The notes under the pieces: model-generated | Told to the model about the DNA's origin: nothing | What the model saw: only the letters and a program-made list of their open reading frames with translations | Databases searched by the model: none | Position numbers and translations under genes: made by a program | Origin: a virus | Virus record (IMG/VR): IMGVR_UViG_2928010679_000002 | Length of the DNA stretch: 64,000 bases | Direction: 5' to 3' (one strand) | Part shown: in pieces, positions 1 to 64,000 of the stretch | Numbering within the stretch: position 1 is the first letter of the stretch | How the letters are laid out: the number at the start of each line of letters is the position of its first letter

Positions 1-570
1 GCGCTGCGGCGTCTGCTCGCCCAGCCACTTCAGGAATCGCGCAAGCACGGCGGGATCTGGCGCCTCGGTGCGTGCCTCGCTGCCGTGCGGCTCGACTCCG
101 ATGGTGCTGTTGATCGTGCACACGCCGAGCTTGATGGCGTGGCCGAAAAGCCGCGAAAGCAGGCTTTTTTCGATGTCGGCGCGCCGGGGCGACCCCGCGC
201 GCTCGATGTGCACATAGTGCGCCACCACGGTGGTGGTGATTTCGGTCATGTGCATGTGGCCGAGCCGATCGTCGATCTGCTTCCACGCCAGCGCGTAGTC
301 ATCCCGGGTGCCTTGTGTAAGTTTTTTCCAACGTGGCGACTCTTGGAACCTGGTCCACACCCATCGGAGGGTGCCCATGCCGTCCCCAGGCGCTCCGCCG
401 TTCATGTCCAACACCTTGCGCAGCGCGGCCGCGAGGTCCGTCCCGAGGTTGATCGGCTTGCCACCGACCGGATGGAACCGGTAGGTGACCGTTTTGCCGT
501 TGGACCACGGCCGGGCCTCCATGCGCGGCAGCAGCCCGGCCGCCGACGCGCGATCTCGAACCCTGCCCAT
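1..570 (-). CDS. int: Phage integrase (tyrosine recombinase), N-terminal 190 aa, continues beyond the window start
   Basis: Manual translation from ATG at 570: MGRVRDRASAAGLLPRMEARPWSNGKTVTYRFHPVGGKPINLGTD...WKKLTQGTRDDY...; open to position 1; start overlaps the stop of the upstream small gene; catalytic domain not in window. Confidence 0.8.
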   Translation of the reverse strand, partial: MGRVRDRASAAGLLPRMEARPWSNGKTVTYRFHPVGGKPINLGTDLAAALRKVLDMNGGAPGDGMGTLRWVWTRFQESPRWKKLTQGTRDDYALAWKQIDDRLGHMHMTEITTTVVAHYVHIERAGSPRRADIEKSLLSRLFGHAIKLGVCTINSTIGVEPHGSEARTEAPDPAVLARFLKWLGEQTPQR

Positions 571-818
571 CAGCGTGCTCCCACCGGTGTTTTCCAGCGC
601 GGACCGTTGCTCGCAGCTGGCGGCGTCGATGTAGCGGCAGGACCATACAGGCGCGCCCACTCGATGCGCGCTACTAGAGGCCTGCCGTTGGGCCTCCGGT
701 CGACGCGGAGCCCGAGCCGGCGCAGATGGCGCACCTTGGCCGCGTTCTGGGTCAGACCGTGGCAGATCAGGTCGATTTCTTCGTCGCTCATGTCGGGGCG
801 ATTCGGGTCTGTAGTCAT
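570..818 (-). CDS. DUF4224-like small protein, probable excisionase/recombination directionality factor
   Basis: 82 aa, ...EEIDLICHGLTQNAAKVRHLRRLGLRVDRRPNGRPLVAR; translationally coupled to the integrase. Confidence 0.7.
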   Translation of the reverse strand: MTTDPNRPDMSDEEIDLICHGLTQNAAKVRHLRRLGLRVDRRPNGRPLVARIEWARLYGPAATSTPPAASNGPRWKTPVGAR

Positions 819-842
819 GTAAAAAAATGCAAAAGTGCCGGA

Positions 843-1046
843 TCAGACTTCTTGAGTGTTGCCCTCGGAAGGCGCCGTGGTGGGTTCCGGGTCGCCGCAG
901 ATCCAGACCAGGTCGGCGCGCGGCAGCGTGCGCTCTGCGGGGAACGGCCAGCCGGGTGTATGAGTGCGAAGCAGCACCAGGTCGCCGGTGCGCTCCAGTT
1001 CAACGCCGAACGCGTCTTCGCCTTTCACCTTGAAAGTGCGCGTCAC
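843..1046 (-). CDS. Hypothetical phage protein
   Basis: GTG at 1046 overlaps upstream TGA; TRTFKVKGEDAFGVELERTGDLVLLRTHTPGWPFP. Confidence 0.55.
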   Translation of the reverse strand: MTRTFKVKGEDAFGVELERTGDLVLLRTHTPGWPFPAERTLPRADLVWICGDPEPTTAPSEGNTQEV

Positions 1047-1342
1047 GCGGTGGCTCCCCGGTGCGGCTGCTCGTAGGGGCTGCGGACCCGGCTCCGCTTC
1101 GCATAGAGCGCCGCGCGCGTGAGCGGCGGTCGCGGCATGTTCGCGCCGGGGCCCGCGAAGTAGATGGCGATCGGCTTTCCTCCGCGCGGCTGCTGCAGCC
1201 AGTCGCCTATGTGGGCTTCGCGCCCGGCCAGCACCAGGGTGCCGAGCTCGATGCTCACGGTCTTGATGCTGCGCTGCACACGCTGGGCGATCTGCGCTTG
1301 CGTGCCTGGCATCGCGCTGATGATGGTGGCGCGGCAGCTCAT
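1043..1342 (-). CDS. Hypothetical phage protein (possible HTH)
   Basis: 99 aa ORF coupled to both neighbours by 4-nt overlaps. Confidence 0.6.
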   Translation of the reverse strand: MSCRATIISAMPGTQAQIAQRVQRSIKTVSIELGTLVLAGREAHIGDWLQQPRGGKPIAIYFAGPGANMPRPPLTRAALYAKRSRVRSPYEQPHRGATA

Positions 1343-1632
1343 GTGCCGGCCCCGGCAAGGTACGCATCAATGGCGCGGCAGACCACGATGCGGTCGTCGC
1401 TGTGAATCGCGTCGCGGCCGATGCCCTCGACCGTGCGCCAGATGCCGACCTGAGAGCCAGGCTTTCTGCGGTTGTCGAAGATCACGGGTACACCACGATA
1501 GAGCCAGCGGTTCACGTCGCCTGTCGGCTGCATGGTGAAGTCTTCGCCCCCGGCGCGCGCGGGGCAGACGGGCGGCGCCGAGGGTTTCGGCGCAGCGGCC
1601 GGCTCAATGTCTGCAAAGAGGTCGAAGGTCAT
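1339..1632 (-). CDS. Hypothetical phage protein
   Basis: 97 aa ORF MTFDLFADIEP..., coupled overlaps. Confidence 0.6.
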   Translation of the reverse strand: MTFDLFADIEPAAAPKPSAPPVCPARAGGEDFTMQPTGDVNRWLYRGVPVIFDNRRKPGSQVGIWRTVEGIGRDAIHSDDRIVVCRAIDAYLAGAGT

Positions 1633-2702
1633 GGGCCGGCTCTCTCTGCCCGCGGCTGCACGGCCGGCGAGAGGGCGGTGGGCAATGGCGAATGCTTTGG
1701 CTTGGCGGCCTGCTTCGCGCGAATCTTCGCGGTGATGTCTGGCGCATTGATCCGCGCCAGTTCAGTTTCGCCCGCGGCGTGCATGTCGAGGCCTTGCGCC
1801 AGACACAGCGCGGCGAGCGTGACCATGACGCCGCCGACCTCCTGCGCCTTCTCGCCCACCGGCCGCGCGAAGACATAGTCGACAAGCTGGTGCGCTTCGC
1901 TGGCAGTGCAGCCGCAGGCCTGCACCAGCTCGAGCGCCTCTTCGATGAACCGGTGATTTCGCTCCTCGCGGTCGCCGGCAATCATTTCGCCGAAGCATGC
2001 CAGCAGCCAAGGCTGCACGCGCTTCTGAAACGGCTGCTCGCCCTTGAGCGCTGCGACGATGCGGCGCTGCTCGCTGCCGGCATGGATGACTGCGAGCAGC
2101 CTGTCGTCGGTGACAGCGCGCACCTCGGTGTCAGCATAGAGAGCGTTGAACTTCCACGCCGCGTTCATCGCCGCCGCCTGCTGCACGGGCGCATCGACGC
2201 TATCGCCTGCGGGAGGGGCTTCTTCCTCATCGCGCAAAGGGGTTCCGCGCAGGGCCATGGCCGCTACGGTGCCGTCTTCAACGGTGGCGGTGCCGGCCTC
2301 GTCGCACCAGAAGTTCGACGGCTCGCCGCTCACGGTGTCCCACGCGTCTTCTTCGGCGATGTTGAAGTGGCTGCGGTCGGCGTAGAACTGGAGCGCTTCG
2401 CGCCAGCCTTCCGGCTCTGCCCGCTGCACGGTGGTGGGCTGGGTGAGGGCGGCGCGGTGGCCTTCCACGTAGGCGTCCGCGCTCTCACCTGGATACTCGT
2501 GACCATGGGTACGCGCCCATGCCCGGCCGACTTCACGAAGCGCTTCGCTCGAGACGTCCGGTGTTGCGGCGATTAGCGCGAGGCCCTTCATGTCGAGCTG
2601 ACCGTGATAGATCGCGTGGTCGTAGCCTGCTGCGCGCAGCAACTGCGCGATTTCTGCGTGCGCGGCCGGGCTGATTTCCAAGAGGGCGGAGGTATGCGTC
2701 AT
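1629..2702 (-). CDS. Early phage protein with C-terminal MazG-like (all-alpha NTP pyrophosphatase) domain
   Basis: Start ATG 2702 overlaps upstream TGA; C-terminal ERNHRFIEEALELVQA...GEKAQEVGGVMVTLAALC acidic helical motifs. Confidence 0.6.
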   Translation of the reverse strand: MTHTSALLEISPAAHAEIAQLLRAAGYDHAIYHGQLDMKGLALIAATPDVSSEALREVGRAWARTHGHEYPGESADAYVEGHRAALTQPTTVQRAEPEGWREALQFYADRSHFNIAEEDAWDTVSGEPSNFWCDEAGTATVEDGTVAAMALRGTPLRDEEEAPPAGDSVDAPVQQAAAMNAAWKFNALYADTEVRAVTDDRLLAVIHAGSEQRRIVAALKGEQPFQKRVQPWLLACFGEMIAGDREERNHRFIEEALELVQACGCTASEAHQLVDYVFARPVGEKAQEVGGVMVTLAALCLAQGLDMHAAGETELARINAPDITAKIRAKQAAKPKHSPLPTALSPAVQPRAERAGP

Positions 2703-3385
2703 GCTGCTTTTTCCTTCTGGTGATGGGCGATCCACTGCTGCACAGCGCGAGCGGCGGCGACATAGGCTTCGCTGGGGGTTTTCGTGATCTCTTGGCCGGG
2801 CCGGTAGGTCCGCCAGATGTCGTCGCGCAGCGCCTTCGGCAGCGTGAACCAGTGCGGGCTGCAGCCCCACATGGCGGGCGGAACCGCTCGTGAGCAGCCG
2901 GGCCAGTGGCAGGTGTGGCGGTGTGCCGGCGCGGCGCCGCGGGCTTTGATGGCCGCAAGGACGGCGCGGCACTGGTCGACGCCGAACCACCCGATATGGC
3001 ATTCCGCGACGTTCTCGATGCCCAGCGCGGCCGCGAGCCAGCCGTAGGCGGCCGTGCGGGTCATCTGCGCACCGTCGCCTTCCCACAGCGGGTTGAAGGC
3101 TGCTTTCGCCTCCTTCCGGGCCGCGCGGATCTCGGGCGTGGCCAAGGTGCCGAGCGGAATGCCGGTGAACGGGTGCAGGCCGACGTAGGAGTCGCAGCCT
3201 GTGCACATCAGGGCCCAGGGCCACTCGCCATACTCGCGGCCGCCGTAGATGGTGGCGTTCGAGCCGATCCAGACTTTGGAGCCGCAAGTCGGGCAGCAGT
3301 CCGGTACCGGCAGCGGGTTTTTCACGCGCGCGGTGGCGCGGCGCGATGGATTCCAAGGGGTGATGGGCTCGTGTGGCGCAGTCAC
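2699..3385 (-). CDS. DUF3268-like zinc-finger protein with a second Cys/His domain
   Basis: CPTCG...CTGCDSYVGLHPFTGIPLGTLA...CHIGWF, then HTCHWPGC...WGCSPHW; GTG at 3385 coupled to upstream stop. Confidence 0.7.
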   Translation of the reverse strand: MTAPHEPITPWNPSRRATARVKNPLPVPDCCPTCGSKVWIGSNATIYGGREYGEWPWALMCTGCDSYVGLHPFTGIPLGTLATPEIRAARKEAKAAFNPLWEGDGAQMTRTAAYGWLAAALGIENVAECHIGWFGVDQCRAVLAAIKARGAAPAHRHTCHWPGCSRAVPPAMWGCSPHWFTLPKALRDDIWRTYRPGQEITKTPSEAYVAAARAVQQWIAHHQKEKAA

Positions 3386-4125
3386 GGCAACCTCCGGAAC
3401 TCGATCACCCATACCCAGGGATTCGCGGCCCAGGTGCCGTCGCCGTTGATCGATTCCCACAGGAGCGCGTATCCGTTTGCCCAAGGGCGGTTAACGGTCT
3501 TCAGGGGCCAATCGAACAGATCGGCCGGGCCAGGCTCCCCGTCCCACGTCAGGCAGTCGCAGCCTTCGGCCTTTGCGTCCGCTTCGCTGATGTCCTGCAG
3601 GCGCTCGACGCGCACGCCGGTGATTTCGAGCGTGATGCGGCTGGCCCAGCGGAACATGTGAATGCCCGGCTTCCAGCCCTGCCGCGGCCGATCGTCGGCG
3701 TCTAGGTACTCGGGCCGCGGTCCGCCGTCGGCAGCGTAGCGGCAGTACTCCGGCTTCTGGAACGCCAACATGCTGCCTCCGCTCCGTTCAAAGGTGTCGC
3801 CGTCGACGAGCGGGCCTTGCCATGACTCGCGCACCCATAGCCTGTCCCCGATGCCGCCGTAGGGCATCACCTCCGGCACCAGCGCACCGATACCGATCTC
3901 GCCGAGCCGCTTGTGCTGGATGAAGGCGCCGCCGGCGAAAGCGGGGTGCTCTACCGGCTGCGGCTTCACCACACGCCGCGTCTGCGTCTTGCTGCCGTCG
4001 AGCAGCGCGCGCACCATGTGTGCGGAGAACAAGATCGGCCGCTCTACCGCAGTGGTTGCCGGCATCTGAATCGGCTGATACTCGTTGGCTTGGATGCGCC
4101 GGGGGGAGGTGTCGAGAAGTTGCAT
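3382..4125 (-). CDS. ASCH/PUA-like phage protein
   Basis: ERPILFSAHMVRALLDGSKTQTRR...GDRLWVRESW...WKPGIHMFRWASRITLEITGVRVERLQDISEADAKAEG...NPWVWVIEF; start uncertain (4125 or 4065). Confidence 0.75.
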   Translation of the reverse strand: MQLLDTSPRRIQANEYQPIQMPATTAVERPILFSAHMVRALLDGSKTQTRRVVKPQPVEHPAFAGGAFIQHKRLGEIGIGALVPEVMPYGGIGDRLWVRESWQGPLVDGDTFERSGGSMLAFQKPEYCRYAADGGPRPEYLDADDRPRQGWKPGIHMFRWASRITLEITGVRVERLQDISEADAKAEGCDCLTWDGEPGPADLFDWPLKTVNRPWANGYALLWESINGDGTWAANPWVWVIEFRRLP

Positions 4126-4151
4126 ACTCAGATCCTCTGGAGGACGAAGAG

Positions 4152-4799
4152 ATGAAGAGGGAACTGGGAACGACCGGCGCGTCGATCGGCGCGACCGTGC
4201 TCGCATGCCTGTTCGGTGGGTTGGCGCTGGCGATCTATCCAGGCTGGGCGGCAATTGGCCACTGGAGCGAAAGGGCAGACGCTCCAGCTTGGGTACAAGC
4301 GGTGGGGTCTGTTGCAGCAATATTGGCTGCCGTCGGAATCGCTGCATGGCAGCGGCATGCCGACAAGAAAGAAGCGCAAAGGACCGCTCGCGCTACCGTA
4401 ATGGTGGTCGGAGCATCCACCGATTCGAAGGTGCATACGCTGATTGCCACGGCTACAGCAATGCTCGCCGAACACACGCTTCCGGGTCACCCAACGGCAG
4501 TTGAGCGAGCGCGCCACTTTCAAATTCTCTTCGCCAAGGCTGAGTTGCCTACGGAACAGCAAATGCTGCTTTTGGCGGGCGCGGTCCCGAATGCAGCCGC
4601 GACCATGGCCAACGGAGTGGCGGCGTTGAAGAAGGTGATCCTCCTCCTCGACTACGTCGTTTCTGCACCCACACTCACCACGCTCAACGAAAAAAACCTC
4701 TTGGGTCACTATCTCAGCACAAGACAAAACTTGGTCTTGGGCTTGAGATACCTCGAGTCGGCGCGTGCCGAGTTGCTCGCCTTTGCCAACGAGCAATAA
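4152..4799 (+). CDS. Membrane-anchored cargo protein (two N-terminal hydrophobic segments)
   Basis: GGAGGA upstream of ATG 4152; APAWVQAVGSVAAILAAVGIAAWQ segment; opposite strand to the early operon. Confidence 0.7.
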   Translation: MKRELGTTGASIGATVLACLFGGLALAIYPGWAAIGHWSERADAPAWVQAVGSVAAILAAVGIAAWQRHADKKEAQRTARATVMVVGASTDSKVHTLIATATAMLAEHTLPGHPTAVERARHFQILFAKAELPTEQQMLLLAGAVPNAAATMANGVAALKKVILLLDYVVSAPTLTTLNEKNLLGHYLSTRQNLVLGLRYLESARAELLAFANEQ

Positions 4800-5039
4800 A
4801 TGGCCAAGCCGACCCGTACCGCCGCGCAGCTGAAGCAGATGTTGGTCATGCGCATCGAGGCGCTGCCAGGCCTTCGAGGTCAGCAGACCGACGTGCACCG
4901 TGGCGGGGTGATCGGAATCCCAGCGGAGGAAGGCGGGCCCAACTGGACCGTTCGCGTTGTCAGCGACCGAGGCACGCACCGCGCAGACATCGCGCAGATC
5001 ATCCGCACGCTGCAGATGCAGTTCGACCTGGAGGATTGA
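4800..5039 (+). CDS. Hypothetical protein
   Basis: 79 aa ORF starting directly after the stop of 4152..4799. Confidence 0.65.
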   Translation: MAKPTRTAAQLKQMLVMRIEALPGLRGQQTDVHRGGVIGIPAEEGGPNWTVRVVSDRGTHRADIAQIIRTLQMQFDLED

Positions 5040-5090
5040 GGCAGCAGCTGCGGCGCGCGATAGGATGCGCGCCAAACGAGGAGAACCGAA

Positions 5091-5702
5091 ATGTCTGCGC
5101 CCGAGTACTGCTTTCTCTGGATCGATTGGTGGCCGCTGTGCATGACCAAAGCGGAGTGGTCGGGCTGGGTGCAGGCGATTGGAGCCGTGATCGCCATCCT
5201 CGCTGGAGCCTACGCCGTTTGGTACCAGGTCCGAAAGGCTCGGGTTGCCACATTGGAGTTCCAGCGTGCAGATGACGTCCGAAAGCTGAAGCTGATCGCG
5301 GTCGCCAACCTCGGGTGCATCCAGGCGCTGAAAGTAGCCAGGCTCCAAGTAGCTGACATTCAATTGTTCACAAGAACGTTTGAGGGTTTCCAAGCCCAGT
5401 GCGACGTCCTCGCCGAGGTACCGCTTCTTGAAATCCCTGATGTCTGGGTGGCGATGATTAAAAGCCGCGCAGTACAAGAGCGAGAGCGCTTGTCCGAGAA
5501 GATCGCGGCTGCACATAGTGCCAATGCGAGGATCGACGCGATTGAGTTGTCGCTCCGCGAGTTCGTTGAATGCGAGCGGGTTGTCGGTGCTGCTTTGGCT
5601 CAGCATGGAGCTGAACTTCCATACAGCACGCTCGTCGGTGCAGGAGGTATGGTCCTGCACCAAAGGCCCGACAGCTTTGAGCTCAAGGTGAGCCCCGGCT
5701 GA
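5091..5702 (+). CDS. Membrane-anchored cargo protein
   Basis: GAGGAG RBS; WSGWVQAIGAVIAILAGAYAVWYQ hydrophobic segment resembling that of 4152..4799. Confidence 0.7.
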   Translation: MSAPEYCFLWIDWWPLCMTKAEWSGWVQAIGAVIAILAGAYAVWYQVRKARVATLEFQRADDVRKLKLIAVANLGCIQALKVARLQVADIQLFTRTFEGFQAQCDVLAEVPLLEIPDVWVAMIKSRAVQERERLSEKIAAAHSANARIDAIELSLREFVECERVVGAALAQHGAELPYSTLVGAGGMVLHQRPDSFELKVSPG

Positions 5703-5761
5703 CCTCTCCCGGCCATTCACGCGTCGCGCCTGCGCCAGGAACACTCGAGCTATGTGCCGGT

Positions 5762-5953
5762 TCACGCGGCACCGCCGATCGCTTGAGGCTGCGGATCGAG
5801 CTCGGCCAGCGCCCAGCGGAGCGCCGTGAGTTCGGCCTCGTCGTAGCTCAGCCGCTTCTCCACAGCTGCCTCGATCCGGCGCTGCAGGTGCGCTGCGCGG
5901 CGGCGCAGCATGCCGAGCCGCCGAGCGCGCTTCTTTTCGGAAATCGCGTGCAT
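5762..5953 (-). CDS. Hypothetical phage protein
   Basis: 63 aa basic/helical ORF in the early operon. Confidence 0.6.
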   Translation of the reverse strand: MHAISEKKRARRLGMLRRRAAHLQRRIEAAVEKRLSYDEAELTALRWALAELDPQPQAIGGAA

Positions 5954-5955
5954 GG

Positions 5956-6243
5956 TCAGGCCGCCTGCGTCGCCGCGAACTTTTTAAACGGCAGCGACTT
6001 GATGCGCTGGCCGAAGAAAGTGCCGATGGACTCGGCGGCGAGGAAGTCGGCGTGCAGCTGCGGCTCGACGTTCTGGTACTGGTAGACGGTGCCGGGCCCG
6101 CGCGTGAAGGTCGCGGCGAGGGTCTTGCTCGCAGCGTCGTAGCCGATGGAGGCCAACTGGTTCGACTTCACCGGCTGCATCGCGATAACGATGAGCTCGG
6201 CCTCGCCGATGGGAGCCGGGGAGACGGAAGAGGGCTTGGACAT
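5956..6243 (-). CDS. KTSC domain protein
   Basis: MQPVKSNQLASIGYDAASKTLAATFTRGPGTVYQYQNVEPQLHADFLAAESIGTFF fits the KTSC pattern. Confidence 0.85.
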   Translation of the reverse strand: MSKPSSVSPAPIGEAELIVIAMQPVKSNQLASIGYDAASKTLAATFTRGPGTVYQYQNVEPQLHADFLAAESIGTFFGQRIKSLPFKKFAATQAA

Positions 6244-6265
6244 GGGTGCTCCTGTCGGTAATGGA

Positions 6266-7363
6266 TCAGGCCGCCAGCGGCTGCATATGCGCGGCCTTCG
6301 CCTCGGCGGCGCGGCGCGCGATGGCGTCGCAGATTTGCGGGAACTGGTGCTCGTGATAGAGCGTGGCGCCGCGCTCGCGGGCTGCGGGCTCGATGCCGAG
6401 AATGCGCAGCTGCTCGGCGGTCATGGTCCAGCCGAGGCGCGCGGCGATGTCGCCGATGCGGAGCGTGGGAGTGGTCACGGCGGCGGATTCGTTTGCCGCA
6501 GGCGCGACGGGAAGCGGCTGCTGGACTGGGGCTGGCGCGGCAACAGGATCGCGCATCGCGCGACCGGCCGAGTAGCTGGCCAGCGTCGGCCGCGGGCGCA
6601 CCGGCTCGGCCTCTTGGCGCTGCTCTTCGACCTGATCGGCTGGCGCGTCGGTCGGCTCTGCTGCCGGCGCCGCGGCGGGCTGCTGGCGCTTCAGTTCGTC
6701 GAGTTGGGCCTGCAGCCGTTCGTTCTCCAGGCGCAGCGCCTCTGCTGCGGCGCGCTCGCGCGCTTCGGCGATCATCTTTTCCAGCGCGCGGATGGTCGCG
6801 TCCTTCTGTGCCGAGGCGCGCACTGCGAAGTCCGCGAAGACTTCCGCGCTCACGTCGATTTCCCGCACGTAGGCCAACCCGGCTTCGATGCGTTCGATGG
6901 GCAGCCCCTCGGCCATGACGACGTAGCCCTCGATCTTGGCGATGGCGTCCAGGTGCTTCTGCTTGCGCTCGGCTTCGATGCGCTCGCGCTCGGCCTTCTC
7001 CTCGGCCAGCTTCTTCTCGTGCGCCTTGATCTGGCCGTCGATGAAGGTTTCGACGGGCTCCACGATTTCGATCAAGCGCGTGGCCTCGTCTTCGATGACC
7101 TTCTTGCAGTCGTTGAGCTGGTCCTTCGTCTTGTCGCGCAGGCGCTGAACCGCGAACCGACCGGACTCGCGCAGCTCCAGGCGCGCGTCCTTGGCGGCCT
7201 TGAAGCCCTTGGGCGTGCTCATGTCGAAGACGACGTTGCGGTGGCGATCTGCCAGCGTGGTGACATCGGTCTCCAGTGGGGAGAAGAGAGCCAGGGCCGC
7301 CTGGGCGATGGAGTGCGGCTTGACGGCTACTTCGTTGGGGGTGGGGGTGGATACCTCGGACAT
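6266..7363 (-). CDS. Coiled-coil early phage protein
   Basis: VFDMSTPKGFKAAKDARLELR... followed by long E/K/A-rich heptads; GAGAGG upstream of ATG 7363. Confidence 0.7.
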   Translation of the reverse strand: MSEVSTPTPNEVAVKPHSIAQAALALFSPLETDVTTLADRHRNVVFDMSTPKGFKAAKDARLELRESGRFAVQRLRDKTKDQLNDCKKVIEDEATRLIEIVEPVETFIDGQIKAHEKKLAEEKAERERIEAERKQKHLDAIAKIEGYVVMAEGLPIERIEAGLAYVREIDVSAEVFADFAVRASAQKDATIRALEKMIAEARERAAAEALRLENERLQAQLDELKRQQPAAAPAAEPTDAPADQVEEQRQEAEPVRPRPTLASYSAGRAMRDPVAAPAPVQQPLPVAPAANESAAVTTPTLRIGDIAARLGWTMTAEQLRILGIEPAARERGATLYHEHQFPQICDAIARRAAEAKAAHMQPLAA

Positions 7364-7371
7364 AGGGCCTC

Positions 7372-8295
7372 TCAAAAGGGGTTGTCGACAACTGCATGGC
7401 CGCGTGCGGGCGCGGTGGGCTCGGGGAAGAGGGAGAACGTGGGTGCGGGCGCCGGAGCTGGCGCAGCGCTCGCTGCGGGTGCCGCGGGTGCATCTGCCGG
7501 CGCGACCTTGGGAGCTCCGGACATCTTTGCGGGCGTGCGCAGCACCTCGAGGTGGCTGTCCACCAGCCGCATGAAGCCGATCAGGTCGGCTTCAAGGGCG
7601 GCGATGGCCTCCTCATTGCGGTAGATGCGCTTAACGAACAGGTCTTTGCCGACCGGTTCGAGCCATGGGCAATAGACCACCAGGTCGCACCACTGGCGCC
7701 CCGTGATCCAGAGCCCGCCGTTGATCTGGTCGATGTATTCGAGGTGCGCCGTTTCGGGGCTGGCCCAGACCTGCCCCAGCTTGTCGCACGAGAACGGGCA
7801 TTTGATTTCGACCATGCCTTCGTCGTCGATCAGGCCGTCGGACGAGTACCCGAACCGCTCGTCATCGGTCAGGATCAGGCTGACCTCCTCAACCAGCGCG
7901 CCCGTACGCTTCTCGTAGACCATGCGCGCCCTGGGTTCGAGATCCCGCCCGCGGCGCATTGCGTACGTGACGAATGTGTCGTCGAGCGGTTCGCGGCTGA
8001 TCGTTTCGAAGGCCACGAGCCAGGCGTACTTGATCGCCGCGGCGCCGGGCTCTTCCGTCGGCTCGCCGTTCAGCGCCTTGGCGATGGCGCCCGCCACCGG
8101 CTTGGTCTTGTAACCGGCCTTGGCGCGCGCATCAGGCTCATCCATGCCCAGCTGCAGCGCTTCGACATAGAGGCGCTGCTGGTCGGTCAGGCCGCCCACC
8201 TTCTCGCGCGCCTCGCTGAAACGGGAGGCCGTGGCCACGCCACAGCGTGCCCGCAGCCAGTCTTCGCTGCCCTGGGTGTAGTTCAGCAGGATCAC
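7372..8295 (-). CDS. Lambda-exonuclease/YqaJ family recombination nuclease
   Basis: QGSEDWLRARCGVATASRF...MRRGRDLEPRAR...GYSSDGLI...VEIKCP...Q...GLWITGRQWCDLVVY. Confidence 0.92.
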   Translation of the reverse strand: MILLNYTQGSEDWLRARCGVATASRFSEAREKVGGLTDQQRLYVEALQLGMDEPDARAKAGYKTKPVAGAIAKALNGEPTEEPGAAAIKYAWLVAFETISREPLDDTFVTYAMRRGRDLEPRARMVYEKRTGALVEEVSLILTDDERFGYSSDGLIDDEGMVEIKCPFSCDKLGQVWASPETAHLEYIDQINGGLWITGRQWCDLVVYCPWLEPVGKDLFVKRIYRNEEAIAALEADLIGFMRLVDSHLEVLRTPAKMSGAPKVAPADAPAAPAASAAPAPAPAPTFSLFPEPTAPARGHAVVDNPF

Positions 8296-9107
8296 GAGGG
8301 GCGACCTCCTGCCTTCAGCTTCCGGCGGTGGGCGATGACTGCGTCCTTGAACTCGGTGTAGAGGTCGCGGCGCTTCGTATCCGCCAACGCGATGCAACCT
8401 TCTGCCCACAGCGACGCGGCTTCGCCATCGGTCTTGGTGCCCTGGAGGCGATGGAACAGCGAATCGGCGAGGCGATCCGCATCACTGACCTGCCGCGGGT
8501 CGTTGGGGCCGGGGCCGGCCCCGTTGCCGTCGTCGTCGTTCTCCCCGATGGCCACGTTGAAGATCAGCTTCAGCAGGTAGCGCTGGCCATAAGTCATGGC
8601 CGAGCCGAAGGCGTGGGTTTTGGTCATCACGTCGCCGCCCTTGGCGCCCTTGCCGTCGGCGGGCATGTCGCACTTGTAGGTGCGCATGTGGCCGGCCGCG
8701 TGCGAGACGTAGCAGAGGATTCGGACGTGGCCCGCCTGGTCGCTGGTGGCGGTGTCGAAGCTGAGCGCGAAGCCGTTCTTCGTGTAGATCGGGCGCAGGG
8801 CGCGGTTGAGCTGCGCGTAGCTGGCGTAAGTGCTGCGGGTCTGCGGATTGACCGCGTCAGCCGAAATTGGACCCATGGCGGCCTGGGCCTTTGTCATCGC
8901 CGCGTTGAACTTCTGCTCGTTGGCGCGGGCGTGCATGCGTTCGTGCATGCTCAACAGCCGCTCCATCTTGTCGATGTCGACGTTCGGGTCGTTGGCCGCC
9001 GCCGTGATGGCGTGCATGACCGTCGCAATCTCGTTGCGCGGCGGGAGGACCACATGCGCTTGCGGCGCGAGAACCTCCGGCTCTGGGCGGGCGAGTGCGG
9101 CTGTCAC
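8292..9107 (-). CDS. erf: ERF family single-strand annealing protein
   Basis: DIDKMERLL...FNAAMTKAQ...YASYAQLNRALRPIYTKNGF...HAFGSAMTYGQRYLLKLIFNVAIGENDDDGN; adjacent to exonuclease. Confidence 0.88.
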   Translation of the reverse strand: MTAALARPEPEVLAPQAHVVLPPRNEIATVMHAITAAANDPNVDIDKMERLLSMHERMHARANEQKFNAAMTKAQAAMGPISADAVNPQTRSTYASYAQLNRALRPIYTKNGFALSFDTATSDQAGHVRILCYVSHAAGHMRTYKCDMPADGKGAKGGDVMTKTHAFGSAMTYGQRYLLKLIFNVAIGENDDDGNGAGPGPNDPRQVSDADRLADSLFHRLQGTKTDGEAASLWAEGCIALADTKRRDLYTEFKDAVIAHRRKLKAGGRPS

Positions 9108-9343
9108 TTTGCGGTGCCCCAGAGAGCGAACCAGGATTCGCGCGGGCCCTCGCCGTACATGGCGAGCAACGCGGCGGGCAGGATGAGCAGCAATACCAGG
9201 GCGAGGACGATAAGGTTGTCGCGGCCGGTCGACGGGAACCATAGACCGCCGATGGATTCGTCGTTGGCTGCTGGCGGGAAGCCGGTCGGCGCGGCGGTTG
9301 TACCGGCCTGCGGGCGCGGAGGGTGGACGAGGCGAACGCTCAC
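9104..9343 (-). CDS. Small membrane protein
   Basis: 79 aa with hydrophobic LIVLALVLLLILPAALLAMY. Confidence 0.6.
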   Translation of the reverse strand: MSVRLVHPPRPQAGTTAAPTGFPPAANDESIGGLWFPSTGRDNLIVLALVLLLILPAALLAMYGEGPRESWFALWGTAK

Positions 9344-9798
9344 GATGCGATCCTTTCGTAGATGAGGAGGGTGATGACGAAGAGGCCGGCCAGGGCGGAT
9401 GCGGCGATCACCGCCGCTTCTTCAACCTGTTGGCGGCGCGGCACTTCGACGAAGAGGCGGGCGGTGCTGGAGCGCTGCCCGGGCCCGAAGGCGTCCTCGA
9501 GCGAGCGAGGGAGGCGGCCGGGACTGTGGTCGTCTGCGTGCACGGTGCCCACCAACGTGGGCTGGCCAGCCGGCGCGGGGACAAGAGGGAAGGAGTAGCC
9601 GGGCGGCTTCTGGGCGTCTCCCTTGGCGATGGCGGTGCGCTGCTGTTCCCGATAGAGGGCGATGCAAAGCACGTCAGCCATGCAGCTAGCGCCGTCGACC
9701 AGCATGGCGTCAACGTGCGTGCCATCGGGCGTATCGTGGGAGTCCGTCAACGAGTTGTAGGACACCCATGGCCGCGGCGTGTGCTGCACGGTGCTCAT
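9340..9798 (-). CDS. Hypothetical protein with C-terminal TM helix
   Basis: HTPRPW N-terminus; C-terminal AAVIAASALAGLFVITLLIY. Confidence 0.6.
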   Translation of the reverse strand: MSTVQHTPRPWVSYNSLTDSHDTPDGTHVDAMLVDGASCMADVLCIALYREQQRTAIAKGDAQKPPGYSFPLVPAPAGQPTLVGTVHADDHSPGRLPRSLEDAFGPGQRSSTARLFVEVPRRQQVEEAAVIAASALAGLFVITLLIYERIAS

Positions 9799-9917
9799 GC
9801 CGCGCACCATTCAAGGGGAGCCATGGCGCGCTCGCGGCGCACCTCGGCGTAACGGCGCCGCATGGCGGCGATCTGGCGCTGGATTTCCAGCAGTTGAGCT
9901 TGCAAGACTGCCTTCAT
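9795..9917 (-). CDS. Small hypothetical protein (40 aa, below the ORF track cut-off)
   Basis: MKAVLQAQLLEIQRQIAAMRRRYAEVRRERAMAPLEWCAA; ATGA overlaps with both neighbours. Confidence 0.5.
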   Translation of the reverse strand: MKAVLQAQLLEIQRQIAAMRRRYAEVRRERAMAPLEWCAA

Positions 9918-10114
9918 GCCAGCCTCGCCGAGCGGTTGTGGGAGAGCTCGAGGCTCAGGGCAGACGCGACCTGCAGCTGGTCCAGTGCGCCGGTGCCCTT
10001 GGCGAGCGCATAGGCGCGGTCGAAAGCGATCAGTTGCTCTTCAGTGAAGTCGGCGGCAGGCGGCGATACCGCGGCCGGCAGGGCGTGGGCAGTTCGTCCT
10101 GGGTTGTTGTGCAT
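9914..10114 (-). CDS. First gene of the leftward early operon, hypothetical
   Basis: 66 aa; GAGGAG RBS; immediately downstream of pL. Confidence 0.65.
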   Translation of the reverse strand: MHNNPGRTAHALPAAVSPPAADFTEEQLIAFDRAYALAKGTGALDQLQVASALSLELSHNRSARLA

Positions 10115-10152
10115 TTGCGCTCCTCGTAGGCCGATTGGTGGCCGTGAGAAGT

Positions 10153-10192
10153 AATTTAGCGAAACGCAAAATGGGTGTCAATAGCGAAACGC
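10153..10192 (-). promoter_or_regulatory. pL sigma70 promoter with two repressor operators
   Basis: Minus strand TTGACA (10181-10176), 17 nt, TAAATT (10158-10153); TAGCGAAACGC at 10157-10167 and 10182-10192. Confidence 0.85.
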
Positions 10193-10235
10193 GAAAGAAT
10201 TTGCGATACTTCGGCCGCGCCATGTCGGCGAACGC

Positions 10236-10260
10236 AAAAAAGCCCGCGCACGGCGGGCCT
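10236..10260 (-). terminator. Intrinsic terminator protecting pL from cI-operon read-through
   Basis: Minus strand GGCCCGCCGTGCGCGGGC followed by T6. Confidence 0.7.
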
Positions 10261-10270
10261 AGGAGTGCTT

Positions 10271-10639
10271 ATGGATCTGTCAGAACGCGCGCAGGAGTTC
10301 CTGTGCTCCCTCGATCCCGAGGGTTTGGAGGTCGGCGATGGAAGCGATCACCTGCCGGTGTGGATCGGCGTCGACGCAGAGGCGGGCAAGGTCTTCAAGG
10401 TCTATGCCAGTGGCTTGGCCACGGGCTTTGGGAATGGGCGTCTGTCCATAGCGAACGGTCTGCAGCTTGCGCAGTGGCGGGTGCGGCAGGGTTCTCAGAT
10501 TACTGCGGGCCGCCAGATTGTTCTCAGCGGAGAAAGTGGGCTTCGCATCGTCGAAGCTGATGCAGTACCGCTCAAGTCACCGGGGGATCCACTCTCCCAC
10601 AATGGTGGTGCGGGCGACGCCATGCCCGTCGCCTCCTAG
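10271..10639 (+). CDS. Hypothetical protein in the immunity region
   Basis: AGGAG RBS before ATG 10271; 122 aa; 3' end overlaps the convergent gene. Confidence 0.5.
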   Translation: MDLSERAQEFLCSLDPEGLEVGDGSDHLPVWIGVDAEAGKVFKVYASGLATGFGNGRLSIANGLQLAQWRVRQGSQITAGRQIVLSGESGLRIVEADAVPLKSPGDPLSHNGGAGDAMPVAS

Positions 10640-10888
10640 CTCATCCGATTTCGGGCCACGAAGCACCCAGAGCCGGTTCGGCCCGGACTCTTTTGCATGC
10701 CTGCTGGCTTTTGCCTTGAATTCGCTGCGGCTGATTTCGACCATTTCCATGATCGCTGTGTCGGCTACTTCATCGATGGCGAACTGAGTGCATTCAACGC
10801 AATCGAAGCGCTTCCCTTTGGCGGGGTGCCGCATTTCGGTGTAGCTCGCGGGCCGGTTGCAGAGAGGGCATGGTTCAACGCCTGGCAT
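10577..10888 (-). CDS. Zinc-finger protein downstream of cI
   Basis: CPLC...CVEC; AAGGA RBS; 16 nt after the cI stop. Confidence 0.65.
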   Translation of the reverse strand: MPGVEPCPLCNRPASYTEMRHPAKGKRFDCVECTQFAIDEVADTAIMEMVEISRSEFKAKASRHAKESGPNRLWVLRGPKSDELGGDGHGVARTTIVGEWIPR

Positions 10889-10904
10889 GGTTTCCTTCGA
10901 GTGG

Positions 10905-11642
10905 TCAGTATTGCTCGCTCTTCCAGACCGTCAGGATCTTCCCGATGATGTGCAAATGCGGGTTTTTGGGCGAGATGTCGTAGGGCGGGAAGTCGTCCTT
11001 GTTCTTCGAGATCACGCGCAGGACGAAGCCAGGGCCGTTGAACTCGGGCACGCGCTGAAGGCTCTTGATGTAGCCCTCATCACCAACTCGGAAGAAGTAG
11101 ACGCCTTCGTGATCGACGCGGTTCACTCCGCGGTCCATCAGCAGCGGGTCGCCTGGATTGAACATTCCCTTCATCGAGGGGCCGAACCCGGTGACGATGC
11201 ACAGGTTTGCGAGGCTGGTATACGACCTGACGTTGAGCTGCAACCATTCGCGATCTACGCGCCAACTCTTGATGATGCCCGGCGGCTCTGCTTCCAGAAG
11301 CAGCTTGCCACGCGTGTCCATGCCGCCGCCCACTGCGTACTGGGCGATGACGACCTCGTCGCCGCTCGCGCTCGGCGCGAGTGAAGGTGGCGGTGGGGCC
11401 GTCGAGGGATGGTGTTCCTGATCCAGCCAGCCTTCGGGCTTTTCAGCCGCCTCTTCGATGCGACGCGCGGTTTCTTTTCGCATTCCGCGCGGCTTGCCTG
11501 TCTTTGAGTCCTTCGCTCCATCCCGCAAGTTTGCGAACTGAGCGGCTGACATGTTGACGGCGCGGGCCGCTTCTGCTGGCCCGCCCCGTTCCTGCTCGAT
11601 CAATCGCAGGTTCTCTCGCCTGATCTCGTCAATGTCTTTCAT
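10905..11642 (-). CDS. cI: CI-like repressor (HTH + S24 autopeptidase)
   Basis: N-terminal RRENLRLIEQ...AARAVNMSAAQF HTH; TGFGPSMKGMFNPGDPLLMD...GYIKSLQR...LRVISKNKDDFPPY. Confidence 0.95.
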   Translation of the reverse strand: MKDIDEIRRENLRLIEQERGGPAEAARAVNMSAAQFANLRDGAKDSKTGKPRGMRKETARRIEEAAEKPEGWLDQEHHPSTAPPPPSLAPSASGDEVVIAQYAVGGGMDTRGKLLLEAEPPGIIKSWRVDREWLQLNVRSYTSLANLCIVTGFGPSMKGMFNPGDPLLMDRGVNRVDHEGVYFFRVGDEGYIKSLQRVPEFNGPGFVLRVISKNKDDFPPYDISPKNPHLHIIGKILTVWKSEQY

Positions 11643-11655
11643 GGGCGGGATTCGA

Positions 11656-11721
11656 TAGCAAAACGCAAAAAGCGTATATGCGCGTTTCGCTATTGACGAG
11701 TGTTTTGCGTAACGCTAAATT
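11656..11721 (+). promoter_or_regulatory. OR operators and pR sigma70 promoter
   Basis: TAGCAAAACGC 11656-11666, GCGTTTCGCTA 11682-11692, GCGTAACGCTA 11707-11717; TTGACG (11693-98), 17 nt, TAAATT (11716-21). Confidence 0.85.
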
Positions 11722-11728
11722 CGAGGCT

Positions 11729-12016
11729 ATGGACCTGAAAACATACCTCTCCGGCGCCGGCCGGGGCGCCGCTTCCCGGCTCAGCCGCGAAATCGGTGTC
11801 TCGCCTGTTTTGATCTCCCAGTGGGCATCGGACGCGCGGCCAGTCCCCGCCGAGAGGTGCCCGCCCATCGAGCGGGCTACTAGCGGCGTGGTGACCTGCG
11901 AGACGCTGAACCCGAACGAACCCTGGCGCCGCATACCTGATTCGACCTGGCCCAACCCTGAGGGGCGCCCCGTCCTCGATTTCGCCGCGAAAGCCAATGC
12001 TGAGGAGGCCGTCTGA
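11729..12016 (+). CDS. cro: Cro-like (YdaS family) regulator
   Basis: MDLKTYLSGAGRGAASRLSREIGVSPVLISQWASDARPVPAERCPPIERATSGVVTCETLNP; divergent from cI. Confidence 0.9.
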   Translation: MDLKTYLSGAGRGAASRLSREIGVSPVLISQWASDARPVPAERCPPIERATSGVVTCETLNPNEPWRRIPDSTWPNPEGRPVLDFAAKANAEEAV

Positions 12017-12195
12017 TGCACGTCAAACCTCTCTCCTCATTGAGCCACGAAGAGGTCGCCGACCTCGCTGGGCAGGCCGCCGAGCGGGGGGAAGAGCTCC
12101 CCCTGGCGAATCCTTTCCCCGAGGGCACATGGCGCCACACCGTCTTCCGCGACGTGTTCGTTGCCCGCCTTGCCGACCAGCAGCCGATCGGCTGA
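12016..12195 (+). CDS. Small hypothetical protein (59 aa)
   Basis: MHVKPLSSLSHEEVADLAGQAAERGEELPLANPFP...; ATG overlaps cro TGA. Confidence 0.6.
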   Translation: MHVKPLSSLSHEEVADLAGQAAERGEELPLANPFPEGTWRHTVFRDVFVARLADQQPIG

Positions 12196-12222
12196 CCACT
12201 TCACCCCCACCACGAGTTCGAG

Positions 12223-12537
12223 ATGTCCACCATCGACCAAGACCAAGAGCCGGCCTTCGCCCGCGGCATCGCCGGGCCACTCGGAAAGCTGACCGAGGAC
12301 CTGAAGACCAAGGTTGACCAGACGACTGACGAGGTATTCCGTCGTCACTGCGCTTTGAGCAACACCGACACGGCCACGCTGCTGCGCGACTTCATTTACC
12401 TGACCTGCTACGGCAAGACGTGGCGACAAATGGTTGCGGAGAAGTTGATTCATGACGGCGAGCGTACCGACGCGATGCGCAAACTGACAGGGCCTTTTGA
12501 GGGCCCCGAATTCGCGCAGCGGGGAGGGCACCACTGA
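12223..12537 (+). CDS. Regulator in the CII position (possible ribbon-helix-helix)
   Basis: GKLTEDLKTKVDQTTDEVFRRHC...TATLLRDFIYLTCYGKT; position after cro. Confidence 0.55.
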   Translation: MSTIDQDQEPAFARGIAGPLGKLTEDLKTKVDQTTDEVFRRHCALSNTDTATLLRDFIYLTCYGKTWRQMVAEKLIHDGERTDAMRKLTGPFEGPEFAQRGGHH

Positions 12538-13631
12538 TGGACTGGCTCAACCGCTGCCACTTCGGTGACGTGCGCGCTGTGCTGCGCCGCATGATTGCGG
12601 ACGGCGTGCAGGTGCACACCATCGTGACCTCGCCGCCCTACTGGGGCCTGCGCTCCTACCTGCCGGCCGAGCATCCCGACAAGGCGTTTGAAATCGGCGC
12701 CGAGCCGACCATCGGCGAGTTCATTGTGGGCATGGTTGAGGTGTTCGACCTCGCGCGCCAGGTGCTGCGCGACGACGGGACCATGTGGGTGAACATGGGT
12801 GACAGCTACGCTGCATCCAGCCTTTCCAACCACGGCCGAGGAAAGGCTACACCGGCAACCAACAGCCGCGGCGAGCCACAGCCCGGCGCTGGATGGGAGA
12901 ACCCGCCGCGTCGAATGCCTGGTGACGGTCTCAAGTCCAAAGACCTGATCGGGCAGCCGTGGCGTCTCGCCTTTGCGCTGCAGGACGCTGGCTGGTGGCT
13001 GCGCCAGGACATCATTTGGCACAAGCCCAATCCCATGCCAGAGTCGATCAAGGATCGATGCACGAAGGCTCACGAGTACGTCTTTCTGCTCTCGAAGTCG
13101 GAGCGGTATCACTTCGATCACGAGGCCATCAAGGAACAGGGCACGGGCCAGGTGCCGGGCAACGTCAATCCCGTCAAGGGAGCGATTGCCTACGGCGACG
13201 GCGATGAACGTCTGCGCACGAGATCCGGCCTCAATGCCTATGCCGACCGAGCGCGATCCAAGCGCAACAGCTTCGCCCGCGAGACCAAGTACAGCGACGG
13301 GGAGCATGGTCAGAAGCCGCAAGCCCGCCCAGGACGCGAAGACATTGACTACTTCGGCGAACGACACAAGCGTAGCGTCTGGACCGTAGCCACGGCGCCG
13401 TACAAGGGCGCCCATTTCGCGACATTCCCGCCCGCTCTGATCGAGCCCTGCATCCTGGCCGGCGCGCCCGGTGGCGGCATCGTGCTGGATCCGTTCTTCG
13501 GCAGCGGGACCACCGGACAGGTTGCTCAGCAGCTCGGGCGCAACTTCATCGGCATCGAGCTCAACGCGGCGAACGACTCCCTGCAGGCCGAGCGCCTGCG
13601 GCAGGCGTCGCTTCGTTTGGAGGCTGCATGA
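12537..13631 (+). CDS. Orphan DNA methyltransferase, N6-A/N4-C beta class
   Basis: Catalytic TSPPYWGLR precedes the SAM-binding VLDPFFGSGTTG motif; IIWHKPNPMPES. Confidence 0.93.
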   Translation: MDWLNRCHFGDVRAVLRRMIADGVQVHTIVTSPPYWGLRSYLPAEHPDKAFEIGAEPTIGEFIVGMVEVFDLARQVLRDDGTMWVNMGDSYAASSLSNHGRGKATPATNSRGEPQPGAGWENPPRRMPGDGLKSKDLIGQPWRLAFALQDAGWWLRQDIIWHKPNPMPESIKDRCTKAHEYVFLLSKSERYHFDHEAIKEQGTGQVPGNVNPVKGAIAYGDGDERLRTRSGLNAYADRARSKRNSFARETKYSDGEHGQKPQARPGREDIDYFGERHKRSVWTVATAPYKGAHFATFPPALIEPCILAGAPGGGIVLDPFFGSGTTGQVAQQLGRNFIGIELNAANDSLQAERLRQASLRLEAA

Positions 13632-13945
13632 GCGTTTCCGAAACCTCTGCCGAAGCCTACCGCTCCTTGTCGCCGGCGCTCTACCTCTCGCCAAAGGAGC
13701 AGCAGGTCATGCGCCTGTTCCGTCCCGGCGTGTCGCTGAGCCGCCAGCAGATCAGCCAGAAGGCCCGCATGCCGATAAACGGCGTGTGCGGCCGCGTCGA
13801 TTCCCTGCTGGCGGCGGGCCGGCTTGAAGAGCGCGGATTCCGTATCGACCCCAAGACCAACAAGCGCCAGAAGTTGCTGCGCGTTCCGCAGCCCGATCAG
13901 GCCCCACTTTTCCCGGAGACACGCCCGTGCGTGGAGGCTCATTGA
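13628..13945 (+). CDS. Probable winged-HTH protein
   Basis: SLSRQQISQKARMPINGVCGRVDSLLAAGRLEERG. Confidence 0.65.
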   Translation: MSVSETSAEAYRSLSPALYLSPKEQQVMRLFRPGVSLSRQQISQKARMPINGVCGRVDSLLAAGRLEERGFRIDPKTNKRQKLLRVPQPDQAPLFPETRPCVEAH

Positions 13946-14880
13946 CCCGCGACCCGTTCAAATTGACTGGCCCCACCTGCCTGAGTTTCTCCGGCGGGAG
14001 CACGAGCGGCTACATGCTCTGGCGCACGCTGCAGGCCAACACACCCGAAGACATCGGCCGTTGGTTGATCGTGTGCTTTGCCAACACCGGGCGCGAAGCC
14101 GAACAAACGTTGGTCTTCGTGCGCGAGTGCGCCCAGCGCTGGGCCATAGCTATCGTTTGGCTGGAGTGGCGCGACAGCGAGGAGGGCTTTGCACGCGTCG
14201 ATTTCGACACAGCGAGCCGAGATGGAGAGCCCTTTGAAGCGCTGATCCGAAAGCGCAACTACCTGCCGAACCCCGTAACGCGTTTCTGCACCTCCGAACT
14301 GAAGATTCGCACGATGCACCGCTACCTGCGGACGCTCGGCTGGCATGACATGGAGGATGGATGGGACCAGTTCATCGGCATTCGCGCTGACGAGCCGGTG
14401 CGCGTCTCGAAGATCCGCGCACGTGGTCGAAGCACCGAGTCGTCGAAGGAGACGATGTGCATGCCGCTGGCCGAGGAGGGGGTGTCTTATCAGAAGGTCG
14501 ATGCGTTTTGGGCGCAGCAACCTTTCAAATTGGAGTTGGTTCGCTACAACGGCCGCACCCTGGAGGGCAACTGCGACTACTGCTTCCTCAAGCCGCCGGC
14601 GCAGCGGCTGAGCCTGGCGCGCGCAGAACCGGCGCCGCGGCCGCGCCTGACGTGGTGGGCCCGCATCGAACGCGATGCGGTCAAGACCATCGCTCCGCGA
14701 ATGGTGGAGTCTGGCTTCCTCGATGAACGGGGCGAGCCGTTGCTGGTGGAAGCTCGGGGAGACGGCGCCATCTTCTGCAAGGACGGGCCGACCTATTCGC
14801 AAATCGCCGTCTACGCTGACCGCCAGGACGAAATGTTCGACCACGACCAGGAAGCCCTGGCGTGCTACTGCGGGGACTGA
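13942..14880 (+). CDS. PAPS-reductase-like (NinC-type, PP-loop) protein with Cys clusters
   Basis: SFSGGSTSGYML PP-loop, FANTGREAE, RFCTSELK, IGIRADE, GNCDYCFLK, C-terminal CYCGD; TTG start after GGAGG. Confidence 0.8.
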   Translation: MTRDPFKLTGPTCLSFSGGSTSGYMLWRTLQANTPEDIGRWLIVCFANTGREAEQTLVFVRECAQRWAIAIVWLEWRDSEEGFARVDFDTASRDGEPFEALIRKRNYLPNPVTRFCTSELKIRTMHRYLRTLGWHDMEDGWDQFIGIRADEPVRVSKIRARGRSTESSKETMCMPLAEEGVSYQKVDAFWAQQPFKLELVRYNGRTLEGNCDYCFLKPPAQRLSLARAEPAPRPRLTWWARIERDAVKTIAPRMVESGFLDERGEPLLVEARGDGAIFCKDGPTYSQIAVYADRQDEMFDHDQEALACYCGD

Positions 14881-14884
14881 CGTG

Positions 14885-15835
14885 ATGAGACCAGTTCCAT
14901 ACCCCGCGGACACCCGTGCGAAGGGCTGGCGCTTCGAGCTGGACCACGAGCGCATCGAACAGTCAGACACGTGGGCGCTCGCGCCATCCGACGTGAAGCC
15001 GTGGCTGCTCATGCTGTGGCTTTCGTCCTGGCGCCAAGAGCCGTGCGGCTCCCTTCCCAACGAAGACGAACTCATCGCCGTGCGCATCGGCATGCCCATG
15101 AAGACCTTCGCCAAGGTGCGCTCCAAGCTCATGCGTGGCTGGTGGGAGGCCGAGGACGGCCGCCTGTATCACGACACGGTGACGAAGCGCGTCCTGGAGA
15201 TGCTGGCCGCCCGCGAGGCGGAGCGCCGCCGGAAGGCTGAGTACCGCCAACGGAAGGAGGCGGAAAGGACAGGTCTGTCCCGTGGGACAGACGATGGACA
15301 CCAGCAGGACGACACCCGGAAGGACGCCGGGAGAGACGACACCGGAACCGGAACCGGAACCAGTACTGGTAAAGAAGGAAACCACCACCATGCCCGAACT
15401 ACGGGCGGATCGGTGGGGGGTGATGGGCAAAGCCCAACGAAAGCGGGAGAGGTCTGCCGCGCGATCAAGGCTCGCAAGGTGGCCGACGTGAACCCGTCGA
15501 ACCCGGAGCTCAACGCGCTCATCGCGAAGGGCGTGCCGGTCGAAACGTTCGAAGCCGCCGCCGACATCTGCGCCAAGTCCACCCCGCCCAAGGGCTTCGC
15601 CTACCTGCTGGGCATCGTGAAGCGCCAGCTTGGCGAGGCGGCTGCCATCGCATCGGGCGTGGGCATGCCGGAGAAGCCATGGGACGAGAACCGTTCGACC
15701 ATCGAAGCGAAGGGCGAAGAGCTTGGCCTGGGCCGATGGAACGAGCACGACCTGAGCGTCGATCGCGAGACCTTCCCGCAATACACCGCCCGCATCCGCC
15801 GCGCGGTGGAACAACGACAAGGAGTCCCCGCATGA
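14885..15835 (+). CDS. Replication initiator (YdaU/DUF1376-like O protein)
   Basis: PWLLMLWLSSWRQEPCGSLPNEDELIA...DGRLYH..V..R N-terminus, low-complexity linker, position after regulators. Confidence 0.75.
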   Translation: MRPVPYPADTRAKGWRFELDHERIEQSDTWALAPSDVKPWLLMLWLSSWRQEPCGSLPNEDELIAVRIGMPMKTFAKVRSKLMRGWWEAEDGRLYHDTVTKRVLEMLAAREAERRRKAEYRQRKEAERTGLSRGTDDGHQQDDTRKDAGRDDTGTGTGTSTGKEGNHHHARTTGGSVGGDGQSPTKAGEVCRAIKARKVADVNPSNPELNALIAKGVPVETFEAAADICAKSTPPKGFAYLLGIVKRQLGEAAAIASGVGMPEKPWDENRSTIEAKGEELGLGRWNEHDLSVDRETFPQYTARIRRAVEQRQGVPA

Positions 15836-16074
15836 CCAAAGCACTTGCCATTGCTGGCGTTGCCGTGTCCGCGCAGCGGCAACTGCACGCGATTGCCTGC
15901 ATGGAGCGTTCGCTGCATCAACGCGGCCTGCTTTCCGGTGCGGCAGTCGATGCCTTCAACCGATATAGCGCCGTGCAGCAGAGCCGCCTTGCGGTGTGCG
16001 CCGAGCACTTCGCAGCACTGGTGCCGGCGAACGACGGCGCCTTTATTCCAACCCAGGAGCCTGAACCGGCATGA
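15832..16074 (+). CDS. Hypothetical protein
   Basis: AAGGAG RBS, ATGA coupling. Confidence 0.6.
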   Translation: MTKALAIAGVAVSAQRQLHAIACMERSLHQRGLLSGAAVDAFNRYSAVQQSRLAVCAEHFAALVPANDGAFIPTQEPEPA

Positions 16075-16799
16075 ACACGCGCCGCCCCATCACCAAATTC
16101 GACCTGGACGAGGTTTTCGCCTGCATCCGGGAAGCGCCGGTTCGCTGGAGCGACCTGGCAAGAACCAAGACCGCACGCCGCTTGCTGCACCCGATCATCG
16201 ACCAACTGCTGGCCAGTGGTGCCGTGATGTTCGTGCGCTTTGGTGGCAGCCGACACATTGCGGCGGCGGGATGGCGCCCGTCGAAGCAGGAGCAGCTGGA
16301 CGAGATCTACGGCCGCTGCCGTGCGGTCGACGGCTGCATGTTGTGGATTGGACGCATCGACCCCGAACGGGGCCCCGCCATGTACGCCGCCTGGGCAGGC
16401 ACCGAGCGCTCCGTGCGCCGGCGCATCTGGGGAGTCAGGCAACGGAAGCTCGACCGCTCCACCACGATCACGATGACCTGTGCAAATCCGGACGACTGCG
16501 TGCTGTTCGAGCACATGCAGCGCGCCAACCGCGGCGTGAAGCTGAAGGGCAAGCCCAAGACGCTGCTGCATCGGAACGCCATTGCGGCAGCGAAGCGCAA
16601 GGCCACGGGGAAGCTCACCGACGAGAGAGTCGCCCTGATCCTCACGAGCGAGAAGAGCACCCGGTGTCTCGCGCGGGAGATGGACGTGAGCCAGGCCACG
16701 GTACAGGCAGTGCGGTCTGGCGATCGCTGGCGCAACTACCGCGCCACGCCTTTTACAGGCCTTGAAGCCGCCAACGATGCGGAAAGGCGCCGCGCATGA
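16071..16799 (+). CDS. Hypothetical DNA-binding protein (HNH-like remnant plus C-terminal HTH)
   Basis: GCMLWIG...CANPDDCV..EHM; C-terminal TRCLAREMDVSQATVQAVRSGDRW. Confidence 0.6.
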   Translation: MNTRRPITKFDLDEVFACIREAPVRWSDLARTKTARRLLHPIIDQLLASGAVMFVRFGGSRHIAAAGWRPSKQEQLDEIYGRCRAVDGCMLWIGRIDPERGPAMYAAWAGTERSVRRRIWGVRQRKLDRSTTITMTCANPDDCVLFEHMQRANRGVKLKGKPKTLLHRNAIAAAKRKATGKLTDERVALILTSEKSTRCLAREMDVSQATVQAVRSGDRWRNYRATPFTGLEAANDAERRRA

Positions 16800-17059
16800 C
16801 GTGCTCGAACTGTGCCCGCGCGGCCGTGCGCGCTGACTGGCCGGGCTACACCGCCAACTGCCGCGAATGCCTCGCCCGCGGCATCGCCAACGGGCCAGAG
16901 TACTGGCGCTCCCGCAAGGATGGCACGCTGCGCGACGAGTACAAGACGGCGCTGCGAACCATCTGGGGCGAGGAGTGGAAGGACGGGCACGACGCGGTCA
17001 AGACCGCGGCCGCGCGCATGGAAGCTTTGCGCAGCTCGCCGCAAGGAGCGTTGCTGTGA
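16796..17059 (+). CDS. Small Cys-rich protein
   Basis: CSNC...CREC. Confidence 0.65.
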   Translation: MTCSNCARAAVRADWPGYTANCRECLARGIANGPEYWRSRKDGTLRDEYKTALRTIWGEEWKDGHDAVKTAAARMEALRSSPQGALL

Positions 17060-17490
17060 CGGTCCACATCCTCGGCATCGACCCCGGCGCGAGCACCGGG
17101 CTGGCCGCCTTCGACGGTGGCGCCATCACGTTCCTAAAGACCATCACGCCTCATTCCATCGAGCACAACCTGCGCCACTACATGCCGGCGCGCGTGGTGT
17201 TCGAGGACAGCCGGCTCGAGCGACGTGCCTGGAACGCGCGCACGAAGAAGGACTACGGCGCGGCGCTGGCCACCGCCCGCTCGCTGGGCCAGGTGGATGC
17301 CTGGTGCAGCCTCATCACTGCCATCTGCGCTGACCTCGGCATTCCCGCACACGGCATCAGCCCAACCACCAAGGGCGCCAAGCTGGATGCGAAGGCCTTT
17401 GCGCTCGTGACCCGCTGGTCCGCGCGCAGCAACCAACACGAACGCGACGCTGCAATGGTGGCGTGGCCATACCGGAGAACCTCTCGATGA
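17056..17490 (+). CDS. RuvC-like (RNase H fold) Holliday junction resolvase
   Basis: HILGIDPGASTGLA...VVFED...HERDAAM. Confidence 0.75.
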   Translation: MTVHILGIDPGASTGLAAFDGGAITFLKTITPHSIEHNLRHYMPARVVFEDSRLERRAWNARTKKDYGAALATARSLGQVDAWCSLITAICADLGIPAHGISPTTKGAKLDAKAFALVTRWSARSNQHERDAAMVAWPYRRTSR

Positions 17491-17987
17491 CCGACCTCGC
17501 CCTCAATGTCGTTTGGCCCGACCAGGAGCGGGCCCGCACCAGTTTCCTCGAACGTGTCGCGCCGTGGTGCAAGGAGCAGTGGGCCGCGGGCCGGCGCCTG
17601 GAGATTGAGATCCGCCTGCACGAGGACGCGAAGACCGACCGGCAGCGGAAGTACTACCACGGCGTGGTGCTGAAGAGCATCGCGGCCCAGGCGCGGCCGC
17701 AGGGCGCACAGTTCTCGCTGGCGGTCTGGAAGGAACACTTTCGCGCCGAGTACCTGGGCCACAAGACAGTCACGTCCAAGAATCCCCTCACGGGCAAGAA
17801 GGTGCGCCGCCGCGAGCGCGTGAGCAGCGAGGACCTGGGCGTGAAGGGCTACAGCCAGCTCATCGACCGGGTGAGCGCGTTCGCCGCGACCGAGCTGGGC
17901 GTTACGTTCCCCGCCAGCTTCGAGCAGTGGGAGCGTATGCAGGTCGACCCGGACACGGGCGAAATCGTCGGAGCGGTTTGCCCGTGA
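17487..17987 (+). CDS. ninB: NinB-like recombination protein
   Basis: KTDRQRKYYHGVVLKSIA...WKEHFRAEYLG...SSEDLGVKGYSQLIDRVSAFAATELGVTF. Confidence 0.7.
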   Translation: MTDLALNVVWPDQERARTSFLERVAPWCKEQWAAGRRLEIEIRLHEDAKTDRQRKYYHGVVLKSIAAQARPQGAQFSLAVWKEHFRAEYLGHKTVTSKNPLTGKKVRRRERVSSEDLGVKGYSQLIDRVSAFAATELGVTFPASFEQWERMQVDPDTGEIVGAVCP

Positions 17988-18205
17988 CGGTTGTTCTGTT
18001 CCCGAGCCCGGCCGCGGCGCAGCTGGAAGGCGGCATCACCCACGAGCAGGCGGCCGAGGTGTTTCGCCGCTTCTGGGAGCAAGGTCAGGCCGCGCCAACT
18101 ATCGCGCACGAAATGCGCGCGCCGTACGACGCGGTGTGCAAGGTACTTGGCGGCACCATCTTCCGCGACCTCTGGCGACATTGGTGCGATCGGGTCATGC
18201 CATGA
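17984..18205 (+). CDS. Hypothetical protein
   Basis: GTG start coupled to upstream TGA; 73 aa. Confidence 0.55.
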   Translation: MTVVLFPSPAAAQLEGGITHEQAAEVFRRFWEQGQAAPTIAHEMRAPYDAVCKVLGGTIFRDLWRHWCDRVMP

Positions 18206-18756
18206 AGCGCAGCGCGCCGCTCGAACGCACTGCCTTCAAGCGCCGGCAGCCGAGGCTGATCGGGGTGGACCTTGCCACAAAGCCGAGCGTCACTGTGCTG
18301 GTCCGAATGGAGCCTGTGCCCGGCCGCATCGTGAGCATGGTCGCGATCAACGATGCCGACTTCCGCGGGGCAATGCCAAAGACCGTGAAGCAGGAGAACC
18401 GCACGCTGTTGAACATGGCCAAGGGCCAGCGCTGCCTGCTGCAGGTGCCCGGTACGTGCTCGGGCGACACCGCCACCACGGTCGCGTGTCACAGCAACTG
18501 GTCGGTGCACGGCAAGGCCGGCGCGCGCAAGGCGGACGACCAGTACACCGTCTACGGGTGCTTCGCATGCCATACCTGGCTCGACCAGGGCCCGGCCCCG
18601 GCCGCCGAGAAGATCGAGCGGTTCGCCGCCGCTCACCGCTGGATGGTGGCCATCTGGCAAGACATCGTGGCTGGCATGCAGCCGGCCACGCCACGCGAAC
18701 GCCGCGCCGCACAATGGGCGCTCGACCATTTGAAGGAGAGCAGGGATGACGCCTGA
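18202..18756 (+). CDS. DUF1364/YbcO-like Zn-binding nuclease-fold protein
   Basis: AKGQRCLLQVPGTCSGDTATTVACHSN...KADD...YGCFACHTWLD. Confidence 0.8.
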   Translation: MKRSAPLERTAFKRRQPRLIGVDLATKPSVTVLVRMEPVPGRIVSMVAINDADFRGAMPKTVKQENRTLLNMAKGQRCLLQVPGTCSGDTATTVACHSNWSVHGKAGARKADDQYTVYGCFACHTWLDQGPAPAAEKIERFAAAHRWMVAIWQDIVAGMQPATPRERRAAQWALDHLKESRDDA

Positions 18757-19372
18757 GGAGATCAAGTTTCTGGTGGGCCTGTTGCCCGGTTTCGGCGTGG
18801 GAGTGCTGGTGGCTGCCGCCGTCGCCTACCTGCTGGTCAAGCACTTTGCGTCCGGCTACCTCGGTCAAAAGGGAAAGAACCTCGCTGACAAGGAAGACAT
18901 CGCGGACCTGACCAGCCAGGTCGAAGAGATCAAGCGGCAACAGGCCGAAATGATCGAGGCCGTGAAGGCCCGAAACCAGTTGCGCATGGCGGCGGTTGAT
19001 CGTCGTCTACAGGCGCACCAGGAGGCATTTGCGTTGCTTCGCGTGTTGATGCAACAGGCTCACGGGCCGGAGCTCGGCAAGCAGGTCATGGCGTGCCAGG
19101 AATGGTGGGAAAAGAACTGCCTCTACCTCGAACCGCAGGCTCGCGAGGCCTTCAGCAATGCCTACTTTGCGGCAAACGTGCACCAAACTCTTTTGCAGGC
19201 CTCCCAGTTCCAGATGAATGCATCGCCAGAGCAGGCCAAGCAGGGCATCGAGAACATCACGACCAACTGGGCACGTGTCACAGGAGCGCTCAACGTCGTG
19301 CTCGAGTCGGTGGCGTTGCCCCCTTTGACGTTGAAAGAGGCTGATCCGATCAAGCCATCGGCCGCAACCTGA
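18746..19372 (+). CDS. Membrane-anchored coiled-coil protein
   Basis: N-terminal TM, then YLGQKGKNLADKEDIADLTSQVEEIK. Confidence 0.7.
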   Translation: MTPEEIKFLVGLLPGFGVGVLVAAAVAYLLVKHFASGYLGQKGKNLADKEDIADLTSQVEEIKRQQAEMIEAVKARNQLRMAAVDRRLQAHQEAFALLRVLMQQAHGPELGKQVMACQEWWEKNCLYLEPQAREAFSNAYFAANVHQTLLQASQFQMNASPEQAKQGIENITTNWARVTGALNVVLESVALPPLTLKEADPIKPSAAT

Positions 19373-19407
19373 CGAGCGCACGATTTTTGAACGAGGAGAA
19401 CAATCAA

Positions 19408-19968
19408 ATGGCAGATGCCCGCAAATCCACAACCGCCCTGGTGCTCGAGGCCGTGCAAGACCTCTACAACCAGGAGCAGATCGTCACCCGCGAGACGCTC
19501 GCCGAACTCACGGGCCTGAAATTGAGCGTGATCGACGACCGCCTGGGCACCTTGGCCGACGACGGCGCCATCCTGCGCGTGCAGCGCGGGGTGTACGTGC
19601 CGGCGCCGCAGCATCCGCCGGCCCGGCCGATGTCGAAGACCGTGATGCCTGACGGCATGGTCAAGATCGAGATCGGCGACGAGGTGCTCACACTGACGCC
19701 GCGCGAGGACCGCGCGCTCGCCAACCTCATGGCCGGTGCCGCCGCGCAGGCCGCTGCCATCGAGACGGGACGCAACACCGCCCTCATGGCGGCCGAGCTC
19801 GGCGAGGAGGTGAAGCGCCTGCGCCGCCAGGTCGCCGCCCTTGAGGTTCGCATCGACCCGAACCAAGCCCAGCTGTTCGAGACCCCCTGTAGGGCGGGCG
19901 CCAAGGCGGCCAACGGGGCAAAGTTCGGTCGCGGTGTAGCTCAGCCTGGTAGAGCACAGGGCTCATAA
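19408..19968 (+). CDS. Winged-HTH protein, candidate late-gene activator; 3' end runs into the tRNA
   Basis: TRETLAELTGLKLSVIDDRLGTLADDGAILRVQRGVY; last gene before the late region; GAGGAG RBS. Confidence 0.65.
   Translation: MADARKSTTALVLEAVQDLYNQEQIVTRETLAELTGLKLSVIDDRLGTLADDGAILRVQRGVYVPAPQHPPARPMSKTVMPDGMVKIEIGDEVLTLTPREDRALANLMAGAAAQAAAIETGRNTALMAAELGEEVKRLRRQVAALEVRIDPNQAQLFETPCRAGAKAANGAKFGRGVAQPGRAQGS
19883..19924 (+). promoter_or_regulatory. Late-promoter-like motif copy 1 (tRNA)
   Basis: CCCCCTGTAGGG, then CAAAGT ending 34 nt after the T of TAGGG; tRNA starts 6 nt later. Confidence 0.55.
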
Positions 19969-20006
19969 CCCAGAGGTCGGCGGTTCGATTCCGTCCCCCG
20001 CAACCG
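19930..20006 (+). tRNA. tRNA-Met(CAT), initiator (fMet) type, with two extra mismatches
   Basis: Cloverleaf; anticodon loop CTCATAA; C1:A72 mismatch and three G-C pairs closing the anticodon stem (initiator hallmarks); T-loop TTCGATT; ends ACCG, not ACCA. Confidence 0.9.
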
Positions 20007-20207
20007 GAACCAACCCCGGTACATGGCGTCAGCCCTGGCGTCGGAGTGGGGGGCAAGCCGCTCCACGATTACCCCTTGCGCATCCCAGGGGCTTCAGGGT
20101 GGGATGAAAACCGCACGATCCAGCGCTTCACCGCGCAGCCGGATGGATCGAACCCGGCGCCTTCGCCGGACAGTTGTCTCCTCGCCTGCTATCTTGCGGG
20201 TGATTCG

Positions 20208-20238
20208 CCCACCGGGTTCGCCCGGTGGGTTTTTCTTT
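20208..20238 (+). terminator. Intrinsic terminator after the tRNA region
   Basis: CCCACCGGG-TTCG-CCCGGTGGG then TTTTTCTTT. Confidence 0.85.
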
Positions 20239-20242
20239 GGGC

Positions 20243-20569
20243 TTAGGCCTTCGCGGATGGTGCCTTCGCAAGGTGGATGAGAGCTTCGGCCTGAACCTTG
20301 GCCAGCAGGCGAAGGGCTTCTTCCGGGTTCGACTTCGCAAACTGTGCGAGCCAACCTTCGAGGTCTGCCTGTTCAAACTGAAAGTGCACGAGGAACGCGC
20401 CGCCGAGCGTTAGATTGTTGACCTTGCCGTAGGCCGAGGTTGCATCGTCCCAGATCAATGCCTTGTTCGACTCTGTCCTGATTCCCCCTCCAGCGGCCTT
20501 TCGCACTGGTGTAACCGGATGGCTATGCAGAGTGGTGGCCCGCTGCCAGCCTCGAAAAGTGAGTTTCAT
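20243..20569 (-). CDS. Cargo (moron) protein of unknown function
   Basis: 108 aa, GGAG RBS, antisense to the late genes, sits between the terminator and the terS promoter. Confidence 0.7.
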   Translation of the reverse strand: MKLTFRGWQRATTLHSHPVTPVRKAAGGGIRTESNKALIWDDATSAYGKVNNLTLGGAFLVHFQFEQADLEGWLAQFAKSNPEEALRLLAKVQAEALIHLAKAPSAKA

Positions 20570-20634
20570 GCTGTCTCCATTGTTGTTACAGCATCGTAAC
20601 GAATAGATCGCGATTAGGGCGAAGGCTCTGCAGT

Positions 20635-20676
20635 CCCCCTATAGGGTTCGACCCACCAGCCGTCGCCCGGAACACT
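20635..20676 (+). promoter_or_regulatory. Late-promoter-like motif copy 2 (terS)
   Basis: CCCCCTATAGGGTTCGAC...AACACT, 7 nt, ATG. Confidence 0.7.
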
Positions 20677-20683
20677 CGCGCGC

Positions 20684-21649
20684 ATGGCAACTCGCAAGCC
20701 GGCCAAGAAGCAGGCACCCGCACCGAAGAAGACCACCACCAAGCCCGCAGCCCCCAAGAAGGCCGCGAGCGCACCTGCGCGCAAGAAGGCACCGCCCGCT
20801 AAGGTGACGAAGAAGAAGCCAGCACGACCCGCCCGAGTAGTTCCAGTACCAGCATCCCAACCTGCGCAGCTCGTAGTCACTGACCTGCAGCAGCGCTTCG
20901 TCGACGAGTACTTGGTGGACCTGAATGGGACTCAGGCTGCCATCCGAGCCGGCTACAGCCCTGACAGCGCCCGGCAGATGGCGTCCGAGAACCTGTCAAA
21001 ACCGTACATCCAGGCTGCGATTGCTGCCGCCCGGAAGCTGCAACAGGAGCGCACTCAGGTCGATGCCGATCGCGTGGTGACGGAAGCGTGGAACATCATG
21101 CTGGCCGACCCGCGCGAACTGGTGCAGGTGAAGGTCGGTTGCTGCCGGCATTGCTGGGGCGAGGGCTTCAAGTTCCAACGCACCATCGGCGAGTTCAATC
21201 ACGACCAGGAGCACCACGCCCTGAAGGCTGGCAGCCTGGCCGACTTCGACGAGAAGGGCGGCATCGGCTTCGATCCGCTCAAGCCACCGCATCCATCCTG
21301 CCCAGACTGCGGCGGTGATGGGCACGCGCGCACCGTGCTGGCCGACACGCGGCGCCTCTCGCCCCGGGCGATCGCGCTCTACGCCGGCGCCAAGATGACC
21401 AAGTTCGGCATCGAGATCGCCATGCACGACAAGGGCGCGGCGATGGAGAAGCTGTTCAAGCACCTGGGCCTGTACGAGAAGGACAACCAGCAGAAGACCG
21501 ATCCGCTGGCCGCGCTGCTGCACAGCATTGCGAACGGGAACGGCAACGGGTTCCGGCCTGTCGCCAACGATCCGGAGACGCCAGAAGCCCCAACGGGCCC
21601 TAACAGTCTGATGCCGCGGGAGGATGTCGACGATGGCCGCCCAGGCTAA
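20684..21649 (+). CDS. terS: Terminase small subunit with a Cys-rich insertion
   Basis: QQRFVDEYLVDLNGTQAAIRAGYS...A...ASENLSKPYIQAAI; CCRHCWG...CPDCGGDG. Confidence 0.93.
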   Translation: MATRKPAKKQAPAPKKTTTKPAAPKKAASAPARKKAPPAKVTKKKPARPARVVPVPASQPAQLVVTDLQQRFVDEYLVDLNGTQAAIRAGYSPDSARQMASENLSKPYIQAAIAAARKLQQERTQVDADRVVTEAWNIMLADPRELVQVKVGCCRHCWGEGFKFQRTIGEFNHDQEHHALKAGSLADFDEKGGIGFDPLKPPHPSCPDCGGDGHARTVLADTRRLSPRAIALYAGAKMTKFGIEIAMHDKGAAMEKLFKHLGLYEKDNQQKTDPLAALLHSIANGNGNGFRPVANDPETPEAPTGPNSLMPREDVDDGRPG

Positions 21650-23384
21650 GCAGGCCGCGCGCCTGGCCGACGCCGGCACGCTCGATGAAGACGACACCGC
21701 GCTGGACGTAGAGGCCGGCCGCGCGGTCGACTTGCAGCTCGGGCATCGCTGGGACAACCGGCGTCGCCCCAAGCGTGGGCCGCACATCGCAAAGCACGCC
21801 GAGCTCCTCCCTACCAATGCGGCGGAGCTCGAACGCTGCTTGCGCGACCCCGAATGGCGCCTGTTCAGCGGTTGCCTGTATCAGATCATCGTCAAGGGCG
21901 AGCCGGTCAAGAACGATGACGGCGAGGTCATCGACGAGGGCGATTCCTTCGTCATGCCGTTCAAGCCCAATCGGGCCCAGCGGCGCTTCATCACGCGGCT
22001 CTGGCACCGCAACGCCATCCTCAAGGCCCGGCAGCTCGGTTTTACGACGCTGATTGCCATCCTCTGGCTCGACCACGCCCTGTTCAACGGGAACCAGCGC
22101 TGCGGCATGATCGCCCAGGACCGCGAGACGGCCGAAGCCATCTTCCGCGACAAGGTCGTGTTCGCGTACGACCACTTGCCCGAGGAGATCCGCCAGCGCT
22201 TCCCGCTCGCCCGCGCCAGCACGAAGGAGCTGCTGTTCGGCCACAACAACAGCAGCATCCGCGTGGCTACCAGCGTGCGTGGCGGCACCATCCACCGCCT
22301 GCACGTCTCCGAGTTCGGGAAGATCTGCGCCAAGTTCCCCGCGAAGGCTAACGAAGTCGTCACCGGTTCCTTCCAGGCCGTGCCGCTGTCCGGCATCCTG
22401 GTCATCGAGAGCACCGCCGAAGGCACCGAGGGCGAGTTCTACGAGATATGCCAGCGTGCGCAGGCACTCGTGGCAGGAGCGCGCAAGCTCACGCCCAGCC
22501 AATACCGCTTCCACTTCTACGCCTGGTGGCAGGACCCGAACTACTCGATCGACCCGGTCGGCGTGCCGATCAGCCCCGAGCAGCACGACTACTTCGACGA
22601 GCTCGAGACGAAGGTCGACGTCAAGATCGACCTGGGCCAGCGCGCCTGGTACGTTGAAAAGCTGCGCAACGACTTCTCCGGCAAAGAGGAGCGGATGTGG
22701 CAGGAGTACCCTTCGACGCCCGAGGAGGCCTTCCAGCAGTCCACAGCCGGCCACTACTACGCGAAAGACATGGTGCTGCTGCGCAAGCGCGGCGCCATTT
22801 GCCAGGTGCCACTGCTGGACCTGCCCGTGTTCACCTTCTGGGACATCGGGAACAGCGACGGCACGGCGATCTGGTTCATGCAGATGCTGCGCAACGAAGA
22901 CCGCTTCATCGGCTACTACGAGGAGCACGAGGAGGACCTGCGCCACTATGCGCGGCACCTCCAAGAGCGCGGCTACCTCTACGGTGGCCACTTCCTGCCC
23001 CATGACGCCGACCACAAGCGGCTCGGCGACTACAACCGCAGCACCCGAGAGCAGCTGCAGCTCCTGATGCCCGGCCAGGCCTTCTTCATCGTGCCGCGCG
23101 TCACCGAGCTGATGACCGGCATCTACTCTGTGCGCAAGCACATCAAGGGCGCCTTCTTCGACCTCGATGGCACGAAGCAGGGCATCGAGCGCATCCAGGG
23201 CTACAAGAAGAAGTACAGCACCTCCGAGAACCGCTTCATCGACCAGCCCGACAAGAGCAACGGTTGCACTGAAGGCGCGGACGCGCTGCGCCAGTGGGCC
23301 CAGGCCAAGGAGCTGGGCATGTTGGCCAACCTCACCCAGAACACCGCCTACGTCGAAGCGCCGGTCTCCGACTGGCGCGCGTAG
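21633..23384 (+). CDS. terL: Terminase large subunit
   Basis: ILKARQLGFTT (Walker A), RLHVSEFG (Walker B), IESTAEG, FWDIGNSDGTAIWF nuclease; GGAGG 9 nt before ATG 21633. Confidence 0.95.
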   Translation: MAAQAKQAARLADAGTLDEDDTALDVEAGRAVDLQLGHRWDNRRRPKRGPHIAKHAELLPTNAAELERCLRDPEWRLFSGCLYQIIVKGEPVKNDDGEVIDEGDSFVMPFKPNRAQRRFITRLWHRNAILKARQLGFTTLIAILWLDHALFNGNQRCGMIAQDRETAEAIFRDKVVFAYDHLPEEIRQRFPLARASTKELLFGHNNSSIRVATSVRGGTIHRLHVSEFGKICAKFPAKANEVVTGSFQAVPLSGILVIESTAEGTEGEFYEICQRAQALVAGARKLTPSQYRFHFYAWWQDPNYSIDPVGVPISPEQHDYFDELETKVDVKIDLGQRAWYVEKLRNDFSGKEERMWQEYPSTPEEAFQQSTAGHYYAKDMVLLRKRGAICQVPLLDLPVFTFWDIGNSDGTAIWFMQMLRNEDRFIGYYEEHEEDLRHYARHLQERGYLYGGHFLPHDADHKRLGDYNRSTREQLQLLMPGQAFFIVPRVTELMTGIYSVRKHIKGAFFDLDGTKQGIERIQGYKKKYSTSENRFIDQPDKSNGCTEGADALRQWAQAKELGMLANLTQNTAYVEAPVSDWRA

Positions 23385-23393
23385 GAGCACCCA

Positions 23394-25739
23394 ATGAACA
23401 TGAACAACAGCACCACCACCCCGAGCATCGAGGAAGAGATGGACGCCGATGGCGCACTCACCCTGGAGGAATACCGCCAGTTCATCTACGAGATCGAGCA
23501 GCAGCCGCCGTGGCGCGCGGTGGCGGACAAGGAGCTCGACTATGCCGACGGCAACCAGCTCGACACCGAGCTGCTGCGCGCGCAGAAGGACCTCGGCATC
23601 CCGCCGGCGAAGGAAGACCTGATCGGGCCCGCGCTGCTGGCCATTCAGGGCTACGAGGCCTCGGTGCGCACTGACTGGCGTGTCTCCCCCAACGGGCAGC
23701 CGGACGGGCAGGACGTCGCCGACGCTCTGAACTTCCGACTGAACGAGGCAGAGCGTCACTCGAAGGCTGACCAGGCGTGCTCGAAGGCCTTCCGCCCCCA
23801 GGCGGCCGTGGGTCTCGGCTGGGTGGAGGTTTCGCGCGAATCGGACCCCTTCAAGTATCCGTACCGGTGCTCCTCTGTGCACCGCAACGAGATCCATTGG
23901 GACTTCTACGCCAAGGAGGACGACCTGAGCGATGCGCGCTACGTCCGGCGCGAACGCTGGTTGCCTCCGAGCCGCATCGCCAAGGTGTTCCCGCAGCATC
24001 GCCAGCTCATTCTCGAATGCGGTCGACATGGTCAATCCTGGTGGGTGAACCTGTCGCCCGAGGCGCTGGACGGTGGCAGCTCGACCGGCCTGACGGGTGG
24101 AGCCTGGGACGCGGCGCGCGGTTGGACCGTGGCCGAGCACAACTGGTACGACCCGGTCAGCAAGGACATGTGCGTGGCAGAGGTCTGGTACCGCCGCTGG
24201 GCGGAGGTGACGGTGCTGCGATCGCCCGACGGCCGCGTGGTGGAGTACGACGCCGAGAACCCGGTGCACAACTACTCGCTGGCCCGTGGTCTGGTGCGGC
24301 CGCAGCACGCTGTCATCCCTCGCGTGCGCCGCAGCTTCTGGCTCGGGCCGCATCGCCTGCACGACGGCCCCAGCCCGTACACCCATCGGCACTTCCCCTA
24401 CGTGCCGTTCTGGGGATACCGCGAGGACGGCACGCGCGTGCCATACGGCTTGGTGCGCGGCATGATCTTCCAGCAGGACCGGCTCAACAGCGGCACGGCC
24501 GCGATGACATGGGGCATGACCGCCTATCGCGTGGAGCGCACCAAGGGCGCGGTGGCCATGACCGACGAGCAGCTGCGCCGCCAGGTGGGTCGTCGCAACG
24601 CCGACATCGTGCTGGACCCGGCCCAGATGGCGCAGCCGGGCGCCCGGTTCGAGGTGAAGCGGGACGTGCAGCTCACCGACCAGCAACTGCAAATGCTCAA
24701 TGACGCGCGCATGGCGCTGGAGCGCGTGTCGCCGGCGGCTGCCTCTGCCTTCTCCGGCCGGCGCGGCACCGCCACGAGCGGCGTGCAGGAAGAGACGCAG
24801 GTGGAGCAGGCGAACCAAGGCCTCGCTCACCTGATGGACAACTTCAAGGCCGCGCGCACCCAGGTCGGCGAATTGCTGCTGGCCATGGTCGTCGAGGACA
24901 TGGGCCGCGAGCCGCACACCATCGTCATCGAGGGCGATGCCATCACGCCCGACCGCACGATCCTCATCAACAAGCCCGAGACCGATCCAAAGACGGGCGT
25001 GGCTTACCTGTCCAACGACCTGCAACGCACGCGCCTGAAGGTCGCGCTTGAGGATGTGCCGAGCAGCTCGAGCTACCGCGGCCAACAGCTCAACGCCATG
25101 AGCGAGGCAGTCAAGAGCCTGCCACCGCAGTACCAGGCCGCGGCGATGCCGTTCCTGGCCAGCCTCATGGACGTGCCGTTCAAGCGCGACTTGGTGGAGG
25201 CGCTGCGCGCCGCTGGGCAACAGGCCTCGCCGGAGGACATCGAGAAGCAGGTGCAGGAACGTGTGGCGCAGGAGGTCAAGCTGGCCGGCCACGACCTCAA
25301 GGCTCGCGAACTCGACATGAAAGAGCGGCTGACCGACGCGCAGATCAAGCAGCTGATGGCGCAGGCGGTGCAGACCGGCGTGCAGGCGGCCTTCGCGGCG
25401 ATGCAGGGTGGCGCGCAGGTGGCGCAGATGCCGATGATCGCGCCGATCGCTGACGCCATCATGCAAGGCGCGGGCTACACGCGGCCCAGCCCGGGTGGCG
25501 ACGATCCGAACTTCCCGACGCCGGCACAGACGGCGGCGATGAACATCAAGGACCCCTACATCCAGGGGCAGGGTGCCGCGCTGGTGGCGCCCGAGGCGCA
25601 GGAGGAGGCGGGCGCCGCACCGCCTGTGCGCGAGAACACCAGCCCGACGTTCCCCGCTCGGGCAGGCGCGGGCGGCAGCGGCATGGACGGAATCGAGACG
25701 GCGCGCACCGGGGACAATTTGGAGGCGGTGTCGTCCTAG
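23394..25739 (+). CDS. Portal protein (P22-like)
   Basis: 781 aa after terL; PYVPFWGYRED...PYGLVRGMIFQQDRLN; C-terminal Q/A-rich helical extension. Confidence 0.88.
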   Translation: MNMNNSTTTPSIEEEMDADGALTLEEYRQFIYEIEQQPPWRAVADKELDYADGNQLDTELLRAQKDLGIPPAKEDLIGPALLAIQGYEASVRTDWRVSPNGQPDGQDVADALNFRLNEAERHSKADQACSKAFRPQAAVGLGWVEVSRESDPFKYPYRCSSVHRNEIHWDFYAKEDDLSDARYVRRERWLPPSRIAKVFPQHRQLILECGRHGQSWWVNLSPEALDGGSSTGLTGGAWDAARGWTVAEHNWYDPVSKDMCVAEVWYRRWAEVTVLRSPDGRVVEYDAENPVHNYSLARGLVRPQHAVIPRVRRSFWLGPHRLHDGPSPYTHRHFPYVPFWGYREDGTRVPYGLVRGMIFQQDRLNSGTAAMTWGMTAYRVERTKGAVAMTDEQLRRQVGRRNADIVLDPAQMAQPGARFEVKRDVQLTDQQLQMLNDARMALERVSPAAASAFSGRRGTATSGVQEETQVEQANQGLAHLMDNFKAARTQVGELLLAMVVEDMGREPHTIVIEGDAITPDRTILINKPETDPKTGVAYLSNDLQRTRLKVALEDVPSSSSYRGQQLNAMSEAVKSLPPQYQAAAMPFLASLMDVPFKRDLVEALRAAGQQASPEDIEKQVQERVAQEVKLAGHDLKARELDMKERLTDAQIKQLMAQAVQTGVQAAFAAMQGGAQVAQMPMIAPIADAIMQGAGYTRPSPGGDDPNFPTPAQTAAMNIKDPYIQGQGAALVAPEAQEEAGAAPPVRENTSPTFPARAGAGGSGMDGIETARTGDNLEAVSS

Positions 25740-25745
25740 CCGGTC

Positions 25746-26444
25746 TCAGGCCGATGCCGCTGGGCGCATGTACTCACCTCTCACGCTTTCGTACATGGGC
25801 GGCATGCCCAACTTGGCGAAGAATTCATCTGTAAAGGCCACTGCGGATCTGACTGCCCATGCCGCGCAGCCGGCGCCCAGCATCTTGTCCGGGTAGTAGG
25901 GGTTGCCGGGACCAGTCAGGGGATTGTTGGGAAACTTGCTCTGAAGTCCATCGAATGCGTGCGCCTGCGGCTTTTTGCCGTCGACCGCGGAGGTGATGGT
26001 TTCGGGCTCGAAGTGGACGAGGGCATTGCGCAGGTTGACGAGTTGCTTTGCGTCCTGATAGGGGCTGCGGCTGGTGTCGAAAGACGGCTTGCCGTTCAGT
26101 TGCAGCGCGATCTCGTATTTTTGAAGGATGGGATACCCGGCCCTGCGCGGTATTCCCTGTTTCCACATCGCCTCCATCAATGCTCGCGCTGGCAAGCAGG
26201 CGAGGCGCTCAAACTTCGGATCATCAACGCAATCCGAAAAGAGCTCATTGATTGTGGCCTCCAGGAAGGCGGCTGCCATCACGACAGCGGACGCCGAGGC
26301 CGCCGAGTGTTTCCGCCACTCTGGACCTTCGATTACTGGAGGCAAAGGCCTGTTTTCTACCTCCCTGCACTGATCCACGAAAAGCGCTGCTGCGGAAAGG
26401 TGGCGGATGGAAAAGTAGTGCCGAAAGGAAATGGTAACGCTCAT
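25746..26444 (-). CDS. HEPN-like cargo protein
   Basis: MAAAFLEATINE helix and LVNLRNALVH (RxxxxH) motif; antisense insertion after the portal. Confidence 0.65.
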   Translation of the reverse strand: MSVTISFRHYFSIRHLSAAALFVDQCREVENRPLPPVIEGPEWRKHSAASASAVVMAAAFLEATINELFSDCVDDPKFERLACLPARALMEAMWKQGIPRRAGYPILQKYEIALQLNGKPSFDTSRSPYQDAKQLVNLRNALVHFEPETITSAVDGKKPQAHAFDGLQSKFPNNPLTGPGNPYYPDKMLGAGCAAWAVRSAVAFTDEFFAKLGMPPMYESVRGEYMRPAASA

Positions 26445-26833
26445 CTAGGCTCGCTCATGGCGCCTTCAAAGTAGGTCGCTGCATTGTGCTCGGCCTGCCG
26501 GTCGGCCCCCCGTCGGGTTCGCACGAACTTCGTACGTTCCCGAGCATTGGCCGGTCAACGGTAGCGGCCACGACAACCAACCCAGAGCCCTGTGTTCTGG
26601 CATCCCACCTCCGCGACGAGGCGGCCGCAGCGCCGGCCGTACGCGAGAACAACAGCCGGACTTTCCCGCCGTGGCCATCAAGCGGTGCAGGGCGGCTGTA
26701 GGGTGCTGAGACGCGAGTGAAGCCGACAATTTCGCGACCGAAGGTGCTGCCAACTGACTGCTTCGCGCTTGCACTCGCTTGGATGGAATACATTCCCCCG
26801 AGCACGTGGACGTTCATCGGAACTGGATCAAGA

Positions 26834-27886
26834 ATGAAAATTGAAGAAGGCAACTACTCGGTGGCCGAGTTGGTCGATTGGTACAAGGGAAGGACGCTCG
26901 TCGTTAACCCTGAATATCAACGCGGGGGGGGCCTGTGGCCGGTAGCAGCGAAGAGCTACTTCGTCGACACGATCTTGCGCGATTTTCCATTCCCAAAGGT
27001 CTACTTTCACGAGCTCGTCGATAGGGGAACAAAAAAGCCACGCAAAGAGATTGTCGATGGGCAGCAGCGGTTAACCACCATCGTCGAATTCACCGATGGC
27101 CAATTTGCATTGGGTAAGAATGCGCGAGAGTATGCCGGGAAGAGGTTCGCGGAACTGCCCGAAGAATTACAGGACCATTTTTGGGGATACACCGTCTCTG
27201 CGGATGTAATCAGGAATGCGACTCGTGCTGAAATACTTCAGATGTTTAGGCGCATGAATGCATTTACGCTGCCATTAAACGATGCGGAGAAGAGACACAG
27301 CGAGTTTTTTGGAGAGTTCAAGGACTGGGTCAACTTGGCATTGGATCGCTTTGGCGACGTGCTGATTAACTGGAAGATTCTGAGTAGCCGGCAGATTGTT
27401 CGAATGGTTGATGCCGAATTCATTGCCGATCTGGGCTTGGCGGTCGAAGAAGGGGCCGTGAGTTCTAGTCCGGCCAAGTTGAAGGCACTTTACAAAAAAT
27501 ACGACGAAGAATTTGATGCGCAAGAGGAGTTTGAGGCAAAGATTTTTGGGGCGTTTGAAACGGTTATCGACAACTTCTCGGATTTGCAGGGCACTCACGC
27601 CACCAAGCAACACGTCTTTCATTCACTGCTGTGCGCATTGATTTTGAACCGCTTTGGTCTACCGGAGGACCAGGCTGCGATAGGATTGACCTCAATTGAT
27701 GCATATTTTGTTGATCGTGATCGCGCACTTGCGTCTATTAGGAGGCTCGCGGCCGCCCACGAAGAGAACGATGTCGGCGTCTTTGGCGAGTATGTAAAGG
27801 CAGCCTCGGAAGGCGGTAATCGTGGGCCGCAGCGGATTATTCGCATTCGTTGGTTGGCCAAAGCGCTTAGGGGTGAATTTGCATAA
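26834..27886 (+). CDS. DUF262 (GmrS/ParB-like) domain protein
   Basis: NPEYQRGGGLWP...SYFVDTILRDFPFPKVYF...EIVDGQQRLTTI...FRRMNA...LN; visibly more AT-rich than the flanks. Confidence 0.88.
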   Translation: MKIEEGNYSVAELVDWYKGRTLVVNPEYQRGGGLWPVAAKSYFVDTILRDFPFPKVYFHELVDRGTKKPRKEIVDGQQRLTTIVEFTDGQFALGKNAREYAGKRFAELPEELQDHFWGYTVSADVIRNATRAEILQMFRRMNAFTLPLNDAEKRHSEFFGEFKDWVNLALDRFGDVLINWKILSSRQIVRMVDAEFIADLGLAVEEGAVSSSPAKLKALYKKYDEEFDAQEEFEAKIFGAFETVIDNFSDLQGTHATKQHVFHSLLCALILNRFGLPEDQAAIGLTSIDAYFVDRDRALASIRRLAAAHEENDVGVFGEYVKAASEGGNRGPQRIIRIRWLAKALRGEFA

Positions 27887-27891
27887 ATGCC

Positions 27892-28557
27892 ATGACGCTT
27901 TACGCAAGTTGGATCGAATTTGCTGACAGGACTTCAGATCTAATTATTCATCTGCGAGCTTTTGCAACCACTAAAGGGGCTGCTGCGCTGAGCGCCCCGT
28001 ACGCGCTTGAGGAAGAGAGTCTTCTTGAGGGTCTGGTTTCAAAGGCGTGGCAAAGCTGGGGCCTATTTGCCCGTGAATATGTTGTGAAGTCCTGTATGGG
28101 GACCACGGATGGAAACGGTGCGGCAGTGGCCGCTCATCCCTCCGCCCTTACGGAGGAGCACGTTTCACAGGCGTCGGTGCTGGCTAAAGGGAAAAATAGT
28201 GCAGGCCCGTACTGGGCCGGTCAAAACTTTGTATTGCGGTACGAACCAACGTGGGGTGATGCCGATGTCTTGGTAAGAATGGCTCCCAGGCTCGCGCACG
28301 CGAATCAGGCGCTCTTCGTTGCTGCTGTATCAAGTTACGCGCAGCGTGCCAAGGTTCTACAGGCCATCCGAAATGCCAGCGCACACGTGAATATTGAAAC
28401 GATGGGACTTGTGCTCACTTTTCGATCTCAATATGTTTCGTTTCCAATTGCCCATCCTGTCCAGGCCCTTTATTGGCATGACCCCAATGTACAGGACTTC
28501 TTATTCGCAGCCGTGCTTGATGAATTAGTAGAACTCGCATTAACCGCGATCTCTTAA
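27892..28557 (+). CDS. HEPN-like protein paired with DUF262
   Basis: Starts 5 nt after the DUF262 stop; LQAIRNASAH (RxxxxH). Confidence 0.65.
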   Translation: MTLYASWIEFADRTSDLIIHLRAFATTKGAAALSAPYALEEESLLEGLVSKAWQSWGLFAREYVVKSCMGTTDGNGAAVAAHPSALTEEHVSQASVLAKGKNSAGPYWAGQNFVLRYEPTWGDADVLVRMAPRLAHANQALFVAAVSSYAQRAKVLQAIRNASAHVNIETMGLVLTFRSQYVSFPIAHPVQALYWHDPNVQDFLFAAVLDELVELALTAIS

Positions 28558-28682
28558 ACGCGAAAGGACAGGGCGTTTCGAAGCAATCGTCGGCCACAAG
28601 GAAACCATGCCACGCACAAGGTCAATGGTCTTCGCATGAAAACGTTATATCATGCGCAGACTATCAACTTTAGGTGCGAACT

Positions 28683-29372
28683 ATGGCATTCCGAGCAGAC
28701 GAAGCGGCGCAAGCCGGCTACCAGGAAGTGGAGGATTACTTGGTGGGTCGCCTTCATGGCGTCGACGCCGATGAGCGTGAGCTCAGCAAAAGCGTCCTAC
28801 GTGAAATCGTGGACGAAATCGGGCCTGCCGTTGACTCTTACCCTTCGTGGCACCCACTCGTAAGCAACTACATCAACGATCACAGCCCAAGTACGACGCC
28901 AGGCGCGGACTGCGGGTATGCGGGACTGGACCACACAAGGTACTTCCGGAACGGCTTCATAAGCTGCCCCTACGGCGACGGCGCGGACGAGATCATCGCT
29001 TCTGTGAGCGAGCTCCCTGAGGGCCACGCCGCCCGTATCACAGCCCGCAAGCTCGACGCCAAGTTCTACAGCACCAACGCGACCCCCGTTCTGGTCAAGT
29101 GCGAGTGGGAACGTCGTCATCCATCTGATGGCCTGATTCCGTTGTCGATCGCGCTTCCTTTGATGCTGGAAAAGGAGGTTCCATGCTGGCGCTGGTCGCA
29201 GGTCGCCGAGACGTGGGAATCTATGCGCCACTACTTTCTGGGCGCTCCTCGCGGCAGCCGGTCGTCTCTGTTCGTGAGCCAAGAGACCGGGCAAGCCCTC
29301 AAGAAGGTCTGGGAACTGCTGATTAATACCGGGATGTTCGGAAACATCAAAGTGGACCGCCTGCCGCGCTGA
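28683..29372 (+). CDS. Conserved-looking hypothetical cargo protein
   Basis: 229 aa, MAFRADEAA...YPSWHPLV...LDHTRYFRNGFISCPY...WESMRHYFLGAPRGSRSSLFV. Confidence 0.75.
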   Translation: MAFRADEAAQAGYQEVEDYLVGRLHGVDADERELSKSVLREIVDEIGPAVDSYPSWHPLVSNYINDHSPSTTPGADCGYAGLDHTRYFRNGFISCPYGDGADEIIASVSELPEGHAARITARKLDAKFYSTNATPVLVKCEWERRHPSDGLIPLSIALPLMLEKEVPCWRWSQVAETWESMRHYFLGAPRGSRSSLFVSQETGQALKKVWELLINTGMFGNIKVDRLPR

Positions 29373-29418
29373 TCGAAGGATCGGTCATCCATCCGTACTG
29401 GTTGCCGAGCGCAACCCG

Positions 29419-29444
29419 AAGCCGCCCGTGAGGCGGCTTTTTTG
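29419..29444 (+). terminator. Intrinsic terminator closing the cargo island
   Basis: AAGCCGCC-CGTGA-GGCGGCTT then TTTT. Confidence 0.8.
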
Positions 29445-29446
29445 TT

Positions 29447-29489
29447 CCCCCCTGTAGGGTTTCGCCTTTGTCTCCCGCTTCTTGAAACT
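29447..29489 (+). promoter_or_regulatory. Late-promoter-like motif copy 3 (scaffold-capsid operon)
   Basis: CCCCCCTGTAGGGTTTCGC...GAAACT at the same 34-nt spacing, directly after the terminator. Confidence 0.7.
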
Positions 29490-29630
29490 GCCCCTCAAGC
29501 ACCGCGCGCGAGCGTTGGGGCGACGTCACGGTGGCAACGCCGTGGATTCAAGGCAGATGGCGCGGGCCCATGTGGCTCGCACCGGATTGCTGGCCCCTTT
29601 GCGGCCACGGCGATATGTGGCGGGACAGGC

Positions 29631-30713
29631 ATGACGACATCCAACGACTTTTTCCAGAACAACGAAATCACCGGCGCACTGACGCCGCAGCAGGCCGCGC
29701 AGCTCCTCGAGATCGCGGCATCGGGCGATACCAGCTTCGGGCTGGATGACGGTGGCGCGCCCGCGTCCACCACTGCTGCAGACGCCGCCGCTTCTACCGA
29801 AGCGGGTGCCGCCAACACGAACAGCAGCGCAGCCGCTCCGGCAGCTTCGCCTGCACCTTCCCCCGCTCCAGCGCCCGCTGCGGCGCCGGCAGCAGCTCCC
29901 GCAGCCGAGCCCGACGCGTCCAACGCCGTCTTGCTCGCGAAAGATGGCAAACACACCATCCCCTACGAGAAGCTGGTGCAGGCCCGGGAGGGCGAGCAGC
30001 ACTGGAAGGCGCAAGCGGAGACGGCCCAGCGCCAACTCGCTGACCTGCAGACCCAAGCGCAGCAGCGCGCTGATGCGGGGCAAGCGCCGACGAAGACGGA
30101 CAACCAGGTGGCGGCTGCGCAAGCGGCGATCGCCAGCGGGGTGGACCCGGCTCTCTTCGGCGACTTCTCCGAGGAGGCGCTGGCGAACGGCATTGCGACG
30201 CTGGTGGACCAGCGCGTGGAGGAGCGGATCAACAAGGCGATCGCTCCGCTACAGCAGCAACAGCAGCACACCGCTCGCAACGCGCACTACGAAGCCATCT
30301 ACAAGGCACACCCTGACGCGGACTCGGTGGCGGAGAGCGCCGAGTTGCAACAGTGGATCGGCGCTCAACCCAGCTACCTGCAGCCCACGCTGCGTGGCGT
30401 GCTGGAGAAGGGCACCACGTCGCAGGTGGTCGAGCTGTTCAACGATTTCAAGAAGGCCACTGCCGCGCCCGCCGCGGCGCCGGCCTTTGGAAAAGGCCAA
30501 GCCGCCGTGACCGATCCCAAGGTCGCGGCGCAAGCCGCCATCGCTGCCGCGGCACCAGCCGTGCCGGCCTCCCTCTCGGACATTCCGGGCGGGCGGGCCG
30601 ACGCGCTGTCGCCGCACGAGCGACTGGCGGCCATGGACCCCGTATCGATGGCCGACGCCATGCAAGGCATGTCGCCCGCGCAGATCGATGCGTTCCTGAA
30701 CCGATCCCTGTGA
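29631..30713 (+). CDS. Capsid scaffolding protein
   Basis: A/P/Q-rich, LLAKDGKHTIPYEKLVQAR; immediately upstream of the major capsid gene. Confidence 0.75.
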   Translation: MTTSNDFFQNNEITGALTPQQAAQLLEIAASGDTSFGLDDGGAPASTTAADAAASTEAGAANTNSSAAAPAASPAPSPAPAPAAAPAAAPAAEPDASNAVLLAKDGKHTIPYEKLVQAREGEQHWKAQAETAQRQLADLQTQAQQRADAGQAPTKTDNQVAAAQAAIASGVDPALFGDFSEEALANGIATLVDQRVEERINKAIAPLQQQQQHTARNAHYEAIYKAHPDADSVAESAELQQWIGAQPSYLQPTLRGVLEKGTTSQVVELFNDFKKATAAPAAAPAFGKGQAAVTDPKVAAQAAIAAAAPAVPASLSDIPGGRADALSPHERLAAMDPVSMADAMQGMSPAQIDAFLNRSL

Positions 30714-30753
30714 GCCATCAGGCCCACGCAGCACCACACACAAGGAGGTCTAG

Positions 30754-32043
30754 ATGACCGCAACGAAGACGCAAACCGCGTATGGCGACCCGAAAGCGAT
30801 GGTCCAGCAAGCAGCTGGCGTATTCGCCGTCAGCCAGCAACGCAACACCACCATGAACCGGCTGGTCGGCAAGATGCCCAAGCTGGAAGGTGCGATCAGC
30901 ACGATCAAGAAGCAGTCCAGCAACCACATGCCCATCGTGCAGGCGCAGGACTTGGGCCAGGGCAAGGGCGACGAGGTGAAGTTCAACCTCATCAACCCGA
31001 GCGGTGGCTACCCGATCATGGGCAGCGCGTACGCCAAGGGCCGCGGCGTGGGCATCAAGCTGTCCGAAGACCGCCTGCGCGTCAACCAGGCGCGCTTCCC
31101 GATCGACATGGGCGATGTGATGTCGCAGATCCGCAGCCCCGTGGACCTGCGCCGTGTCGGGCGCCCGCTGGCGCAGCAGAAGATGGACGACTACCTAGAC
31201 CAGTCCACCCTGGTCCACGCGGCCGGCGCGCGCGGCTTCCACGACAACATCGAGTGGCGCGTGCCGGTCGAGACGCACCCCGCGTTCTCCGAGATCCTGG
31301 TTAACCGCGTCAAGGCGCCGACCAAGAACCGCCACTTCATGGCCAAGGCCGGCGCGATCGACCAGTTCACCGTCAATGCCGGCGAGGTCGACATCGCTTC
31401 GACCGACCTGCTGAAGATGGGAACTGTCGATGCCGTGCGCACCTACATCGACCAGATTCCGCTGCCCCCGCCCCCGGTCAAGTTCGACGACGACCAGGCC
31501 GCGACCGACAGCCCGATCCGGGTGATGCTGCTTTCCCCTGCGCAGTACAGCGGCTTCGCCACCGACCCGGCATTCCGCAATTTCCAGGCGAATGCGGTGG
31601 CCCGTGCGCGTCTGGCCAAGGACCATCCGCTGTTCCTGATGGAAGCTGGCCTGTGGGGCGGCATCCTCATGGTGAAGATGCCCAAGCCGATCCGCTTCTA
31701 CGCCGGCGACACCATCCGCTACTGCGCCGCGTACGACTCCGAGAACGAGACGGCCGCTGTCGTGCCGGCGAGCTTCACCACGAAGTTCGCCATCGACCGC
31801 GCCATCCTGATGGGCGGCCAAGGTCTCGCGCAGGCGTTCGGCGCCTCGGAGCACAGCGGCATGCCGTTCTTCTGGAGCGAAGAGAAGGACGACCACGGCG
31901 ACAAGCTGGAAATCCTGATCGGCGCGATCTTGGGCATGTCCAAGGTCCGCTTCGCTATCGACCATGGCGACGAGACCCAGTTCACCGACCACGGTGTGAC
32001 GGTCCTCGACACGGTGGTGCCGATCATCAAGCCGCGCGGCTGA
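30754..32043 (+). CDS. Major capsid protein (DUF4043/N4-gp56-like)
   Basis: AAGGAGG RBS; PIVQAQDLGQGKGDEVKFNL...RAILMGGQGLAQAFG...DHGDKLEI...DHGVTVLDT. Confidence 0.88.
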   Translation: MTATKTQTAYGDPKAMVQQAAGVFAVSQQRNTTMNRLVGKMPKLEGAISTIKKQSSNHMPIVQAQDLGQGKGDEVKFNLINPSGGYPIMGSAYAKGRGVGIKLSEDRLRVNQARFPIDMGDVMSQIRSPVDLRRVGRPLAQQKMDDYLDQSTLVHAAGARGFHDNIEWRVPVETHPAFSEILVNRVKAPTKNRHFMAKAGAIDQFTVNAGEVDIASTDLLKMGTVDAVRTYIDQIPLPPPPVKFDDDQAATDSPIRVMLLSPAQYSGFATDPAFRNFQANAVARARLAKDHPLFLMEAGLWGGILMVKMPKPIRFYAGDTIRYCAAYDSENETAAVVPASFTTKFAIDRAILMGGQGLAQAFGASEHSGMPFFWSEEKDDHGDKLEILIGAILGMSKVRFAIDHGDETQFTDHGVTVLDTVVPIIKPRG

Positions 32044-32100
32044 TGACCCAGGGCCGGGGCAACCCGGCCTCTCTCCCCTCACCCCATCAAGGAGCCACAC

Positions 32101-32580
32101 ATGGCCAACATCAAACTCAAGGGACTGGGCATCAACCAGTTCGGCGGCATGGCCGCCTACGGCAACGTCACCACGCTGCGGGCCACGCTCGAAACCGACG
32201 CCACCGGCGCAGCTGTACGTGCGAATGCGACCACGCCTCTCGGCGTCGGCGACAAGGTGTACCTGCAGAGCCTGCCGGCGGGCTTCCGTCTCGAAGACCT
32301 GCAATCGATCGTTTCGATCGCCATGACGGCGGCCGTGACCGGCTCTGTCGGTTTCGAGTATGCCGACGGCGAAGACAGTGCCGAGGTGCCTCAGGACCTC
32401 GCTTACTTCGGTGCCGGCATCGTGCTCAATGCCGCCGCCCGCCTGCGCACGAGCTCGTCGAAGGCACCGGTGACGCTGGCGAAGGAAGCCTTTCTGGTGC
32501 TGACGCTGGCGGGCGCGGTTAACGCCAAGGTCAGCCGCATCGACTTCATCGTCCACGGCGAGCGCCTGGGCGCGAAGTGA
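32101..32580 (+). CDS. Probable capsid decoration/cement protein
   Basis: 159 aa, beta-rich, directly after the capsid gene; AAGGAG RBS. Confidence 0.6.
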   Translation: MANIKLKGLGINQFGGMAAYGNVTTLRATLETDATGAAVRANATTPLGVGDKVYLQSLPAGFRLEDLQSIVSIAMTAAVTGSVGFEYADGEDSAEVPQDLAYFGAGIVLNAAARLRTSSSKAPVTLAKEAFLVLTLAGAVNAKVSRIDFIVHGERLGAK

Positions 32581-32588
32581 TGTCGACG

Positions 32589-32615
32589 GGGAGGGCGGTA
32601 TCGCCTTCCCTTGTT
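32589..32615 (+). terminator. Possible weak terminator/attenuator after the capsid genes
   Basis: GGGAGGGCG-GTAT-CGCCTTCCC then TTGTT. Confidence 0.45.
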
Positions 32616-32636
32616 CCCTCTACTCAAGGACCTCTC

Positions 32637-33203
32637 ATGCCCACCAACACGAATGGCGTGCCCGTGAAGTACATCGGGCGCGAAGACCCGTTCTATGACC
32701 GGCTCTACGGCTCGAACCTTCCGTTCGTGCCTGGCCAGGTGCGCCTCATCACCGATCTGGATCTCGTCGCGAAGTTTCTGCGGCACGGCGACTGCTTCGA
32801 GAAGGCCGTGCTCGAACCGGTAGCTCCGCCGCCTGCTCCGGTCCCGGCTCCCGCGCAACCGCCTGTCGCAGCGACGGGCGACGGCGACTCTGGCGAGAGT
32901 GGTGCCGCCGCCCAGACCTCCGATGCGCCGACAGGCGACGGGGCGCAGGGCAAGACCGAGTCCACGCAGCAACCTGAGGATGACACGCAGGAACGCCTCG
33001 CCGCGGCCAAGAAGCTCGAAGACGATCAGAAGCTCGCAGAGCAGAACCGACTCGACCTTGTGCAGACCCTCGACTCGATGGACAAGGACGGGCTGCAAGA
33101 GTTCGGCGTCACCAAGTTCAGCCAGAAGGTGCCGAAGAACCTCTCTGTCGAGAACATGCGCGCGCGCATCGTCGAAATGATCGACCAGTACGGCGTGCCC
33201 TGA
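32637..33203 (+). CDS. Head-associated hypothetical protein
   Basis: VKYIGREDPFYDRLYGS N-terminus, low-complexity linker, helical C-terminal domain; AAGGA before ATG 32637. Confidence 0.65.
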   Translation: MPTNTNGVPVKYIGREDPFYDRLYGSNLPFVPGQVRLITDLDLVAKFLRHGDCFEKAVLEPVAPPPAPVPAPAQPPVAATGDGDSGESGAAAQTSDAPTGDGAQGKTESTQQPEDDTQERLAAAKKLEDDQKLAEQNRLDLVQTLDSMDKDGLQEFGVTKFSQKVPKNLSVENMRARIVEMIDQYGVP

Positions 33204-33206
33204 TCC

Positions 33207-33881
33207 ATGACGCTGCAGGACCTGATCCGTCGCTTTCGCACGCTCGCGTTCGATCGTGAAATCCCGCCGTTCTGGCCGGACGCCGACGTGCGCGACTGGC
33301 TCAATGACGCGCAGGCGCAGGCGGCCGTGCGCGGTCGGCTTCTGCTTGAGGACGCCAAGCCGGAAATCTGCGAGGTCGCGATCGAAGCCGGCCGGCATAC
33401 CTACCCGCTGCACGCAGCCCTCTATGAGCTGGTGCACCTGCAGGTGGAGGGTGCCCAGTTCGAGACGACGACGCCGAAACTGGTGACGCGGGAATGGCTC
33501 GATCGCAAAAGCCCGGGCTGGCGCGCCGGCGAGCACCTGCAAGCCGGCGAGATCCTGTTCGCCATCCAGGGGGAAACGACCATCAGGCTCGTGAGCACGC
33601 CTGTGCGCGCTGGCGTCCTTCGCATCGAGGGGTACCGCTTGCCGCTCGCGCCAATGGTGGAGAACACCGACGCTCCGGAAATTCACGCGGCCCACCACGA
33701 GCACCTGGTGCAGTGGGCGCTGCATCGCGGTTTCTCGATCCCCGATACCGAGACGTTCGACCCAGCCCGCTCGGCAGCTGCCGAGGCCGAGTTCTCGGCC
33801 TACTTCGGTCCGCTGCCTGATTCGGACCTGCGGCGCAGCACGCGCGACGACACCGACCACGTCACGGTGGTGCACTCGTAA
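33207..33881 (+). CDS. Head-tail adaptor-like protein
   Basis: MTLQDLIRRFR...FWPDADVRDWLNDAQAQAAVRGRLL...PEIHAAHHEHLVQWALHRGFS. Confidence 0.7.
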   Translation: MTLQDLIRRFRTLAFDREIPPFWPDADVRDWLNDAQAQAAVRGRLLLEDAKPEICEVAIEAGRHTYPLHAALYELVHLQVEGAQFETTTPKLVTREWLDRKSPGWRAGEHLQAGEILFAIQGETTIRLVSTPVRAGVLRIEGYRLPLAPMVENTDAPEIHAAHHEHLVQWALHRGFSIPDTETFDPARSAAAEAEFSAYFGPLPDSDLRRSTRDDTDHVTVVHS

Positions 33882-34102
33882 TGGCCAGCACCCTTCACCA
33901 CATCGAACTGCGCGCGGGCGAGACCGTGCGCATCGGCGACGTGATGGTCACGCTCACCCAGAAGTCGGGCCAGCGCGCGCGCCTCGCGATTTGCGCTGAC
34001 CCCAAGACCCCGATCGTGCGCCCAGGCGGGCGCATCCACACCGGCGCGCAGGAGTGCGCCTCTTCTACTGAAGAGGCCGCAAATGGCAAACACCCTGTAT
34101 GA
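33881..34102 (+). CDS. Small CsrA/RsmA-fold-like protein
   Basis: IELRAGETVRIGDVMVTLTQKSGQRARLAICADPKTPIVRP aligns by eye to CsrA [43 protein letters not shown]. Confidence 0.55.
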   Translation: MASTLHHIELRAGETVRIGDVMVTLTQKSGQRARLAICADPKTPIVRPGGRIHTGAQECASSTEEAANGKHPV

Positions 34103-34490
34103 CGCTGCTCGGCAGCGCTTTTTGGAAGGCCAGTTCAACTGGCTGACCGACACCATCAAGATCATCTTGGTGGACACCGGCGCTTACACGCCGCAGACGG
34201 CAATCCACCAGTACCTGTCCGACATCCCGACCTCGGCGCGCATTGCCGGGCCGGTGACGTTGACCGCGAAGACGACCTCGGGTGGCGCGGCCGACGGCGC
34301 CGACGTGACCTTCACCGCGGTGTCGGGCGCGAGCATCGAGGCCATCGTGATCTACCGTGACACCGGCACCGAGTCCACCTCGCCCCTGATCGCCTACATC
34401 GACACGGCCACGGGCCTGCCCATCACCCCCAACGGCGGCGACATCATCGTCACCTGGGACAACGGCACCAACAAGATCTTCAAGGTCTGA
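34083..34490 (+). CDS. Virion structural (tail) protein
   Basis: MANTLYDAARQRFLEGQFNW...LIAYIDTATGLPITPNGGDIIVTWDNG. Confidence 0.75.
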   Translation: MANTLYDAARQRFLEGQFNWLTDTIKIILVDTGAYTPQTAIHQYLSDIPTSARIAGPVTLTAKTTSGGAADGADVTFTAVSGASIEAIVIYRDTGTESTSPLIAYIDTATGLPITPNGGDIIVTWDNGTNKIFKV

Positions 34491-34495
34491 CGACC

Positions 34496-34849
34496 ATGAG
34501 CGCAGGAGTGCAAGACACGCAACCCGCCGCGGCCGAGCCGCAGAAGCCAGCGCCGCAGCGCGTCGGCGTTGAAGGCATCGCGCCGAAGCCCATCGAGCTC
34601 ACGCCGGCCGCGCCTGTTGCCATCGACTGGCGCAAGGTCGGCGCGCTGCCGCCATTCCAGATGTTCGTGCACGAGCTGGCGCCGTGCCCGCCCGAGCGCG
34701 ACTCGCAGCAGTGGGCCATCGACTATGCGCTGCGCTATGCCGCTCAGCGCGGCGATGACGCGCTGCTGGGGGAGTACGGCTCCTGGCACGATGCCAAGGG
34801 CTATTGGCCCAACGAGACGCCATTTGGCGTGTTGAAGGACGGCGCGTGA
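34496..34849 (+). CDS. Hypothetical protein (tail module)
   Basis: 117 aa in operon. Confidence 0.65.
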   Translation: MSAGVQDTQPAAAEPQKPAPQRVGVEGIAPKPIELTPAAPVAIDWRKVGALPPFQMFVHELAPCPPERDSQQWAIDYALRYAAQRGDDALLGEYGSWHDAKGYWPNETPFGVLKDGA

Positions 34850-34893
34850 GCCCCGCGAGTCACCTTTCCGGCGGACGCTGAAGGAGGACGAAC

Positions 34894-36153
34894 ATGGGCC
34901 ATCGTATGTCGGGCATCTTCTACGGCGAAAACATCATGGGGCGGATCCTTGAGATGCGGCAAGGGCTCGATCCGCTGCTGGTGTCTTCGGATTCGATCAC
35001 CTACCCCAGTGTTGGTAGTAACGGTGCATTTGCAGCGCTCGCGCCGGATCTGAAAGCCGGCGTGGTGACGTTCAACTCCAGCACCTCCGGCGCCAATTTC
35101 CGGTACTACCCAGACATGAACACACTGGCAAATCCGGTCACCCCTGCGGCTGGCTTTGCATCGACTGCGAACGTTTGCGCGATCTCCAACGACTTCTACG
35201 CAATTGGAGGATCTGGTTCGCCGTTCCTATATGTGTTCAGACGCAGCGACCACTCTCTTGTGAGCGTGTCTGCGACCGGACTTGGCAGCATTTACGGGAT
35301 CGACTTTTCGCCCGACGGCACCAAGATGGTGGTGACGCACGGCAACACGCCCTATATCCGCATGTACAACACGTCAACGTGGGCCTACACCGACGCGGTG
35401 ACGGTGCCTGGCGGCGGAAGCAATTACGGTCTCGCCTTCACCTCGGACAGCACACGCTTCCTGGTCATGTGTTCGTCGTCCCCGTACTTGGCGATTTACA
35501 ACGCATCGACAATGGTGCGGAGCTTCGGATACACGGCGAGCACCAAGTACACCCCTGCTACCTCGTACATCAAGCCAATCGTGCGGCATCCGACGACCGC
35601 CAACTCGTTCTTGCTTGCATTCAGCTCGTCGCCCTACATCGCCGAGTTCAACGCGGATACGCAGACTTTCAACGACTTCACGGCGCTGACTGCGGGAGGC
35701 GTGATCGGCGCGGGCTATAGCCTGACCGTTGATCCTGACCCGACGGAAGATGCGGTCTATCTGCGGCACAGCAATGGTTCCACGTTACCGTCGCGCACCA
35801 TGTCGAAGTTCAAGATTTCGACGCGGGCGCCGTACCCCATTCAGTCGCCTGTTTACCGAAACGCCGTGTGGGGCGCCGTTTCGGGGCTGACGCCATTCGT
35901 CATCACCTACGACACCCCCTACAAGATCACCGGCACGGTGCGCGACATCAGCAACAACCCGGTGGCGCGCGTGGTGCGCGCGCATCGGCGCGATACCGGT
36001 GAGCTTGCCGCTCAGACGACCTCGAACGCAGCCACCGGAAACTATGATTTGCGTGTGCCGGACATCGGGCCGTTCGACGTGCAATTCATGACGGCCGCGG
36101 GCGAGCTACTGAACGACCTGTTCTTCGCGCAGACGGAGCCGCAGCCGGTCTAG
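34894..36153 (+). CDS. Candidate receptor-binding protein: beta-propeller plus C-terminal carboxypeptidase-regulatory-like domain
   Basis: Repeated blades (IDFSPDGTKMVV, LAFTSDSTRFLV); C-terminal ITGTVRD...VRAHRRDTGEL...GNY; codon usage differs from neighbours. Confidence 0.6.
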   Translation: MGHRMSGIFYGENIMGRILEMRQGLDPLLVSSDSITYPSVGSNGAFAALAPDLKAGVVTFNSSTSGANFRYYPDMNTLANPVTPAAGFASTANVCAISNDFYAIGGSGSPFLYVFRRSDHSLVSVSATGLGSIYGIDFSPDGTKMVVTHGNTPYIRMYNTSTWAYTDAVTVPGGGSNYGLAFTSDSTRFLVMCSSSPYLAIYNASTMVRSFGYTASTKYTPATSYIKPIVRHPTTANSFLLAFSSSPYIAEFNADTQTFNDFTALTAGGVIGAGYSLTVDPDPTEDAVYLRHSNGSTLPSRTMSKFKISTRAPYPIQSPVYRNAVWGAVSGLTPFVITYDTPYKITGTVRDISNNPVARVVRAHRRDTGELAAQTTSNAATGNYDLRVPDIGPFDVQFMTAAGELLNDLFFAQTEPQPV

Positions 36154-36155
36154 CG

Positions 36156-39100
36156 ATGCCGTACACGCCCCCGACCAGCCCGCTGAACACTTCGTGGGTC
36201 GGGGCACCGACCTATCGCGGTCCCGCGCGCGCCATCCTTGGCACCTGGGTCACGCCAACTCAGTGGATCTACCAGCCGGCGAGCGCCGAAGGCGCCGTGG
36301 GCACGCCGGGCGTAATCGGGCAGCAGCGCGCGGCTGGCGCCGGCGCTGGCGAGCAAACCCGGTGGGGCACGACGTTTGCGCTCACGAAGGTCTTCAATTA
36401 CCGGCCGCCGCAGTACGACCTCGTGGCGTCCTGGGTCGGGAAGCCTGTCTACATCCGAACCATCGGCGCGTCGCTTTCGGTGACGTGGGATCAGCAGCGT
36501 GCTTATGCCAACCCGCCGGGCTTCCACTCGGAGGCAATGGGCGAGCCGGTCATCACGCAGCAGCAGTTCGTGCGGCCGGCAGGATTTTCCCAACTGGTGT
36601 TCGGCGACACCTACGCCATCTTCCCCTACCAGTACGCGCCGCCGCGATGGACGATCAATGCGAGCTGGGTTGGCAAAGCGGCCTACACGCCTGCGGTCGG
36701 CGTGCGCGATGGCCTGTGGACGCTGCCTTCCGAGGACAAGTATGTCCCGCTGACTGGCTGGGACTCCAACAGCTTCGGTGCGGCCGCGCTCCAGAGCTAC
36801 CTGACCTTCGCGGCGCCCAACGGCTTCGACAGCCTCAACATGGGCACGCACCAGGTGCGCAACGCAGCTGGTGCGTTGCGACCCTCGGGCATTGCGAGCC
36901 AGCTCGCGTTCGGCACCGCGCTGGTGGCATTCGGTCAACGCAGGATCACGCCGCCTGGCAGCGATCACAGCGCCATCGGCGCCAGCGCGGTGGTGCTGAA
37001 GAATCGCCGCCTGTTCCCGGGCGGCTTCGTCGCATCGTACGCTGGCGATCCGACCATCATCAACCGGAACCGCTACGTCGCCGCTGGCAACATCGCGGCG
37101 CCAACGTGGGGTGCGAACCCGACCATCTGGCTGTACACGCGCTACCTGTTGCCGACCGGGCTGGTGGCCACCGGCATCTCCAACACGAACCGGGTTAGTC
37201 ACGACAGGCAGTACGCCCAGCTGAACGCGGGCATCCCGACACCGGGCTTCGGCACGGCCTGGATCAGCCAGGGCACGCGCCTGGTCGCGCCCGCGGGAGC
37301 GTTCCTCGATGCGGTGGCGCGGCCGAATGTGGGCGGCACGCGCTTCCTCGCGCCGCTCGGGTGGGACTCGTCAGCTTTCGGCACGCGCATCATCCCGATC
37401 TCGCAGACTGTGGCGCCGCAGGGCTTCCGCGAGGTTTGGGGCGCGACTGCGATCAAGAACTACCTGACCTACGTACGGCCGCCCGGCTTCGAGACCAACG
37501 TGCAGGAGCAGTACCGTTGGGGGCGCGCCCAGGCCTATAACCTGCGGCAGTTCGTGCTGCAGGCCTACGACCCGAATGACGGGCTGAATCCGCCTCCATG
37601 GTCGCAGTGGACAGCCATCGAGAACCGGAACAAGACGGTCGCCACATTCAGCACCGCGCCACCGCGGCCGGGCGAGCCGCTGGTCTACAACAACGCACGG
37701 GTGATCGCGCCATCGGGTATGACGCCTCCCGGCTTCCCGGGCACCGCGCCCGCCGGCCTCGTGGCATATGGCGTGCGGCGCCTTCCGATGGACGGCATCG
37801 AGCCGCCGCCGGTGCTCAGTTGGACCGCGGTCTACAACGCCGCGCGCGTACTAGCGCCCGCCGGTGCTGGCGTTCAGCTGTTCGGCACGGCCGCGCTGGA
37901 GAACACGCGGCGCTATTACCAGCGCGTCGGGGACTTTGACTCGGCGGCGTTCGGCGTCGCCTTCATCGACTTTGCCATTCGGACCGTGGCGCTGGAGCCG
38001 CGGTATGCCATCCAGCCGCCCGACGTGCCGCTGCCTGAGGTCAAGTTGTACACGCGCTACGTCGATCCGAAGGGCGATGACATGGTGCGCGTCGGCCTGG
38101 CCGCGCTGACCATCCACTTCAACATCGTGGCGCCGAAGTGGGCGCACCAGGACATCTTCGGCGAACCACGCGTGCACAACGTCACCCCGGAGATGCGCGG
38201 CTACGGCTGGAATGCCGAGGAGTTCGGCGACGCCTTCGTGCGCCTGCAGTTCCGCCCCGTGGCGCCTGATGGCAACAGCATGCAGCTGTTCGGCCAGGCC
38301 AAGATCGCGGACCGCAAGCAGAGCCTTGCGGTGCCGGGCAACAACTTCATGCGCATCGGCGACAAGCTGGTGGTGACTCGGACCGGCGCACCGCCGTACT
38401 CGCCGCAGTGGATCATTCAGGATGGCGAGCCGGTGGACTCGTTGAGCGCATTCGGCAAGCCGGGGCTGAACCAGTACGTCCTCTATCCCTTCGGCATTGA
38501 CGCGCTGAAGGTGGGCGACGCAACGGTGCGCAGCAACGGAATCATGGTCGATGCCGGTATCAAGGTGGACGGCTATGGCGTGCCGACCGTGGGCCTGAAG
38601 AGGCGCGTGCTCACGGTTCAGGAGTGGCCGGGCGCCGAGGTGTTTGAGCCTTCCCCAGCGCGGATCACGCCGCACACGATCTGGGCCGTGGTGGAGGCGC
38701 CGGCGCAGGCCATCCGCAACCACGGGGCCAACAATCTTCACTACGTCGGCCAAACAGTGGAATACGGGCCGGGCACGCGCTTCGGGCGGCATTCGGTGCG
38801 TACATACCGCGGTGTCCTATCGCCCAACTCGGTGGGGAACACCGCGCTGTACGGCACCGCGTCTGTGCAGTTGCACCGCCGCTACCTGGAGCCGGCCGGC
38901 ATGCAGGCCTATCGCATGGGCTGGGTCATCGTCGGCGACGGCACGCAGTTCGTGAAGCAGTTCGGCGGTGCAGACATGCAGGTGTTCGGGCAGACGGCCG
39001 TGGCGCGTGGGCCGTACCTCGGGCCGCAGACCGTGAAGCCGGTAGGCTTGGTGCCGCCGGACTTCGGTGTGACCTGGATTTCGCTGCTGCACCGGAGCTT

Positions 39101-39485
39101 CCCGCTCATCGGCTTCAATGCACTCGGAATGGGCTCCTCGCGCGGTGACCCGCCGTACCAGTGGCAGTCGCTGCATGTGGGCCCGCTGATGCCCACCATA
39201 CCCAGCGGGTTTGACGCGAAGCTCTTCGGGTCGGCGTGGATCTCGCTGCGCATCCGCGGGCTCGAGCCGCTCGGCTTCGAGGCCTTCGCCAGCGAGTACG
39301 ACCCCGAGAACTTCGCCGCGCGCATGCACGTGCGCAACGCTTTCATGCCGCCGGGCCCGGCCACGCGCACCTTGGCGCCTGTGGGTGTGGACCTGCCCGC
39401 CTTGGGCGTGCCCAATGCCAAGCCCGCGGTGCACTTCATTCGTCCCGACGGCAACGCAGACCAGTACCGGAAAGGAGCCTTCTGA
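36156..39485 (+). CDS. Large repetitive tail/virion protein (1109 aa)
   Basis: Three Y.PP....SWVG..Y repeats, then many P.GF.S..FG.A repeats. Confidence 0.75.
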   Translation: MPYTPPTSPLNTSWVGAPTYRGPARAILGTWVTPTQWIYQPASAEGAVGTPGVIGQQRAAGAGAGEQTRWGTTFALTKVFNYRPPQYDLVASWVGKPVYIRTIGASLSVTWDQQRAYANPPGFHSEAMGEPVITQQQFVRPAGFSQLVFGDTYAIFPYQYAPPRWTINASWVGKAAYTPAVGVRDGLWTLPSEDKYVPLTGWDSNSFGAAALQSYLTFAAPNGFDSLNMGTHQVRNAAGALRPSGIASQLAFGTALVAFGQRRITPPGSDHSAIGASAVVLKNRRLFPGGFVASYAGDPTIINRNRYVAAGNIAAPTWGANPTIWLYTRYLLPTGLVATGISNTNRVSHDRQYAQLNAGIPTPGFGTAWISQGTRLVAPAGAFLDAVARPNVGGTRFLAPLGWDSSAFGTRIIPISQTVAPQGFREVWGATAIKNYLTYVRPPGFETNVQEQYRWGRAQAYNLRQFVLQAYDPNDGLNPPPWSQWTAIENRNKTVATFSTAPPRPGEPLVYNNARVIAPSGMTPPGFPGTAPAGLVAYGVRRLPMDGIEPPPVLSWTAVYNAARVLAPAGAGVQLFGTAALENTRRYYQRVGDFDSAAFGVAFIDFAIRTVALEPRYAIQPPDVPLPEVKLYTRYVDPKGDDMVRVGLAALTIHFNIVAPKWAHQDIFGEPRVHNVTPEMRGYGWNAEEFGDAFVRLQFRPVAPDGNSMQLFGQAKIADRKQSLAVPGNNFMRIGDKLVVTRTGAPPYSPQWIIQDGEPVDSLSAFGKPGLNQYVLYPFGIDALKVGDATVRSNGIMVDAGIKVDGYGVPTVGLKRRVLTVQEWPGAEVFEPSPARITPHTIWAVVEAPAQAIRNHGANNLHYVGQTVEYGPGTRFGRHSVRTYRGVLSPNSVGNTALYGTASVQLHRRYLEPAGMQAYRMGWVIVGDGTQFVKQFGGADMQVFGQTAVARGPYLGPQTVKPVGLVPPDFGVTWISLLHRSFPLIGFNALGMGSSRGDPPYQWQSLHVGPLMPTIPSGFDAKLFGSAWISLRIRGLEPLGFEAFASEYDPENFAARMHVRNAFMPPGPATRTLAPVGVDLPALGVPNAKPAVHFIRPDGNADQYRKGAF

Positions 39486-40672
39486 TGGACGACATCTCCC
39501 TCATGCCGCTGGCCGGCATCAACAACGTGGCCGAGGACGAGGCGATGAAGCGCGGCGGGGACTCGGCCCGGGTGTACCTGCGCGACGCGGTGAACGTGGA
39601 CATCACGCCGGCGGGCCGGGCGAGCGTGCGCGCGGGCGAGCGGCGCGTTTCGACGGTCCGGTACCGCGACGTGTGGCAGAGCCCGCTGCATCGCGATACC
39701 TTCGGGACGCTCGATGGCCAGTGGGTCAAGATCGACCCGGCAAACTGGACTCACGAGACGCTGGCTACCGTGGGCGAGGGAGCGGGGCACGTCGTACTCA
39801 ACAGCCTGGTGTGCGTTGCTGGACCCGCCGGTCTGTTCACCTACGACGGCAGCGCGGCGCAGCGGCTGACCGTGGAGACACCGCCCGCGCCATTGCTGAC
39901 GGCCGGAAGCGGCTCCCTGGAGCCCGGCACCTACGGCGCGGCGCTGGCCTGGCTACGCGGCACCCAGGAATCCGCCACCTCCGAGCTCGCCACGGTCGAA
40001 GTGGGAGCGAGCGGCGCGCTTGAGGTCGCGCTGCCAATTTGGCTCGACCCCGCGCTCACTGGCGCCCGGCTGTACCTGACACGACAAGACGGTGGTGAGC
40101 TGCTGCGCGCCGGAGATTGGCCGGCCGGCACCGCGACGATCCACCTGCCGCTGCTGCCGCAGCTTGGCGCGGCTGCGCAGTTCCGCCACCTGTCGCCGAT
40201 GCCTACGGGGCGGTTTCTTGCGCAGTGGCGCGGCCGGCTGCTGACCGCCCGTGGCAACGTTCTTCGATGGTCCGAGGCGCTGGCCTATCACCTGCACGAC
40301 GAGCGGCACGGGTTCGTGCAGATGCCGCAGCGCATCACGTTCGTGCAGCCGGTCGACGCCGGCGTGTGGGTCGGCCAGGTCGATCACGTGGCGTTCCTGC
40401 GGGGCAGCACTCCCGATGAGTTCTCGGTGGAGAAGAAGGGCGGCCGTGCGCCTGTGCTAGGCAGCGCCATCCTCGTGTCCCCGGATGCCCTCGGCGCCGA
40501 TCTCACGTCCGGCGGAAGTGAGGCCGCGGTCTGGCTGGCGGACAACGGCTACGTGGTGGGCACGGCCGCCGGTGCGCTGGTTGAGCTGCAGGCCGGCGTG
40601 CTGAAGGGCATAGCGGCGCGGGCCGGGACCTCTGTAGTGTTTGGCCGCCGGCTGCTGACCGCGGTAGCCTGA
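39485..40672 (+). CDS. Tail nozzle/stabilisation-like protein
   Basis: PLAGINNV...LRDAVNVDITPAG...WRGRLLTARGNVLRWSEALAYHL. Confidence 0.65.
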   Translation: MDDISLMPLAGINNVAEDEAMKRGGDSARVYLRDAVNVDITPAGRASVRAGERRVSTVRYRDVWQSPLHRDTFGTLDGQWVKIDPANWTHETLATVGEGAGHVVLNSLVCVAGPAGLFTYDGSAAQRLTVETPPAPLLTAGSGSLEPGTYGAALAWLRGTQESATSELATVEVGASGALEVALPIWLDPALTGARLYLTRQDGGELLRAGDWPAGTATIHLPLLPQLGAAAQFRHLSPMPTGRFLAQWRGRLLTARGNVLRWSEALAYHLHDERHGFVQMPQRITFVQPVDAGVWVGQVDHVAFLRGSTPDEFSVEKKGGRAPVLGSAILVSPDALGADLTSGGSEAAVWLADNGYVVGTAAGALVELQAGVLKGIAARAGTSVVFGRRLLTAVA

Positions 40673-40746
40673 GGCTTTCATGCCCGGCGAACTGTCGGGC
40701 CCATTTAGCTGCGCAGGAGTGCGGCATAGGACCACTGGAGCTTCCT

Positions 40747-41334
40747 ATGACCCTGCGCAACAAGCTGGCCCGCGCGCTCGTTCGGGCCCTCGATCGCGAG
40801 ATCTTCGACGTCACCGAGACCGGGCTCGCATTTCCGACCTTGGGCGTGCACGCCGCCGGCGAGTACTTCGACCGCATCAACCGTGGCGCCTGGCAGCGCA
40901 CGCCCAATCTGATCGTGACGGAAGGCCTCGCGCATATCCTGAACGTGGCGCTGGGTGGCAAGGCGAAGCCTGCGGGCGCCTACTTGGCGCTGTTCAGCGG
41001 CGCGGCTGCACCTGCGGCGAACTGGACCGCGGCGAGCTTTGCCGCTGTCGCATCTGAAAACGTCAGCCTGACCGAGGGCTACACGAGCCCGACCCGCCCG
41101 GTGTGGACGCCGGTCGACACGGCCGGCAACAGCATCGACAACATGGCTGCGGTCGCAACCGTCACGATTGCCACCGCCGGGCAGCTGAATGTCACTGGCG
41201 CGGCATTGCTCACGAACAACACCAGGGGCGGCACCACCGGCGCGTTGGTGTCGGCGACGAAGTACGCCGCGGCGCGCGTGTTCCAGAACGCCGACACCTA
41301 CGACGTGGGCTACCGGCTGAGCCTGACCGTCTGA
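40747..41334 (+). CDS. Virion structural protein
   Basis: PNLIVTEGLAHILNVALGG...YLALFSG...AARVFQNADTYDVGYRLSL. Confidence 0.7.
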   Translation: MTLRNKLARALVRALDREIFDVTETGLAFPTLGVHAAGEYFDRINRGAWQRTPNLIVTEGLAHILNVALGGKAKPAGAYLALFSGAAAPAANWTAASFAAVASENVSLTEGYTSPTRPVWTPVDTAGNSIDNMAAVATVTIATAGQLNVTGAALLTNNTRGGTTGALVSATKYAAARVFQNADTYDVGYRLSLTV

Positions 41335-41337
41335 TCC

Positions 41338-43933
41338 ATGCACGCGCCGCGCCCCTATGGGCGCTTTGCCGAGCAGGCGGAGCTGTCCCCCGAAGACGCC
41401 GCCGCTGTCGAGCGGCTGGCCAGGGCCGTGACCAACTTCAAGCAGTTGTCCGCGCTGGACAGCCTGAAGCGCGTCGCGGACCTGCCCAGCGGCCGGCAGG
41501 CGGTGGCGATCGACATGGGCGGCGTGTTCCGCGTGCTGGTGCTCGAGCGGCACGAGAGCCCAGAGCACGAAGTCACCGGTCTGGCCGAGACGAACGTGCC
41601 CATGCTGTTCTCGGGCGTCATCACGCGCGCACAAGTGCTGGAGGGCGAGGGCGTAGGTATCAAGCTGACCGAGCAGACGCGGCGGCGCCTCGTGGGCTAC
41701 CAGGAGGATGAAGACTTGCCGCCCAAGGATGTGGCACTGCAGCGCTTCCGCATCGACTACCAGGACCGGTTTGCCTACTTTCGCCCCGAATACAGCGGCA
41801 TCTACACCTTCACCCAATTCGTGAAGCACCGGCCGACCTGGTACAGCGGCGCGATGGCCGAGGTGGCGCAGGTTGTTGGTGGCTACGGCCGGCAGCTGTT
41901 GGTCGACCTGCCGGATGACCCGATCGAGCGGGCCCGCATGCGTGTGCCGGAGCGCTTCATGCGAGAGATCCGGCGTGAGATTGCGGGCCTGCGCCTGCCG
42001 GGCTACACGGGCTTCCCGGATCGCGAGGGCCAGTTCCAGTATGGCTATCAGCATGCGGAGGGGAACGCCGTGTCCTTCGACAGCGGCAACAAGCCATGGC
42101 TGCTGCGCATCAATGCCCGCGGCGTTTTCGCCATGCCCCTTCCGTTGGTGCCGGCTACCACCGCCGCGGCCTTCCGTGACTACGTGGAGGAGGTCGGCGA
42201 TGGAGAGCTGCTGAAGGTGCTCGACCGCTTCGGAGGCCTTCCCTCGGGAGAGACCTTCCCAAACGACGAGCAGGACTTCGAGGCGTGGCGGCGAGCCGGG
42301 GTGTTCATCAAGGTTTGCGACTGTTCAGACTTCTATTCGCACCAAGCCTTCTATGCCGCCGGCGGATGGTCCTTCAACAGCCGCGGGCGCGAGGGCTTCA
42401 ACACCTGCTGGGACCGAGACGGCACAGGCCTGCTGCGCGCGCACGCCTACAAGATGAAGCTGCAGCTGGGCGTGGCCGCCAACGGCGGGCGATTGAAGGC
42501 CTCATGGCAGTTCGACGGCGAAGACGAGACGGCCCGTGCTCAAGGCTACCTGACCCGCCTCTTCGAGCAACTGCGCGACGGATCGCACCGCGCGCGCGCG
42601 ATCGCGTACAAGGTCCGCCGCGCGACGGCTGCTCAGATTCTGGCGCGAGCCGGAGTGTCGAACGGGCCCGACAAGGACTACTGGGACGCGCTCGAGCTTG
42701 AGCCGATCGCCGCTCACCAGGGCAACGTGGCGCAGGTTGGCTCGGGCCCGATGTATTGGCCCGGCAAGAACCCAAAGTCGATGGGGCGCCTGAAATTTCC
42801 CGAGCTGAGCGGCAAAGGCTGCGAGTCGTTCGTGATGGTGTCCGATGACTACGCGGGCCCGGCGGTGAAGTGCGACACCATCGTCTTCGGCTGCTACGTC
42901 GACGACGAGCTGCAGGTCGTCAAGTATTTCTACGACGAGCGCAAGGTTCAAGAGAAGGTGCAGAGCACCTTCGAGAAGTACATGATCGTCGGGCAGTGGG
43001 AAAAGACCGAGACCACCGGGCTTTCCGGCCTGATGGGCTACTTCTACACCTCGGCTTTCGACGACCGGCAGGTGGCGCCGCCGGTCAGCACCACGACCCA
43101 CATCACCGGCACGGACATGGGCTATGGCCAGCCCGCGTTCGCGACGCCACCGATCCTGTACTGCGTGGGCTCGCTCTCGCGGGCCCGCTACTACATGCAC
43201 CGCACTACGGTGAAGAGTACGTCGGGCTTCGGCATCGACGTGGCAGCGTGTGTGCCGGTGTTCGAGCGCGACTGCATCCTCTATCCCTACACCGCTGGCA
43301 CTTCGGGCCGGGCTGAGACTGAAAAGACCGAGCAGTTCGCGATGGCGGACCCGACCTCCTACCAGCTCTGGTGCTACGACAACCTGTTCCATTGGATGGG
43401 CCAGACGGACAACCACAACAAGGGCGACCCGCCTTCGAAAGACGGCGTGCCCGTGTACATCGACACGCTGGTCTATTCGCCCACCGAGGTGAGCGACTAC
43501 GCGGACAGCGGTAACTGGTACAACCTGCCTCCGGGCGGATTCCTCGACGTGACGGCCATTTGCGGCCCCTACACCTCTCGCTCGTCGGGCACGCAGCGCT
43601 GGCGGGGTTGTCATCGGAGGCGAGGCTCCGGGCTTCGAGCCGTTCTCCAGTGAGAAGCTGTTCCCCGCTGAGCAGTCGGGACGGCTGAGCGTGTCGATGA
43701 AGGGCGCTGGCTCTGTCGTCGCGCACCGGGACATTCCCCACTCTTGGTACTTCGGCTTCTCGCCGGAAGAGCAGACCTACTTCTATCGCGATGCGGTGCA
43801 TGTGGCCATTGGCGACAGCAGCTACGCGAGCATCTACGAGCAGGACCAGAACGGGCTGCGCCGGCGTTGGGGATACACGGCGCTGGCCGACAACCGCAGC
43901 GCGCACCACTTCATCGGGGTCATCAATGAGTAG
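41338..43933 (+). pseudogene. Large tail/virion protein split by a +1 frameshift (ORFs 41338..43653 and 43691..43933)
   Basis: The +1 frame is open from 43553 and reads AGGVVIGGEAPGFEPFSSEKLFPAEQSGRLSVSMKGAG straight into the 80-aa ORF, while frame 0 ends in an atypical R-rich tail. Confidence 0.65.
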
Positions 43934-45077
43934 CTACCGAGACGACATTCAAGAAACCGCCGTTGCCAGCAGTTCCGTGTGGCTCGGGCTGGCCAGCGTG
44001 ACCGAGGAAATCGCGCGCGCGTCGAGCGCGCTGCTGTTTGGACTCCTGGTGCTGCACACGGACATTGCCGTGGCATCCGACCTGGTGCTCGACCGGCCCG
44101 GAGGCATCGTGATCGAGCAGGCGATGCTGAGCGACCAGGTCATCGACGCCCGGACGAGCCGCGAGGCGATCGTGGAGCGCGCTGCCGCCTCCGACCTGAC
44201 CCTCGGGCGACTGCGAGTCGTCCATGTCGACGGCGCACAGATCAGCGACCAGGTGATTGAGCGCACGGGCTCGTTGGTGATCGAGTCGGCTGTTGCGAGC
44301 GACCAGGTGCTGGCGCACCGCAGAGTCAGCAGCGTGGTCCTAGAGGTGGCGCGAATCTCCGACGCGGCGCCCAGCTTTGCCACGTCGCTGGTGCAGGAGA
44401 CGGCGCAGGCCCAAGACTTCACCACCGGCGTGCTTCACGCGGCGGATTTGGCAGTGTCGGCGGCCGCGGCGACCGACGAGGTCTTCGACGCGCGCCAGAC
44501 TGGCGCGCCTGTATCCGAGATGGCGCGAGTAGCTGACGAGGTGTTCGACCGACTCCGCGCCGTGGACGTGGTGCGCGACAGCGCGACGGCCGACGACCAG
44601 ATGGTCGGGGAGCCGCTGCGAACACAGGCCTGGACGGCGAACACCGATTCCTGGGCGATGTCGCGCTATGACCCGGTGCCCTTTGCCGCGCTGGTGGTCA
44701 TCGACGGCGCGCTCTATGGACTGGCCGAAGACGGCGTGTTCGCGCTCGACACGCCGACCACTCAAAGCGCTGTGCTGCGCACGGCGCCGGTCGACGTCGG
44801 GCAGGGCGTGCTGGCGCACCCGCTGCAGGCCTTCCTCGAATACGAACTGGAGGATGGGACCGCCACCATGGAGGTCACGACCACCCAGTCGGGCGAGGCC
44901 CAGACCTACGCCTATGCCCTGCAGCCAGAAGCCGCCAAGCGGCTGACCAACGGCCGCTTCGTGTTCGGCCGCGGCCTGCGCGGGCGGCATTTCAGCTTCG
45001 CGCTTCGGCTGAACGCCAAGCGAGGGCACATCAACGACCTGAGCGTCAATGTGGCGCCGACGAAAAGGAGAGTGTGA
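43926..45077 (+). CDS. Tail/virion protein with (E/D).A.ASD-type repeats
   Basis: ATG 43926 overlaps the upstream end; repeats ERAAASD, ESAVASD, DSATADD; C-terminal FVFGRGLRGRHFSF. Confidence 0.7.
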   Translation: MSSYRDDIQETAVASSSVWLGLASVTEEIARASSALLFGLLVLHTDIAVASDLVLDRPGGIVIEQAMLSDQVIDARTSREAIVERAAASDLTLGRLRVVHVDGAQISDQVIERTGSLVIESAVASDQVLAHRRVSSVVLEVARISDAAPSFATSLVQETAQAQDFTTGVLHAADLAVSAAAATDEVFDARQTGAPVSEMARVADEVFDRLRAVDVVRDSATADDQMVGEPLRTQAWTANTDSWAMSRYDPVPFAALVVIDGALYGLAEDGVFALDTPTTQSAVLRTAPVDVGQGVLAHPLQAFLEYELEDGTATMEVTTTQSGEAQTYAYALQPEAAKRLTNGRFVFGRGLRGRHFSFALRLNAKRGHINDLSVNVAPTKRRV

Positions 45078-46969
45078 TGGGTATTGCACCAGACAGCATC
45101 CTGGGTGTGGCGGTCGAGACCGTCACCGAGAAGATGGCCGAGATCGAGAGCTTGGCGAACCGCTACAACGCGATGCTGAGCAGCGCGCTTGCGCAGATCG
45201 GCGAGGTAAAGGTAGCGGACGTGCCCGCGCCGACGCGGCCGGCCGCGCCAGTGGCGAACCCGCCGACGATCAACCTCGGCGACGCACCGGTATTCAGCCC
45301 GCCAAACCTCTCGATGCCGTCGGCGCCCGACGACATCGACATCGACGCGCTGCTCAACGACCTGGATCTCGGCGACCTGGGCGACTTGCCCGAGCCGCCG
45401 ACGGCCATCCCGATCAACATTCCGGAAGCACCTGGCATGGCCGACCTCGCGGCGCCGCTGCGGCCAGAGATCGACACCAATGTCGAGCTGCCCGCGGCGC
45501 CGGCGATCGTCATGCCGGAGATGGAGGCGCTGGAGCGCATCACGCTCCCTGCCTTCGAATTCCCGGAGTTGCCGACCTTCGACGCCGCACCGCCGAACGC
45601 CGATGGCATTACCGTGCCCAACGTCTTCATCAACTGGGCCGAGCCCGCCTACGAGTCCGAGGTCCTGGACGACCTGCAGGCAAAGGTGAAGGCCATGATG
45701 GCGGGCGGCACCGGACTACCGGCGCCGATCGAACAGGCCTTGTTTGCCCGTGCGCGCGAGCGCGACAGTGCGGAGACGACGCGCGCGGTGCAGGAAGCGG
45801 TCGACACCTGGGCCGCCCGCGGCTTCTCGATGCCGCCCGGCATGCTGGCGAAGCAGTCCGCGGTGATTCGCGAGCAGGGCCGCCTGAAGGCTTCCGAGCT
45901 GAACCGGGACATCCTGATTCAGGCCGCGCAGTGGGAGATTGAGAACATCCGCTTCGCGGTGCAGCAGGGCATGGCGCTCGAGCAACTGACCCAGAACCTC
46001 TACGAGAACATGGCCAAGCGCCTGTTCGAGGTCGCGCGCTTCGGCGCCGAGAGCCAGATCAACGTGTTCAACGCGCGCGTGAGCCTCTTCAACGCGCAGA
46101 ACGCCGCGTTCGGGACGCTGGCGCAGGTCTTCCGCACGCGCCTTGACGCGGCGCTGGCCAAGCTGACGGCGTACAAGGCCGCCGTCGACGGCCAGGTGGC
46201 GCTGGGGCAGATCAACCAGCAGCGCGTCGAGGTGTTCAAGGCGAAGCTGGCCGGCGTGCAGTCGACGGTCGAGGTCTTCACGTCGCTGATGCGCGGCGCC
46301 CAGGTGCGCGCCGACGTCATCAAGAACCAGTTCGATGCCTACCGTGCTGACGTGCAGGCCTTCGCTGAACAGGTGGGCGCCGAGAAGGCGAAGTTCGATG
46401 CGTACGAGTCGCGCGTGAAGGGCGAAGCGGCCAAGGCCGGTGTGCTGGAGTCCCAGTCGCGTGCCTATGCGGCCACGGTGCAGGCCGTGACCAATAAGGC
46501 CGAAATCAAGGTCAAGGGCGCGCAGATCAAGATGGAAGCGGCGCGCACGAAGGTCTCGAAATTCCTGGCCGACGTGGACGGGTTCAAGGCACGGATCGAC
46601 GCGAGCCTACGCGAGGTGCTCTACGGCACCCAGGTGTACCAGGCGCAGGTGGAGGGCTGGCGCGCGAAGACCAACGCGGTGGTGGCCGACGCCGAGATGC
46701 AGTCTCGCTTTGCCGACATGAACACGCGCACTAACATCGCCTACGCGCAGATGCAGATCAGCGAGTACCAGGCGCGCATTCAGAACGCGGTGCAGCAGGC
46801 GCAGATTGCGCTCGAGGCCGCCAAGGCGCTGGGGCAGTTCTCGGCGCAGCTCGCCGCTGGCGCGATGTCGGCCATGCATGTGTCGGCTGGCATCACTGGT
46901 GGGGGCTCTGCTACCTCGACTGAAACCAAGTCGTCGGGCACTAGCACCACCTACAACTACCAGTTCTGA
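45077..46969 (+). CDS. Internal virion/ejection-type protein (Pro-rich N-terminus, long coiled coil)
   Basis: AAGGAG RBS; P-rich repeats then A/Q/K-rich helices. Confidence 0.7.
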   Translation: MGIAPDSILGVAVETVTEKMAEIESLANRYNAMLSSALAQIGEVKVADVPAPTRPAAPVANPPTINLGDAPVFSPPNLSMPSAPDDIDIDALLNDLDLGDLGDLPEPPTAIPINIPEAPGMADLAAPLRPEIDTNVELPAAPAIVMPEMEALERITLPAFEFPELPTFDAAPPNADGITVPNVFINWAEPAYESEVLDDLQAKVKAMMAGGTGLPAPIEQALFARARERDSAETTRAVQEAVDTWAARGFSMPPGMLAKQSAVIREQGRLKASELNRDILIQAAQWEIENIRFAVQQGMALEQLTQNLYENMAKRLFEVARFGAESQINVFNARVSLFNAQNAAFGTLAQVFRTRLDAALAKLTAYKAAVDGQVALGQINQQRVEVFKAKLAGVQSTVEVFTSLMRGAQVRADVIKNQFDAYRADVQAFAEQVGAEKAKFDAYESRVKGEAAKAGVLESQSRAYAATVQAVTNKAEIKVKGAQIKMEAARTKVSKFLADVDGFKARIDASLREVLYGTQVYQAQVEGWRAKTNAVVADAEMQSRFADMNTRTNIAYAQMQISEYQARIQNAVQQAQIALEAAKALGQFSAQLAAGAMSAMHVSAGITGGGSATSTETKSSGTSTTYNYQF

Positions 46970-47000
46970 TGGCCGACGCGGCGTACGCTGATGGCAATTT

Positions 47001-47501
47001 CTACAGCGGGCACGTTGAGCTCACATACTTGGCATCTACGTTGGCTGTCTTGCACGTCCACGAGCCATTCAAGCCACGCGACCAAGTGATGGTCCCGGCG
47101 GGAGCCGCCTGCAACGGGCCGCCAGCAAGATTTCCGAATGTCGCAACGATGGTCGAAGCTGCAGTGGCAGATATGGTCACTTGAGGAACACCTGCACCCG
47201 ATGTGGCAGCAATTGATGGCGCTGCGTTGCCTCCGGTAGCCTGGAGATTGGAACTGGTGGCTTGAGGGTCACAGTTAAGGGCAGCCGAAGGATCGCCAAC
47301 ACTAGTCTTGCCGCTTAACAAGCAAATATCCACCGCCGGCCGAATGGCACCAGCTTCCGCTACGACCCGTTGGACCTGCGATCGGAAAACATAAGCTTGA
47401 TATTGAGGAATGGCGATCGCTGCAAGGATTCCGATGATCGCGACGACGATCATCAACTCGATCAGCGTGAACCCGCGTGCTTGTACATTGGCCCGATTCA
47501 T
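47001..47501 (-). CDS. pilA: Type IVa major-pilin-like protein, copy 2 (downstream)
   Basis: Short leader ending ...ARG|[24 protein letters not shown] (Glu5); C-terminal WTC...STC disulfide region. Confidence 0.93.
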
Positions 47502-47520
47502 GGAAGATCTCAAGAAGAAT

Positions 47521-47545
47521 AAAAAAGCCGCCCTGAGGCGGCTTT
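47521..47545. terminator. Terminator between the two pilin genes
   Basis: AAAAAAGCCGCC-CTGA-GGCGGCTTT; U-tract on the minus strand. Confidence 0.8.
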
Positions 47546-47565
47546 ACGAGCAGTGAAGGCTAAGC

Positions 47566-48072
47566 TTACGGAGCGACCGTGCAACCGACCGGAACATACT
47601 TTTGGTCGGCGTTGGTGGTGCAGGTCCACGTACCGGAGTCGCCCGCGCGAGTCCAAGTAATGGTCTTGGTCTTCAGCGGCTGAGCAGCAGCGTTGCCCAG
47701 AACTGCAGTGACGGTGGAGGTGGCGGCGGAAGTGGCGCCCAGTGCAACGGTCGGATAGCCGTTGACATTGGCAACAGCTGCAGGAGCACCAGCTTGAGCC
47801 GCACCGGTCAGAAGGGTCGAAGCGCTGGCAGCAGGGTCGCACTCACCAGCAGCAGTGCCCACAGCAGTCTTGCCGTCAAGCAGGCAGGTATCGACGGCCG
47901 TCTTCAGGCTGCCAGCTTCGCCCATTGCGCGGGTGAATTGCGACTTCGCAACGTAGGTTTGGTACTGGGGAATCGCAATAGCAGCCAAGATACCAATGAT
48001 CGCCACAACGATCATCAATTCGATAAGGGTGAAGCCGGCTTGTGCGCGGTTGCGGATAGTGCGAACGTTCAT
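47566..48072 (-). CDS. pilA: Type IVa major-pilin-like protein, copy 1 (promoter-proximal)
   Basis: ...QAG|[24 protein letters not shown]; [16 protein letters not shown]; GAGGA RBS. Confidence 0.94.
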
Positions 48073-48129
48073 GAGAGTCCTCAGTTTGTGAATTCACCAG
48101 GAGCCTTTCTCCCGGAGCGCATATCTAGT

Positions 48130-48145
48130 TGCAGAAGGTATGCCA
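48130..48145 (-). promoter_or_regulatory. sigma54 (-24/-12) promoter of the pilin genes
   Basis: Minus strand TGGCATACCTTCTGCA: GG-N10-GC at consensus spacing, 58 nt upstream of the pilin ATG. Confidence 0.75.
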
Positions 48146-48240
48146 GGTGCCAGCGGTGCCTCAAAATCGCGAAAAGTGTGCAAAAGTTCACACTCCAAGG
48201 GGCGGGGTGGGCGCAAAATGTCTTATGGACGCTGATGAAG

Positions 48241-48276
48241 TGCGACAAATTGTGTCTTGGAGTAACAATTTTGTCA
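48241..48276. promoter_or_regulatory. Putative enhancer (PilR/NtrC-type upstream activating sequence)
   Basis: GACA-AATTG-TGTC (48244-56) and AACA-ATTT-TGTC (48264-75), about 100-130 nt upstream of the sigma54 site. Confidence 0.5.
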
Positions 48277-48297
48277 GGTGGCCATCGAATTTGCGTA

Positions 48298-48879
48298 TTA
48301 CGTGATGAGGCGATCGCCGAGTTCAGCGCTCAGGTAAGCGCGCATCCCTGCTTCAAGATGGTTTCGCCCCCACGCGGCGGTCGGATAAGCAGCAGGCCTG
48401 GCTATCACGCCTTTTTCCATGCGCAGCACCCCATCGAAGGGAACACCAGATGGTGTCGGCGTGAAGTGCATGTCGAACTCCGACAGGATTGGCCCGGCAT
48501 GGCTCCAATTGCTGCTGTAAGCTAAAACTGGCCGTGGAGCTCGTCCGGGGACCAAAACCACTGGTTCCCCGTCCAGCATTTCCGGGGAGTCGCCTTGGAC
48601 CCTCGCGACCCAGAAATCCAGATTGCGCCCTGTTAGGTCCGACACTTTCGGCAGTGCGCCAAGGTCTTCTTCTGGGAGCAGTTCTCCAATCAATTGGTCG
48701 ATGCTGACGCCAAAGTAGCGTGCCAGCGTCAAGAGGTCAGCGATGCCTGGCTCACCTTCTCCTTGTTCCCAGCGGACAATGGTACGTAGGGTTACCCCCA
48801 GCGCCTCACCCAACTGCTTTTGGGTCAGCTTGCGATCGTTTCGTAGCTTCTTTATGTTTGGTACGCGTGTCACGGGCAT
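48298..48879 (-). CDS. XRE-family HTH fused to a DUF2591/phage ABA-sandwich-like domain
   Basis: IKKLRNDRKLTQKQLGEALGVTLRTIVRWEQGEGEP; LTGRNLDFWVARVQG...YSSNWSHAGPIL...HLEAGMRAYL. Confidence 0.75.
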   Translation of the reverse strand: MPVTRVPNIKKLRNDRKLTQKQLGEALGVTLRTIVRWEQGEGEPGIADLLTLARYFGVSIDQLIGELLPEEDLGALPKVSDLTGRNLDFWVARVQGDSPEMLDGEPVVLVPGRAPRPVLAYSSNWSHAGPILSEFDMHFTPTPSGVPFDGVLRMEKGVIARPAAYPTAAWGRNHLEAGMRAYLSAELGDRLIT

Positions 48880-48891
48880 CCGACTAGGATA

Positions 48892-48932
48892 CCTCTGTGG
48901 GGTTGGACAGCGATGGGCTTGCTTCGAAGAAT
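48892..48932 (+). promoter_or_regulatory. Late-promoter-like motif copy 4 (diverged)
   Basis: CCTCTGTGGGGTTGGAC...AAGAAT at the same 34-nt spacing, 7 nt, ATG 48940. Confidence 0.6.
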
Positions 48933-48939
48933 CGAGTGC

Positions 48940-50958
48940 ATGACTTCCCAGAGGCTGCCCATGCTCGGCTTTCGACCACAAATGAAGAGCGACCTATCGC
49001 AACACCTTGCCGAGGGAGGCCTCGTGCGGGGTCTCGTCCGTCGCGTGATGGGCATTCCAGAACCGGTCGACGCCGGTGCGGCAGCGCCAGCACCTGCGCC
49101 GATCGCGGCACCAGCTCCCGCCCCCGCACCCGAGAAAGCGTTGACCCAGTACGCAGGCATGAGCGCGACAGAGCGGCGCATGAAGGCGGCTGGCCTGAAG
49201 GACGGGGGGCCGGTGCGTGGGCCTGGCACCGGCACCTCCGACAGCATTGAAACCGAGGCCCGCCCGGGCAGCTACATCATGCCGGCCGACTCGACCGAGC
49301 AGATGGGCGAGCAGGGCGTTGCATCGTTGGGCTTTAGCCCGGAGAAGGTGCCTGTCAATCTGAGCAACGGCGAATTCCAGCTGCCCCCCGAGCAGGTGCA
49401 TGCCGTCGGTGTGCAGGCGCTCGATGCGATCAAGGACGCAACGCATGCTCCTGCTGGCGCGCCGGGCGGCTTCCGCCCGGGCGGCGAGGACCAGGCGCTC
49501 TTTCTTGCCGACGGCGGCCTGGTTGACGAGGAGGCGCGCCGCCGGGCGGGCGGCGCGCCCATGAGAGGGGCGGATGTCAGCGCAAGCGTGCCGGCGCCCC
49601 TGCCGATGCTGACCGCGTCCATGGCGCCAAGCCCGCAGGCGCTTCCGGCACCTGCGCCCGTGGCCGCAGATGCACCGCGCTCCGAGACCAATCCGCTCGC
49701 GCAAACGCAAGGTGCTGCATTCGGCGTGTTCCGCCGCGAACCGACTGCGGGCACGCGCGGCGGCATGATGCAACCCTATGTGGCAACCGGACCTTCGGCC
49801 TTTGAACCGGCCAAGGTGCAGGAAGGAACGGGTCGCCTTGATGCATTCACCGACCCGCGCTCCACGCTGTTCAAGGGCGGCGACAGTGCCGCACCCGCGC
49901 CTACCAGCCGCGGGTTTGCCGGTGTCGGCGAGGGATGGGGCAATGGGGCACACCCGGCGGTTGCTGCCCCGGCCGCCGCCCCTGCCGTCCGACCTGCTTC
50001 GGCGGCACCCGTCGTTGCGCCGACTACCGCACCAACTTCGGCCGAGACGTCCGCGGACACTCCCGCCGCGAGCCAGGTCATGCCGGGCGTGTTCCGTCAG
50101 GGGAACAGCTACGGCGACTCGCCAGCTGCAGCCGCTGCTGGTTTTGCGCCGCGAAGCGGGCCCAGTGGCCAGAACATGGCCGCTGCAGATGCGCTCGATG
50201 CTCGCGGCGTGGCGGCGCGAGCCGGCGAGCGCGCGGCCGCCGCCGATGTTGCAGCCCGCGGCTTCAGCCCTGGCAATGGCCTCTCGGTGATCGGAGACGA
50301 TACGCAGGCAGACCGCCTGCGCCGGAGCGCAATCGCGGCTGCCAGCACGGCATACAGGGGGTCGCCGAACGGGCAACTGACCGCGAATCAGTTGCGAACG
50401 CTGGCGGGAATGGACGAAGCCAACGGCCGCAACGCTGTGACGCGCGAAACCACCGCCGCCAACAACGCTTCGGCGCTTGAGCGCGAGGCCATGCAACAGG
50501 CCGGCGCGACCGGCCGTACGCTGGCCGGCGAGGCGGGCGCCAATGCGCGTGCAGGTGCCTCCAACGACGTTCAACGGGGAGAACTGGCGCTGCGCCAGGA
50601 GGCCCAGGGCTTCCAGACGCGCGGCGCGCAGCGGGTGGAGAAGCTGTACGAGCAATACGAGAAGGCCAAGCCTGAAGAGCGGGCCGCGATCGGCGAGCAG
50701 ATCCGCACGCTCACCGGCAAGGACCACGCCAACCGCTTTACCGTTGTCGCCGGAGGCCAAGAGGTGGACCCGACCACGCAGCAGCTCACGACGCGACCGG
50801 CACGGGTGTTCAACAACCAGACCGGGCAGTTCGTCGATCAGCCGGCCGGCCAAGGGCAGCGCACCGCGATGCCGCCGGGCATGACGCGCCAAGTCGGCAC
50901 GTCGGGGGGCAAGCCGGTCTACGAGGACTCGCAGGGCAAGCGCTTCATCGGAGGCTAA
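48940..50958 (+). CDS. Ejection/internal virion protein
   Basis: GGPVRGPGTGTSDSI...VPVNLSNGEFQLPPEQV motif, A/P-rich linkers; start set by the promoter motif. Confidence 0.7.
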   Translation: MTSQRLPMLGFRPQMKSDLSQHLAEGGLVRGLVRRVMGIPEPVDAGAAAPAPAPIAAPAPAPAPEKALTQYAGMSATERRMKAAGLKDGGPVRGPGTGTSDSIETEARPGSYIMPADSTEQMGEQGVASLGFSPEKVPVNLSNGEFQLPPEQVHAVGVQALDAIKDATHAPAGAPGGFRPGGEDQALFLADGGLVDEEARRRAGGAPMRGADVSASVPAPLPMLTASMAPSPQALPAPAPVAADAPRSETNPLAQTQGAAFGVFRREPTAGTRGGMMQPYVATGPSAFEPAKVQEGTGRLDAFTDPRSTLFKGGDSAAPAPTSRGFAGVGEGWGNGAHPAVAAPAAAPAVRPASAAPVVAPTTAPTSAETSADTPAASQVMPGVFRQGNSYGDSPAAAAAGFAPRSGPSGQNMAAADALDARGVAARAGERAAAADVAARGFSPGNGLSVIGDDTQADRLRRSAIAAASTAYRGSPNGQLTANQLRTLAGMDEANGRNAVTRETTAANNASALEREAMQQAGATGRTLAGEAGANARAGASNDVQRGELALRQEAQGFQTRGAQRVEKLYEQYEKAKPEERAAIGEQIRTLTGKDHANRFTVVAGGQEVDPTTQQLTTRPARVFNNQTGQFVDQPAGQGQRTAMPPGMTRQVGTSGGKPVYEDSQGKRFIGG

Positions 50959-51077
50959 ATTCGGCGCATTCCCGCTTGATTTCGAGGATTCCAATCCGAA
51001 TTGGTTATCGCAGAGCCAACAGGTATGCCAATTGGGATTGCCGAACTCGATGGCCGAAACGCTCAAAGTAGAGCCGG

Positions 51078-51106
51078 TTGAAACGTGTAGCGTTACACGC
51101 TACAAT
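51078..51106 (+). promoter_or_regulatory. higBA sigma70 promoter with palindromic operator
   Basis: TTGAAA, 17 nt, TACAAT; CGTGTA-GCGT-TACACG fills the spacer; ATG 6 nt after -10. Confidence 0.85.
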
Positions 51107-51112
51107 TGACGA

Positions 51113-51391
51113 ATGATAAGAACATGGCGCCACAAGGGGTTGGAAGAGTTCTACCTAACTGGCAAGAAGAAGGGCATTCAGCCACATCATGCGAACAAAC
51201 TCAGTCGCCTTTTGGCTGTGCTGAATGCCGCTGCGGTCCCGGAAGCCATGAACCTACCCGGTTTCGGGTGGCATCCGCTAGACGGTGATCTCGCGGGGCA
51301 CTGGGCCGTGTCGGTCAATGGAAATTGGCGCGTGACCTACAGCTTTGAGGGTGGAGACGCGATCCTGGTCGATTACCAGGACTACCACTGA
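51113..51391 (+). CDS. higB: HigB/RelE-family toxin
   Basis: [14 protein letters not shown]...[33 protein letters not shown]...DYQDYH. Confidence 0.93.
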
Positions 51392-51402
51392 AAGGAATTG
51401 AG

Positions 51403-51723
51403 ATGGCTACTATGTTTAACCCCCCGCATCCGGGTTCGATTCTTCGTGAGGATGTGCTGCCCGCGCTCGGGCTGAGTGTGACTGATGCAGCGACGCAGTT
51501 GAAGATTTCGCGCCCGGCTTTGTCCCGTGTGCTGAATGAGCATGCAGCGATCAGTGCTGAGATGGCGATTCGTCTTGCTGAGTGGCTTGGAGGCGACGCC
51601 GGCACTTGGATGCGCATGCAGGCAGATTACGACCTGTGGGAAGCGAAGAAGCTGCACAAGGTCAAGATCAAGAAAGCAGAGGTCGCTGCTGCAGAAGACG
51701 AGCGCTTCGCACTAGCCGCCTGA
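51403..51723 (+). CDS. higA: HigA antitoxin (XRE HTH)
   Basis: [16 protein letters not shown]...[23 protein letters not shown]...[11 protein letters not shown]. Confidence 0.93.
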
Positions 51724-51744
51724 GCAGAACGTTCGCGCGGCGCG

Positions 51745-51771
51745 GCGGCCCCATTGGGGCCGCTTTTTTTT
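51745..51771 (+). terminator. Intrinsic terminator of higBA
   Basis: GCGGCCCC-ATT-GGGGCCGC then T8. Confidence 0.88.
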
Positions 51772-51785
51772 GCCGCGGCGAAGCG

Positions 51786-51827
51786 CCCCCCGTAGGGTTC
51801 GACTCGTCCGCCCTCGGGAGGAAAACT
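51786..51827 (+). promoter_or_regulatory. Late-promoter-like motif copy 5
   Basis: CCCCCCGTAGGGTTCGAC...AAAACT, 6 nt, ATG 51834. Confidence 0.7.
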
Positions 51828-51833
51828 GGCGCA

Positions 51834-54800
51834 ATGGCCAGTTCCGACCTCAAACCCTTCGACGGGCAACTCGACGCCCCACCACAGAACCTCAAGCCGT
51901 TCTCGGGTGAGCTCGACTCGCCCGAGAGCCCGAAGCGCTCCGCCCTGGACGTCGCGAAGGACATTGGCGTCACTGCACTGAAGGGTGCCGTTGGGCTACC
52001 GCAGGCTGTCGTTGGCCTTGCCGACATTCCTACGGGCGGCCGAGTTGGTAAGGCGCTCGACGACGCAGGTGTCCGTTTCAAGGACACGCAGGACTTCCTC
52101 GCCGATCAGTACTCCGATGCCCAGAAAGCCGCGAACAAGAAGGTCGCTGCGGCGGATGGGTTCGTCGGTACCGCCCAGGCGATGATCGAGAACCCGAGCA
52201 CGATCGCCACCAGCGTGGGTGAGTCCATCCCCCAAATGCTGGGTGGCGCAGGCGTTGCGCGTGGGCTGTTGAAAGTCGCGCCGAAGATCGGTGCCGCTGT
52301 CGCCGGCGCCGCCGGCGAAGGTGTGATCGGTGCTGGCTCGCAGGCAGAGCAGATCCGCGGCGAAACCAAGGACGGATTGCTCACGCCGACCCAGGCGGCC
52401 TTGGCTGCCGCGACGGGTGCCACGACCGCCGCCTTTGGCGCCGCAGGCGGCAAGCTGGCTCAGCGCCTTGGCATCGGTGATGCAGAAACGATGCTGGCCC
52501 AGGGCTCGATCCAAGGTCCTGGTCGCGCATCGCAGCGCTCCCTCGCGCGCCAGGTTGGTGAGGGCGTGCTGTCCGAAGGCGTGCTCGAAGAGGTGCCGCA
52601 GTCGATGGCCGAGCAGGCGCTGCAGAACCTTGCCCTGGACAAGCCGGTCGGTGAAGGCGTGGGCGCGGCCGCGGCGCAGGGGTTGCTCGCTGGCGGCGCA
52701 ATGGGCGGGGGCGCGGCGCTGGTGCATGGTGCCGGGGCCCGCGGCGAGCCTGCGACGGCCGCGCCTGCTGACGGCATGGCGCTCGCGCCGCAGGAGCAAC
52801 CACCCGCGGCGCCCGCTGAGACGCTTCCGGCCGTGGAAGGCGGGGCAGCCAGCATCCAGCGCACGTTCGATCCCCGCGACCCCGGCAGCCGGCCTCCCCT
52901 CGATGTGATGCCGCCGGTTCCTTCGGATGGCATGCCGTTCGAGGCGGGCCCCGCTGGTGCACGCCTCGAGTTCGACACGGGCGAACTTGCGCTGGCCGAT
53001 CGCGCAGCACCACCGCGCCCTTCAGAAGCGATGGGCCTCGACCCGGCTGCGGGCCCGTTGTCCGCGGGCGCGGTGATCGCGGTAGATTCTGGTGCGCACG
53101 GCCAGCTGCTGCAGGATGCGCAGCGCCAGGTCGATGCGGCCGCACTGGCTGAACAAGAGCAAGCCGTGGCGGCGAACCGCGCCGCGCCGCCGGTGCTCGA
53201 CTACTCCGACCTCGACGAGCGAGACCGCTCGCTCTACGACGACTACTACCGCACGCTGGACCGCGATACCGAAGGGCACATGGCCGCGGCGCTCGTGGAC
53301 GACGTCCCCGACTTCGCTGACCAGCGCAACGTCACCGATGAACAATTCCTCCGCGCACTCGGCGCGAACGATCAGGAGATTGCAGATGCCATTCAAACTG
53401 CCCGCGGAGCCGCGGGCCCGGAAGAACGTGCTGGCGGCCCTATTGCGCCTGCGGCAGATGTCGCCGAAGGCGCGAGACCGGCTGCTGCAGCAGCTCCGAT
53501 CGAGCAAGGACAAGCCCAGCCCGCGCAAGCAGTAGTCGCACCGCCTGCGGCCACGGCCGTCGCGACTGCTGCTCCAGCACCGGCCAGCGTGCAGGAGGGC
53601 ATTGCGCGCGCGCGCGGCCGCCGTGCTGAGCAGGCGCCGGCAGCAGCGCCGGCGGCAGCGCCGACTGTGGCGCCAGTTGCGGCGCCTGCAGGTGTGGTTG
53701 GTACTGGCCAAGTGCCAGTGGCGAAGCGCGAGAAGGCGGTGCAGCGTGTGCAGCAAGGCAAGGCCTGGTTTCTGTCGCAGGAGAAGGCGGACGCCTTCGT
53801 AAACGATTCAGGTCTTGGCGACACGCACCAGGTGGTGCCCGACAACCGGCGGTTCGTGGTGCAACCGAAGTCCACCGAGCCGGTTGCCGCGACTACCTCC
53901 GAGGTAGCGCCGCCTGCTGAACCGAGCGGCAAGACGCCAAGCGGGGAGTGGGCGGCGTTCGCGAAGGACTCGGGCACCAGGGGCGTGCCGCGGGCTGAGA
54001 TGCCGCAGATCAAGGCTGAACACCGCGGCGCCATGACCAACTTCATGAACGCGCGCGGAATCTCGCATGCGGAAGAGACGGTGCCGGCGGCGAGTCTCAA
54101 GCCTACGCAGGCCGAGTTCAGCCCGGCGCGCGTGCAGCAGGCGAAGGAGTTCCAAGGGGGCGACCGCGCCATTCTTGTGTCGCGCGACGGGCATGTGCTT
54201 GATGGCCACCACCAATGGCTCGCAGCGCGTGAGCGCGGCGGCGATGTCCGCGTCATCCGATTGGACGCACCGATCACCGACCTGCTCGCGGCTGCTCACG
54301 AGTTTCCCAGCTCCACAATCGACGCGGCGAGTGCGCGCGGTCCGGTACAAGCGGCTCCTGCGGCTACCGCCGCGCCTGCTGCCGAGCCTGCGAAGCCGGC
54401 ACGAGGTGTTGTTGCCAAGGCTCGGGAGGCCAAAGCCAAGCGGGAACTGAAGGCTGACCGTATCGCTCGCGAGGCGGAGGAAGCCCGTGCCTCGTACTTC
54501 ACGCCTGGCAACGTAGTGCGCAGCTACGGGCAAGGCTTCGATGAAGTTATCAGCCACAAGCCAGCCGACCAAGAGGGCAATTGGTCGGTCTCGGTGCGCG
54601 CCGTGCGCAAGATCGGCGCGGCGAAGTTTGAACCGATCCCGGGCGAAATTGAGCGTACGCACAGCACGCAGCCAAGCGAACGCGAACTGAAGGTCGGACC
54701 GGCGGCTCGCATGGCTGGGACGGCACCGAAGGCGCAGGTTCCGGCCGCGGCACCAACTGTTGCTCCTGCTGAGCCCGCGGCTGATGCCGGCAAGATTGTG

Positions 54801-57800
54801 GATTTCGGCGAGAAGATCGGCGGTGCACGTAAGGACCGTGCGGAGAAGACGGGTGCGCGCGGCGCAGCCGCGCCGAAGGACGACCGCCCGGCCTGGGCAC
54901 GTCGCTTCCAGGTGTCGCAGATCGCGAAGAGCCGAGACGGCAGCGAGGACGGGCGATGGGTCATTCGTGATTCGCGTTCGCTCGATTTCATGAAGCAGCC
55001 CCGGCAGGTGGGCCGCGAAACCTATGCGACCCGCGAGGAGGCGGAGGCGGCCGTCCCTCTTGCGGCTGTTTCTCTGAAGCACCGCGTGACGTACACGCGA
55101 GACGGCAAGTTCGAGATCTGGCGCGACGTGACCGACCGAAAGCGCGTGAAGGTGGTGGAACAGTCCTTCGACACCCGCGAGGACGCACTGCGCCACCTGG
55201 CCGAGAACGCCTCGGCGATCATCGAGACCAACACCACTTTCGGGGAAGCGGACCTGCCACGCCCCGCCAGTGAGCAGCGTGTCGGTGCCGAGCGCCGCAC
55301 CGGCGACGTGAAGGACGGCGACTTCGGCAGCACGTTCGGCTTCCGTGGTGTGGAGTTTGGCAACTGGAACAACCAGGCCGACCGGCAGCAACTGCTGAAC
55401 GATGCATACGACGGCCTGCTGGACTTGGCCGATGTCATGGGCATCCCGCCGCGGGCCATCAGCCTGGACGGGGAACTGGCGTTGGCGTTCGGCGCCCGAG
55501 GCAGCGGCTTGAGCGGCGCGCGGGCGCACTACGAGCCTGAAAAGGCGGTCATCAACCTAACGAAGATGAACGGCGCTGGCTCCCTGGCGCACGAGTGGTT
55601 TCATGCGATGGACCACTACTTCGGGCGGCAGGATGGCAAGGCGCCCACCGAGTGGGTGACGGACAAGGACGGCACGCGCTCGCTGAAGGTGAACAACGAC
55701 TTCGAGCGCAATGCCGCCAGTGGTGGCACGCGCGGAGAGCGGTCGGGCATGCGGGCGGAAGTGCAGGACGCGTACCGCAACTTGATGAACACCATCACGC
55801 GCAAGGCCGAGCAGTACACCGAGGACACGGCAAAGGCGGACAAGTTCGTCGGCACTGCGCGCAGTGAGGTGGAGGCCCGGCTGGCGGGCATCCGCAAATA
55901 CCTCGCCGAGAAGCTGCCTGACTACTTCAAGCGCAACAACAAGCCGGCTACAGCCGAGCAGTTGGCCGAGTTCGACACCCTGGCCCAACAGATCATCAAC
56001 GGCGAGGCACTCGAGCTCCGTGTGCAGTCGAAGAACCCCAAGGCCGCCGCGCGCCTGGCTGGATTCCGCTGGACCAATGACGTGCTGGAGAAGATGAGCG
56101 GCATCCTGAAGGCTGTGCGCGGCCAGGCTGGGTTCAGCGCAGATCAGAAGGGCACGCTGGATGCGCTGCGCGGCGACATGCAGCGCTACAGCCAGCGCCT
56201 GAAGATGCTGGCCGACGCACAGGGGAGCACCGAGAAGACGCGGGCCGTGCCCACTAGCTTTGCCATGGATGCGCGTGAGTTGGACCAGGGCCGCGGGCAA
56301 GACTACTGGACTACGCCGCACGAGATGGCCGCGCGAGCCTTCCAGGGCTACGTGGAGGACAAGATTGCAGAGCGTGGAGGCACGAGCCCATTCCTCAACT
56401 ATGGCCCGGAGAATGCCGGCATCCTGACGCCTTGGGGGGTCAAGCGGCCGTTCCCGCACGGCGCCGAGCGTGTCGCCATCAACAGCGCGCTGGACAAGCT
56501 GGTCGACGTGATCCAGACGCGGGAAGGCGAGGGCGGCAACATGGCGTTGTTCCGCCGCTCCGACGACGGCCTGGCCAACATGACGCCGGCAGCCGCCGCG
56601 GCCATGCGTGCGCTCAGCCGGATGCCGTACTCGCCGAGAGCGCGCAGCCAGGCCGTGCAGAGCGTGCAGAAGACTGTCGATGCGGTTCGTGCGAACTGGG
56701 GCAATGCACCTGATGTGGTGGTGGCGTTCGACATGAACGATGCAGTCGTGCCCGAGGCAGCGCGTCGCGCCGACCTGCGTCAGCGCAGCGGCGGTGCACG
56801 CGGTGCGCCCGAGGGCTTCTACTACCGCGGCAAGGCCTACCTGATGGCATCGCGGCTGGCCAGCCAAGAGGACGCGGCGCGCGTGCTCTATCACGAAGTG
56901 CTCGGCCACCATGGGCTGCGCGGGCGGTTCGGCAAGCAGCTCGATGGCGTGCTCAACCAGATCGCGACGATGCGTCGCGCAGACGTGGACGCCAAGATCC
57001 GCGAGTACGGCCTGCGGGGCGTAAACAAGTTGGACCGCCGCGCGGCCGCCGAAGAGGTGCTGGCGGAGATGGCGCAGAACACGCCCGAACTGCACTTCGT
57101 GCGGCGCGCCGTGGCTGCCATCAGGACCTGGTTGCGCGCGCACGTGCCGGGTTTCCGTGGGCTGCGACTGACCGACGACGAGATCATCCGCAACTTCATC
57201 CTCCCAGCGCGCCAGTTCGTGGAGCGCGGTGCCGGTGCCGCCAAGCCAGGCGCGCAGCTCGCATTCAGCCGCGCAGAGGGCGTCGACGCGGATGCAGAGA
57301 GCCGCGTGTTCCTCGATGGCGCGCCGGTGGCGGAGATGAGCGGGAAGGAGTTTGCGTCCGACGGCGTGCCGCTGACCGAGAAGGTGACCCAGTTCTACGC
57401 GAGCACCGGCAACACGGAGGTGGACGTGGCGGGCATCGGCCTGGTGTCACTGGACCGTCAGGCGGTGAAGAGCAGCTTGTTCCACGGCATTGGTCGCGAC
57501 AAGGCAACTGCCTTTGCTGCGGTGCCCGACGTGTTGAAGAACGGCAAGATCATCCACGCCGAGGCGATGGAAGGCTCGCGCGACGCTGGCATAGTCTACC
57601 ACGTAGCCGCGCCGGTACGCATCGGCGATCGCGACATGGTGGAGGTGGTGCTGGTGAGGGCGGACTCGAATGCCAAGCGCATGTACGTGCACGAGGTAGT
57701 CCTGAAAGAAAAACTCCGGCAGACCGCCTTCAAAACTGGTGCAGATGCAGCGGAAGCTGGGGTGCAGGCCAGAGCGGGTGCCGGAGCAATCCGTAGTGTC

Positions 57801-60800
57801 CTCGATCGCATCTACAGCGTCAACCCAGCGGCCGAGGCCGCCGCGACCGATGACCAGACCGAGACGCCGGCGTTTCGTGCCTGGTTCGGGGACAGCAAGG
57901 TGGTCGACGCCGACGGCAAGCCGCTCAGGGTCTTCCACGGCACCGACCAATCCTTCACAGCCTTCGATGACGAATTCATTGGCGAGGGGAATGGAAACAG
58001 CGATTGGGGCAACGGCTTCTACTTCACCGACTCGAAGCAGGCGGCAGACGGCTATGCGCAGGGCGACGAAGGTCGAACACTCGAGGTCTACCTGTCGATC
58101 AAGAACCCCGCCCCGATGGAGGTGGTCAACGACGTCATGGAGCAGCCAGGGGCCGAAATGGACGCGGACTATGTCCGGCAGGAGCTGGCCAGCCGCGGCT
58201 ACGACGGCATCATCGTGAACCACAAGGGCGGCGAGCGTGAGTTCGTTGCCTTCCAGCCGACGCAAATCAAGAGCGCGAACGGCAACATTGGCACCTTCGA
58301 CGAGTCGAACCCGGACATTATGTTCAGCCGGTCGACCGTGGGCGAGTACGCGCGCACCGCGGCCGCCGAGTTGAACAAGACGTTCTCGGCGCCGGGCCGG
58401 CTCAGCTGGTGGCACAAGACGATCGGCACCATGTACAACCTGGCCGAACGCTCGCCGGCATTCAAGCCCGTGTTCGACGCTGCGCAGGGCTTCGTCGACG
58501 ACGTGAGCCAATATGCGACCGACGCGGCCGAGCTGGCGCCCAAACTACTGCCGAAGCTGGAGACCTGGCGCGACATCAAAAAATCGCCAATCGCGGCCGC
58601 CGACAACACAGCGGTGGCCAAGCCCGTCTTCGAGGGCACGTTGACCTGGGCGCGAGACGAGCAGGGCCTGCCGGTGCAGGTGCAGACCCTGATCGACGCT
58701 GCCGCCGGCCTCACCGCCGAGCAGAAGGCCCAGCGCCTGCTGCGCAACGGCCAGATCGATGAGCGCATGCTGAAGGCTTGGCAGGGTATGCCGCTCGACT
58801 CCTACGAGAAGGCAGTGGCATCGCGCTACGAGTCGCGCATGCTGCAGCCCGGCGTGGTCTGGAGCGACGCCGAGCTGCGCAGCATGTTCCAGTTGAGCGA
58901 CGACCAGATCGCGCTGTATCGGGAGTTCCGGGATGCCACGAACCGCAGCCTCGACACCATGGCGCGCGCCGACATGCTGCGCTTCGCAGGCGACGACGCG
59001 AAGGGCCTGCGCACGATGGTGATGGACGCGCCGGACGCGCAGACGGCGGCGGTGCTGATTCGCGACCACCTCGCGCAGTTGGCCAGCGACCAGCCGGACC
59101 GTTCCACGCTGCTGATGAACACCGCCAATGGCATCATCGATCGGGCCGATAAGGTGCGCGATCTGCAGGCCCGCGGCTACGCGCCTCTGTCGCGTTTCGG
59201 CCGCTACACCGTCGACGTGGTGGACGCGAAGGGCGAGCGACAGTACTTCGGACTCTTCGAGACCGCGCGCGAGGCGAACACGATGGCCGCGAACATGCGT
59301 GGCGAGTTCGGCGACGCTGCAGTGAGCCAAGGGACGCTGTCCGAGGAGGCCTTCAAGATGTTCGCCGGCGTGACGCCCGAGACGCTCGAACTCTTCGGCA
59401 GCGCCCTGGGCTTGGACGCGACCGGCGATCGCGCGCAAGACCAGGCGTTCCAGGAGTACCTCAAGCTCACGAAGACCAACCGTAGCGCGATGCGCCGGCT
59501 GATCCACCGCAAGGGCACCGCTGGCTTCAGCGAAGACGTGGGCCGTGTGCTGGCTTCGTTCATCTACAGCAATTCCCGCCAGACGGCGGCCGGCCTGAAC
59601 ATGGGCGACCTGGGCGAGGCGGTCAACGCGATCCCGAAGGAACAGGGCGAGCTGAAGGACGTGGCTGTGCGCCTGGCCGAGTACGTGAAGAACCCGCAGG
59701 AGGAGGCGCAGGCCGTGCGCGGCCTGTTGTTCGCGCAGTACTTGGGCGGCTCGATCGCATCGGCATTCGTGAACATGACGCAGCCAGCCGCCGTGACCTT
59801 CCCGTGGCTCAGCCAGTACGGCGGCGCGCGCAAGGCGGCCGCGGCGCTGGGGACTGCCGCCAAGCACATGGCCACTAAGGGCTTTCAGTACGAGCCGGAT
59901 CTGGCGAAGGCGCTGAAGACCGCGGAGGAGGAGGGCGTGGTCAGCCCCCAGGAGGTGCACCAGCTGATGGCGCAGGCCCGCGGCTCGGGCTCGCTGCGTG
60001 CCGGCGACGGCACGCGGCTGGGCGAGGCACGCGCGGCCGGCCAGAACGCGCTGGCGCGGCTGTCCCTCGCATGGGGCAAAGTCTTCGGCGCGGCGGAGCA
60101 GGTGAACCGCCGCATCACCTTCATCGCCGCGTTTCGGGTGGCGCGCGATCGCGGAGAGACTAACCCTGCGGGCTTCGCCAATCGGGCGGTGAAGGAAACC
60201 CAGTTCGTCTATTCGAAGGCATCGAAGATGCAATGGGGACGCGGCGCCGTGGGCGGCACGCTGATGACCTTCAAGACCTATTCCATTGCCTATCTCGAGC
60301 TGCTGCACCGCATGTACACCCAGGGCGGCCCCGAAGGGAAGCGCGCCGCGCTTCTGGCGCTGGGCACACTGATGATGATGGGCGGTTCGGGCGGGCTGCC
60401 CTTCGCGGAAGACCTCGAGGACCTGGTCGACGGTCTTGCGCAACTGCTGGGCTACAACTTCTCGGCGAAGAAAGCGCGGCAAGAAGTTCTCGACGCCATG
60501 CTGCCGAAGGGCATCGCCGACTTCCTCGAAAAGGGCGTGAGCGGTCTGCCGGGCGCGCCACTGGACGTTTCGGGTCGGCTGGGCATGGGGAACCTGGTCC
60601 CGGGCACCGGGCTGCTGCAGCAGAAGACGAACCATACGCGCGACGTGCTGGAGATCGTCGGACCGGCCGGAGACTTCGCGAGCCGCATCTTTTCGGGCGC
60701 ACTCAAGGTGGCGACGGGCAATGTGGGCGCCGGCCTTATGGAGGTTTCACCCGCGGCCGTGCGCAACGCTGCCAAGGGTGCCGACATGGCCGTGACCGGC

Positions 60801-61208
60801 ATGTATCGGGATGCAAAGGGCTACAAGGTGCTGGACACCAACCACCTCGAGGCGGCGCTGAAAGCGATCGGATTCCAGCCGCAAAGCGTGGCCACCATCC
60901 AGGAGGCCAACAGCCTCAACCAGCAGGCGAAGGGTTTCTACAACCTGCGAGCACAGGAGATTCGCGCGCAGTGGGCGGCGGGCATCTTCGAGAAGAACGA
61001 GGACAAGGTGAGCGATGCGCGCGCGGCGGTGGCTGACTGGAACGCCAAGAACCCTGAGCAGAAGATGATCATTCGCATCCCCGACATCATGCGCCGGGTG
61101 CGGGAGATGCAAAAGTCCAAGGACCAGCGCATCGCTGATACCGCAGCCAAGGCGATGCGCGCTCAGATGCGCGAGGAGGCGGCTCGGGCGCGTGCTGAGG
61201 CTGCGTAG
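51834..61208 (+). CDS. Large polyvalent protein (3124 aa), probably injected with the DNA
   Basis: ParB-like (LDGHHQW), LPD5/LPD1-like (DFGEKIGGARKD; FRGVEFGNW; LAHEWFHAMD), zincin (YHEVLGHHG), ART-like (VFHGT...GFYFT...EFVAF), PLxRFG (APLSRFG), C-terminal LPD38-like region. Confidence 0.85.
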   Translation: MASSDLKPFDGQLDAPPQNLKPFSGELDSPESPKRSALDVAKDIGVTALKGAVGLPQAVVGLADIPTGGRVGKALDDAGVRFKDTQDFLADQYSDAQKAANKKVAAADGFVGTAQAMIENPSTIATSVGESIPQMLGGAGVARGLLKVAPKIGAAVAGAAGEGVIGAGSQAEQIRGETKDGLLTPTQAALAAATGATTAAFGAAGGKLAQRLGIGDAETMLAQGSIQGPGRASQRSLARQVGEGVLSEGVLEEVPQSMAEQALQNLALDKPVGEGVGAAAAQGLLAGGAMGGGAALVHGAGARGEPATAAPADGMALAPQEQPPAAPAETLPAVEGGAASIQRTFDPRDPGSRPPLDVMPPVPSDGMPFEAGPAGARLEFDTGELALADRAAPPRPSEAMGLDPAAGPLSAGAVIAVDSGAHGQLLQDAQRQVDAAALAEQEQAVAANRAAPPVLDYSDLDERDRSLYDDYYRTLDRDTEGHMAAALVDDVPDFADQRNVTDEQFLRALGANDQEIADAIQTARGAAGPEERAGGPIAPAADVAEGARPAAAAAPIEQGQAQPAQAVVAPPAATAVATAAPAPASVQEGIARARGRRAEQAPAAAPAAAPTVAPVAAPAGVVGTGQVPVAKREKAVQRVQQGKAWFLSQEKADAFVNDSGLGDTHQVVPDNRRFVVQPKSTEPVAATTSEVAPPAEPSGKTPSGEWAAFAKDSGTRGVPRAEMPQIKAEHRGAMTNFMNARGISHAEETVPAASLKPTQAEFSPARVQQAKEFQGGDRAILVSRDGHVLDGHHQWLAARERGGDVRVIRLDAPITDLLAAAHEFPSSTIDAASARGPVQAAPAATAAPAAEPAKPARGVVAKAREAKAKRELKADRIAREAEEARASYFTPGNVVRSYGQGFDEVISHKPADQEGNWSVSVRAVRKIGAAKFEPIPGEIERTHSTQPSERELKVGPAARMAGTAPKAQVPAAAPTVAPAEPAADAGKIVDFGEKIGGARKDRAEKTGARGAAAPKDDRPAWARRFQVSQIAKSRDGSEDGRWVIRDSRSLDFMKQPRQVGRETYATREEAEAAVPLAAVSLKHRVTYTRDGKFEIWRDVTDRKRVKVVEQSFDTREDALRHLAENASAIIETNTTFGEADLPRPASEQRVGAERRTGDVKDGDFGSTFGFRGVEFGNWNNQADRQQLLNDAYDGLLDLADVMGIPPRAISLDGELALAFGARGSGLSGARAHYEPEKAVINLTKMNGAGSLAHEWFHAMDHYFGRQDGKAPTEWVTDKDGTRSLKVNNDFERNAASGGTRGERSGMRAEVQDAYRNLMNTITRKAEQYTEDTAKADKFVGTARSEVEARLAGIRKYLAEKLPDYFKRNNKPATAEQLAEFDTLAQQIINGEALELRVQSKNPKAAARLAGFRWTNDVLEKMSGILKAVRGQAGFSADQKGTLDALRGDMQRYSQRLKMLADAQGSTEKTRAVPTSFAMDARELDQGRGQDYWTTPHEMAARAFQGYVEDKIAERGGTSPFLNYGPENAGILTPWGVKRPFPHGAERVAINSALDKLVDVIQTREGEGGNMALFRRSDDGLANMTPAAAAAMRALSRMPYSPRARSQAVQSVQKTVDAVRANWGNAPDVVVAFDMNDAVVPEAARRADLRQRSGGARGAPEGFYYRGKAYLMASRLASQEDAARVLYHEVLGHHGLRGRFGKQLDGVLNQIATMRRADVDAKIREYGLRGVNKLDRRAAAEEVLAEMAQNTPELHFVRRAVAAIRTWLRAHVPGFRGLRLTDDEIIRNFILPARQFVERGAGAAKPGAQLAFSRAEGVDADAESRVFLDGAPVAEMSGKEFASDGVPLTEKVTQFYASTGNTEVDVAGIGLVSLDRQAVKSSLFHGIGRDKATAFAAVPDVLKNGKIIHAEAMEGSRDAGIVYHVAAPVRIGDRDMVEVVLVRADSNAKRMYVHEVVLKEKLRQTAFKTGADAAEAGVQARAGAGAIRSVLDRIYSVNPAAEAAATDDQTETPAFRAWFGDSKVVDADGKPLRVFHGTDQSFTAFDDEFIGEGNGNSDWGNGFYFTDSKQAADGYAQGDEGRTLEVYLSIKNPAPMEVVNDVMEQPGAEMDADYVRQELASRGYDGIIVNHKGGEREFVAFQPTQIKSANGNIGTFDESNPDIMFSRSTVGEYARTAAAELNKTFSAPGRLSWWHKTIGTMYNLAERSPAFKPVFDAAQGFVDDVSQYATDAAELAPKLLPKLETWRDIKKSPIAAADNTAVAKPVFEGTLTWARDEQGLPVQVQTLIDAAAGLTAEQKAQRLLRNGQIDERMLKAWQGMPLDSYEKAVASRYESRMLQPGVVWSDAELRSMFQLSDDQIALYREFRDATNRSLDTMARADMLRFAGDDAKGLRTMVMDAPDAQTAAVLIRDHLAQLASDQPDRSTLLMNTANGIIDRADKVRDLQARGYAPLSRFGRYTVDVVDAKGERQYFGLFETAREANTMAANMRGEFGDAAVSQGTLSEEAFKMFAGVTPETLELFGSALGLDATGDRAQDQAFQEYLKLTKTNRSAMRRLIHRKGTAGFSEDVGRVLASFIYSNSRQTAAGLNMGDLGEAVNAIPKEQGELKDVAVRLAEYVKNPQEEAQAVRGLLFAQYLGGSIASAFVNMTQPAAVTFPWLSQYGGARKAAAALGTAAKHMATKGFQYEPDLAKALKTAEEEGVVSPQEVHQLMAQARGSGSLRAGDGTRLGEARAAGQNALARLSLAWGKVFGAAEQVNRRITFIAAFRVARDRGETNPAGFANRAVKETQFVYSKASKMQWGRGAVGGTLMTFKTYSIAYLELLHRMYTQGGPEGKRAALLALGTLMMMGGSGGLPFAEDLEDLVDGLAQLLGYNFSAKKARQEVLDAMLPKGIADFLEKGVSGLPGAPLDVSGRLGMGNLVPGTGLLQQKTNHTRDVLEIVGPAGDFASRIFSGALKVATGNVGAGLMEVSPAAVRNAAKGADMAVTGMYRDAKGYKVLDTNHLEAALKAIGFQPQSVATIQEANSLNQQAKGFYNLRAQEIRAQWAAGIFEKNEDKVSDARAAVADWNAKNPEQKMIIRIPDIMRRVREMQKSKDQRIADTAAKAMRAQMREEAARARAEAA

Positions 61209-61249
61209 CGCGTCGAGGCTGTGGCCGCAGCCTCACGAGGTGCCCGACA

Positions 61250-61852
61250 TCAGGTCGCAAGGGCTATGAGGTCCGGACTGTTGAGCAGTTCGTCGGCAAG
61301 GCGGCGAAGCATGCGAAAGTGATTGTTTTCGAGGGGCACCTGTGTTGTCGCGCCATCGGCGTTCGTCGTGTTCAAAAGCCACAGGTGTTCTCTGAAGGCT
61401 TTCAGGTCGTCATCTGCTTCATCAACGTGAGCACCGCCATCCTTGTGTGCCGCGGCGAGCGCAACCTGCGCGCGGTTAAAAGTCACTCCGTCGCGAAAGA
61501 AAATGGCTTCATTCCACCAAGCATCGGCGGCAATCGTAGGCGAGCCCGGAGGCACTGGCGTCGGGCGGATCGTATTGCCAAAATTCTGGCCTGCGAGAAG
61601 CTCGGCATAGTCGAAGTTGTGATTCGGAGGTAATGCCCGCGCAGTGGTCGTGACCTGCAGGGTGGCTTTTTGACCGAGTTGCTTCAGCAGCGACTTGCTT
61701 TTGCCGGTGTCGTGAAAGAGGACGCGGAGGGTCACTCCGATCCGGATCGCCTCCAACCCCGAATCGTCAGAGTCAAAGGCCGCGCAAGAGTTTTTGAGGA
61801 AAACTAGCTGACGCTTCAGGTGTTCGAGCAATTCCTGCTGGGTGAGAGCCAT
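61250..61852 (-). CDS. Cargo protein with possible HEPN-like motif
   Basis: 200 aa from ATG 61852; LRVLFHDT...RAQVALAAAHKDGGAHVD; antisense to the late genes. Confidence 0.7.
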   Translation of the reverse strand: MALTQQELLEHLKRQLVFLKNSCAAFDSDDSGLEAIRIGVTLRVLFHDTGKSKSLLKQLGQKATLQVTTTARALPPNHNFDYAELLAGQNFGNTIRPTPVPPGSPTIAADAWWNEAIFFRDGVTFNRAQVALAAAHKDGGAHVDEADDDLKAFREHLWLLNTTNADGATTQVPLENNHFRMLRRLADELLNSPDLIALAT

Positions 61853-61905
61853 GGTGTGTTTCGACGGTTGGTGATCGCAAATTATGCGCAGACAACCGCT
61901 GGCAT

Positions 61906-61947
61906 CCCCCTCTAGGGTTCGACGCCGAACGCCTGCCTCGAAATCAT
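61906..61947 (+). promoter_or_regulatory. Late-promoter-like motif copy 6 (lysis cassette)
   Basis: CCCCCTCTAGGGTTCGAC...AATCAT, 6 nt, ATG 61954. Confidence 0.7.
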
Positions 61948-61953
61948 CGGGGC

Positions 61954-62223
61954 ATGCGAAACGAAACCATCGACACCTTGGCCGCCGTCGGCGGGAAAGC
62001 ATCCGTGACCGGGGTTGGCATGACCGGCGTAGGGTGGTTCCTCTCCAACGAATTCTTCGGGCTGGTCGGCGCTCTAGTCGCCGTCGGCGGCCTGGTGCTG
62101 GCGTGGTACTACAAGCGCGAGGCCAACTACCGGCAACTGGTCGAGCACGAACTACGTGTTGCGCGCCTGCGCCGCGGCATGAAGTCGGACACCGACCTTG
62201 GCGAACTGGGCAGGGTCGACTGA
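61954..62223 (+). CDS. Holin
   Basis: 89 aa, hydrophobic segments, basic C-terminus, directly before the lysozyme. Confidence 0.8.
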   Translation: MRNETIDTLAAVGGKASVTGVGMTGVGWFLSNEFFGLVGALVAVGGLVLAWYYKREANYRQLVEHELRVARLRRGMKSDTDLGELGRVD

Positions 62224-62774
62224 TGAAGAGCGTGCGCACCGCGGTTGCCGCGCTCACCCTCTCGGCCGCAGGCTTCGCTGCCTGGGTGCAGCACGAGGGC
62301 TCAGGGCTCGTTGCCGTTCGTGCGGATGGTGTGGTGGTGTTGAAGCCCTACGTTCCGACTCAGGGCGATGTGCCCACCATTGGGCACGGCTCGACTCGCT
62401 ACGAGGACGGCACGCGGGTGACACTGGCGGACCCGCCGATCACGCGCCGGCGCGCCGCGGAGCTGGCGCGCAACTTGAACCTGGCCGAAGAGCGCCGCTT
62501 CGCTGAGTCGCTGCCTGGTGTGCAGCTGACGCAGGAAGAGTTTGACCTCTACATGGATTTCATTGGGCAGTACGGCATGCCCAACTGGTTGAGCTCGAGC
62601 ATGCGTGGCGAGCTGCTGGCCGGCCGGACGCGCGCTGCGTGCGATGCGCTGCTGCGCTATCGCTTCCAGGCCGGTCGCGACTGCGCGTTGCCGCAGAACT
62701 GGGGCCCGAAGGGCTGCAAGGGTGTGTGGCTGCGCCAGCAGGCGAGGCACGGCGCCTGCATCGATGCCCATTAG
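62223..62774 (+). CDS. SAR endolysin (GH24 lysozyme)
   Basis: N-terminal A/G-rich SAR helix AVAALTLSAAGFAAW, then HEG...GDVPTIGHGST; C-terminal GVWLRQQARH. Confidence 0.9.
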   Translation: MKSVRTAVAALTLSAAGFAAWVQHEGSGLVAVRADGVVVLKPYVPTQGDVPTIGHGSTRYEDGTRVTLADPPITRRRAAELARNLNLAEERRFAESLPGVQLTQEEFDLYMDFIGQYGMPNWLSSSMRGELLAGRTRAACDALLRYRFQAGRDCALPQNWGPKGCKGVWLRQQARHGACIDAH

Positions 62775-62782
62775 GAGAAGCG

Positions 62783-63307
62783 ATGCTGCCCGACCTCAAG
62801 ACGCCTCTGCTGTGGATTCTCGGTGTCGCTCTCGTGGGCGCCTTGGCCACGGCCGGCGTTGAGCGCACCCGTGCTGCTGGCGCACACGCTGATGCCGCCT
62901 CGGCACAAAAGGATCTCGCCGACTACCGCGCCACGCAGGCCGAATCCGGCCGCTTGGCTGAACGGGCCGCCCGTACCCACGAACAGACCTGGCGCGCTCG
63001 CGTCGATGGAGTGATTCAAGATGGTCAAGAACAAATTGCCCGTGCTCGGGACGATGCTGATCGTGCTGGCGCTGCTGAGCGCCGGATGCGCGCACAACTC
63101 GCCGCCTTCCGCGCCGCCGTCCGTGCTGCCAGCGCAGCGCCCACCATTGCCGGCGGAAGCCCGCCAGCCGAAGCCGCCCTCGATCTGCTTACCGACCTGC
63201 TCAGCGGGAGTGGAGCGGCTCTTCGGGAACTGGGGCGATTCGCTGACGCTGCCCACGGAGCCGGCGCTATCTGTGAGCGTTCCTACGACGCAATGACGAT
63301 GGAGTAG
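62783..63307 (+). CDS. Rz: Inner-membrane spanin (Rz)
   Basis: N-terminal TM plus coiled coil, ...AGAICERSYDA. Confidence 0.85.
   Translation: MLPDLKTPLLWILGVALVGALATAGVERTRAAGAHADAASAQKDLADYRATQAESGRLAERAARTHEQTWRARVDGVIQDGQEQIARARDDADRAGAAERRMRAQLAAFRAAVRAASAAPTIAGGSPPAEAALDLLTDLLSGSGAALRELGRFADAAHGAGAICERSYDAMTME
63021..63296 (+). CDS. Rz1: Outer-membrane spanin lipoprotein (Rz1), embedded in Rz
   Basis: Lipobox LSAG-C, Pro-rich mature region, +1 frame inside Rz; start may be 63054. Confidence 0.85.
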   Translation: MVKNKLPVLGTMLIVLALLSAGCAHNSPPSAPPSVLPAQRPPLPAEARQPKPPSICLPTCSAGVERLFGNWGDSLTLPTEPALSVSVPTTQ

Positions 63308-63316
63308 GGCGCAGGC

Positions 63317-63499
63317 TCAATCTCGACGCATGTCGAGCTCTATTTGAGCGTCAAGTTGTTGCTTTGCCTGGTCGCGTTTCGCCGTTGCGGCTTCGAGCGC
63401 TGATGCCAATCTGACAACCTCTCGCTCGCATTCGTCGAATTCTTCTTGACGCTTTGTCAACGTTGCTTCGTGTCGCGCATCTTGTGCCATGCTTCCCAT
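63317..63499 (-). CDS. Small coiled-coil hypothetical protein
   Basis: 60 aa, convergent with the lysis cassette. Confidence 0.45.
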   Translation of the reverse strand: MGSMAQDARHEATLTKRQEEFDECEREVVRLASALEAATAKRDQAKQQLDAQIELDMRRD

Positions 63500-63834
63500 C
63501 TCTCGGTCCTCTTCAACTGTTCGTGCTGAATGACCTTAGCACACACTTTGGCGGTGCTGGTTGTGCGCTCGCACAGTATTTCGCGAGGGCCGCTGCCGCC
63601 TTGGACGGCCCCGTTGGTCTTCAGCGATGTGGCGGCGAGGCGCGTCGGCCTGGTGAGGATCCCCTCGGTGCCGCAGCGCGGCCGGTCAATGTGATTTCTT
63701 CCCATTTCCTACTTGTCGCCGGATCGCCGTCCGACATGCTGGGTTGGGCGTCGGAATATTCTTTGAATCCCCGCGAGGGGCGATGCGGGAAGCGCCATCC
63801 CTAGAACGAAACGCATCGAACAAAGATAAAAATC

Positions 63835-64000
63835 ATGCCTTTGCTCTACTTGCTATACCTGCAAACCGTTGCTTTGCCGAAGGTGGTGACCAGACCTGAA
63901 GACGTTCAGTATGTGAGCGTTTTGAAGGCAACGGGGCTTATCGAAGCGGACATAGCGACCGCTTTGGACCCCGTAGGCAAGTACCACGTGGCTCGGACGG
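63835..64000 (+). CDS. Hypothetical protein, partial (runs off the window end)
   Basis: MPLLYLLYLQTVALPKVVTRPEDVQYVSVLKATGLIEADI..., open to 64000. Confidence 0.55.
   Translation, partial: MPLLYLLYLQTVALPKVVTRPEDVQYVSVLKATGLIEADIATALDPVGKYHVART

What the first reader, a model, noticed from the sequence alone, without database searches (positions are those of the whole stretch)
19883..61954. Six-copy late-promoter motif with exact 34-nt spacing to a -10-like hexamer
Seen: CCCCCTG-TAGGG-CGGGCG..CAAAGT (19883; tRNA), CCCCCTA-TAGGG-TTCGAC..AACACT (20635; terS), CCCCCCTG-TAGGG-TTTCGC..GAAACT (29447; scaffold/capsid), CCTCTG-TGGGG-TTGGAC..AAGAAT (48892; ejection protein), CCCCCCG-TAGGG-TTCGAC..AAAACT (51786; polyvalent protein), CCCCCTC-TAGGG-TTCGAC..AATCAT (61906; holin). 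In all six the last T of the hexamer is 34 nt after the T of TAGGG/TGGGG, and the hexamer keeps the -10 A2 and T6. I noticed none in the early region. Inference: an activator-dependent late regulon rather than lambda Q antitermination (no Q recognised). The wHTH gene 19408..19968 is the positional candidate activator.
Basis: partly seen in the sequence, partly recalled or inferred. Interest (0 to 1): 0.72.

Follow-up and report, generated by a model that had tools for sequence, protein, structure and literature searches.

The report
Late-gene promoter boxes of F116-like prophage
Six copies of a 14-base box sit at a fixed distance from a weak -10 element in front of every late operon of this F116-like prophage; they are most likely late promoters switched on by an uncharacterised phage winged-helix protein, and most of them should produce mRNAs that begin at the start codon.

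Summary
All six sites exist at the stated coordinates, and the T of the hexamer lies exactly 34 nt after the T of TAGGG/TGGGG. A weight matrix built only from relatives ranks these six as the top six hits in 64 kb. None is in the early region.

The window is an F116-like (Hollowayvirus-related) provirus, probably of Variovorax. The same two-block motif stands before the same late genes in F116, LKA5, Shewanella phage Y11, Acidovorax phage AP1 and dozens of prophages. In 72 of 84 copies found by the box alone, A is at +30 and T at +34.

In three whole host genomes, every exact copy lies inside the prophage, on the late-gene strand.

Geometry puts the box at about -48 to -35, next to a weak -35-like TCGACn. 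In four window sites an ATG lies 7-8 nt after the hexamer, with no Shine-Dalgarno sequence, which predicts leaderless mRNAs. At a fifth site the tRNA 5' end lies 6 nt after it.

ORF 19408-19968 (phrog_8117, winged helix plus long helix) is the only early gene shared by all eight box-bearing phages compared. Divergent subfamilies of it go with altered boxes.

No transcript start or DNA binding has been measured. This scan had already reached the same reading on other genomes. I found no paper describing it.

The parts
19408..19968 (+). Candidate late activator gene, the last gene of the rightward early operon. Its conserved core is residues ~12-155 of the 193-aa frame that starts at 19387. The poorly conserved tail is read through box 1 and into the tRNA.
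   Evidence: phrog_8117, E 1e-56, no Pfam family. 56% identical to LKA5 gp037. AlphaFold model with pLDDT 81.6: winged helix 15-72, three strands, helix 105-155. The winged helix matches IdeR/DtxR at Z 10, rmsd 1.6 over 63 residues. It is the only early gene shared by 8 box-bearing phages.
19883..19924 (+). Promoter 1: box 19883-19896 (CCCCCTGTAGGGCG) and hexamer CAAAGT at 19919-19924. The tRNA 5' end (19930) lies 6 nt after the hexamer.
   Evidence: score 29.9. The same box and CAAAGT precede the tRNA in L116, L121, L123, L125 and L126.
19930..20005 (+). tRNA-Met (CAT), the product of promoter 1. It has initiator-like features.
   Evidence: ARAGORN. C1 opposite A72 and three G-C pairs closing the anticodon stem were read.
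20207..20230 (+). Intrinsic terminator after the tRNA unit.
   Evidence: 10-pair stem followed by a T run.
20635..20686 (+). Promoter 2: box 20635-20648, -35-like TCGACC at 20648-20653, hexamer AACACT at 20671-20676, terS ATG at 20684 (+42). No Shine-Dalgarno sequence.
   Evidence: score 40.2. terS by Pfam Terminase_2. ATG at +42 or +43 in all orthologous terS sites.
29418..29440 (+). Intrinsic terminator directly upstream of promoter 3.
29448..29489 (+). Promoter 3: box 29448-29461 and hexamer GAAACT at 29484-29489. It serves the scaffold/capsid-to-tail operon. The first in-frame start after the inferred transcript start is ATG 29631, so this transcript has a leader.
   Evidence: (score 33.0). 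Orthologous sites in LKA5 (28379), F116 (28687), L121 and L128.
48891..48942 (+). Promoter 4: degenerate box 48891-48904, good -35 TGGACA at 48904-48909, hexamer AAGAAT at 48927-48932, ATG at 48940 (+42, in frame with ORF 48913-50958).
   Evidence: score 17.5. It is the only one of the six sites picked up by the sigma-70 consensus scan (9 of 12). Strong boxes occupy the same place in LKA5 (45886) and F116 (45737).
51744..51764 (+). Intrinsic terminator directly upstream of promoter 5.
   Evidence: 9-pair stem followed by T8.
51786..51836 (+). Promoter 5: box 51786-51799, TCGACT at 51799-51804, hexamer AAAACT at 51822-51827, ATG at 51834 (+41) of the 3124-aa polyvalent protein gene (51834-61208).
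   Evidence: score 23.1; ART-PolyVal, LPD1, LPD3.
61906..61956 (+). Promoter 6: box 61906-61919, TCGACG at 61919-61924, hexamer AATCAT at 61942-61947, ATG at 61954 (+41) of the holin gene (61954-62223). It heads the lysis cassette.
   Evidence: score 26.2; Phage_holin_2_4; DUF2514 spanin-like downstream.
26506..26547 (+). Possible decayed seventh copy: C6-G-TCGGG-TTCGC with GAGCAT ending at +34. It lies about 170 nt upstream of the DUF262 cargo gene.
   Evidence: Seventh hit of the matrix scan, score 11.4. It has C where every confirmed copy has A at +1. Relatives carry a strong box at the equivalent post-portal position. Uncertain.

Best explanation
The six sites are the late promoters of an F116-like temperate phage.

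**Architecture.** Each site has a 14-bp box, CCCCC-T-N-TAGGG-n-T. With the hexamer's last T taken as -7, the box lies at about -48 to -35. It abuts a weak -35-like TCGACn, followed by a 17-bp spacer and a weak -10 (nAnnnT) that keeps only the A and T that sigma-70-type factors need most.

**Proposed mechanism.** Host RNA polymerase alone should use these sites poorly. The product of the last early gene (19408-19968) is a winged-helix protein with a long, probably dimerising, helix. I propose that it binds the box and recruits or stabilises the polymerase, in the way class II activators and Mu Mor/C act.

**Expected transcripts.** Transcription should start 6-8 nt after the hexamer:
- at the A of the ATG, or 1 nt before it, for terS, the ejection-protein gene, the polyvalent-protein gene and the holin gene (leaderless mRNAs);
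- next to the 5' end of the tRNA-Met;
- about 135 nt upstream of the scaffold gene.

Terminators in front of promoters 3 and 5 split the late region into separate units.

**Shown here:** the motif, its spacing, its conservation, its restriction to phage DNA, the gene context, the fold of the candidate protein, and the co-occurrence and co-variation of box and protein.

**Inferred:** that the sites are promoters, where transcripts start, that they depend on an activator, and which protein is the activator.
For: **Exact geometry.** T is at +34 in 6 of 6 window sites. In relatives, 72 of 84 unique copies found by the box alone have A at +30 and T at +34, against about 3% expected from base composition. 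Most of the rest are shifted by 1 nt.

**Start codons.** An ATG at +41 to +43 opens an ORF of at least 60 codons at about a third of those 84 copies and at 4 of 6 window sites. No Shine-Dalgarno sequence precedes these four window ATGs. In Acidovorax phage AP1, an independently annotated CDS start (32940) is exactly +42.

**Conservation in diverged DNA.** The motif precedes the same late genes in LKA5 (24111, 28379, 45886), F116 (22734, 28687, 45737, 59208), Shewanella phage Y11, AP1 and 16 IMG/VR relatives.

**Restricted to phage DNA.** Three whole host genomes were searched: Variovorax paradoxus NBRC 15149, Pseudomonas sp. LjRoot71 and Acinetobacter higginsii. All 4, 6 and 2 exact copies of CCCCCTNTAGGG lie in the prophage, on one strand, with none elsewhere. 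The reversed-pattern control gave 0-1.

**Direction.** In 35 GTDB loci centred on the regulator gene, 29 sites lie downstream on the same strand, 3 upstream and 1 on the opposite strand.

**Weak as sigma-70 promoters.** A consensus scan finds none of sites 1, 2, 3, 5 and 6. It finds only site 4, whose box is degenerate but whose -35 is good. Terminators abut sites 3 and 5.

**Regulator.** It has a winged-helix fold. It is the only early gene shared by 8 box-bearing phages, some of which show no detectable portal, scaffold or capsid similarity to the window. Three box types track three regulator groups:
- CCCCCTGTA(G/A)GG with regulators at least 50% identical to the window's;
- CCCCCAGTAGGG at 17 of 18 sites in three phages whose regulators are 37-39% identical (the 18th reads TGGGG);
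- CCCCGGCTAGGG-type boxes with regulators 35-38% identical.

On the regulator tree the box labels need 3 changes against a shuffled mean of 5.9, and 0 of 200 shuffles were as low.

**No competing machinery.** No sigma factor, Q protein or RNA polymerase gene was recognised, and the giant gene encodes a polyvalent protein.
Against: - No 5' end, binding or activation has been measured.
- RNA-library contigs of a related prophage run across the boxes and give no information on transcript starts.
- The box-regulator association could be plain co-inheritance within one phage lineage. The variant groups are small (3 genomes each) and sit on long branches.
- No simple residue-to-base correspondence is visible in the recognition helix.
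- The symmetric part, CCC-N4-GGG, is only about 10 bp. That is short for a classical winged-helix dimer binding two major grooves.
- Several early ORFs have no family match, so an unrecognised factor cannot be excluded.
- Site 1 lacks the TTCG part and lies inside a reading frame. Site 4 is not significant on score alone.
Confidence: 0.6

Rival explanations
1. The sites are late promoters, but the factor that reads the box is not the product of 19408-19968. It could be another phage protein among the unannotated small ORFs. Alternatively, 19408-19968 binds the box in another role, such as a repressor or timer, or as a Q-like factor loaded at the promoter.
For: Several early ORFs have no family match. 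No clear residue-to-base covariation is seen in the recognition helix. The short palindrome fits a winged-helix dimer poorly.
Against: No other early gene is shared by the 8 box-bearing phages compared. The regulator gene usually sits at the end of the early operon, upstream of the first box. Terminators directly upstream of boxes argue against read-through control.
Confidence: 0.17
2. The sites are promoters used by host RNA polymerase without any phage factor. They would be constitutive, or recognised by a host regulator or an alternative host sigma factor.
For: A -35-like TCGACn at 17-bp spacing and an A2/T6 hexamer are present. Site 4 passes a sigma-70 consensus scan.
Against: The box is absent from the rest of three host genomes from three families, so no host regulon uses it. 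The same box serves phages of hosts from Comamonadaceae to Moraxellaceae and Shewanella. Box variants follow the phage regulator group. Unregulated holin and terminase promoters would be harmful in a lysogen.
Confidence: 0.08
3. The box is not mainly a transcription signal. It could be a DNA-level module boundary or recombination site, or an element acting in RNA (a small CCC/GGG hairpin or a processing site that creates the 5' ends).
For: Homology to a related prophage resumes exactly at the box starts 20635 and 29448. Cargo genes lie just upstream of boxes. CCC...GGG could pair.
Against: These ideas do not explain the fixed 34-nt distance to an A...T hexamer, or the further 7-8 nt to the ATG or tRNA end. 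A 3-4 bp stem is weak and shows no compensatory change. Conserved promoters at module heads would produce the same homology breakpoints.
Confidence: 0.07
4. The sites are promoters for a phage-encoded sigma factor or RNA polymerase.
For: The long, highly conserved upstream element and the non-canonical -10 resemble phage-specific promoter classes.
Against: No sigma or RNA polymerase domain was found in any ORF scanned. The 3124-aa protein carries ART-PolyVal, LPD1 and LPD3 domains, not a polymerase. Single-subunit polymerase promoters are contiguous with the start site, not 41 nt upstream of it.
Confidence: 0.03

Closest known systems
Phage Mu middle and late promoters activated by Mor and C
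   Same: A phage-encoded activator made from an earlier operon. Several late promoters have a poor -35 and share a conserved, partly symmetric site centred near -43 that abuts or overlaps the -35 region. Host sigma-70 polymerase is used. (The Mu facts are from general knowledge, not tested here.)
   Different: The regulator here has no Pfam family at all, so no Mor family hit, and its predicted DNA-binding domain is an N-terminal winged helix. The box sequence is unrelated to Mu's. The -10 lacks the first T. Most transcripts are predicted to be leaderless.
Class II (-41.5) activator-dependent promoters (CRP/FNR type) and lambda cI at PRM
   Same: The activator site lies next to the -35 hexamer at about -42. 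PRM also produces a leaderless mRNA (general knowledge).
   Different: The factor here is phage-specific, has a different fold and shows no sign of a ligand-binding domain. The site is about 14 bp with only a 10-bp symmetric core, against 22 bp for CRP.
Lambda Q / P22 gp23 late antitermination
   Same: The regulator gene occupies the same genome position, as the last early-right gene just before terS. It would serve the same purpose of switching on late genes.
   Different: Here there are six separate promoters instead of one. Terminators directly precede two of them. No Q-family protein was recognised.
T4 MotA/AsiA middle promoters; P2 Ogr and P1 Lpa late promoters
   Same: A phage activator box is combined with a -10 read by host sigma-70 (general knowledge).
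   Different: The box positions differ: -30 for MotA, -55 for Ogr, -22 for Lpa. The proteins are unrelated, and no AsiA-like co-factor was identified here.

Membership tests
Sigma-70-type promoter | -10 hexamer with A at position 2 and T at position 6 | tested here: met
   6 of 6 window sites. 72 of 84 copies in window and relatives that were found without using the hexamer.
Sigma-70-type promoter | -35 hexamer resembling TTGACA, 16-18 bp upstream of the -10 | tested here: inconclusive
   TCGACn (4 of 6) at a 17-bp spacer in sites 2, 5 and 6. TGGACA in site 4. TTCGCC in site 3. Nothing in site 1. The consensus scan accepts only site 4.
Sigma-70-type promoter | Transcription starts 5-9 nt after the -10 | not testable with these tools
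   Only assembled contigs of RNA libraries were available, and they cross the sites. The ATG at +41/+42 and the tRNA end at +40 are indirect support.
Class II activator-dependent promoter | Activator site abutting or overlapping the -35, centred near -41.5 to -43.5 | tested here: met
   With the hexamer's last T taken as -7, the box spans -48 to -35 and its CCC/GGG symmetry centre is at about -41.5 to -42.5. This depends on the inferred start site.
Class II activator-dependent promoter | Promoter activity requires the activator | not testable with these tools
   Needs reporter assays, in vitro transcription or genetics.
Mu Mor/C activator family | Sequence or fold homology of the regulator to Mor/C | tested here: not met
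   The Pfam scan of 19387-19968 at E <= 0.01 gives only a sub-threshold RepL hit and no Mor family. The DNA-binding domain is an N-terminal winged helix of IdeR/IclR/MarR type.
Lambda Q-type antitermination | A Q-family protein and a single late promoter whose transcript reads through downstream terminators | tested here: not met
   No Q family among the early ORFs scanned, though some have no hit at all. There are six promoter copies, two of them immediately after strong terminators.
Leaderless mRNA | The 5' end of the transcript lies at, or within a few nt of, the start codon, with no Shine-Dalgarno sequence | tested here: inconclusive
   The geometry fits. ATG is at +41/+42 in 4 of 6 window sites and at +41 to +43 in about a third of the 84 copies overall, with G+C-rich, SD-free sequence between hexamer and ATG. 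The 5' ends are unmapped.
phrog_8117 | Significant match to the family profile over most of its length | tested here: met
   E 1e-56, residues 9-155 on profile positions 8-154 of 166. The family has no assigned function.
Phage RNA polymerase promoters (T7-like or N4 virion polymerase) | A phage-encoded RNA polymerase | tested here: not met
   The only giant gene (51834-61208) carries ART-PolyVal, LPD1 and LPD3 domains. No polymerase domain was found in the scanned ORFs.

The most novel reading that the evidence does not exclude
F116-like phages and their many prophage relatives run their late programme through a dedicated expression mode. An undescribed winged-helix activator family places host polymerase so that transcription starts exactly at the AUG of several late operons. 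The phage also supplies an initiator-type tRNA-Met from the same promoter class, which would couple a private transcription switch to leaderless, Shine-Dalgarno-independent translation. Box and activator have diversified into at least three specificity groups that could insulate co-resident prophages from one another.
Probability: 0.3. Interest if true: 0.8.

Novelty: new variant of a known kind. Interest (0 to 1): 0.6.

Why it matters
F116 is a classical generalised transducing phage of Pseudomonas aeruginosa, and its relatives are common prophages in Pseudomonas, Variovorax, Acinetobacter, Shewanella and other Proteobacteria. Even so, I found no paper on how they switch on late genes, and the regulator is annotated as 'hypothetical' in nearly every record.

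The finding offers three things:
- a precise, testable model: one protein, one 14-bp box, six promoters;
- corrected start codons for several genes, for example terS in F116, LKA5 and AP1;
- a natural set of three box/regulator specificity classes that could serve as orthogonal switches.

The predicted run of leaderless late mRNAs in Gram-negative hosts, together with a phage initiator-like tRNA, would be an unusual translation strategy and is worth testing.

Tried and rejected
**RNA evidence.** Four runs were laid on 19000-34000. All were assembled contigs from a prophage about 92-93% identical to the window, and they cross the boxes. No starts, strands or expression levels can be read from them, so this is inconclusive.

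**Whole-protein fold matches.** Only the winged-helix domain (residues ~10-76) finds structural relatives. The beta segment and the long helix found no informative match.

**TAAGG as a fourth specificity class.** Rejected. TAAGG and TAGGG boxes occur together in the same phage (G025, L182, L185, F116), so this is tolerated variation within one regulon.

**Repeated k-mer discovery.** In G+C-rich and A+T-rich relatives it gave only compositional noise.

**Locus search with the diverse alignment.** The search for related loci failed with alignment A2, so A1 was used.

**Literature.** Searches for F116 with 'late promoter' or 'transcription start sites', Hollowayvirus, the box sequence itself, Bcep22-like phages, and leaderless late promoters found nothing describing this motif or regulator. 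The 2005 F116 genome paper is not in the library and could not be checked. The F116 GenBank record carries no promoter features. The promoter and terminator features in the LKA5 record are ab initio predictions. Two annotated 'terminators' overlap the scaffold box there.

**Host-background test on the window's own genome.** Not possible, because the record is only the 65-kb provirus. Three host genomes of relatives were used instead.
Full report
**What the window is**

The window is almost the whole of a 65.4-kb IMG/VR provirus. Its terminase, portal and capsid genes are about 73% identical in DNA to Pseudomonas phages F116, LKA5, phiC725A and other Hollowayvirus members. The closest protein relatives of its genes come from Variovorax.

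The layout is lambdoid:
- a leftward early operon with recombination genes;
- a CI-like repressor (10905-11642) facing a Cro-like gene (11678);
- a rightward early operon with methyltransferase, PAPS reductase, replication, RusA, NinB and HNH genes, ending in ORF 19408-19968;
- then tRNA-Met, terS, terL, portal, a low-G+C cargo island, scaffold and capsid through the tail genes, a leftward cargo cassette, an ejection-protein gene, a 3124-aa polyvalent protein and the lysis genes.

**Checking the observation**

All six sites are present as described. The last T of the hexamer is exactly 34 nt after the T of TAGGG/TGGGG in each. Four sites are strong; the pattern CCCNNNTRGGGNT finds 4 matches against 0.72 expected.

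A weight matrix built from 43 sites in other genomes, with the window excluded, ranks the six sites as the top six hits on both strands of the 64 kb (40.2 down to 17.5). A seventh candidate at 26513 scores 11.4, and everything else scores 0.5 or lower. The best hit in Markov simulations averaged 2.6, with a maximum of 17.6.

Site 4 (48898) is therefore not convincing on score alone. It is supported because strong boxes stand before the homologous gene in LKA5 and F116, and because an in-frame ATG lies at +42. Site 1 has the complete C5-TG-TAGGG box but not the TTCG that follows it elsewhere. No copy lies in the early region or on the minus strand.

**Conservation in other phages**

LKA5 carries the box before terS, the scaffold gene and gp58. 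F116 has four copies. Sixteen IMG/VR relatives carry it at the same places, plus extra ones.

Copies were then collected with the box alone, so that the hexamer played no part in finding them. Of 84 unique copies, 72 have A at +30 and T at +34, and most exceptions are shifted by one base.

The box also occurs downstream of the regulator homologue in prophages of Pseudomonas, Methylotenera, Azomonas, Alkanindiges, Acinetobacter and Psychrobacter, and in cultured phages Shewanella Y11 and Acidovorax AP1. Some of these hosts have 37-46% G+C, where a C5-containing 12-mer is very improbable by chance.

**Is the motif phage-specific?**

It is not. In three complete or near-complete host genomes, all exact CCCCCTNTAGGG copies lie inside the prophage on one strand and none lies elsewhere:

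| Host genome | Size | Exact copies, all in the prophage |
|---|---|---|
| Variovorax paradoxus NBRC 15149 | 6.0 Mb | 4 |
| Pseudomonas sp. LjRoot71 | 4.4 Mb | 6 |
| Acinetobacter higginsii | 4.7 Mb | 2 |

In 35 GTDB loci centred on the regulator gene, 29 sites lie downstream on the same strand, 3 upstream and 1 on the opposite strand.

**Anatomy and inferred mechanism**

Taking the hexamer's last T as -7, the box occupies about -48 to -35. Bases +6 to +11 read TCGACn in sites 2, 5 and 6, which is 4 of 6 matches to TTGACA at a 17-bp spacer. The hexamer keeps only the A and T that matter most for -10 recognition.

A standard sigma-70 scan finds none of sites 1, 2, 3, 5 and 6. It does find site 4, where the box is degenerate but the -35 is TGGACA. 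That looks like compensation.

Strong intrinsic terminators end immediately before promoters 3 and 5, and another follows the tRNA. The late region is therefore cut into separate units that must each re-initiate. This is the opposite of Q-type read-through.

No sigma factor, Q protein or RNA polymerase was recognised. The giant gene encodes a polyvalent protein with ART-PolyVal, LPD1 and LPD3 domains.

**Predicted leaderless transcripts**

In the window:
- The ATG of terS (20684) and of the ejection-protein gene (48940) is at +42.
- The ATG of the polyvalent gene (51834) and of the holin gene (61954) is at +41.
- The 5' end of the tRNA (19930) is at +40.
- No Shine-Dalgarno sequence lies between the hexamer and any of these ATGs.

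Across all 84 copies, about a third have an ATG at +41 to +43 that opens an ORF of at least 60 codons. In phage AP1, an independently annotated CDS start is exactly +42.

This is what promoter geometry predicts if transcription starts at or next to the A of the AUG. The annotated terS starts in F116, LKA5 and AP1 do not coincide with the +42 ATG, and each is in frame with it. The scaffold promoter is the exception, with a leader of roughly 135 nt.

**The candidate activator**

ORF 19408-19968 belongs to phrog_8117, which has no assigned function, and has no Pfam family. It has 559 homologues in the protein collection. The 120 best were listed, and every name a source gave them was 'hypothetical protein' or similar. 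Among phage records, two annotate it as a putative AbiEi antitoxin and the rest as hypothetical or unknown.

The AlphaFold model (pLDDT 81.6) shows a winged helix at residues 15-72, three strands and a 50-residue helix. The winged helix superposes on IdeR/DtxR, IclR and MarR DNA-binding domains (Z 10, rmsd 1.6 over 63 residues).

In a tblastn matrix against eight box-bearing phages, it is the only early-region gene present in all of them. In several of these phages no portal, scaffold or capsid similarity to the window was detected.

Regulators at least 50% identical to the window's go with CCCCCTGTA(G/A)GG. Three phages with regulators 37-39% identical have CCCCCAGTAGGG at 17 of their 18 sites (the 18th reads TGGGG). 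Three with regulators 35-38% identical (G004, G009, AP1) mostly use CCCCGGCTAGGG-type boxes. On the regulator tree, the box labels need 3 changes against a shuffled mean of 5.9, and 0 of 200 shuffles were as low.

This fits a protein-box pair that evolves together. Because the groups are small and sit on long branches, it could also reflect shared descent. No simple residue-to-base rule is visible in the recognition helix.

**Limits**

Nothing here measures transcription or binding. The RNA-library data available were contigs that cross the boxes. The dimer test was not available. The symmetric core of the box is short for a winged-helix dimer.

My estimates are about 0.85 that the sites are late promoters dependent on a phage factor, and about 0.6 that the factor is the product of 19408-19968.

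**Comparison with known systems, and novelty**

In function, the closest systems are Mu Mor/C-dependent promoters and class II activator promoters, where an activator site abuts the -35 near -42. Lambda PRM is a comparable example of a leaderless product.

The regulator is not a member of the Mor/C, Q, Ogr, Lpa or MotA families by sequence (no Pfam family at all). By fold it is a generic winged helix. Library searches found no description of the box or the regulator. The 2005 F116 genome paper could not be read.

Earlier notes of this scan had reached the same reading on other genomes, and on this window for the leaderless and cargo aspects. I arrived at mine before reading them and treat them as agreement, not as evidence.

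I class this as a new variant of a known kind: an activator-dependent phage late regulon with an undescribed activator family and an unusual bias toward leaderless transcripts.

Noticed in passing
window 20635 and 29448 (box starts); cargo at 20006-20634 and 25746-29372: Contigs of a related prophage (about 92-93% identical) lose homology after the regulator core or the portal gene and regain it exactly at the first base of boxes 2 and 3, with different DNA in between (3185 and 2241 nt). The boxes therefore mark the downstream edge of exchangeable cargo slots. The 25746-29372 island has 55-60% G+C against about 65% elsewhere.
   Followed up: partly
window 19930-20005: The tRNA-Met (CAT) has initiator-like features: C1 opposite A72, and G29-G31 paired with C39-C41. 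However, it has C11:G24 rather than A11:U24, and it does not encode the full CCA end. It sits 6 nt after the hexamer of promoter 1, so it would be made together with the predicted leaderless late mRNAs.
   Followed up: partly
window 19387-19968: The regulator's reading frame continues past its conserved core (about residue 155). It runs through box 1 (codons T-P-C-R-A-G) and stops only inside the tRNA gene. Homologues have unrelated tails, except where the box itself is translated.
   Followed up: partly
relatives: G007 43848, G009 17532 and 5939, LKA5 (L001) 24111, F116 (L207) 1235: In many relatives the -10 hexamer is flanked by an inverted repeat (for example CCCGG-hexamer-CCGGG) that ends just before the ATG. 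It would not be present in the promoter's own transcript, but it would fold in read-through RNA. The window's sites show this only weakly (site 6).
   Followed up: no
window 51078-51764: A near-consensus sigma-70 promoter (TTGAAA-17-TACAAT, 10 of 12) precedes two small ORFs (51113-51391 and 51403-51723). They are followed by a strong terminator just before promoter 5. This looks like a self-contained moron.
   Followed up: no
window 47001-48981, minus strand: A leftward cassette sits between the tail and ejection genes. Its last gene (48298-48981) is an HTH_3 plus NinX-domain protein, and its start region overlaps promoter 4 divergently. This gene is not conserved in other box-bearing phages.
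   Followed up: partly
F116 AY625898 22734-22776; LKA5 KC900378 24111-24153; AP1 OM049504 18296-18338: The annotated terS starts (22851, 24357 and 18320) do not coincide with the ATG at +42 from the box, and each is in frame with it. The terS start codons in these records are probably mis-set.
   Followed up: partly
window 26506-26547: A decayed box-like sequence (TCGGG instead of TAGGG) with GAGCAT ending at +34 lies about 170 nt upstream of the DUF262 cargo gene. Relatives carry a strong post-portal promoter at the equivalent position.
   Followed up: partly
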